A DNA stretch of 25,451 bases from assembly GCA_043821645.1 (NCBI GenBank), contig JBDRCO010000015.1:1-25451 (forward strand), given 5' to 3'. Of this stretch, positions 1-25,451 are shown piece after piece (the first letter of the stretch is position 1; each line of letters starts with the position of its first letter). The position numbers and the translations under genes are program-made. Source of the stretch: Pseudomonadota bacterium. GTDB lineage: Bacteria > Myxococcota > JACRCW01 > JAFGSX01. A model generated the notes under the pieces. It was not told the origin of the DNA. It did not search any database and saw nothing but the letters and a program-made list of their open reading frames with translations.

Positions 1-405
1 CGCGCCGTCATAAGCCAGCCTGTAGCGCAGCTCGATGGGCAGGGTCAGCACCCACTGCCTCACCGGTACCGGCGGGAGCACATGCTCCACCAGCAGCGCT
101 GCGCTCTCGTTCATGCGCCGGCCTATGCAGCTCGGGCAGAAGCCGCGGCCCTTGCAGGAGTTGGCGACCACCTTCTCGGCGCCACAAACGTCGCAGATCC
201 AGCGCGAGAAGCCGCGCGCATGGATACCGCAGTCCAGGTACCTGCGCAGCTCGCCCTCGACGTGCGAGGGCAGGGAGTGGCCGTCGCGCTGCAGCTCGTC
301 GAGGAAGGTCTCGAGGTGGCCGGCCACGGCCTGGTACAGGGCAGTCTGCGCCGGCTCGTGCCGCCGGTAGCTTTGCTCCTCGATCGCGCATGCAACTGCT
401 GCCAT
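1..405 (-). mobile_element. IS91-family (rolling-circle, HUH) transposase, N-terminal Zn-binding domain; gene runs off the left edge
   Basis: Not in the ORF track. Manual translation from ATG at 405 gives MAAVACAIEEQSYRRHEPAQTALYQAVAGHLETF...RRYLDCGIHARGFSRWICDVCG...NSCKGRGFCPSCIGRRM...VLPPVPVRQWVLTLP, which has the CG..GF..CxxC..SCKxRxxCPSC and RQWVxTxP motifs of IS91-like transposases. Confidence 0.92.
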
Positions 406-464
406 GCGCAGCAGCGAGAGCAAGCGCTGTACCGGGTGCGGTGCGGTCGGCGCAACGAGCCGTG

Positions 465-496
465 ATGGTACGTGATTTTCATGACAGCGGAGGCCT
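465..496 (-). promoter_or_regulatory. Candidate transposase promoter, AGGC-N7-GTCAT-N10-TACCAT
   Basis: Minus strand reads aggc ctccgct gtcat gaaaatcacg taccat, with a good -10 hexamer about 60 nt upstream of the tnp ATG. Same spacing as the other motif copies; left half-site is weak. Confidence 0.5.
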
Positions 497-523
497 GTTC
501 AGCGGTTGCGGGCAGGCACTCAC

Positions 524-572
524 TGGCGCAGGTTGCGACAGCGGCGAGCGCTCGTTGATGCAGGTTGCGCCA
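524..572. repeat. Imperfect hairpin, candidate terIS end of the IS91-like element
   Basis: TGGCGCA (524-530) and TGCGCCA (566-572) enclose an inner stem cggcgag/ctcgttg. It lies between tnp and the truncated neighbouring gene. Confidence 0.4.
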
Positions 573-579
573 TCTTCGC

Positions 580-744
580 GTGCTCGGCCTCGGCATCCAG
601 GACGGCCAGGCCGCGGGCAGGGCCCACTTCGAGGCCATCACCACCGACGACGAGGCACGCAAGCGCGAGCTGCAGCAGCACCTCATCGACTACTGCACGC
701 GCGACACCAGGGCCATGGTGGAGGTCAGGAGGGCCTTGCTGTGA
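580..744 (+). pseudogene. 3' remnant of a DUF2779-like (RNase H-fold) gene
   Basis: Frame reads LGLGIQDGQAAGRAHFEAITTDDEARKRELQQHLIDYCTRDTRAMVEVRRALL*. The I.DG..A ... L..YC..DT.AM pattern is typical of DUF2779 C-termini. There is an in-frame stop at 556-558 and no upstream part. Confidence 0.7.
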
Positions 745-747
745 CGC

Positions 748-1086
748 TCATCCCGCCAGCTTCGCACTGACCAGACGATTCAGGCTCACCTTGGCCTCGC
801 TTGCTTCGAGCACGAGCTTGCGGTGAATCTCGGGCGGAACGCGCACGACGAAGCGCCCGCTGTAGTGCCGCGTCGCGATCGGATCCGGCACGGGCTCCTT
901 GCTGCGGATGAGGTCCGCGACGACATCCGAGGCGACTTTGCGAATCCCGCGCAGGGCAGCCTCGGGAGTCCTGGCAAGCCAGCTCAGGCTCGGAAACTCG
1001 GCACAGAGCCCGACGAACTCCCCGTCTTCCTCCGACCAGGTGACCCGGTAGCTGTAGCGGTCCGTGGACTTGCCAGCCATGTTCAA
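748..1086 (-). CDS. hicB: HicB-family antitoxin
   Basis: YRVTWSEEDGEFVGLCAEFPSLSW...YSGRFVVRVPPEIHRKL..EA...VSLN, i.e. partial RNase H fold plus RHH domain. ATGA-type overlap with hicA; start is 1086 or 1080. Confidence 0.93.
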   Translation of the reverse strand: MNMAGKSTDRYSYRVTWSEEDGEFVGLCAEFPSLSWLARTPEAALRGIRKVASDVVADLIRSKEPVPDPIATRHYSGRFVVRVPPEIHRKLVLEASEAKVSLNRLVSAKLAG

Positions 1087-1340
1087 CCCTCTCCCGGCTT
1101 CTCCTGCTTCAGCCTGTCAATGGCCTGCAGGACCTGCTTCACCTGGTACGCCTTCGCCCTTCCGCGCTCACCCTGGATGTTGACCCGAGGATCTCCAGCC
1201 CAGGGCGTGCGGTAGACCCGGTGGCTCGTGCCCTTCTGGCGCGGTTCACCGAAGAAAGCGTCGCAGACCTTGCACAGCTCCTTGAACCGCACCCCCTTGG
1301 GATTGGCCCGCATGGCTGCGACGAGATCGTCGACACTCAT
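1083..1340 (-). CDS. hicA: HicA-family toxin
   Basis: NPKGVRF.EL...FGEPRQKGTSHRVYRTPWAGDPRVNIQ...AKAYQVKQV, with the GxSH motif, directly upstream of hicB. Confidence 0.92.
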   Translation of the reverse strand: MSVDDLVAAMRANPKGVRFKELCKVCDAFFGEPRQKGTSHRVYRTPWAGDPRVNIQGERGRAKAYQVKQVLQAIDRLKQEKPGEG

Positions 1341-1346
1341 GTATCT

Positions 1347-1374
1347 ATGATATCAATAGTGACACTACAGTCAA
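1347..1374 (-). promoter_or_regulatory. hicAB sigma70-type promoter with overlapping palindromes
   Basis: Minus strand TTGACT-N16-TATCAT, followed by 6 nt and the ATG (leaderless geometry). Palindromes TAGTG-A-CACTA (1357-1367) and TGATATCA (1348-1355). Confidence 0.7.
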
Positions 1375-2930
1375 GGCCGCCTAGCTTTACGCGGCCACCT
1401 CACCCCAGCCCGCCTCCCCACCCCTCGTGCCGCCGGCACCTCCAGCATCACCACCATCTCCCCGCTCTTGCTGGATTCAAAGCACCCGTCCCCCTTTTCG
1501 AACTCGAAAGCCTGTCTTGGCTTCCCCCGTCGCCACCTTTCAAAACCCTTCCGCACCGCGCTGAAGTTCGAGACGACGGACGGCCCGAGCACCGTCAGTG
1601 GCGCCGAGTCCTTCAGCGCCACCTGAAGTGCAGCCATCACCTTCGTGAGGAAGTCGATGGGATGAAAGCCGGTCCTGTCCCCGACCTGGAAGCGGTCGAG
1701 CACCAGCACTCCTCGCTCCGAGTAATCCAGGGCGTAGATGTTGCCTATCCAGGCGTCCTTTCGAAGCACCCTGAGATTGAAGAACCTGCGGTGCGCAAGC
1801 TGCCTGCTGGCAAGCGCTGCTCCCGTCGTGCAGTCGCCCGAGTACTTGCCCTTGAACAGGTCGTGCAGGTCTTTGGTCGGATACAGGCACAGCTCGGCCC
1901 GGGCCGTCGAGAGCTCCGACGTCAGGCTTCTCCAGACCGCGGAGGGAAGCCTGGCCTGACCGAGGGCAGCGACGACGGACCTGGCGAAGGTTTTTTCAAA
2001 GAAGTCGTCGAGGGCATCGACCTTGTCGCAGAGATCTTCGAGCAGGGAGCAAAGCCTCCGGACCTCGGCGTCGTCCACCTTCTCCCTGAAGGCAGCGAGC
2101 AGGGAGTCGAGCCTGACCCTCGCCTGGGCCGCCGACCTCTGGGTGGCGATGAGGTCGACCAGGGAAGCCGCGTTGCGCCTGAAGTTCACGGGTCCACGCA
2201 GCCCCAGGATCTTGTTTCGCACCACGTCCATCAGCCGCACGAGCTGCGCGTCGAACAGCCTGGCCTTCAGGTGGCCAAGCCTTTCATCGACGACGATGTT
2301 GAGGTCCAGGATGAGCTGACCCGAGCCTTCCGCGACTTGCCGCAGGCGCGACAGCAGGGCCGTGTCGGGCGAGGTCCCGTCCGGCGCGAACAGCACGAGG
2401 GTGCACAGCGCCTTTTCAACGAAGGCACGGGCCTCCTCGTTCCTCGTCGCCAGGTGTCGACGGAGCAGCCGGGCCAGGAGCTGCTCCAGCTCACCGTGCG
2501 CCTCGAGCAGCATCTGCAAGTGGCCAGCGTGGCCCGTCTTCTCCGGAGCGTCCTCTTGCTCCGTGGTTTCTCCGAGCTGCCCCTCGAGCTGCAGCCCCTT
2601 GCCGAGCAGGGAAAGCGCCGTCTCCAGCTTGCTGTCACGAAGCTCGCCCTGTGCCTGCAGCAGCCTGTGCCGCAGCCTTTCGAGCGCCTCCAGGGTCTCT
2701 CCCTGGACCAGCACCTCGGCCAGCTCCGGGTACTGCTCCACGACGGGCCGCGGGACCTCCTCCAGCACCACGTCTATGCAGGCCGGCAGCCTGTCGAGCA
2801 GGGCAGGGCGCACGATCTGATGCCTGGCCACGAAGCGCTCCATGGCCTTGACCTCGGGCTCCGAGAACCAGCTCGGGAGCTGGCGAGCCTGCTGAACGCT
2901 CTCGATGATGTACGGGGGCAGCGAGATCAC
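1371..2930 (-). CDS. Hypothetical protein: helical/coiled-coil N-terminus, alpha/beta C-terminal domain with SGDCT motif
   Basis: 519-aa ORF with GC-rich codon usage and a GAGGAG RBS before the GTG start. Confidence 0.8.
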   Translation of the reverse strand: MISLPPYIIESVQQARQLPSWFSEPEVKAMERFVARHQIVRPALLDRLPACIDVVLEEVPRPVVEQYPELAEVLVQGETLEALERLRHRLLQAQGELRDSKLETALSLLGKGLQLEGQLGETTEQEDAPEKTGHAGHLQMLLEAHGELEQLLARLLRRHLATRNEEARAFVEKALCTLVLFAPDGTSPDTALLSRLRQVAEGSGQLILDLNIVVDERLGHLKARLFDAQLVRLMDVVRNKILGLRGPVNFRRNAASLVDLIATQRSAAQARVRLDSLLAAFREKVDDAEVRRLCSLLEDLCDKVDALDDFFEKTFARSVVAALGQARLPSAVWRSLTSELSTARAELCLYPTKDLHDLFKGKYSGDCTTGAALASRQLAHRRFFNLRVLRKDAWIGNIYALDYSERGVLVLDRFQVGDRTGFHPIDFLTKVMAALQVALKDSAPLTVLGPSVVSNFSAVRKGFERWRRGKPRQAFEFEKGDGCFESSKSGEMVVMLEVPAARGVGRRAGVRWPRKARRP

Positions 2931-2999
2931 GGGTTCTTCTCTCCTCGACCGTGCGGCACGAGGCCTCCAGGCCCCGGCCAGTCCACGACCACAGGACGC

Positions 3000-3031
3000 A
3001 GCATGCAGTGCACGTGTGACGTGTTCGGTCC
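3000..3031 (-). promoter_or_regulatory. Motif copy GGAC-N7-GTCAC-N10-CATGCT
   Basis: Minus strand ggac cgaacac gtcac acgtgcactg catgct, about 70 nt upstream of the 519-aa gene. Confidence 0.6.
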
Positions 3032-3157
3032 TGGCAGGTCAGGAAGGGGGCCACGCCAGCGGCAACGCCAGAGGCTCTGGTTCATTCAAGCGCAAAAATG
3101 CGGAGAGGAATCGTGTGGAGCCAACGGACTGGTTTGTCGTGTCGAGAAGGAATCAGC

Positions 3158-3853
3158 TCACGGCACGAAGCAGGCCCCCACATTTACGGCCATCTCGTAG
3201 CACGTCTGCGCTGGCGGGCAGGACCCAGGCACAGGAATGGCGTCTGCTCCCAAGGCATCGCGAACCGATGCATCGCCCGTGGGGTTGCAGGAGTAGCGGC
3301 AGGTGTTGCCTGCGTCACGCTGCGCGATGCGGGCACACACGAGGTTCTCCGAGCAGGGTGCTGGCGAGCAGCCCTCATCTGGAGCTGCTGCTGGCAGACA
3401 CACGCCAGCGTCGATGAACTGCGAGCCTCCGTCATCCAGCAATTGCCGGAGCTGGACACACAGCTCCCAACCCACGCATCGCGGTACCGGCTGCGATGGC
3501 TCACACGGCCGCCTGCACTCACAGCCACCGTCGGCAAGCGCCAGGGCGGTCAAGTCAGGATGGCATCCAGTGGGCGGGCAGGGTGCGCCGATCGCTCCGT
3601 CCGGGACAGGGCCGCCGTCCTGCAGGACGACTCCCGAGTCGTCATGGTGTCCGCCGTCTGGATCTCCGGCATTCCCGCACTGGCAATCGCCCCATTCGGT
3701 TCCGTCGTCATTGCAGACCTCGGAGCCGGTCACTCCGTCCGGGCAGGTGCAATCATCCCGCTCGCCGGGCTCACACACGGCTTGCGTGATGGAGCCGAGC
3801 GACGCGACGAGTCCGGCGACGAGCAAGCCGATGACCATGAGCGTGGAACGCAT
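3158..3853 (-). CDS. Cys-rich exported protein
   Basis: Start refined to ATG 3853 (GGAGG RBS). Hydrophobic signal MRSTLMVIGLLVAGLVA, then CEPGERDDCTCPDG...EVCNDDGTEWGDCQC and many further Cys. Confidence 0.78.
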   Translation of the reverse strand: MRSTLMVIGLLVAGLVASLGSITQAVCEPGERDDCTCPDGVTGSEVCNDDGTEWGDCQCGNAGDPDGGHHDDSGVVLQDGGPVPDGAIGAPCPPTGCHPDLTALALADGGCECRRPCEPSQPVPRCVGWELCVQLRQLLDDGGSQFIDAGVCLPAAAPDEGCSPAPCSENLVCARIAQRDAGNTCRYSCNPTGDASVRDALGADAIPVPGSCPPAQTCYEMAVNVGACFVP

Positions 3854-4017
3854 GACAACCTCCCCCTTGAAGCTGCCGAACGGCAGGGAAAGGCTAGCAC
3901 GGCCGTCTGTCACATCAAATACGCTCCGTACGACCGAAACTACTTCAGGTGTCGCATGGGTCCGGAACCCGTGCACCAGCGGGCGCTCTCGTTGAATCGC
4001 TCGCCGGCCTCACCACC

Positions 4018-5040
4018 TCACCCGTGCTCCCCTCGCTCCACCAGACCCCAGATCACACCCTCGCGTGCCGCCACCACCGGATCCGCCTGATCCTCGACAA
4101 GCGCCCGCGTCAGCCCCTCCCTGTGCAGGATTCCCAGGCACAGGGCGATGAGCGCATCCGAGCCATCGGGATCGTGCGTCTTGCCCCGGCCCGAGTCGTA
4201 GGTTTCGCAGAACTCCACGATGGCCGGAGCAACCTCGACGCGGACGCCCATGTGCGAGCAGAACTCGAGCATCAGCTTGATGGCCGTCTTCGGGTCTCGC
4301 TTGTACGAGGGGCAGCCGAGCGTGCGCATGGCCAAGCCCGGATACACCTCGACGGCGACCGGGCCTTTGCCAGGCCTGTCGAAGGGCAGCACCCTGTAGC
4401 CGGCCCGGCTGCGAAGCTCGTGCAGCAGCGCGTTCCCGAGCAGGGTCATGTTGAACAGCACCTGATACGAGTCCTTGAGAGGTGGTTGCGCGCCCGCGAG
4501 CACGTCCGTCTGCCGCTTGAGCCAGAAGTCCCTACCTCGCCAGCCCTTGAAGGCCGAGTAGTCGAGCCTTGGCTGCAGCGTCAGCATGCTCGCCACGAAC
4601 TCGTTGAGGGCCAGCCATGTTTCGAGCGCCCTCTCAAGTCCCACCAGTCTCGCGAACTCGAGGCTGGCGAGGAGTGACGACGGGATGGAGAAGGGAAAGT
4701 CGAAGGCCGCGACCGAGGGTCTGAGCTTCACCAGCACCTCGACCAGCTCGTGCGCGGTCCATCCAGGTGTACGCCCCTTCAGGACCCGTGCGTTGAACCC
4801 ATCCACCCCGATCTCGTAGGCGCTGTCAGCCCGACGTCTTGCCACCAGGGCAAGGATCTTCCGTCGCTGCTGCGACGGCAGGCAGGGACCGGCGAAGTCA
4901 CACCCCAGCACCAGCTCCAGGCTGCCTTCCTCTTCGAGTTCTTCCAGGGCCTGCCTCGCTCCTCTCAACGCTCCATCCTTCGACCCGACCGGCCGCTCAT
5001 GCCGTCCATGTTCCCGACGCTGTGTTTCCTGCTTGGCCAC
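4018..5040 (-). CDS. DUF429-like predicted RNase H-fold nuclease
   Basis: Motifs VLGCDFAG, AAFDFPF, VEVYP and DALIA; GGAGG upstream of the GTG start. Confidence 0.78.
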   Translation of the reverse strand: MAKQETQRREHGRHERPVGSKDGALRGARQALEELEEEGSLELVLGCDFAGPCLPSQQRRKILALVARRRADSAYEIGVDGFNARVLKGRTPGWTAHELVEVLVKLRPSVAAFDFPFSIPSSLLASLEFARLVGLERALETWLALNEFVASMLTLQPRLDYSAFKGWRGRDFWLKRQTDVLAGAQPPLKDSYQVLFNMTLLGNALLHELRSRAGYRVLPFDRPGKGPVAVEVYPGLAMRTLGCPSYKRDPKTAIKLMLEFCSHMGVRVEVAPAIVEFCETYDSGRGKTHDPDGSDALIALCLGILHREGLTRALVEDQADPVVAAREGVIWGLVERGEHG

Positions 5041-5130
5041 GTCGCCTCCACACCCCTCAAGCGCCCAGCCCAGGATCCGAGCCTCCAGGACCGGATCCCG
5101 GCCATCTACAAAGCCTGCCCTCGGCTGCCT

Positions 5131-6204
5131 TCAATTCACCTCCACCATCGAAAGCCACACCGCCTTGGCCAGGCTGACCTCCAGGCCAGGCCTGAGCAGC
5201 ACCTCCCGCACCGGCTGCCCGTCCACTTCTATCCCGTTGCTGCTCCCCGTGTCGACGAGCAGGGGGCCTTCGCCGAGGTCGATGAGCAGCGCGTGTACCC
5301 GTGACACCCGGTCGGCATCCTCGAACACCCTGTGCCCGTCACAGCGTTCGTAGCGCCCGATGAGCACGCCCTGCTTCAGCGCCGTGGCGCCCAGGCTGAG
5401 CCTCTGCATGGCCCTCTCGCTCGCCAGCTCCAGGATCCCCACCGCCGTCTCGCCTCGCTTGACCAGCGAGCCCGTGGTCGGGACCAGTCCCTTCAAGCTG
5501 GTCACGCTGGTCGAGTTCTCACGCGAGCAGGAGCCACTCAGGCACACCCCAGCGGCGAAGCGCACCGCCTGCTCGTCGAAGAACACGCGGGCAGGCAGGG
5601 TGTCGTAAGCGTCGTCAGCATCCTCGGGCCAGCTCGAGCCCTGCTCCGTGACCAGCAGGGCGAGGACCAGTGAGCCCACGCGCAGGAACACCGGGCCCTC
5701 GGCCCGCACCGCATGCATGAGGCGACCGCTCTCGTCCGAGAAGCCGAGCCCCGAGCGCAGGTCGAGCACGGTGATGCTCGCCTCGTCCTTGTTGACGCCA
5801 CGAGTCAGTACCGCGAGGTGCCTCAGCGACAGCTCGTCGAAGCTGCCAGGCAGGACCAGGTCGCAGCAGGAGTGGCGTCCGATGATGATGCTCCGGGGGT
5901 GCTTCCAGGACGATGCCACCCAGGCATGACCCACCAGCTCTCCGTCGGGGGCGAGGGCGAGGGCCAGCACGCCGGGCCTGTCGTGCATTCGCAGGGCTTG
6001 ACGGATCTGCTCCCAGGCCACCTTCCACATCGGCCTCGGATCGAAGGGCACGGGACCCTTGAAGGGTCTCGGGATCGTCGACACCCGCGTGCACTCGTCG
6101 CGCAGCGACAGTCCGACATCCCGGATGGCCACGCGGGACGCATCGAGCGACGGACAGCGCATCAGGCGGGCGATGGCACTCGGGCTGGAGATCTCATCGG
6201 CCAT
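5131..6204 (-). CDS. FHA-domain protein (two FHA-like domains)
   Basis: IIGRHSCCD...LSLRHL...DLRSGLG and LIGRYERCD...VSRVHA...DTGSSNG. Confidence 0.85.
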   Translation of the reverse strand: MADEISSPSAIARLMRCPSLDASRVAIRDVGLSLRDECTRVSTIPRPFKGPVPFDPRPMWKVAWEQIRQALRMHDRPGVLALALAPDGELVGHAWVASSWKHPRSIIIGRHSCCDLVLPGSFDELSLRHLAVLTRGVNKDEASITVLDLRSGLGFSDESGRLMHAVRAEGPVFLRVGSLVLALLVTEQGSSWPEDADDAYDTLPARVFFDEQAVRFAAGVCLSGSCSRENSTSVTSLKGLVPTTGSLVKRGETAVGILELASERAMQRLSLGATALKQGVLIGRYERCDGHRVFEDADRVSRVHALLIDLGEGPLLVDTGSSNGIEVDGQPVREVLLRPGLEVSLAKAVWLSMVEVN

Positions 6205-6242
6205 GCTTGCTCCTCGTGCTGCGGCTGATCGCAGCCCTCACC

Positions 6243-6274
6243 ATCATGACGCCCGACCCTGACAGCATCTGACA
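6243..6274 (-). promoter_or_regulatory. Motif copy TGTC-N7-GTCAG-N10-CATGAT
   Basis: Minus strand tgtc agatgct gtcag ggtcgggcgt catgat, about 40 nt upstream of the FHA gene. Confidence 0.6.
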
Positions 6275-6365
6275 CAGTCGCGACCTGGCCCGTTGATGTC
6301 GGCAGGGGTCAGCGGAGGAGCGAGTGGCTGGTCAGGACGCTTGGGTGCTTGTGTTTCATGCGGTG

Positions 6366-6383
6366 AAATGATATACATCATTT
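6366..6383. promoter_or_regulatory. AT-rich palindrome, probable operator
   Basis: AAATGAT-atac-ATCATTT immediately before the ATPase start. Confidence 0.5.
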
Positions 6384-6384
6384 A

Positions 6385-7620
6385 ATGAAAATGTATAAAG
6401 TCCGGTGGGTTGACGAACTCCTCACCTCGGCTCTGAGGGTCATGCCGGTGACCGTCGTGACGGGAGCCCGGCAAACCGGCAAGACCACGGCTGTACGCGA
6501 GCTGGGAGCAGGCAGACAGTTCTACAGCCTGGACGACATCAGCATCCTGGACCTGGCGCAGCGGGATGCGTCTCAGTTGCTGAAGAGTCGACCCGTGACG
6601 ATTGACGAGGCCCAGCGAGCTCCGGGCCTTTTCCTGGCGGTCAAGCAGGCTGTCGACGAGCGACGTCATCCCGGTGACTTCATCCTGACCGGGTCGGCCA
6701 ACCTGAACCTCGGTGACCTCGTGTCCGAGTCGCTGGCAGGCCGGGCCCTCTACCTCGAGCTTCCTCCCTTCTGCCCTGCGGAGTGGCGAGCGAGGGAGGG
6801 CAGGCTTGCGCCGCTCGATCAGCTCTTCGAGGAGAGCTTTGATCCTGGCGACTGGCCATGTGAGGAAGGCGCCTGGGCTGCCTGGTTGCTGCGCGGCGGC
6901 TTTGCTCCGTCGCTGGAGCTGGCTTCCGATCAGGACCGCGGGCTCTGGCTTGGCTCCTACGTGCAGACCTACCTCGAGCGCGACCTCAGGCAGCTCAGCG
7001 CCATCTCCAGCCTGCCGGACTTCCAGCGGCTCATGGTCCTCGCCGCGCATCGCTGCGCGAGGCTCCTGAACCAGGCAGACCTGGCGCGTGACGCAGCGCT
7101 ATCCCACGCCACTGCTCATCGCTACATCAACCTGCTCGAGGCAGGCTTCCTCATCACCAGGCTCCGACCCTACACCGCCGGTTCGGCGAGGTCCGTCGTC
7201 AGGACACCAAAGCTCCTGTGGAACGACTGTGGTCTCGCGGCGTGGCTCGCGGGGCTGCGCCGTCCCGACGACGTCATGAAGCGTCCGGACACCGGCTTCT
7301 GGCTGGAGCAGGCGATCTTCATGACACTTCAGACCTGGCGCGCGCTCGATCCTGTCGAGCGACGACTCTACTTCTGGCGCGACAAGTCTGGCCGCGAGGT
7401 GGACTTTGTCCTCGAGAAGCGTGGTCAGCTCGTGGCCATCGAGTTGAAGCTGGGTGGACAGGTGAGCGCGGGTGACGCTGATGGACTCAGGGCCTTTCGA
7501 GACTCGCTCAAGCCCGGGCAACACCTCGTCAGATCCGTTGTCATGCATGGCGGGACAGCACAGCCCCTCGGCTCGGACATCTTCGCCCTACCCTGGGGAT
7601 GGCTGGTCCCTGCTGACTGA
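6385..7620 (+). CDS. AAA_14 ATPase with DUF4143 / PD-(D/E)xK C-terminal domain
   Basis: GARQTGKTT, IDEAQ, LTGS, Y.ERD, PKL...D.GL, EVDF...AIELK. Start is 6385 or 6391. Confidence 0.92.
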   Translation: MKMYKVRWVDELLTSALRVMPVTVVTGARQTGKTTAVRELGAGRQFYSLDDISILDLAQRDASQLLKSRPVTIDEAQRAPGLFLAVKQAVDERRHPGDFILTGSANLNLGDLVSESLAGRALYLELPPFCPAEWRAREGRLAPLDQLFEESFDPGDWPCEEGAWAAWLLRGGFAPSLELASDQDRGLWLGSYVQTYLERDLRQLSAISSLPDFQRLMVLAAHRCARLLNQADLARDAALSHATAHRYINLLEAGFLITRLRPYTAGSARSVVRTPKLLWNDCGLAAWLAGLRRPDDVMKRPDTGFWLEQAIFMTLQTWRALDPVERRLYFWRDKSGREVDFVLEKRGQLVAIELKLGGQVSAGDADGLRAFRDSLKPGQHLVRSVVMHGGTAQPLGSDIFALPWGWLVPAD

Positions 7621-7800
7621 TCTCATGGGCAAAGATCACAACCTGCTACGACTGATCGCTGCCCTTTGAACGATGACGTGCGATCGTGACAGCCCCTGAT
7701 TCTCATACGCTCCACCGGGCCCCATCACGGCTCCCTGCAAGCGAGGCCTCTGCTTGTCCGCTCCTTCCAGGTAGACGGCCTTCACTGATTTGCATTCAGA

Positions 7801-7829
7801 TTGCACATTAATGTATATACGTGTAATAT
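7801..7829 (+). promoter_or_regulatory. Sigma70-type promoter, leaderless geometry
   Basis: TTGCAC-N17-TAATAT, then 6 nt to ATG 7836. AT-rich, imperfectly palindromic spacer. Confidence 0.7.
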
Positions 7830-7835
7830 GCCGTT

Positions 7836-9011
7836 ATGATAGAAAGAAACCTGTCACCAATACTGCTGGAACGGGCGACCCAGTACCCTGTGGTGACCGT
7901 CACCGGTCCACGGCAGTCCGGCAAGACGACGCTGTGTCGGGCAGCCTTTCCCAAGCACAAATACGTCTCCCTGGAGCCGCTGGACACGAGGTCCTACGCC
8001 ACCGAGGACCCACGTGGCTTCCTCCGAGAACACTCACATGGCGCCATCCTCGACGAGATCCAGCATGTCCCGGGGCTGCTGAGCTACCTGCAGGTCGAGG
8101 TGGACGAGCGACCCGAGCCTGGACGCTTCGTGCTGACAGGCTCGCAGCACTTCGGGATAGGTCAGCAAATCTCCCAGTCCCTGGCAGGCCGGGCGGCTGT
8201 GCTGGCCTTGCTGCCGCCGACGCTCGATGAGCTGCGACGCTTCGACGCTCCCTTCGACGACCTGTGGAGCGTGCTGTGCTCGGGTGCCTTCCCCCGCATC
8301 CACGACCGCGGCATCCCGGCCCATACCTGGCTTGGCGACTACGAGACCACCTACGTCCAGCGCGACGTGCGGCAGCTCCTCAACGTGGGTGACCTCGGCA
8401 GCTTCACGACCTTCCTGCGCCTGTGTGCCGGGCGCTCGGCGCAGGAGGTCAACCTCTCCTCGCTGGCAGCGGACACGGGCGTCGTCACCAACACGGCCCG
8501 GGCCTGGCTCTCGGTTCTTGAGCAGAGCTACCTCGTTATTCGCATCCCGTCCTGGCACACCAACCACCGCAAGCAGGTGGTCAAGGCTCCGAAGCTCCAC
8601 TTCATCGACACGGGGCTGCTGTGTCACCTGCTGGGCATCCACGAGCCCGGGCAGCTCGTGCACCATCCACTGCGCGGGGCCATCTTCGAGAGCTGGGTTG
8701 TCTCGGAGATCTTCAAGGCGCAGGTCCACTCGGGGCAGGTGCCGAGGCTGTTCCACTACCGGGAGGCCCGCGGGCCGGAGGTGGACTGCATCGTGGAGCA
8801 GGCAACCTCACTGAGGCTGGTCGAGGCCAAGTCGGCCGCCACCGTGTCCGAGCACTTCTTCGAGCCGCTGAGGAAACTCTCGGGTCACCTGCAAGGGCTC
8901 GCCGGGGTGACCGACGTCTCCTGCTTCCTGGTCCACGGAGGCCAGACCTCCCAGCACAGAACTGACGTCGAGGTCCTCGACTGGTCCCACCTGCACGACG
9001 CCGGCTGGTGA
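7836..9011 (+). CDS. AAA_14 ATPase with DUF4143 / PD-(D/E)xK C-terminal domain
   Basis: GPRQSGKTT, LDEIQ, LTGS, YVQRD, PKLHFIDTGL, EVD...LVEAK. Confidence 0.93.
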   Translation: MIERNLSPILLERATQYPVVTVTGPRQSGKTTLCRAAFPKHKYVSLEPLDTRSYATEDPRGFLREHSHGAILDEIQHVPGLLSYLQVEVDERPEPGRFVLTGSQHFGIGQQISQSLAGRAAVLALLPPTLDELRRFDAPFDDLWSVLCSGAFPRIHDRGIPAHTWLGDYETTYVQRDVRQLLNVGDLGSFTTFLRLCAGRSAQEVNLSSLAADTGVVTNTARAWLSVLEQSYLVIRIPSWHTNHRKQVVKAPKLHFIDTGLLCHLLGIHEPGQLVHHPLRGAIFESWVVSEIFKAQVHSGQVPRLFHYREARGPEVDCIVEQATSLRLVEAKSAATVSEHFFEPLRKLSGHLQGLAGVTDVSCFLVHGGQTSQHRTDVEVLDWSHLHDAGW

Positions 9012-9021
9012 TCTGTCCGCG

Positions 9022-9345
9022 CTAGTAGCCCTCGTGGTGCACGCCGTACTCGCTCCAGGCCTGGTCCGGGTTGCCGTAGCGGTCGCGGATGTAGGCGAGC
9101 ATGCCGGCTGCCTCGTTGAGCGGATCGCCGATGCCGGCACGGCCGTCGGGGTAGTAGCGGTCGACGTTGCTCAGCAGGAGCTGGCCGAGTCCAGTGGCCG
9201 ACGAGCGCGCCGTGATGTGGCCCTGCTTGAGCTCGTCGTGAATCGAACCCCACTGTGAGGGATCGTTGGCCCGTGCGCCGTAGGTGTAGTTGGGCACACC
9301 CACCCGACCACCGCTCTCGCGGCTCAGGATGTTCTGCAGGCCCTG
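9022..9345 (-). pseudogene. 5'-truncated lytic transglycosylase (SLT-like) gene
   Basis: Extending the 93-aa ORF upstream gives QGLQNILSRESGG...SSATGLGQL...DPLNEAAGMLAYIRDRYG (catalytic ES and GLxQ motifs). In-frame stop at 9346-9348 and no start before the ES motif. Confidence 0.72.
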
Positions 9346-9417
9346 TCAGTTCGATTCAGCCCTATGCGTTCGGCTTCAACGCCTCCTCACGCAGCGACAG
9401 CGGGACTCGGCGGGTCA

Positions 9418-11733
9418 CTAAAATAGTTCCAGGAAATTGACGTCGAACAAGTACTTCGCAGTAAATCCGACTTCATTCACGTAAGTTGCGCCGGAAGAAT
9501 CAAAGACCAATGATGGTCTGTAATATGGCTCAAAGAACACTGACGGATACTCCACCCACCCTATCGGATTGGAAATGATTTTGTCCCAATTCCAAGATGT
9601 TGTGATAGGAATAGGCAGGCCAAAAAACAGGTAAGGACTCGGACCTGAAAATGGCCCGCCAGCTATCCAGGAAAAGCCAACACCGACGTTCGCGTATGCG
9701 TTGACACCTATTTCTATATAAGGGTTCAGCAAGAAGTACTTGCCCGTCATCATAAGTCTAAAACCACCGCCAATCCAAGGGACAACATACAAATAGCTAT
9801 TTAGCGATGGTAGAGCTAAAGTGGTTTCTAATCCGAAATTGCCACCCTCGACTCCATTTTCACCGATTGTGAACTCAATGGATGGACCTACTGTTATTGC
9901 TTGTCGCGTCGCATTGTCTAGCGTTTCGCCCACTTTCTCCATGGATTCGGTGAACTGATCTGCTCCATTTTTGCTCACGACAAAATTGACCGGAAGCGCT
10001 AGTGGGCTGTTGGTCGCTTGGTTGTATGAAAAATATACCGCCCCCTTGTAGGTGCCGGGTGTTAGTCCCTCTGCGTCTACGGTAATATGCCGCACGTTTG
10101 GGTTGTCGTCTGATTGACCGCTTGTGACAAGCCAGTTGCCAGAGTCTTCCACGCTTAATGATTCTACAATATATTGCACATTGCCGTTTTCAATATCGAC
10201 GTATATTTCTTGCGAAATTGGAGAAGGGCCGTTCGCGAATCCGGTGAAATAAAGCGAATCCGGTGTGACTCTTATGACGGGTTTCCGTGGTTTCTGTTCC
10301 CACGTGATTTTTGGTACCACGTCGGAATCACATGTACTGTGGTCGAGGCTGATAGTGTGATTGCCGGCGGAAACGTATATCTCGCACAAGGACTGCGTGC
10401 CTCTTTCAGTCTCCGGACAAATTGGTTCTGCGTCAAACATCAATTTATCCTGTGGGCTTCGCTCAATAATGAATTGGTAGGTGTCACTGTTCGTGAAATA
10501 GATCTGCTTTTCCCAATGGACCGAAAACTGGCCGCCCGGCGGTCCTCCGACCGGAGAAACGATATGTCCTTGAGCGAACTGAAGGAATTCCTCGCCGTCG
10601 TCTCTTATCTCAGATGCGGCGCCCGCCAAGTTGCAGTTAGCGTAATACTCTCCCTTCCAATGCTCCACGAGAACGGAGTCCGGCTCGTACGGAGTAAACA
10701 GCGGATAGCTGATAATGTCATTCTGCTGCTGGTCGAAAGAGAACGAAGTACATAGTCCTGCCTGAAATATCTTCGCGTCACTAGTCACAGCGTTCGAATA
10801 CTGTTCGTGTCGATCACTCAGTTTCTTGGCGGCATTCAAAGCCCCCTGAATGCGCTTCCGCAACACCGCATTTGATGACTGTGCTTTGTTGGCAGCAGTT
10901 ATTCTCAACCATTTCTCTTTCGTGTTGCGACATTGGCGACCACTGGTTCTGAGATCTCGGTATTGCGTATCGCGTTCAATGGTGGCTTCTCGTTCTTTTT
11001 CTAAGGTTCCTATTATTGCCTTTAATGGTGTGCTTTCCGGAGCAGTATCCTCGCGTCTTCCCTGCCACGCGAAAGCGGCAAATGTCGGAGGGACGAGGCT
11101 GGGCCAAACTTTTTTGTATTTGCGGTAGTTGTTGCTCTCTCGTTTATAATGCTTTTGAACATTATTAATGACTTCTCGAAAATAGGCATCGCTGATCTCG
11201 TGCTTCTTATTCGATTCGGGATCGTCGCATAGCCCGAATTCCTGTCCGTAATGGTCTCTTGCCACCAGATATTGGTAGATCTGAGCTCTTAGTTCGACCG
11301 CGTCATCGAGAAGACGGTCGATGTATTGCGTGGCTATTTTTTCGTTCTTCTTTTCTGATAGACAGCACTCATCGGCCACCCTTTGATAGGCCGGTCGGTC
11401 CTCGATGAAATTCATCGGTTTCTTTAACTCATCACAGGAGATGATCGTTTGCTCTAACTGAATTTTTCTCCGATTGTACAGACAGACTAGAAGGTTGGTT
11501 GTATCCAGTAGGCCGGAGCCCGTTCTCTCCGCAGGGCAGAGGTATTTCGCGTTGGTGGATTGAATGGCCTCGATTTTTTTGTCACCTTCAACGCACTGGA
11601 CCCCGGAGAAATTCCTGTCCTTGAAGTTTTGGCGCAGGCAATCAGTGCAATCGCTCTGACAGAGCGCGCTTGCTGGCATAAATGAACAGGCCAATATGGC
11701 GAGAAATAGAACGCCGGCTTCTTGTGATGTCAT
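9418..11733 (-). CDS. Large exported protein with PA14-like and BACON/Ig-like domains and a beta-rich C-terminus
   Basis: Signal peptide; FSVHWEKQIYF...YQF...AGNHTISLDH (PA14-like); VTPDSLYF...WLVT...GLTPGTYKG.V...NSP..LPVNFVV (BACON-like); ends in Phe. Confidence 0.72.
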   Translation of the reverse strand: MTSQEAGVLFLAILACSFMPASALCQSDCTDCLRQNFKDRNFSGVQCVEGDKKIEAIQSTNAKYLCPAERTGSGLLDTTNLLVCLYNRRKIQLEQTIISCDELKKPMNFIEDRPAYQRVADECCLSEKKNEKIATQYIDRLLDDAVELRAQIYQYLVARDHYGQEFGLCDDPESNKKHEISDAYFREVINNVQKHYKRESNNYRKYKKVWPSLVPPTFAAFAWQGRREDTAPESTPLKAIIGTLEKEREATIERDTQYRDLRTSGRQCRNTKEKWLRITAANKAQSSNAVLRKRIQGALNAAKKLSDRHEQYSNAVTSDAKIFQAGLCTSFSFDQQQNDIISYPLFTPYEPDSVLVEHWKGEYYANCNLAGAASEIRDDGEEFLQFAQGHIVSPVGGPPGGQFSVHWEKQIYFTNSDTYQFIIERSPQDKLMFDAEPICPETERGTQSLCEIYVSAGNHTISLDHSTCDSDVVPKITWEQKPRKPVIRVTPDSLYFTGFANGPSPISQEIYVDIENGNVQYIVESLSVEDSGNWLVTSGQSDDNPNVRHITVDAEGLTPGTYKGAVYFSYNQATNSPLALPVNFVVSKNGADQFTESMEKVGETLDNATRQAITVGPSIEFTIGENGVEGGNFGLETTLALPSLNSYLYVVPWIGGGFRLMMTGKYFLLNPYIEIGVNAYANVGVGFSWIAGGPFSGPSPYLFFGLPIPITTSWNWDKIISNPIGWVEYPSVFFEPYYRPSLVFDSSGATYVNEVGFTAKYLFDVNFLELF

Positions 11734-12506
11734 TGCTTGGCACCCGTTGGCAGGTATTCATATCTTCTTGATTCTAGTGGCGCTCCAGTTGGGCCAAGGA
11801 ACGTCAGAACGATTGCTCTCAGCCCCTCGGCGTTCGTCGAGTACGAATATTGCTCCTGCTCGCCTTGGACCGATGTCGGCCTTATTTTTGTCCCGGAAAT
11901 GTTCGTCGGAGCGAGTCCGTCTCTTTCGATCGTGAGTCTGAAGGCATTGAAGTGGGCGATAGCGAAATCTGCCCTTGCGTCTTTTTCACGCGTCGATATT
12001 TTGAAGAAAACGATCCGACCTCGCATTACCTCTGGCGGATTCGATGGGTCGGGAGCGGGTGGCGGTGGTGGTGGGGACTCTGTATTGGCTTGATACGATG
12101 GCGCCTCCTCAACGGGCTGCGTGGTTTTCGAGAGAGAAGTGGAAGAGGCTTCTGGAGTAGCCTCTGGTGAAGCAGATGATGGCGAGGCTGAAGAACCAAC
12201 AGAAACGTCGGAAAGCTGCCTTACAGGACGATATGGGTCCCATCCGAACAGTGAGAGAAAGAAACCGATCACGAAACTCCAGAACAAAAATACTACAATA
12301 ATTTCGGCAATAAGTGCCACGACGTAAATTACACCGACCGAGATGACATCGAGGACTGCCGGAATAGTACTCGCCAGCCACGTAGATACGCCTTTTGCCA
12401 CTCCGTCTGCTATGCCTTTTGCGAGGCCCTTCTTGAGGGCGTATGAAACAACGGTGAGAATCGACGCACTGGCAAAATCAATAAGTAGGCCATCGAATAA
12501 GTCCAT
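11730..12506 (-). CDS. Membrane protein with Ser/Pro-rich linker
   Basis: Hydrophobic N-terminal helices and a PPPPPPAP linker; ATGA overlap with the 771-aa gene. Confidence 0.7.
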   Translation of the reverse strand: MDLFDGLLIDFASASILTVVSYALKKGLAKGIADGVAKGVSTWLASTIPAVLDVISVGVIYVVALIAEIIVVFLFWSFVIGFFLSLFGWDPYRPVRQLSDVSVGSSASPSSASPEATPEASSTSLSKTTQPVEEAPSYQANTESPPPPPPAPDPSNPPEVMRGRIVFFKISTREKDARADFAIAHFNAFRLTIERDGLAPTNISGTKIRPTSVQGEQEQYSYSTNAEGLRAIVLTFLGPTGAPLESRRYEYLPTGAKQ

Positions 12507-13067
12507 AAGGCACCCGGTTTCCTGTAAAAATTATCGCAACCGAACTAGAGTTCACCACCCGCTCGCAGTAGTACACCATCGAGGATAAATTTGGCGAAAT
12601 GGAAAGCGCAAGTGTTTACGTGCATAGGGTCGTGCAGGGCTGAAGTAATTTGAAAATATCAAGAACAGAATCGCGGCCAGACTAGGTTAATTGTTACCGT
12701 CGAGAGAAATAGTTGCCGCCGACCACACCCATCGGCGGTTGTAGGAAACACAAAGTGCCTCTTCGTCGCCGACCTCGGGTACCAGCTCCTCGTGGCCCGT
12801 CTCCAAATCCATCGCCATCGATTGTAGCACCGGCCTCCGAACCAGCGGAAACGCCGCCAGCGGGCAGCCTGAGCAAACGGGTGCCTTGCCGCCATGGCTC
12901 GGCGGCGCAGATGTGGTAGCAGGTGACGTCGTCAGGTTGTCAGCAGAGTTCGAACGCAAGCTCGGGGTCTGAGGAGGCGCTCGGGCTGAGGCAATGGTCG
13001 GGACCACGGCGGGCTGACCGACGTGGTGCTGGTTGGTTGAAGTCCGCCCGGACCTGTGCCGGACGGA

Positions 13068-13092
13068 CGAAGGTCTTCCCGAAAGACCTTCG
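13068..13092. repeat. Perfect 10-bp inverted repeat
   Basis: CGAAGGTCTT-cccga-AAGACCTTCG. Confidence 0.75.
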
Positions 13093-13249
13093 ACAACATC
13101 GTGGCCGCGCTCGCCGGCACCTCGGGCCTCACCTTCGCACCGCTCCCTGCCAGGGACCGGTCAGATCAAGCCCGCGCCTCACGTCTCTGGATCAAAGGAC
13201 GAACCCCCAAGCGACACCCCCCGTCGCCACCAGGAGCTACCATTTCATC

Positions 13250-14176
13250 ATGACCCCCGAGCCCACAGCCGACACACCCACCACCGCAGCCCAGCCCGAC
13301 TGGCGAGCCCTGCGCAAGGACCTGCTGGAGCGGCTCCAGCACCTGGCAGGCGAGCTGGACCGCGTGGCCGCGGACCACGGCTTCTTCCAGCTCGTGGTCG
13401 GGGTGAAGTGGTTCTGGGCCTATTCTGTCATCAACCAGTTCTGGATCTCGATGCATCGACCCGACGCCAGGTCCGTGCGTGGCCGCAAGCAGTGGGAGGC
13501 CCTTGGCCGCACCGTGAAGCCAGGCGAGGAGCCCATCATCATCCGCGCCCCCAACCGCCCTGGCCGGCCATGGCCCCTGATCGCCGTCGAGGTCTTTGAC
13601 ATCTCCCAGACCGAAGGTCCTGACGTCCCACCAGCGCAGGTGCTTGGCCTGCCCTCGGGCGACGCAGCCTGCCTCGACGCCATCGAGGCTGCGGCTGGCC
13701 GCCTGGGCGTCACCATCAAGCCCATGCAGGCCTTTGCCACGAGCGGCGGCGTCGTGGCGGGCATGGCCACCGGGCGACACGAGATCCAGCTCCACTGGTC
13801 GCTCCAGGGTGCGGCCCGTGCCGACCTCCTGGTCCACGAGCTGGCCCACGCCCTGCTGCACTTCCCCACGAGCAGCAAGCCCCCGGGCAAGAAGCCCCAC
13901 CGCATACCCAGCAAGTATGCCGAGACCGAGGCCGAGGCCACGGCGTGGGTGGTCCTGGACGAGCTTGGCCTTCCGAGCAACGCACCGAGCTACATCGCCT
14001 GGAGCGGGGGCAAGAGTGAGATGCTGCTTCGCTCCATGCAGCGCATCCAGGCAGCGGCCAGGGCCATCCTGCAGGCCATCCAGGGCCGCAAGCCCCACCT
14101 CCGCATCCCGGACTTCATCCCTCCTCCACCGTCGCCAGGGCGCAGTGCCAAGAAGAAGGGACCGAAGCGCTTCTGA
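13250..14176 (+). CDS. ArdC-like ssDNA-binding domain plus HExxH metallopeptidase-like domain
   Basis: YSVINQFWI...RPDA..V.G..QW..LGR.VKPGE..I.I.AP (ArdC N-terminal pattern); LVHELAH and ETEAEATA. Start refined to ATG 13250. Confidence 0.85.
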   Translation: MTPEPTADTPTTAAQPDWRALRKDLLERLQHLAGELDRVAADHGFFQLVVGVKWFWAYSVINQFWISMHRPDARSVRGRKQWEALGRTVKPGEEPIIIRAPNRPGRPWPLIAVEVFDISQTEGPDVPPAQVLGLPSGDAACLDAIEAAAGRLGVTIKPMQAFATSGGVVAGMATGRHEIQLHWSLQGAARADLLVHELAHALLHFPTSSKPPGKKPHRIPSKYAETEAEATAWVVLDELGLPSNAPSYIAWSGGKSEMLLRSMQRIQAAARAILQAIQGRKPHLRIPDFIPPPPSPGRSAKKKGPKRF

Positions 14177-14286
14177 GCCGTGCGACCATGCTGCTGTTGT
14201 TCATCGTCGTCACCAGGGCCCTTCCTCGAGACAGCCACGCTGCCGGAACGATGGGAAGGTCTGTGGCCTTGATCGACCTGAGTGGT

Positions 14287-15612
14287 TCAGGTGGTGACCG
14301 GAGCCTCGAGTAACCATTCGTGCGCCGGCTGCACGACTACCCGGGGAGCCTTCACAGGCCTCACGGCATCCTGGTCGAGTACCAGCAAGCGAAGTGACGC
14401 CTGCGGGTGCTCCTTGGATGCTGCATTGAGGGCACCAAGCTCCCGGGCGAGGGTCCCGGGTGCCGATGGATCCACGCATACCTGGATCAGCTCTTCACCC
14501 CAGCCGGGGTAGCGAGCAAGAAAATCCACCTCGAGCCCGTCGCTGGTCTTCACGTAGCCGACGTCAGCACCGCGCCGCTGCAGCTCGTTGAACACCACGG
14601 TCTCCAGTGCGTGACCCAGGTTGGTGCGTCCGCTGGTGTCAAAGGCGCGGATGAGCCCGGGGTCGGCGGGGTAGAGCTTGCGCGGGTTCGAGTTGCGCTT
14701 GCGCTCTGATTCCGTGGCCAGGGAAACCGCTCCGATGAGGAACGCATCGACAAGGTGGCCCAGCATGGCGTGCAGCGCGTCCTTGGCAATCCCGAGCCCC
14801 TGCGCCTTGAGGTCCAGGTGCAGCCTGTGGACACTGAAGCTTCCGGCCGGGTTGCGCAGGCACTGACGCACGAGCCAGCGAAGAGCCGCCACCTGGGTCA
14901 CCGCATACCTCTCCACCACGTCGCGGAAGACCACGGAGTCCACGTAGCCTTGAAGGAGCGCCACCCGCAACGACGCCGGCAAGCCCTGCGCCTCGGGAAA
15001 TCCTCCCTCGATCAGGAACTCTCGAAAGCGCTTCTCCACCAGCGATCGCTGGGCGGGTCGCCAGCGCCGGGGCTCCTGTGTGACCTCCTCTCCTCGGTGG
15101 CGAAGGAACTCACCGAAACCGAATGGCAGGATGACCGTGGCCAGGCCTCGCCCTCGCAGCGAGGTGTGGACCTCGCGGGAGAGCAGGCGAGCTGACGAGC
15201 CAGCCACCACCAGCTCGACCTTCTCCGTGTCCAGCACGCGACGTGCGAACCGCTCCCAGCCTGGTACGAGCTGTATCTCGTCCAGGTACCAGTACACGGT
15301 CGAGTGACCTCGCAGCTCGGGGAAGCGCCTGAAGTACTCCTCGAGCAGGAACCCGAGCTGTTCCAGCTCGAGCCCTGACAGGCGATCGTCGTCGAAGCTG
15401 AGGTAGATCGCACGCTCCGGCGGCAGCGTCTCACGGTGCGCGTCGCGAAGCTGGTACAGGAAGCTGGTCTTGCCCGCTCGACGCATGCCTATCACGGCGT
15501 GCACCTTGCCTGGCATCTCGGGCAGCCTCGTATCTCGGCGAGTCAGCGCGAGAGGCGGCTCTGCGACCAGAGCGCTGCTCAGCTTCTCGTTCAGGACGGG
15601 GTGAATGGCCAT
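14287..15612 (-). CDS. AAA_14 ATPase with DUF4143 domain
   Basis: GMRRAGKTS, LDEIQ, GSS, GGFPE, RDVVERY, RKLY..DPG, EVDF...LIQV. Confidence 0.92.
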   Translation of the reverse strand: MAIHPVLNEKLSSALVAEPPLALTRRDTRLPEMPGKVHAVIGMRRAGKTSFLYQLRDAHRETLPPERAIYLSFDDDRLSGLELEQLGFLLEEYFRRFPELRGHSTVYWYLDEIQLVPGWERFARRVLDTEKVELVVAGSSARLLSREVHTSLRGRGLATVILPFGFGEFLRHRGEEVTQEPRRWRPAQRSLVEKRFREFLIEGGFPEAQGLPASLRVALLQGYVDSVVFRDVVERYAVTQVAALRWLVRQCLRNPAGSFSVHRLHLDLKAQGLGIAKDALHAMLGHLVDAFLIGAVSLATESERKRNSNPRKLYPADPGLIRAFDTSGRTNLGHALETVVFNELQRRGADVGYVKTSDGLEVDFLARYPGWGEELIQVCVDPSAPGTLARELGALNAASKEHPQASLRLLVLDQDAVRPVKAPRVVVQPAHEWLLEAPVTT

Positions 15613-15618
15613 GAAGCA

Positions 15619-15688
15619 AGGATGCCGACAATGTGGCCTTCAGTCAAGGACACATATAGCAACTTCAATGCGCTGATGAAGGACACAT
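15619..15688 (-). promoter_or_regulatory. Leaderless sigma70-type promoter with palindromic operator
   Basis: Minus strand TTGACT-N17-CATCCT-N6-ATG. Palindrome ATGTGGCCTT-cagtc-AAGGACACAT (15631-15655) and an extra AAGGACACAT half-site at 15679-15688. Confidence 0.75.
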
Positions 15689-15757
15689 TATCCTGCGCCA
15701 AGCTCAGGGACCTGCTCCCTCACCCGCCCGGCCACCATCCCCGTTGCCTCTGAACCA

Positions 15758-15789
15758 CGTCCCATCCTGTCACCCTCGTGCCGCATCCT
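15758..15789 (+). promoter_or_regulatory. Motif copy CGTC-N7-GTCAC-N10-CATCCT
   Basis: cgtc ccatcct gtcac cctcgtgccg catcct, about 85 nt upstream of ATG 15873. Confidence 0.6.
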
Positions 15790-15872
15790 GGAACAAGGGT
15801 CGCGCCCTGTCAGATCAAGCTTGGCCGCGCGTCCCTGACGTGCGGACAGGCACCACCAGCGAGGAGAGCAGC

Positions 15873-16178
15873 ATGGACACCGACGACACCCAGAAGATCG
15901 GCTACGCCCTCACTCTCATCTCTCTTGCGCTCTGCATGCAGGAGGACGGCGGCGAGAAGGACGAGCGCAAGGTGGACATCGATAACCTGAACAAGCTCGG
16001 ACAGTCGTTGCTCCACGACAGCGAGCCCCTGACCCCGAGACGAGCACTCGAGCTGGAGGAGCTGATCGACCACCACATCGCCATCGTCGACCCGGAGGGA
16101 ACGAGGGTGCCGCGCTTCCAGGGCAGCATCACCCATCCCGGTGCGTTCTATTTGAAGTTGCCGGAGGCGACGTCATGA
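15873..16178 (+). CDS. Small acidic hypothetical protein
   Basis: GAGGAG RBS then MDTDDTQKIG...; ATGA overlap with the next gene. Confidence 0.7.
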   Translation: MDTDDTQKIGYALTLISLALCMQEDGGEKDERKVDIDNLNKLGQSLLHDSEPLTPRRALELEELIDHHIAIVDPEGTRVPRFQGSITHPGAFYLKLPEATS

Positions 16179-16507
16179 GCCGGCCCATTCAAGGCCTGCC
16201 TCTGCTCGTGGCCCTCGTCCTGCTGCTCGCCCTCCCGGCGAGCACCAGCCCGACTCAGGTACCTCCACCTGCCGACGGGTTTGCCGCCTACGACAGCTAC
16301 GTGTTCAACATCGAGATCTGCCTGCGTGGCTGCCGGCAGGCCGAGACCGCCTGCAACAACAGGGATGGGGAGGACTGCAACGGTGCCTACGACCTGTGCT
16401 ACCGCCACTGCTACCTCATGGAGAAGCACAAGAACCGACGGCGTCTCGTCGAGCTGCTGTTGCCTTCCTGCAAGCTGCCCCGGCAGCAAGCGATCGCCCG
16501 GCTGTGA
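16175..16507 (+). CDS. Small exported Cys-rich protein
   Basis: Signal peptide and C-x3-C-x6-C-x6-C-x6-C-x3-C spacing. Confidence 0.7.
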   Translation: MSRPIQGLPLLVALVLLLALPASTSPTQVPPPADGFAAYDSYVFNIEICLRGCRQAETACNNRDGEDCNGAYDLCYRHCYLMEKHKNRRRLVELLLPSCKLPRQQAIARL

Positions 16508-16536
16508 CCCATCCTGACGAGCTTGCCTGCCATCAT
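16505..16536 (+). promoter_or_regulatory. Motif copy TGAC-N7-GACGA-N10-CATCAT
   Basis: tgac ccatcct gacga gcttgcctgc catcat, about 50 nt upstream of the mraZ-like ATG. The N7 spacer is identical to that of the 15758 copy. Confidence 0.5.
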
Positions 16537-16587
16537 CATTTCAGTCGGTCCGCCGGATGCGTCGCTCAACGGCAGGGGAGGTGGCAG

Positions 16588-17061
16588 ATGGTTGCACCGG
16601 GCACGTTTCGAGGCGTCCACGGCTCCTTTCAGGAGAACGGAACGATCCTCTTGCCTGACGACTTCATCACGGCCCTGAACGAGATGGGCGAGCTCGACCT
16701 CGCCATCACTCCAGGCTGCTACCACGCCTGCCTGTCCGTCTATTCCTTCAGCGACTGGCAGAAGATGGAGCACAGGGCCGCAAGCCTTCCGCAGTTCGAC
16801 CAGCACGTGCAGGACTTCCAGCTCACGTACATGGCACCCATGCAGCGCTGCACCGTCCTTCACGGCGGCCGCATCGTCGTACCGGAAGAACTTCGCGAGG
16901 TCATGACGGACGGCGAGGGCTCCATCGCCATCGTCGGTGCCGGAAAGTTCTTCGAGATCTGGAGTGGCGCCTCCTGGCGCAGGGCCTCATCCGAGGCCCG
17001 GGCAAGGCTCCTTGGCGAGCTGCCACCGTCTCTCAGGGCAATCGTTGACGAGCGGGTCTGA
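16588..17061 (+). CDS. mraZ: Divergent MraZ-family (AbrB-fold) protein
   Basis: FRG.H..., CLSVY...W, GRIVVP.ELRE, IVGAGKFFEIWS...W; GGAGG RBS before ATG 16588. Confidence 0.8.
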   Translation: MVAPGTFRGVHGSFQENGTILLPDDFITALNEMGELDLAITPGCYHACLSVYSFSDWQKMEHRAASLPQFDQHVQDFQLTYMAPMQRCTVLHGGRIVVPEELREVMTDGEGSIAIVGAGKFFEIWSGASWRRASSEARARLLGELPPSLRAIVDERV

Positions 17062-17164
17062 GGCCCAACCCATCCTCCACACCCCAGGACGTTCAGTCTC
17101 CTGTCCGGCCCTCCACCTCACCAGCACATTCTTCGGCCCTGGTTCAGGCTCTTTCGCCCTCCGC

Positions 17165-17812
17165 TCATTGCATCTCGACATCGCCAGCGACCTTGACGTG
17201 CTGCTTGAGTTTCTGGATTGCACTTGCCGGGAGCTGCGGATTGTCGCGAATGCGGAAATCGCCACCGACCTGGTTCAATGCCGACAGTCCGTCAATATTG
17301 CCGAGCACTGGATTGTCCGAGATGTGCAGGGAGCTGCCGATGTGCGTCAGCGCTTCCAGGCCGGCCAAGGTCTCGAGCGAGCCGTTTTCCTGCAGCCACA
17401 GTGCGCCACGAATGAAGATCGCCTCAGTGCTCGGATCGAACCTGGCCTCGCGTCCAACCTCCGTCAGGTGTTCGAGCCCCTTCAGGTCGTGCAAGGACCC
17501 GGTCGCCTGGACGACGAGGTACCTCTCGACCAGCTGCAGCTTGTCCAGTGCTGCAAGCGAGCTCACGGACGGGGGCTCGGAGCTGACGGTGTCGAGAACG
17601 ACGCCGTTGTTGAGGTCCAGTGAGACGTTGCCGATGAGCAGGTGACCCTTGACGCAGAGCATCCCTTCTAGCAGCGCCACATCCTCGTCGCTGTGGATGA
17701 GCGCATCACCCTGCCAGGCCTGGGCACCGTCGCACGGGTCGAAGCAACTGCAGGTCACACCCATGACGAGGACCAGTGCGGTTACCAGTGGCATCTTGTT
17801 TGCCATCTTCAA
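17165..17812 (-). CDS. Lipoprotein with receptor-L-domain-like repeats
   Basis: Hydrophobic signal ending TCSC; repeats such as LETLAGLEALTHIGSSLHISDNPVL and IDGLSALNQVGGDFRIRDNPQL. Start could be 17806. Confidence 0.8.
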   Translation of the reverse strand: MKMANKMPLVTALVLVMGVTCSCFDPCDGAQAWQGDALIHSDEDVALLEGMLCVKGHLLIGNVSLDLNNGVVLDTVSSEPPSVSSLAALDKLQLVERYLVVQATGSLHDLKGLEHLTEVGREARFDPSTEAIFIRGALWLQENGSLETLAGLEALTHIGSSLHISDNPVLGNIDGLSALNQVGGDFRIRDNPQLPASAIQKLKQHVKVAGDVEMQ

Positions 17813-18024
17813 TATCCCATGGCTGAGCTGACCGTCTCTGCGTCTTCGACGTCAGGCTCGCAGCTCGCAACTTGGTATTCTTCGGTCGAACGCGGCGGCG
17901 TGGCGGCCAGAAAGATCGGCGCCACACAATCCACGCAACCGACGCAGCAGCGTGGGGCGACGCAGGCGGTCCCACCGAAAGCGGCCGCGACGAGGAGGAG
18001 CACGAGCAGAAGTCGAAAACTCAT
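17809..18024 (-). CDS. Small Cys-rich exported peptide/lipoprotein
   Basis: MSFRLLLVLLLVAAAFGGTACVAPRCCVGCVDC; overlaps the start of the downstream gene. Confidence 0.5.
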   Translation of the reverse strand: MSFRLLLVLLLVAAAFGGTACVAPRCCVGCVDCVAPIFLAATPPRSTEEYQVASCEPDVEDAETVSSAMGY

Positions 18025-18295
18025 CGGGTTCCCCCGCAAGAAAAGTTCGATCTTCCACACGCACCGGCTGCGTCTTGCAGCATGTGGTGTTTTGGCGCGC
18101 CATCAATGGGTCGAGGCTCAATGTCCGTCAAGTGAGCACTTCACGTTACGTGCGCACGAGCGCCACGAATCGTGCCCCTGTGGCGCGGGGTGAAACCGAG
18201 CATGGGAGCCCCTCGGAAGCTGCAAGCCGCTGCTCCCGGCGCGGCCACCCTGTTTTCAATGGCCCTTCGCTGGAGGTCCCGGGTCTCCAACGTGA

Positions 18296-18351
18296 TATCC
18301 AATATTATCCTTTAAATTGACCAATCAGCCTAATGTGGATAAATATGGATA
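18296..18351 (+). promoter_or_regulatory. fic promoter/operator
   Basis: Inverted repeat TATCCAATATTATCC (18296-18310) / GGATAAATATGGATA (18337-18351) around TTGACC-N17-TAAATA. Confidence 0.6.
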
Positions 18352-18367
18352 AATTACTGGAGAACTG

Positions 18368-19414
18368 ATGGACCCATTCAAGAACCTCCAGATCACTCCT
18401 GCGCTGCTCAGGTCCATCGCGCGGATCGACGAGTTCAAGGGCCGCTGGTCAGCCCTGGGCAAGCTCGCACCCGAGAGGCTGAGCGCCCTGCGTCGCGTCG
18501 CCACCATCGAGTCCGTCGGCTCCTCCACCCGCATCGAGGGCGTCAAGCTGACGGACGACGAGATCGAGAAGCTGCTTGGTGGCGTCGAGATCCGATCGTT
18601 TCGCACGCGCGACGAGCAGGAAGTCGCAGGCTACTCGGACCTCATGAGCCTGATCTTCGACTCCCATGATGGGATGACGCTGACCGAGAACATGATCAAG
18701 CAGCTCCATGGCGTGCTGCTCAGGCACAGCCACAAGGACCAGCGCCACCGTGGTCACTACAAGACGTTGACGAACAGCGTCGAGGCCTTTGACTCGGACG
18801 GCAGGAGCCTGGGCGTCATCTTCGCCACGGCCAGTCCCTTCGATACACCACACCTCATTCGGGAGCTGGTCGAGTGGACCGCGGCCGCGCTCGACGAGAA
18901 CCGCCATCATCCACTGCTCGTGATCGCTGTGTTCGTGGTCCGCTTCCTCGCCATCCACCCTTTTCAGGACGGCAACGGCCGGCTCTCCCGTGCACTCACC
19001 ACCCTGCTCTTGCTCCGTGCCGGTTACGCTTACGTACCCTTCAGCTCACTCGAACGTGTCGTCGAGGACAGCAAGGACACGTACTGCCTGGCCCTGCGTC
19101 ATGCCCAGGCGACGCTCGACCGTGACGAGTCGCAGCTCGCGGAGTGGATCGCGTTTTTCATCGCCTGCCTGCAAAGGCAGGTCGAGGTGCTGTCGACGAA
19201 GCTTGAGCGCGAGAGGGTCATGGGAGCCCTGCCACCTCTGTCGGAGCAGCTCCTGGGCTACGTGCGAGAGCATGGTCGGCTGACGGTGCGAGACGCCGCG
19301 ACTCTGACCGGAGCCAGCCGCAACACGATCAAGTACCACCTGCAGCAGCTTGTTCGCTCCCAGGTTCTGGCTCGTCGTGGCCAGGGCCGGGGCACGTGGT
19401 ACGACAAGGCGTGA
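18368..19414 (+). CDS. Fic-family protein with C-terminal HTH
   Basis: HPFQDGNGRLSR catalytic motif; N-terminal SSTRIEG inhibitory-type motif; C-terminal wHTH ending GQGRGTWY. Confidence 0.95.
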   Translation: MDPFKNLQITPALLRSIARIDEFKGRWSALGKLAPERLSALRRVATIESVGSSTRIEGVKLTDDEIEKLLGGVEIRSFRTRDEQEVAGYSDLMSLIFDSHDGMTLTENMIKQLHGVLLRHSHKDQRHRGHYKTLTNSVEAFDSDGRSLGVIFATASPFDTPHLIRELVEWTAAALDENRHHPLLVIAVFVVRFLAIHPFQDGNGRLSRALTTLLLLRAGYAYVPFSSLERVVEDSKDTYCLALRHAQATLDRDESQLAEWIAFFIACLQRQVEVLSTKLERERVMGALPPLSEQLLGYVREHGRLTVRDAATLTGASRNTIKYHLQQLVRSQVLARRGQGRGTWYDKA

Positions 19415-19545
19415 CAGGTTCCGAGGCTACTCCACGGAGTCGGCGAACCTTCCACCAAGAGACCCAGGTCCTCTTCGGCGTCCGGCTCCAGGCCTTCTGC
19501 CCATGCACTTCGTGCCTGGCCTCCCCAACCCCTCAAAGCTGCCCC

Positions 19546-19666
19546 CCTGCCGTCCTGCCTACCTGATTGTCCCCTGCCGTCCTGCCTACCTGCCGTCCTG
19601 CCACCTGCCTACCTGATTCTCCCCCTGCCGTCCTGCCACCTGCCTACCTGCCTACCTGATCTGCCC
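19546..19666 (+). repeat. Tandem array of ~8-bp CCTGCCNN / CCTGATTN units (left copy)
   Basis: cctgccgt cctgccta cctgatt... repeated; same units as 24856-25275. Confidence 0.9.
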
Positions 19667-19676
19667 GGCCAAGCCC

Positions 19677-19907
19677 TCAGCTCCCCTCACCACTCCCGCG
19701 CAAGGTCACACCCACCGGCCTGTGCCCCGCGTGAAAGCTGAGCGACAGCGTCAGCACCCCCTGACTCTGGAGCTGTCTCAGGAACTCCCACGGGATGCAG
19801 ACGGGCAGGGGACGGGAGTCCGTGGTCCGGATGTGCAGCCCTTCGGGCAGGGGCTCCAGCTCGTAGCCCTCGTTGAGGAGGTACGTGTCTTCCCGCGATG
19901 CGCTCAT
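19677..19907 (-). CDS. Small hypothetical protein
   Basis: 76 aa; AGGAG RBS; ATGA overlap with the PcfJ-like gene stop. Confidence 0.6.
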   Translation of the reverse strand: MSASREDTYLLNEGYELEPLPEGLHIRTTDSRPLPVCIPWEFLRQLQSQGVLTLSLSFHAGHRPVGVTLRGSGEGS

Positions 19908-21499
19908 GGTGCTCCTGCCTTTCCTTCAACTGCCGTGTCGTCGCCCACAGGCCCAAAAGCGATGCACGCTCCGTTCCCGTTCACCCCGTCGAGCCAGCCG
20001 TCCAGCACTTTTCTGAACCCTGCAGGCAGCAGGGCATTGCGAGGACCGCTCACCTCGACGAAGGACCAGCCTTCATCGCCACGTGTCAGCAGGGCCGTTG
20101 CGTGGTGCTCCTGCCAGGTCGCGTGGATGACCACGTCACCCTCCAGGCCTCCATGAGACGCCACCATGGAGTGGACGCAGTGCTCCATGAGGTAGGACTC
20201 CTTGAGGAGCTGGTCCCAGGTCGTGAACTCCTCGATGACGAGGTCGGGTTGCGTGCAGGGCAGGGCAGGCAGCGCCCCTGCGCCGCAGGGCCCGGCAAGA
20301 AATTCCACGTAGTACTCCAGCAACACCTCTCTCTCCCAGCGGATCATTCTGGACACCAGCCTGTCAGGCGGGGTCGAGAGAACGGGCCAGCGCTTCGTGT
20401 TATCCAGGTAGTGCAGGAACCTCGTCAGCAACCAGCCAAGGCTCGTGCTGTCGTCATGTAGTTGCAGCTCCCCGTCCGCAAATCGCGTGTCCAGGGTGTC
20501 CGCACCGTCGAGATGGTGGTGCATCTTGTCCGCGATCGCCTGCAGCTCGACCAGGTGGCGCGATACGTGGCGAGCAAGCTGCCTTCTTGTCTCCTGCTGG
20601 AATGCTCTGCGCGGATTGCTGGCCAGCGCGAGCGCGGACATGGCCCTGTACCAGACCAGGTTCGTCCTGGGATCTGCCCTGGGGATGTCATCGACCAGGA
20701 AGCCGCGGGAGCTGGGCAGGATGCTTCCTGCTGGTACCAGGGGACCAGCCCTCATCACCAGCAGCCTGCAGGTGCTCCTGTCCCTGTCCTCGCTTTCCGC
20801 GGGCAGAGCGCAGGAGTGCAGATAGACCTCGAGCACCTCGTCGACGAGCTTCCTGAGCACCATCCCATCGACCGCGGCCTTCACCAGCCTGCCTGTGTCC
20901 GGGATCCGTGCCTGTTCGAGCTTGGCCAGCAGGGTCAGCACGCCAGGGCAGGTGTCGACGAGCTGGGCCAGGCGCCCTGTCGGATCCGTGACCAGCAGCC
21001 TGTAGATGTTCCACCGAGCAGCCCTGTGGAACTGGCTTGCGGGCTGCCACGCCTCCCGGTCGACCTGGTGCGCCAGGTGTTGCCTGGCCCTATCGAGGGC
21101 AGGGCGGATCGCCGGGATGGTGAGGAAGGCGCTGGTCCTGCGGGCGAGGCAGGTCGCGAGCAGTGCCACGGCCACGGCGCCTGGACCAGTGTCGGTGCCG
21201 AGCCGCGTCGGCTCTCCGGGGCGAGTGCCGCGGGCTGCATCGCCACCAAGCTCGATCAGGAAGTCCCTGCCCACCCGCAGGTGAGCTTCGAGCCTCACTC
21301 TCCCGCCCTCGAGATAGCTCAGGTAGACGCCCCGGGGCAGCAGGCTCAGGTACAGCTCGTCCCGCCCCGTGAGGCTGGCGAGCCTCGTGAGCCGCCCTGC
21401 ACCGGGTGCGAAATCGGACAGCCCGAGGGTCCTCCCTCCAGGCGTCCAGCCAGGCATGACCTCGGCCAGCAGGCCCTGCGCGGCCAGAAACACGCTCAC
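19904..21499 (-). CDS. PcfJ-domain-containing protein
   Basis: C-terminal LLKESYLMEHCVHSM...ATALL...WSFVEVSGPRN...W matches the PcfJ-like E(G)xxMxHCV...aT...Q..G..N pattern. Start refined to GTG 21499, overlapping the ATPase stop. Confidence 0.8.
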   Translation of the reverse strand: MSVFLAAQGLLAEVMPGWTPGGRTLGLSDFAPGAGRLTRLASLTGRDELYLSLLPRGVYLSYLEGGRVRLEAHLRVGRDFLIELGGDAARGTRPGEPTRLGTDTGPGAVAVALLATCLARRTSAFLTIPAIRPALDRARQHLAHQVDREAWQPASQFHRAARWNIYRLLVTDPTGRLAQLVDTCPGVLTLLAKLEQARIPDTGRLVKAAVDGMVLRKLVDEVLEVYLHSCALPAESEDRDRSTCRLLVMRAGPLVPAGSILPSSRGFLVDDIPRADPRTNLVWYRAMSALALASNPRRAFQQETRRQLARHVSRHLVELQAIADKMHHHLDGADTLDTRFADGELQLHDDSTSLGWLLTRFLHYLDNTKRWPVLSTPPDRLVSRMIRWEREVLLEYYVEFLAGPCGAGALPALPCTQPDLVIEEFTTWDQLLKESYLMEHCVHSMVASHGGLEGDVVIHATWQEHHATALLTRGDEGWSFVEVSGPRNALLPAGFRKVLDGWLDGVNGNGACIAFGPVGDDTAVEGKAGAP

Positions 21500-23646
21500 G
21501 CGCCGAACCCGATGGACCGGATCGGTCCCTTCTTGAAGGAACACTCGTCCGTCAGCCGGCGGGCGATCTCGACGCAGGTGGGCGTCTCGCCCAGGGCGTC
21601 GAGGCGCCTTTTCACGGCGGCGTAGTCTCCGGGAGCGAGCTGGTGCAGGACGCGCACGGATGTGAGCGCCTGCTCCACGTCATCAGCGTCGTGCCTGTCG
21701 CCGACGAAGTATTTTTTGAACAGCGAGCAGGCCTGCTCGGGCCTGAGCCAGTGGAACTCGGCCTTGAACACGAAGCGCCTCAGGGCGGCCTGGTCGATGT
21801 CCTTCCACAGGTTGGTGGTGCACACCGCGATGCCGCGAAAGACCTCGAGCTGCTGCAGGAACTCGTTGACCTGAGAAACCTCCCAGGAGCGGAAGGCCAG
21901 GTTCCTGTCGCGCAGCATGCTGTCGACCTCGTCGAACAGCAGCATCGCCTCGGTATCCGAGGCCTCCTCGAAGGCCCGGGTGATGTTCTTCTCGGACTCC
22001 CCGACCCACATGCTCAGGATGTCGGAGCCGCGCTTGCACACGACCTTGCGCTTCATCCGCCAGGCCAGGTACCTCGCGTACTCGCTCTTGCCCGTTCCAG
22101 GTGCCCCGTACAGGCACAGGGTCACGCCGCGGGGTCCCTCCGGCTTCCACCCTTCAAGGCGGTTCGCCAGACCCTCCAGGTCGTCGCTGCTGTTGAGCGC
22201 GGTGACGTCGAACATCCCGGGGTCGAAGGCCTGCACCAGCGCCGGGTCTTTCCCCGTCATGAGCTTGATCGTGGGCGTCAGCACCTTCTCGATGCTCTCG
22301 ACGCTGGGCTTGCGGTCCGCGGCCATGATGGTCGCGCAGCGAACGGCCGTGGCGAGCTGGGCCGGGCTCACCTCGTGGAGCTCGGCCAGCCTGTCCACGT
22401 CGGCGGACGAGATGCTCGAGCCCTCGCCGAGGTGCCTTCGCAATGCCCGGGCTCGCTGCGCGGCGTTCAGGGGCTTGAACTCGATGACCAGGCTGAAGCG
22501 CCTCAGGTAGGCGACGTCGAAGCGGTCGGTCTCGTTGCTGATCCAGATGGTGGGGAGGGGGTTGTTCTCGAGCTGGTGGTTGAACCACTGCTTCGACATG
22601 TGGCCGGAGGCTCGACCGCCCAGGAAGCCGAGCGGCCCGTCCCTCGAGAACAGGTCCTCCATCTCGTCGAACAGGATGAGGCCGCGGTCCTGGGCCAGCA
22701 GGCTCTGGCTGAGCAGCAGCGAGCGCAGGCGCTCGTTCGGGAGCGGCGACTCGCCCTGCTCGTCGACCCGGCCGGCCTGGTACAGCTCGACACCGAGCAG
22801 CTTGGCCAGGAGCCTCGCCAGCTCTGTCTTGCCTGTGCCCGTGGGTCCGTGCAGGAGGATGTTGATGCCCTTCTCGCGCAGCTTGAGTGCCCCGCCAAGG
22901 AGGGCCAGGACCGAGTCGACGCTGCCTGCCTGGTGCTGGAAATCCGCTCGCTCGAGCGTGGTGTCCGGGGCCCTGTCGAGGAATCGCGCGAGCAGCGAGA
23001 CCCTGTCGAGCCCGGGGGAGGAGAGCGCTTCCAGCAGCGAGGCCTTCAGCTCGATCTTGGAACTCAGGAAGATGTTGTTCTGCTCGACGCTGACGAGCCC
23101 CGAGCTCATCAGCGTTCCAGCCGGGCTCAGGGCCTTGCGCACCAGCTCATGGCTGGCGGCGATGCAGATCCCGATGACCTTCGCGCATCCGCCGAGGCTG
23201 AGGTCGCCCGCGTGGTCGATCAGTTCCTTGAGCTGGGAGTGGCTGTGCACAGCCGCCAGGAAGGTCAGAGCCTGCTTCTCCAGGGGATCGAGGTCCAGCA
23301 CCTGTGCGAGGGCGGCGAGGCAGCCTGCGAAGGGCTCGGCGGGCTCGGGCGGCACCACGGGTGCCTTGCCATGCCTGCGCTGGACCTTCTTGAGGGCGCG
23401 GCTCAGCTCGGCCCGCGTGAGATCGTCGTGAACCAGGCCGTTCTCGATGTCGACCTCGGCAACCGCGTGCACGATGTCGCAATCCTCTATCTGCCGCAGC
23501 GCCTTGCCGGTGAGCTGGCGGAAGGGACCATGCGCGATGAAGTTCAGCGCGTGTATCCTGACGCACTCGTCGAGGGCAGGGTCGATCTGCCCCCCGATTC
23601 CGTGCATGAGATGACCCAGGTGTCTCTTGTATGGGTAGTGTGGCAT
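21496..23646 (-). CDS. AAA+ ATPase with two AAA modules
   Basis: GPTGTGKT / ILFDEMED / YLRRF and GAPGTGKS / LLFDEVDS / TTN / ALRRF. AAGGAG RBS before ATG 23646. Confidence 0.92.
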   Translation of the reverse strand: MPHYPYKRHLGHLMHGIGGQIDPALDECVRIHALNFIAHGPFRQLTGKALRQIEDCDIVHAVAEVDIENGLVHDDLTRAELSRALKKVQRRHGKAPVVPPEPAEPFAGCLAALAQVLDLDPLEKQALTFLAAVHSHSQLKELIDHAGDLSLGGCAKVIGICIAASHELVRKALSPAGTLMSSGLVSVEQNNIFLSSKIELKASLLEALSSPGLDRVSLLARFLDRAPDTTLERADFQHQAGSVDSVLALLGGALKLREKGINILLHGPTGTGKTELARLLAKLLGVELYQAGRVDEQGESPLPNERLRSLLLSQSLLAQDRGLILFDEMEDLFSRDGPLGFLGGRASGHMSKQWFNHQLENNPLPTIWISNETDRFDVAYLRRFSLVIEFKPLNAAQRARALRRHLGEGSSISSADVDRLAELHEVSPAQLATAVRCATIMAADRKPSVESIEKVLTPTIKLMTGKDPALVQAFDPGMFDVTALNSSDDLEGLANRLEGWKPEGPRGVTLCLYGAPGTGKSEYARYLAWRMKRKVVCKRGSDILSMWVGESEKNITRAFEEASDTEAMLLFDEVDSMLRDRNLAFRSWEVSQVNEFLQQLEVFRGIAVCTTNLWKDIDQAALRRFVFKAEFHWLRPEQACSLFKKYFVGDRHDADDVEQALTSVRVLHQLAPGDYAAVKRRLDALGETPTCVEIARRLTDECSFKKGPIRSIGFGA

Positions 23647-23674
23647 GGCGATCTCCTTCGATTGACCTCCACCC

Positions 23675-23706
23675 AGCCTCTCCCCATACTGTGACATCCG
23701 GAGTCA
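23675..23706 (-). promoter_or_regulatory. Palindromic TGAC-N7-GTCAC-N10-GAGGCT, candidate WYL-protein site and ATPase promoter
   Basis: Plus strand tGTGAC-atccgga-GTCATa lies between the divergent ATPase and WYL genes; the -10-like hexamer is about 30 nt upstream of the ATPase ATG. Confidence 0.7.
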
Positions 23707-23784
23707 TACATGAGCCGGGCCCGTCCGCTGGGCGCCTGCGGGCGTTCTGCGCAGCTCCAGGGGACAGGGGGAGGTCAACGACGC

Positions 23785-24819
23785 ATGCCCACCGCGCGCG
23801 CGAAGCCCAAGGCACCACGTCACAGCGGCCTCAAGGAGCAGCTCGTCCGGGCGCTCGCGATCTTGCGGGACCTCGACCGCATGGGCGGCATCGACATCTA
23901 CGACCTGGCAGACCGCCACGGCGTGTCGACCCGGCAGGTGCGCCGCATCATCGACGCCATCGAGGCTTCGGGGGCACCTCTGACCCAGGAGGAGGGGGAG
24001 GGCAGGCGCATGAACTGGCGCGTGGCCTTCAAGGAGAAGACGGCGGAGCTGACCGCCCTCCTCGACATGAGCCACTACCTGGCGCTGCGTGCGTCCATGA
24101 GCCAGGCGGGAGCGACGAAGCGCCGCTCGCCCATGTTCAAGACCCTCGAGGACCTGGCGAGCAAGATAGAGAAGGCTGTCGGCATGGAGGAGCGCGATAG
24201 CCTCAGGGCCATCGACGACTGCTTCCTGTCCCACGAGCGCTTCGGCTACCTCAAGGCGCCCAGGGAAGTGCTGTGGCCTCTGATCGAGGCCATTCGCAAC
24301 AAGCGCGTGTGCAGGGTGATCTACCGGGCCGCCCGGATCGACGCGAGCGACAACGAGTTCGAGCTGCTACCGCTCAAGCTCTTCGTCCACGACGAGGCGC
24401 TCTACCTGCTGTGCCACGTCCTCAAGTACCCCAACGTCACCACCCTCAACCTGCACCGCCTGCGGCAGCTCAAGGTCCTGGAGCGGACGGCCAAGGTTCC
24501 AGACTTCTTCAACCTCGAGCAGTGGGAGCGCCAGGCTTTCAAGCTGGTGACCAACGCCCCTCAGGCCCTCTACAAGTTGCACTTCGACCCCGAGGTGGCG
24601 ATCTACATCCGCGAGCGCGAGTGGCATCCCGGGCAGAAGATCAAGGAACGCGCCGACGGCAGCGTGGAGCTGAGCTTCACCTGCGCCGAGACCTACGAGG
24701 TGGCGTCCTGGGTGGCGTCGTGGCGCAACAACGTCGAGGTCCTCGAGCCAGCCTCCCTGCGCCAGCAACTGGCCAAGCTCGGCGCCTGGATGACCGAGAC
24801 CTACGGGCCGGCCGAATAG
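23785..24819 (+). CDS. wHTH-WYL-WCX transcriptional regulator
   Basis: HTH LADRHGVSTRQVRRIIDAIE; WYL-type PLKLFVHDEALYLL...LNLHRL; WCX-type IREREWHPGQ...VEVLEPASLR. GGAGGT RBS before ATG 23785 (alternative start 23710). Confidence 0.93.
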   Translation: MPTARAKPKAPRHSGLKEQLVRALAILRDLDRMGGIDIYDLADRHGVSTRQVRRIIDAIEASGAPLTQEEGEGRRMNWRVAFKEKTAELTALLDMSHYLALRASMSQAGATKRRSPMFKTLEDLASKIEKAVGMEERDSLRAIDDCFLSHERFGYLKAPREVLWPLIEAIRNKRVCRVIYRAARIDASDNEFELLPLKLFVHDEALYLLCHVLKYPNVTTLNLHRLRQLKVLERTAKVPDFFNLEQWERQAFKLVTNAPQALYKLHFDPEVAIYIREREWHPGQKIKERADGSVELSFTCAETYEVASWVASWRNNVEVLEPASLRQQLAKLGAWMTETYGPAE

Positions 24820-24855
24820 CTCTACCGCCCACCAGCTCCAAGCCTCTCCCTCCTC

Positions 24856-25275
24856 CCTGCCCACCTGCCATCCTGCCCACCTGCCATCCTGCCCACCTGC
24901 CGTCCTGCCTACCTGATTCCCTCCTGCCCACCTGCCGTCCTGCCTACCTGATCCTCCCTGCCCACCTGCCGTCCTGCCCACCTGCCGTCCTGCCCACCTG
25001 CCGTCCTGCCTACCTGATTCCCTCCTGCCCACCTGCCATCCTGCCCACCTGCCGTCCTGCCTACCTGATTCCCTCCTGCCCACCTGCCTCCTGCCCACCT
25101 GCCGTCCTGCCTACCTGATTCCCTCCTGCCCACCTGCCTCCTGCCCACCTGCCGTCCTGCCTACCTGATTCCCTCCTGCCCACCTGCCGTCCTGCCAACC
25201 TGCCTACCTGCCTTCTTGCCTACCTGCGACCTGCCGCCCTGCCTACCTGATCTTCCCTGCGCACCTGATTCCCCC
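24856..25275 (+). repeat. Tandem array of ~8-bp CCTGCCNN units with a higher-order unit (right copy)
   Basis: Recurrent cctgcccacctgccgtcctgcctacctgattccct, with no unique spacers. Confidence 0.95.
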
Positions 25276-25304
25276 TTGCACCTTGCGGCCGGAGGAAGGA
25301 ATTT
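25276..25304 (+). promoter_or_regulatory. Candidate leaderless promoter
   Basis: TTGCAC-N17-GAATTT-N6-ATG, directly abutting the repeat array. Confidence 0.5.
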
Positions 25305-25310
25305 ATCGCC

Positions 25311-25451
25311 ATGCGAGACCACACGAAGCTCAGAGCGTTCGAGTTGGCGGACTCCCTTGTGCTGGAGGTCTACAAGGCCACGAAGGATTTTCCACGAGAG
25401 GAGATGTACGGCCTGACCTCCCAGGTCAGGCGTGCCGCTGTCTCGGTTCCG
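25311..25451 (+). CDS. Four-helix-bundle protein (23S rRNA IVP-like family), runs off the right edge
   Basis: Not in the ORF track. [47 protein letters not shown] has the FP..E.YGL.SQ.RRAA.S.P signature. Confidence 0.92.

Follow-up and report, generated by a model that had tools for sequence, protein, structure and literature searches.

DriD of Caulobacter crescentus binds ATACGAC-N7-GTCGTAT, a site that covers the -35 position with a constant spacing to the -10, and the available text of PMC13004042 describes activation of only the operon divergent from driD. The structural account of this regulator (PDB 8TP8/8TPK; PMC10853764, in the portion available) shows that Arg37 and Arg41 read the guanines of GAC/GTC, and gives the list of residues that contact ssDNA. 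SiwR of Mycobacterium smegmatis has been described, in the accessible part of PMC10693628, as a homodimeric WYL activator that acts locally, on the adjacent dinB-like operon, with a 19-bp imperfect palindrome as operator, situated between the -35 and the -10 in an intergenic stretch of about 60 bp. In mycobacteria, PafBC is a heterodimer whose short non-palindromic element is bound only together with RNA polymerase (PMC13004042, available text). Finally, CapW and BrxR are WYL proteins that repress defence systems, CBASS and BREX among them, according to the section of PMC11662680 at hand.

The window analysed here, a stretch of 25,451 nt, contains a WYL regulator gene, and six strings with the layout half-site-N7-half-site-N10-hexamer had been proposed to form a WYL-activated regulon across the island. 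All six strings were found, with positions, strands and spacing as predicted. To judge from the sequence comparisons, the layout is genuine in a single location, the divergent WYL/dual-AAA region. It is probable, in our view, that the window holds one WYL-controlled promoter, acting in a DriD/SiwR-like manner at the AAA operon, and that the other five sites are chance matches. The idea of a WYL-activated promoter holds up at the WYL/AAA operator, which is conserved and has a hexamer at N10 on the AAA side only, and is not supported as an island-wide regulon.

The WYL regulator and its operator

The WYL regulator gene (23710..24819, plus strand) encodes a wHTH-WYL-WCX protein and starts either at 23710, directly past the operator, or at 23785, the database call (344 aa). 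In the 369-aa reading, Pfam places HTH_23/HTH_11/HTH_PafC at 43-98, WYL at 187-256 and WCX at 289-357. Around 90 Myxococcota-type homologues were found, at 38-56% identity, and the closest solved relative is DriD. The family profile matches DriD (8tp8/8tpk) along its full length with an E value of 2.4e-26 (profile positions 9-324 for 8tp8_A), and the single sequence does so in phmmer with 5.5e-8; this full-length homology is in line with the proposal that the protein is of the activator type. Seven PDB sequences were matched at E <= 0.001, every one DriD or PafBC, the latter only weakly related in sequence (E 5.7e-13 and 7.4e-8). Entries 9PFQ, 9PFV and 9PGA are likewise DriD of Caulobacter crescentus. 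The locus has one WYL gene, and PF13280 has only two matches in the genome, on contig C15 and within a 1057-aa frame on contig C33.

In the phmmer alignment, the equivalents of DriD Arg37 and Arg41 are both Arg in the window protein, while DriD Glu40, which reads base 1, aligns to Arg; the family consensus at the recognition helix is RTIRRD. The ssDNA-sensing step of the original prediction is not supported by the residues, given that only two (Tyr168 and Tyr192) of the ten ssDNA contacts of DriD compared (Y168, S172, R178, R189, Y192, R204, W206, R207, Y240 and R288) appear identical in this low-identity alignment.

The operator, TGTGACATCCGGAGTCATAC, lies just 5' of the WYL gene (23690..23709, plus strand) and reaches 19.1 bits when scored with a PWM built from 16 orthologous operators. 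In Myxococcota relatives these 20 bp have the form cTGTGACA-N5-GGTCACAg, and in the window they enclose the palindrome that had been noticed beside the WYL gene, an imperfect GTGAC-N7-GTCAT, GTGACATCCGGAGTCAT, at 23691-23707. The operator is kept in Myxococcota relatives, where GTGAC-N7-GTCAC-type sites are present in 16 of the 27 loci having upstream DNA, 25-250 bp upstream of the WYL gene and in constant orientation; these loci are kin, and the site counts overstate their independence. The conserved element is a two-armed palindrome, TGTGAC-N7-GTCACA, with a GAC...GTC core and arms 7 bp apart; the window operator deviates from it at two positions that hardly vary elsewhere in the family. The start codon of the regulator itself lies under the operator in 8 of 16 relatives.

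In the 7.07-Mb genome, the window operator ranks second with the operator PWM and first among intergenic matches, and it is one of two matches of at least 18 bits. No match at this level was detected in about 600 kb of sequence from 51 non-Myxococcota loci. The pattern used to find the sites for the first PWM is the one that this PWM then scores; leave-one-out and off-target controls nonetheless hold, with leave-one-locus-out scores of 11.3-30.5 bits, at least 17.5 in 19 of 21 sites, and 11-12 bits for the lowest-scoring true operators. Furthermore, a perfect 12-base operator pattern occurs once or twice per genome in five related genomes (reversed control, 0), all except one of these operators being inside the WYL locus. 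Some relatives (L001, L006 and L013) carry 2-4 operators within 10 kb.

The probable divergent promoter towards the AAA gene

The dual-AAA ATPase gene (21496..23646, minus strand; Pfam AAA, two P-loop modules) is taken to start with the ATG at 23646 (MPHYPYK...), which is preceded by GAAGGAG; the N-terminus MPH is also found in locus L015. The C-terminal AAA module resembles IetA/CDC48-type AAA, below the family cut-offs. At least 10 of the Myxococcota loci L001-L028 have an AAA-protein match immediately upstream of the WYL gene, in divergent orientation, and two more, L025 and L027, have it downstream on the same strand. On these sequence data, the dual-AAA gene is likely the regulated target of the WYL protein. 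A 546-aa gene (19904..21544, minus strand) overlaps the end of the AAA gene and probably belongs to the same operon. Its product is PcfJ-like by language-model features only (ESM Atlas score 0.96, with 30 of 30 matches in PcfJ clusters), with nothing in Pfam, NCBIfam or PADLOC. This gene is not a conserved partner, because other genes follow the AAA gene in all seven related loci examined.

Reading towards the AAA gene, the candidate -10-like hexamer, GAGGCT (23675..23680, minus strand), is located 10 nt past the proximal GTCAC. As a -10 it is poor, and TATGGG at 23682-23687 is an alternative. Of 21 orthologous sites, 11 have TANNNT exactly 10 nt past the proximal GTCAC (offset 29), on the side opposite the WYL gene, and 10 lack it there; NANNNT is present at this offset in 14. 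By comparison, the remaining 49 offsets tabulated have TANNNT twice in total, and the mirror offset on the WYL side has it in none of the 21 sites. A -35 hexamer, sought in the model column counts 16-18 nt from the conserved hexamer, is absent: the operator fills that place, and the corresponding columns read CC[CT]CA. An extended model of operator plus hexamer, trained on the orthologues with the window left out, ranks the window AAA promoter first in the genome, with 20.6 bits (training sites, 18.7-38.7 bits). CATCCT hexamers were found at operator-linked promoters of two relatives, L016 and L001b. A repressor, too, would use an operator that overlies a promoter.

With no -35 element and an operator at the -35 position, an action like that of DriD or SiwR is most likely. 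A homodimer-type wHTH-WYL-WCX regulator would bind the 23690-23709 palindrome in the short region that its gene has in common with the divergent dual-AAA operon, where the operator would span about -41 to -22 relative to the -10-like hexamer in the direction of the AAA gene. The regulator bound there would most likely help RNA polymerase to start at an otherwise too weak promoter. Activation is expected to be one-directional, away from the regulator's own gene, whose expression operator occupancy would probably damp, or at least not raise.

The other five sites and the alternative readings

Among the other five sites, the sole candidate of note precedes the 519-aa gene (CCAGGACC-GAACAC-GTCACA-N9-CATGCT, 3000..3034, minus strand). 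It scores 11.4 bits in the extended model (7.5 bits on the operator-only PWM, without the hexamer), ranks 31 genome-wide and reads in the sense direction, 70 nt ahead of the GTG start codon of a gene with one known homologue. At least one match of 10 bits or more was obtained in 138 of 300 shuffles, and the chance of such an upstream-sense match in the contig is about 0.05-0.06. As this position and orientation would arise by chance with a probability of only about 0.05, one weak second site is possible; the leave-one-out floor of true sites is not far above its score on the comparable operator-only PWM. The site before the MraZ-like gene (16502..16536, plus strand) has a perfect distal half, CTGTGACC, a poor proximal half, TGACGAG, and the hexamer CATCAT, and with 7.8 bits and rank 151 genome-wide it is within the chance range.

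Either chance or a segmental duplication appears to account for the site before the FHA gene (6243..6274, minus strand). In the orientation that the FHA promoter needs, the operator PWM gives -1.1, versus 8.7 in the opposite one, the extended model gives less than 6 bits as originally oriented, and the segment recurs at 7670-7690, upstream of a second DUF4143 gene and with no leftward gene. Both the site at 15758..15789 (plus strand), before a small gene starting near 15873, and the one before the IS91 transposase (465..496, minus strand) were judged to be chance, with operator PWM scores below 0 and less than 6 bits in the extended model. A degenerate seventh copy had been suggested before ardC, where no N7-spaced site was located. 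The CATCCT at 15619-15624 does belong to an ordinary-looking promoter, TTGACT-N17-CATCCT, 6 nt before an ATG.

Checked against shuffled and upstream controls, the six-site set is not above chance. The window has 10 copies of the core GTCA-N11-NANNNT versus 7.28 +/- 2.37 in shuffled sequence (16 of 100 shuffles reach 10), and 19 copies of GTGAC-N7-GTCAC with up to two mismatches versus 15.0 +/- 3.9 (19 of 100 reach 19). In 3151 upstream regions genome-wide, sense copies of the core do not predominate (36 sense, 51 antisense). GTCA-N11-CATNNT, a tighter, post-hoc pattern, has five matches in the window versus 0.44 expected, an excess explained by a look-elsewhere control in which shuffled windows average about 3.4 patterns that share the architecture and are equally extreme, with at least one in 28 of 30 shuffles. 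Two of the matches (6243 and 7670) share one duplicated segment, upstream of two tandem DUF4143 genes, and the match at 5910 is inside the FHA gene. With the extended model, nine window matches reach 6 bits versus 2.78 +/- 1.7 in shuffled sequence (equalled by 1 of 300 shuffles), and no excess is seen at 8 or 10 bits or more.

It seems very unlikely to us that the WYL factor activates six or more island promoters, one good half-site plus contacts with RNA polymerase being sufficient. The proposed layout is the true one of the family promoter, and the 519-aa site retains all six invariant operator positions, correctly placed, but the five sites score 11.4, 7.8 and (three of them) below 6 bits, far below every orthologous site of a model trained without the window. 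Degenerate half-sites have a precedent in the didA site of DriD (PMC9186387, as far as available), and the CATCCT promoters of relatives, their clusters of 2-4 operators and the weak excess at 6 bits would suit several promoters; the excess is gone at stricter thresholds, however, and related genomes hold one or two perfect operators each. The FHA site fits in the wrong orientation only, and in the paralogous IS copy on contig C18 the stretch of the IS91 site is the most diverged part, with the hexamer lost. Chance agreement with a loose pattern best accounts for the five sites.

The single promoter could also be under negative control, with a CapW/BrxR-type repressor of a defence or mobile module blocking both the AAA promoter and its own gene until a ligand releases it from DNA. 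CapW and BrxR do bind palindromes of about 20 bp in the promoters of adjacent systems, and the same source (PMC11662680, available section) provides the repressor motif RWHVR, where the window protein reads HDEALYLLCH (ALYLL). The contig has defence-type genes (three PDC-S01/DUF4143 ATPases, SoFic and the IetA-resembling AAA module), the family's neighbours are variable and mobile- or defence-like (NERD helicase, UvrD/PD-(D/E)XK, DUF2779, PcfJ), and a start codon under the operator would suit self-repression; however, the PDB sequences matched at E <= 0.001 include no chain of CapW or BrxR. Moreover, conservation of the -10 is confined to one side and to a fixed distance, and an AAA promoter lacking a -35 looks activator-dependent, unlike those of CapW/BrxR. 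We consider such a repressor unlikely and favour local activation of the AAA operon.

Comparison with known WYL systems

Like the mechanism proposed here, PafBC activates transcription by replacing -35 recognition. Its -26 element stands at a distance from the -10 that corresponds to the N10 spacing, and its regulon comprises about 150 genes. PafBC consists of two WYL paralogues with genes side by side; the present system differs in having one WYL gene at the locus, two WYL matches in the genome and a palindromic operator, the conserved element being a two-armed palindrome and not a PafBC-type -26 element. CapW and BrxR share with this locus wHTH-WYL-WCX homodimers beside variable defence cargo and a palindrome of about 20 bp in the shared promoter region (PMC11662680, available section), and differ in sequence, with neither a match at E <= 0.001 nor RWHVR in the window protein.

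The scale, layout and small number of sites at this locus would fit SiwR by its published description, in the part available; phylum and target genes differ. Its WYL arginines R204/R207 are functional markers, and the window protein does not retain their DriD counterparts.

DriD differs from the present system in the outer operator bases (ATACGAC-N7-GTCGTAT versus TGTGAC-N7-GTCACA), in the spacer, not AT-rich here, and in the start codon of the regulator, often inside the operator here. The putative target here is a dual-AAA ATPase, and one or two perfect sites per genome give no sign of a multi-gene damage regulon. Nevertheless, this homodimeric activator has the domain order of the window protein, wHTH-WYL-WCX, and both operators consist of two 7-bp arms, 7 bp apart, with a GAC...GTC core. 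The DriD site covers the -35 position with a constant spacing to the -10, as it would here with the putative -10, and this single site, in a bidirectional region, serves only the operon transcribed away from the regulator gene (PMC13004042/PMC10853764, available text), in agreement with the AAA-side-only layout of this locus.

The operator between the WYL and AAA genes

At the right end of the contig, a dual-AAA ATPase gene (21496..23646, minus strand) is divergent from a wHTH-WYL-WCX regulator gene (plus strand, ending at 24819). About 90 homologues share 38–56% identity with the WYL protein, nearly all of them from uncultured Myxococcota. From 559 relatives found, 79 loci were examined, comprising 28 from Myxococcota (L001–L028) and 51 from other phyla. 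The short region shared by the WYL and AAA genes in the Myxococcota loci contains a conserved imperfect palindrome, with the consensus cTGTGACA-nnTGr-GGTCACAg in 16 orthologous copies and a constant orientation relative to the WYL gene. A matrix of this operator matches the Myxococcota loci almost solely at the shared region, with leave-one-locus-out scores of 11.3–30.5 bits. No match of at least 18 bits was found in the 51 loci from other phyla (around 600 kb), and two were found in the 7.07-Mb genome, where the window copy (23690–23709, plus strand, 19.1 bits) has the highest score of any intergenic match. Each of five related genomes has one or two copies of the perfect 12-base pattern and none of its reversed control; across these genomes, all copies but one fall within the WYL locus.

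On the AAA side, TANNNT starts exactly 10 nt past the proximal GTCAC in 11 of the 21 orthologous sites (NANNNT in 14); the other 49 tabulated offsets yield TANNNT only twice, and it never occurs at the mirrored position towards the WYL gene. If this hexamer is taken as a candidate -10, the operator would cover roughly -41 to -22. The would-be -35 bases correspond to the conserved CC[CT]CA of the operator, which, by column counts, has no resemblance to TTGACA. An extended model of operator plus hexamer, derived from the 21 orthologous sites with the window left out, places the AAA promoter at rank 1 genome-wide (20.6 bits). This provides a testable predicted consensus for the family in many uncultured Myxococcota, namely cTGTGACA-N5-GGTCACAg followed 9 nt on by TANNNT.

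A dual-AAA match is found divergent and just upstream of the WYL gene, as in the window, in at least 10 of the 28 Myxococcota loci, and downstream on the same strand as the WYL gene in L025 and L027. Translation of the AAA gene was assumed to begin at ATG 23646, which follows GAAGGAG and gives an N-terminus, MPH, also found in L015. No conserved partner is present downstream of the AAA gene, where the genes differ in all seven relatives examined. As judged from sequence, the conserved target would be the dual-AAA ATPase itself.

Some relatives carry two to four operators within 10 kb, each with the hexamer at the same offset, indicating that small local regulons exist in the WYL family. These sites, in L001 (150–169 and 3462–3481), L006 (1671, 1738, 3986 and 4401) and L013 (5756 and 5814), are oriented towards a PcfJ-domain gene and small genes of unknown kind; in L001, a PcfJ-domain gene lies leftward of a second operator. 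The 546-aa gene that overlaps the AAA gene in the window is PcfJ-like by language-model features only. Literature searches found no published description of the operator or of the WYL–AAA pair, and for WYL combined with PcfJ the only results were plasmid names from C. elegans work, which are unrelated. A proteome table in PMC12288472 lists two WYL regulators of M. xanthus.

The six proposed sites and chance expectation

The original prediction placed six copies of a half-site-N7-half-site-N10-hexamer layout in an island-wide regulon. All six motif strings are present at their positions with the described spacing. The layout itself held beside the WYL gene, where it is conserved across the Myxococcota family; the set of six shows no excess over chance. 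The core GTCA-N11-NANNNT occurs 10 times in the window versus 7.28 ± 2.37 in shuffles, and GTGAC-N7-GTCAC with up to two mismatches 19 times versus 15.0 ± 3.9. Five of the ten core matches read GTCA-N11-CATNNT (versus 0.44), a pattern chosen after seeing the data; equally extreme patterns of the same architecture average about 3.4 per dinucleotide-shuffled window, with at least one in 28 of 30 shuffles. Two of these five matches (6243 and 7670) represent one duplicated segment upstream of tandem DUF4143 paralogues and another sits inside the FHA gene. Genome-wide, the core has no sense bias upstream of genes (36 sense versus 51 antisense in 3151 regions, using rough gene calls). A scan of 1–20000 for consensus sigma-70 promoters detected four sites versus 3.0 ± 1.7 in shuffles, none at the proposed sites, and no RNA run was listed as containing 15000–24800.

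With the extended model, whose training sites score 18.7–38.7, the other five sites reach 11.4 bits for the 519-aa gene (3000, genome rank 31), 7.8 for the MraZ-like gene (16502/16505, rank 151), 7.0 for the FHA gene in the opposite orientation only (6243, rank 195) and below 6, with no rank listed, for both 15758 and IS91 (465). When the window without its operator is set against 300 block-wise dinucleotide shuffles, one real match at 10 bits or more compares with a mean of 0.62 (reached by 138 shuffles), one at 8 bits or more with 1.39 (224 shuffles), five at 7 bits or more with 1.96 (17 shuffles) and nine at 6 bits or more with 2.78 (a single shuffle). The excess over shuffles is seen at the lowest threshold only, and that 6-bit count includes one site on both strands and one match within a tandem repeat. 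An island-wide regulon triggered by ssDNA is not supported. Chance alone is expected to supply any stretch of 25 kb with gapped motifs, chosen by eye, that fix about eight bases, so such matches do not by themselves justify carrying the regulon claim forward.

The 519-aa site has a chance probability of around 0.05–0.06, based on the genome-wide rate of upstream sense matches, which is suggestive but, with six sites tried, falls short of significance, leaving one weak candidate second site. The protein (gene 1371–2930) has no family match and a single homologue among 5.8 billion clustered proteins (P0097, 52% identity); two fragments with E~1e-3 were the only matches in 400 other sampled genomes of the phylum. 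The spacer CCCATCCTG, common to the 15758 and MraZ sites, was considered and set aside: it occurs 211 times in the genome, with about 0.76 expected per window, which makes two copies unremarkable. The IS91 site belongs to the stretch in which two IS copies have diverged most, and the second copy no longer has its hexamer.

Contig content and repeats

The window is the entire contig C15 (25,451 bp, GC 0.63) of a metagenome-assembled genome of 67% GC, and resembles a mobile or defence island in encoding an IS91 transposase fragment, three DUF4143/PDC-S01 ATPases, a SoFic-type Fic protein, a weak ArdC-N match, an MraZ-like gene, an FHA protein and several orphan genes. The WYL family PF13280 has two matches in the genome, one on C15 and the other inside a 1057-aa frame on contig C33. 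The taxonomic family of this genome contains one other genome, and the parts of the window that match elsewhere are short repeats and IS pieces only, which gave no footprint of the island as a whole. The repeat search of the window detected no dispersed promoter-sized repeat family.

The regions upstream of the tandem DUF4143/PDC-S01 paralogues (6205–6400 and 7621–7851) are duplicated, with 73% column identity, and keep ATGACG...TGACAGC on the plus strand. At the third DUF4143 gene (15610–15690), TTGACT-N17-CATCCT is followed by an ATG 6 nt on, which looks like a leaderless sigma-70-type promoter; two direct AAGGACACAT repeats lie nearby, at 15646 and 15679. The low-GC segment at 9000–13000 (0.49–0.54), in which two orphan genes (771 and 258 aa) without a family match overlap each other, is probably a separate insertion. 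The stretch 12741–13096, which spans the 5´ end of the weak ArdC-N ORF together with the sequence before it, is multi-copy in the genome (74–92% identity, at least 10 contigs) and probably represents the end of a repeated mobile element. Just past the WYL gene (24800–25280) lies an array that repeats about every 50 bp, composed of the unit CCTGCCTACCTGATTCCCTCCTGC and CCTGCC-rich filler, which does not look CRISPR-like; a two-unit copy follows the Fic gene (19539–19658) and related copies are found on contig C127.

The WYL regulator and known WYL activators

The WYL family profile matches DriD structures over the full length (E 2.4e-26), and the remaining structure matches are further DriD chains and PafBC. 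The base-reading Arg37 and Arg41 of DriD are kept in the window protein, and Arg takes the place of Glu40, the reader of the outer base; this fits operators that have the GAC/GTC core in common and differ in their outer bases. Ten DriD residues are reported to contact ssDNA (PMC10853764). In a low-identity alignment, only Tyr168 and Tyr192 of these are identical in the window protein, and T, L and N stand at the positions of R204, W206 and R207. Given the low identity of the alignment, the differences at eight of the ten positions weaken the idea of an ssDNA trigger without refuting it; they hint at an effector pocket that differs from that of DriD.

In 8 of the 16 orthologous loci (L003, L005, L008, L011, L014, L015, L021 and L022), the WYL frame opens with ATG or GTG inside the operator spacer. 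The resulting N-termini are MGS. or MRS., with residues 2–4 (G/R, S, H/Q) encoded by the right half-site of the operator. The bound protein must consequently sit on its own start, and the arrangement suggests leaderless or tightly self-limited WYL expression. The window gene has its first in-frame ATG (23710) immediately after the operator and is annotated in the database from 23785.

WYL regulators are increasingly recognised as the switch shared by phage defence and the response to DNA damage. Apart from those of Caulobacter, mycobacteria and a few enterobacterial defence systems, few are known for which the operator and the promoter geometry have been defined. The main rival to activation is a repressor of the CapW/BrxR type, which would agree with the start codons placed within the operator in half of the relatives, and with the wealth of defence- and mobile-type genes on the contig and in the WYL family neighbourhoods. 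No CapW or BrxR chain is found among the structure matches of the family profile, and activation is favoured over repression by the missing -35, the one-sided -10 at a fixed distance and the kinship to activators. A more elaborate and rather unlikely reading is a Myxococcota branch of DriD-like activators that left the DNA-damage role. Such a regulator would respond to an effector other than ssDNA, since most of the contact residues have changed, switch on a dual-AAA module carried by mobile or defence islands, control its own translation start (possibly a leaderless one) within the operator and also drive here one or two weak promoters with one good half-site (519-aa and MraZ-like genes).

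Taken as a whole, the conserved promoter beside the WYL gene most likely works like those of DriD or SiwR. DriD is described as binding the pseudo-palindrome ATACGAC-N7-GTCGTAT, which overlaps the -35 position and keeps a constant spacing to the -10, and as activating only the divergent operon from the bidirectional driD promoter (PMC13004042). For SiwR, a 19-bp imperfect palindrome is placed between the -35 and -10 of the adjacent operon (PMC10693628). The architecture predicted for the WYL/AAA region fits both descriptions, in the case of DriD at the level of a constant spacing to the -10.

Follow-up and report, generated by a model that had tools for sequence, protein, structure and literature searches.

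A tandem AAA+ ATPase with a WYL regulator and a PcfJ-like partner gene: a candidate conflict module of a modular type

Four open reading frames lie side by side in the window, by which we mean the whole 25,451-nt stretch of DNA that was analysed, and all four had been recognised in the original prediction. Three are read from the minus strand: a tandem AAA+ ATPase of 716 aa (21496-23646), a distant, long-form PcfJ-like protein of 531 aa (19904-21499) and an orphan ORF of 76 aa (19677-19907). The fourth, on the plus strand and divergent from the others, encodes a wHTH-WYL-WCX transcription regulator of 344 aa (23785-24819). As predicted, the minus-strand genes are joined by stop/start overlaps of 4 nt: the GTG start of the PcfJ-like gene overlaps the ATPase stop in a minus-strand GTGA at 21496-21499, and the ATG of the 76-aa ORF overlaps the PcfJ-like stop in an ATGA at 19904-19907. 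Two starts were revised. The ATPase ORF extends to 23697, where it had been taken to begin, and its most likely start is the ATG at 23646 (MPHYPYKR), with AAGGAG 6 nt upstream; residue numbering begins at this start. The ORF of the regulator is open from the ATG at 23710 to 24819, and the ATG at 23785, with GGAGG 10 nt upstream, is the likelier start. Both AAGGAG and GGAGG are Shine-Dalgarno sequences. The PcfJ-like gene has a further GTG at 21544, and a start there would lengthen the protein to 546 aa.

The four genes are flanked by C-rich tandem arrays with the same units in the same orientation. The left array (19539-19660, plus strand), which was found by Tandem Repeats Finder and a repeat search, is built on the 8-mer CCTGCCNN and lies between a convergent Fic gene and the 76-aa ORF. 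The right array (24851-25276, plus strand) has a 101-nt super-period repeated 4.2 times and separates the WYL gene from a 23S_rRNA_IVP-type gene. Within the assembly the exact array motifs are confined to this contig, and a looser copy array is found on contig C127. The last array unit, together with the start of the IVP gene, recurs at the end of contig C74. The window also holds SoFic (PADLOC, 6.9e-45), three PDC-S01-type genes and an ArdC-N-like gene, surroundings that agree with the candidate defence context first proposed for the locus.

The ATPase matched the Pfam AAA model (4.2e-34) in two stretches, and both AAA modules appear competent. The motifs were located where they had been predicted: Walker A reads GPTGTGKT (267) and GAPGTGKS (514), Walker B reads LILFDE (323) and MLLFDE (568), and RRF occurs at 382 and 623. 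Walker A and B, the sensor-1 Asn (N371, N612) and the RR pair (R382, R383; R623, R624) are kept in both rings and are invariant across 39 aligned relatives. The D2 ring combines the SRH pair RR with a canonical pore loop, MWVGESEK (family consensus SxWVGxTE), as expected of an unfoldase. In the D1 ring Walker A and B are intact and EQGES occupies the pore-loop position, with no aromatic pore loop. The N-domain (about residues 1-255) was modelled as helical with a small hairpin (pLDDT 86.7). In this model it looks winged-helix-like: winged-helix matches to residues 101-214 reached Z 5-6.8, under the noise bar, and the Pfam WHD model PF22977 gave E 0.0018, under its cut-off. The winged helix is a fold that often binds DNA.

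The 531-aa protein was assigned to the PcfJ relatives by transitive sequence search and fold, and it is a distant relative, not a model-level member of PF14284. The earlier PcfJ-like call thus holds by remote homology only: the protein itself had no match in Pfam, NCBIfam or PADLOC, and none to PF14284 even at E<=10. A full HMMER search returned 199 relatives at E<=1e-3 (best 5e-24, 31% identity), and 32 of the 45 that were aligned carry PF14284. The Atlas feature score was 0.96, with 30/30 matches in PcfJ clusters. A BFVD fold search with the model of the protein gave nine matches at E<=1e-3, most of the named ones being phage PcfJ-like proteins; these top the results at E 8e-5 to 1e-3, with low TM-scores of 0.16-0.31. 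Seven residues are invariant (D172, P185, G212, P273, E434, M438, C441). The HC motif of the original prediction is present at 440-441 (MEHCV), and its cysteine, C441, is kept in 45/45 aligned relatives; its histidine is replaced in loci L002 (MHNCV) and L112 (MRSCV). With a variable histidine, and with no catalytic fold identified when one was sought in this protein, the proposal of a Cys-dependent modifying enzyme comes down to one invariant cysteine and is not borne out in that form. The family includes PcfJ of the Enterococcus plasmid pCF10, and large phages and conjugative elements often encode PcfJ-like proteins. We know of no function for any PcfJ member; in the library searched, one paper mentions PcfJ-like proteins and none PF14284.

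The 76-aa ORF has a coding-type composition (G+C of 0.65/0.49/0.86 at the three codon positions, GC3 0.857; 0.81/0.62/0.54 in the overlapping alternative frame). It had no family match in Pfam, NCBIfam or PADLOC and no relative in any fetched locus, and a search of 400 genomes of the phylum gave chance-level matches only (E about 0.008).

The regulator, predicted to be of the WYL type, is a genuine HTH-WYL-WCX protein. Pfam scores exceeded the cut-offs for WCX (PF25583, 62.2 versus 23.9 bits), WYL (PF13280, 40 versus 21.8) and HTH_23 (25.1 versus 24.6), with HTH_11 just under its cut-off (23.3 versus 25); PADLOC WYL models matched at 1.2e-28. The closest solved chain is 8tp8 (E 5.5e-8), followed by 9pfq, 7u02 and 7tzv; these were deposited as 'DeoR-family transcriptional regulator' or 'WYL domain-containing protein', and we take them to be DriD-type entries. 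The divergent control region (23647-23784) contains the palindrome noted before, TGTGAC-ATCCGGA-GTCATA (23690-23708). It is imperfect, with 5/6 half-site positions complementary, and is a candidate operator judging by its sequence. Separate from it are a 12-nt inverted repeat (23662-23673 / 23767-23778; 92% complementary, arms 93 nt apart) and, on the plus strand, a promoter-like TTGACC-17-CATACT (23662-23690). A similar box, GTGAGA-N7-TGTCAC, lies about 40 nt upstream of the ATPase start codon in L002 and has the 8-mer TGTCACAG in common with the window palindrome; L044 and L039 have boxes of the form CGAC-N7-GTCG. WYL regulators that have been characterised respond to ssDNA and govern genes for defence or the damage response (PMC11662680, PMC10693628, PMC9186387, PMC9122601). 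Examples are ssDNA-sensing repressors of defence systems (PMC11662680), DriD, which is activated by ssDNA and whose 20-bp binding site immediately precedes the -35 element (PMC9186387), SiwR, which activates adjacent genes under genotoxic stress (PMC10693628), and BrxR, about half of whose homologues adjoin known defence systems (PMC9122601).

The ATPase is widespread. A word-indexed protein search gave 348 relatives, with 36-50% identity among those listed; in species-representative genomes the family was confirmed in at least 571 stretches, and of 400 further genomes from the phylum at least 28 have it. A WYL gene was found within 3 kb of the ATPase in 17 of 80 loci, 15 by script plus L003 and L006, which the script filter had dropped. 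The other 63 loci, many on short contigs, had no WYL gene within this distance. When the count is restricted to the 48 loci that extend 3 kb or more in both directions, 12 have one. The orientations of the pair are divergent, tandem and convergent.

The gene next to the ATPase changes from locus to locus. We scanned 40 ORFs downstream of the ATPase: 19 have conflict-type or nucleic-acid domains, eight resemble housekeeping genes and 13 matched no family. The domains in the 19 are DUF2779/Cas4, HepT, RtcB, SIR2, Metallophos, NERD-UvrD, Fic, patatin, RNB, GmrSD, PP2C, VWA, DnaE-finger, DnaN-like, PcfJ, S41 peptidase and acyltransferase. Annotated plasmids carry the orders ATPase-DUF2779-WYL, WYL-ATPase-Sir2 beside BREX-2 genes and ATPase-PD-(D/E)XK, and a WYL gene adjoining ATPase and PD-(D/E)XK genes. 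The exchange is visible within one Marinobacter genome, where two ATPase copies, L054 and L057, differ in their neighbours despite end branches of only 0.06-0.07: a PcfJ-like gene lies upstream of the first, and a DUF2779 gene follows the second. Recurrence with WYL regulators and classical defence effector domains is in line with the defence context. Not every setting of the ATPase points to defence: its loci in Burkholderiales and Sphingomonas are syntenic, with housekeeping-looking surroundings (RecQ, PEPCK, threonine dehydratase, SMC, GGDEF-EAL).

In about six other genomes a PcfJ-like gene adjoins the ATPase or lies in its vicinity, and the gene order differs. In L002 the WYL gene is divergent from an ATPase-PcfJ pair that again overlaps by 4 nt. 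In L122 (genome G265) the PcfJ-like gene precedes the ATPase, with the WYL gene convergent; in L054 it is divergent from an operon containing WYL and ATPase genes; and in L118 (G202) a PcfJ-like gene and an HTH gene are divergent from an ATPase fragment. In genomes G083 and G026 some 6 kb separate the PcfJ-like and ATPase genes, within islands whose other genes include DUF2779, Metallophos, a DSP phosphatase, AbiEii and a PD-(D/E)XK protein. Eight other genomes of the phylum have both families, and three of them have both within 8 kb (by a rough estimate, about 0.04 expected by chance). The association is infrequent in either direction: a PcfJ-like gene accompanies the ATPase in 2 of the 80 ATPase loci, an ATPase is present in the fetched stretch of 2 (L118, L122) of 15 PcfJ-like loci from other genomes of the phylum, and 9 of 12 PcfJ-like loci with scanned neighbours lack both ATPase and WYL genes. 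The ATPase-linked PcfJ-like protein of L002 (27% identity, 65 bits) is no nearer to the window protein than is one without an ATPase link (27% identity, 73 bits), so there is no sign of a co-evolving pair. Elsewhere, one PcfJ-like relative sits inside a bpMoxR-VWA-PcfJ-821aa-AAA operon (L123), and another lies near a VWA gene (L124).

The four genes therefore do not form a conserved unit: the PcfJ-like gene accompanies few members of the ATPase family and the 76-aa ORF is an orphan. The conserved core is the ATPase, a protein of ~710 aa with a winged-helix-like N-domain and two AAA rings, and the adjacent gene varies. As anticipated, no PADLOC model and no paper found in our literature search names a WYL-ATPase-PcfJ system, and the PADLOC system models gave no match to the module beyond a partial, IetA-like one to D2.

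We favour, with a probability of roughly 0.55, the explanation that these genes make up a conflict module under the control of a WYL switch, in which an unfoldase is the core and its partner can be exchanged. It would be one variant of a modular type that is widespread and so far unnamed. The regulator would bind the imperfect palindrome between the divergent genes. Single-stranded nucleic acid, arising after DNA damage or infection, would alter its activity, as in characterised relatives, and the operon of ATPase, PcfJ-like gene and 76-aa ORF would be switched on. The ATPase ring would then thread a protein target through the D2 pore. The translationally coupled PcfJ-like protein, presumably in contact with the ring, would serve as effector or as target-selecting adaptor, in a position that is filled elsewhere by nucleases, Sir2, phosphatases and others, and the 76-aa protein may be a lineage-specific accessory.

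More tentatively, the ATPase with its winged-helix-like, D1 and D2 domains, often accompanied by a WYL regulator, might form the centre of a large family, as yet unnamed, of modular systems for immunity or DNA surveillance that hundreds of bacterial species possess. In these, an unfoldase induced by infection or damage would work with interchangeable partners, some of which (PcfJ-like, DnaE- and DnaN-like fragments) would be adaptors or decoys that steer the motor to the replication machinery of the invader. It is conceivable, with similar reserve, that such partners are host copies of proteins typical of phages, plasmids or the replisome. If they are adaptors or decoys, this would open a first way to the function of PcfJ proteins. 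Protein unfolding is so far seldom the central activity of a bacterial immune system. Should the module give protection from phages or plasmids, it would represent a widespread family of systems in which a Cdc48-like unfoldase is combined with exchangeable effectors, would link WYL sensing to an unfoldase motor and would give PcfJ-like proteins their first biological context.

The main rival, which we regard as unlikely on the present evidence, is a role in the DNA-damage response or in repair. The regulator would be an ssDNA-triggered activator like DriD, PafBC or SiwR, the unfoldase would clear stalled or damaged protein-DNA complexes, and the PcfJ-like protein would be an accessory of DNA metabolism. 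The winged-helix-like N-domain, a fold with frequent DNA-binding members, would suit this role, as would the solved chains closest to the regulator, if they are DriD-type. DriD is activated by ssDNA (PMC9186387), and SiwR turns on adjacent genes under genotoxic stress (PMC10693628). UvrD plus PD-(D/E)XK helicase-nucleases of about 1100 aa lie near the ATPase in L002, L003 and L010, and DUF2779, RecQ and DnaE- and DnaN-like fragments are among its other neighbours. However, partners such as Sir2, patatin, Fic, HepT and GmrSD, and neighbours such as BREX, toxin-antitoxin and AbiEii genes, are typical of defence islands and not of repair loci, and the genes around the module in the window are of the defence type. 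The two explanations also overlap, because WYL repressors of defence systems sense ssDNA too (PMC11662680). Were the module to serve in the DNA-damage response, the regulons of WYL-type activators would gain a machine dedicated to protein remodelling.

It is improbable that the operon serves the replication, establishment or maintenance of an integrated mobile element with the arrays as its borders. The best viral fold matches of the 531-aa protein are phage PcfJ-like proteins, the flanking arrays agree in unit and orientation, and transposases or integrases adjoin some relatives (L113, L124, L029). Against this, the window has no integrase, relaxase, replication initiator or transfer gene, and the G+C content of the module (0.65-0.68) matches that of the genome (0.67). 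A tblastn search with the PcfJ-like protein found nothing in 72,556 plasmid and 50,697 phage records, and none of 38 viral-contig loci with an ATPase relative had a PcfJ-like neighbour. The repeat unit is also tied to 23S_rRNA_IVP-type gene copies at other places in the genome, and the arrays are thus not necessarily the borders of an element. Chance adjacency, with a self-sufficient WYL-ATPase pair and the other two genes as unrelated passengers, would fit the many ATPase family members that have no obvious partner gene and the poor conservation of the PcfJ-like protein and the small ORF, but it is improbable given two consecutive 4-nt overlaps that couple all three genes, the recurrence of the ATPase-PcfJ overlap in L002 and a co-occurrence in several genomes, in varied gene orders, far above the rough chance estimate.

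The conflict module that we favour can be compared with several known systems. IetAS (Gao_Iet) is said to have been described by Gao et al. in 2020 as a two-gene defence system of an AAA ATPase, IetA, and a subtilisin-like protease, IetS. The best match of the window D2 is to IetA/IteA (2e-30 in PADLOC, 6.2e-25 in NCBIfam), and in both cases an AAA+ ATPase is paired with a second protein in defence islands. However, the PADLOC match spans only profile positions 124-278 of 374, the NCBIfam model NF042959 gives 88.1 bits versus a cut-off of 510, the window ATPase, with two rings and a winged-helix-like N-domain, is about twice the size of IetA, and no module ORF has a protease family or a match to IetS. 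The regulator has the same wHTH-WYL-WCX architecture as BrxR, CapW and DriD, and its gene likewise lies beside, and here divergent from, its presumed target operon across a palindromic box. Its similarity to solved members is low (best E 5.5e-8), the genes that it presumably controls belong to no named system, and the DriD site given in PMC9186387, ATACGTCCGTTTCTGGCGCA, differs from the window box.

Like Cdc48, p97 and VAT, the window ATPase has two AAA modules in one chain, with an aromatic pore loop and SRH arginines in D2, and its best solved sequence matches are VAT, p97 and Cdc48 (1.5e-39 to 1e-33). Unlike them, it has no aromatic pore-loop residue in D1; its N-domain is helical and, as modelled, winged-helix-like, not of the Cdc48 type, and its score against the NCBIfam CDC48 model is 61.4 bits versus a cut-off of 802.65. 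The 531-aa protein shares remote sequence and fold kinship with PcfJ (PF14284), including a conserved C-terminal alpha/beta domain with the E-x3-M-x2-C motif, but it fails the Pfam model, is chromosomal and is coupled to an AAA+ ATPase. Systems of HerA with Sir2 or DUF4297 and the MoxR-VWA ternary systems were reportedly described by Gao et al. in 2020 and Kaur et al. in 2020. The window ATPase belongs to the classic AAA clade, not to HerA/FtsK or MoxR, and the window has no MoxR-specific or VWA family, whereas the organisation is alike: a conserved NTPase combined with interchangeable effector genes in defence islands.

The four open reading frames of the module lie where the original prediction had placed them, according to an ORF check of the window, which is contig C15 of the source assembly in full (25,451 bp; the assembly comprises 7.07 Mb in 140 contigs with 67% G+C). 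The predicted 4-nt stop/start overlaps are also present on the minus strand (GTGA at 21496–21499 and ATGA at 19904–19907), and thus the ATPase gene overlaps that of the 531-aa PcfJ-like protein, which in turn overlaps the 76-aa ORF. The ATPase most likely starts at the ATG at 23646, with AAGGAG 6 nt upstream, and the WYL gene most likely at the ATG at 23785, with GGAGG 10 nt upstream; these starts leave a divergent control region of 138 bp between the two genes. The palindrome noticed in this region exists as an element at 23690–23708, but it is a 19-bp, imperfect one (TGTGAC-N7-GTCATA). A second, separate inverted repeat in the control region has arms that adjoin both ribosome-binding sites. 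This 12-nt element, GGnGGAGGTCAA, occurs at 23662–23673 and 23767–23778 and thus shortly before the start region of each divergent gene, with arms that are 92% complementary and 93 nt apart; it could serve both genes in regulation or translation. One locus around an ATPase relative, L002, has the same gene arrangement as the window, and its ATPase is 47% identical to the window's. When boxes were picked by eye from the sequence, which is not a statistical motif result, the L002 box (GTGAGA-N7-TGTCAC) resembled that of the window, with the 8-mer TGTCACAG common to both and a position ~40 nt upstream of the ATPase start, compared with 43 nt in the window, and two further loci (L044 and L039) had CGAC-N7-GTCG boxes in the equivalent region.

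The ATPase has two AAA stretches in Pfam, and the motifs assigned to them were all recovered, with residues numbered from the ATG at 23646: Walker A (GPTGTGKT at residue 267, GAPGTGKS at 514), Walker B (LILFDE at 323, MLLFDE at 568) and RRF (382 and 623). An alignment of 39 relatives shows no variation at the Walker residues, at the sensor-1 asparagines (N371 and N612) or at the arginine pairs (R382/R383 and R623/R624). The pore loop of the D2 ring is canonical (MWVGESEK; family consensus SxWVGxTE), while D1 has EQGES in its place. A loop in D2 only is what one expects of a classic-clade unfoldase of type II that translocates through D2, and VAT, p97 and Cdc48 are the top solved sequence matches. 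IetA/IteA, in comparison, match the window ATPase only partially, over D2 (88 bits against a cut-off of 510; PADLOC, NCBIfam). The N-terminal 255 residues form, in a confident model (pLDDT 86.7), a helical domain that includes one small hairpin and for which Foldseek returned no PDB match at E ≤ 1e-3. For residues 101–214 of this domain, winged-helix proteins were the only alignments in a wide VIA-align search, at Z 5–6.8, under the noise bar. The Pfam WHD match of the ATPase, itself sub-threshold (E 0.0018), agrees with these alignments, and we treat a winged-helix identity of the N-domain as a lead.

The ATPase belongs to a large family, with 348 relatives in a word-indexed protein search, at least 571 confirmed stretches in species-representative genomes, and representatives in at least 28 genomes when 400 others from the phylum were searched. 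We clustered all neighbours within 4 kb over the best 80 of the 571 loci, and a conserved four-gene linkage was not found: the WYL gene was the only widely recurring partner, and a PcfJ-like gene was present in 2 of the 80 loci (L002 and L054). A script counted a WYL gene within 3 kb of the ATPase in 15 of the 80 loci; L003 and L006, which were dropped by the script's overlap filter, raise this to 17. A WYL gene is present in 12 of the 48 loci for which 3 kb or more was available on either side. On viral contigs, an alignment search gave 38 ATPase loci, with a PcfJ-like gene in none of them and a WYL gene in one.

What varies is the gene directly downstream of the ATPase. The 40 ORFs scanned at this position, each of at least 165 aa, include 19 with conflict-type or nucleic-acid domains: DUF2779/Cas4 (3), HepT, RtcB, SIR2, Metallophos, NERD-UvrD, Fic, patatin, RNB, GmrSD-N, PP2C, VWA, DnaE-finger, DnaN-like, PcfJ, S41 peptidase and acyltransferase-DUF3293. 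Another eight are housekeeping-looking (e.g., PMSR, GGDEF-EAL, homocysteine S-methyltransferase, aromatic amino acid lyase), and 13 have no family. Four annotated plasmids match the variable-partner picture of the genomic loci: ATPase-DUF2779-WYL in Rhodoferax; WYL-ATPase-Sir2, with a 4-nt overlap and BREX-2 genes alongside, in Sphaerotilus; ATPase-PD-(D/E)XK in Croceicoccus; and, in Novosphingobium, a WYL gene adjoining the ATPase together with a PD-(D/E)XK nuclease and a UvrD-type helicase. The ATPase loci of Burkholderiales and Sphingomonas, on the other hand, are syntenic and have housekeeping-looking surroundings. Two ORFs directly downstream of ATPase relatives match a single domain of a replisome protein, one only the finger domain of DnaE (L029, 8905–9729) and the other only the central domain of the beta clamp (L055, 4524–5171); judged by their sequences, they are replisome-protein fragments in the partner slot.

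The 531-aa protein was called PcfJ-like, and this call stands as remote homology to PcfJ relatives, although the protein itself matches no family in Pfam (even to E 10), NCBIfam or PADLOC. A word-indexed protein search with it returned only itself. A HMMER scan found 199 relatives at E ≤ 1e-3 (top 5e-24, 31% identity), and when 44 of the top-ranking ones were aligned together with the window protein, 32 of the 45 rows matched PF14284, the PcfJ family of Pfam. A language-model search scored 0.96, and all 30 of its hits belonged to PcfJ clusters. The AlphaFold model of the protein (pLDDT 78.6) had phage PcfJ-like proteins as its top matches among viral models, where 9 rows reached E ≤ 1e-3 but TM-scores were low. 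Together, the HMMER relatives, the language-model hits and the viral-model matches identify the protein as a distant, long-form PcfJ relative. Comparison of the model with the PDB by Foldseek gave no match at E ≤ 1e-3, a search of PDB sequences with the PcfJ profile gave nothing under E 0.16, and the best wide VIA-align alignment reached Z 6.4. The C-terminal domain (residues 411–511) resembles half a GNAT fold at noise level only: about 35 of 50 rows were GNAT acetyltransferases, but their Z of 5–6.2 is below the noise bar of Z 8, and therefore no fold is claimed for the protein. Invariant in the PcfJ alignment are D172, P185, G212, P273, E434, M438 and C441; of the proposed 'HC' motif, the cysteine (C441) is thus retained throughout, whereas the histidine varies among relatives. 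The protein had no tblastn match among plasmid records or phage records, and in the literature searched, the papers found on PcfJ in phages do not deal with its function and PF14284 is absent.

Of 400 other genomes in the phylum, 31 contain PcfJ-like matches, and 15 PcfJ-like loci from other genomes were fetched for a survey of their neighbours. In L122, PcfJ is followed by the ATPase and the WYL gene is convergent; in L118, PcfJ and an HTH gene diverge from a partial ATPase gene cut off where the contig ends. No ATPase is present in L116, where a WYL gene lies 1 kb from the PcfJ-like gene, and L124 has a VWA gene nearby. L123 (G083:C1:112000-129000) contains, at locus coordinates 3510–13096, co-directional genes for bpMoxR, VWA, PcfJ, an 821-aa unknown protein and an 811-aa AAA protein, by its gene content a second, distinct pairing of PcfJ with AAA+ ATPases. 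No linkage was seen in the remaining fetched loci. In two genomes of one genus (G083 and G026), the ATPase and a PcfJ-like gene are ~6 kb apart, on islands that also carry DUF2779, Metallophos, DSP phosphatase, AbiEii or PD-(D/E)XK proteins. Both families occur together in eight other genomes of the phylum and lie within 8 kb of each other in three of these, for which we roughly estimate a chance expectation of ~0.04, the genomes being related and not independent. A FastTree phylogeny of 81 ATPases, for which warnings on long branches and composition were issued, requires the PcfJ-linked label to change at least three times. The PcfJ-like protein of the window is no nearer to that of L002 than to one unlinked to an ATPase. 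A Marinobacter genome carries, on two scaffolds, near-identical ATPase paralogues with different neighbours: at L054, a PcfJ-like gene upstream of the ATPase plus WYL and OGFr_N-like genes; at L057, a DUF2779 nuclease gene after the ATPase and flanking integrase-type genes.

The 76-aa ORF has a coding-type base composition (GC3 0.857). Its product matches no family in Pfam (to E 10), NCBIfam or PADLOC, and it has no relative in the fetched ATPase or PcfJ-like loci or in the 400 genomes of the phylum.

Elsewhere in the window, a SoFic-like Fic gene with a C-terminal winged HTH lies on the plus strand at 18368–19414 (PADLOC SoFic, 6.9e-45; NCBIfam SoFic, 54 bits against a cut-off of 550). The PADLOC candidate PDC-S01 is represented by three AAA_14/DUF4143 ATPase paralogues, at 6385–7620 (plus strand, 4e-106), 7836–9011 (plus strand, 2e-100) and 14287–15612 (minus strand, 1e-83). 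Between PDC-S01-type genes lies a low-G+C island on the minus strand (0.47–0.54 compared with 0.67 for the genome), whose overlapping ORFs of 771 aa (9418–11733) and 258 aa (11730–12506) match no family in Pfam or PADLOC; the island is probably a cassette of two genes that was acquired recently. The window also encodes one protein each of the FHA, ArdC-N-like and MraZ-like types. Two C-rich arrays based on the 8-mer CCTGCCNN flank the module on both sides in the same orientation (19539–19660 and 24851–25276). Within the assembly, exact units are confined to the window contig. A looser array lies on contig C127 of the same assembly (~3450–3900), beside an ORF whose opening residues look AAA_14/DUF4143-like by eye. 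The last array unit and the start of a 23S_rRNA_IVP-type gene recur at the end of contig C74 (4627–4840) with 99% identity, and both contigs break there. The arrays are doubtful as element borders: they are tied to the IVP-type gene copy and are absent from the related loci examined, and a search of 40 related genomes did not recover the repeat.

The regulator has HTH, WYL and WCX domains, each at or above its Pfam cut-off, and its closest solved structures by sequence are 8tp8, 9pfq and 7u02 (5.5e-8 to 2e-6). Characterised WYL regulators sense ssDNA and target defence or DNA-damage genes, as described in PMC11662680 and PMC10693628 and, as further sources, PMC9186387, PMC9122601 and PMC12288472. 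The findings agree with a conserved NTPase core that exchanges its partners, an arrangement well known among defence systems. Given this arrangement, a WYL switch in about one fifth of the ATPase loci and the behaviour of characterised WYL regulators, the reading we favour, with a probability of roughly 0.55, is a conflict module that would be inducible and would pair the unfoldase with the PcfJ-like protein as its working partner. The main rival is a role in the DNA-damage response, which we consider distinctly less probable. A mobile-element function is a minor alternative, and so is the view of the PcfJ-like gene and the 76-aa ORF as passenger genes.

No PADLOC v2 model names the WYL-ATPase-PcfJ combination. 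It is also unnamed in the main texts of the literature searched. PMC9122601, PMC13069673 and PMC13010146 mention no AAA partner, and tables S4/S5 of PMC9122601 (BrxR neighbourhoods) could list the ATPase. A pairing of DUF2779 with WYL was not found in the literature searched, where DUF2779 papers were unrelated. An ATPase with a swappable effector under WYL control is of an already known kind, and we rate the module as belonging to that kind rather than as categorically new.
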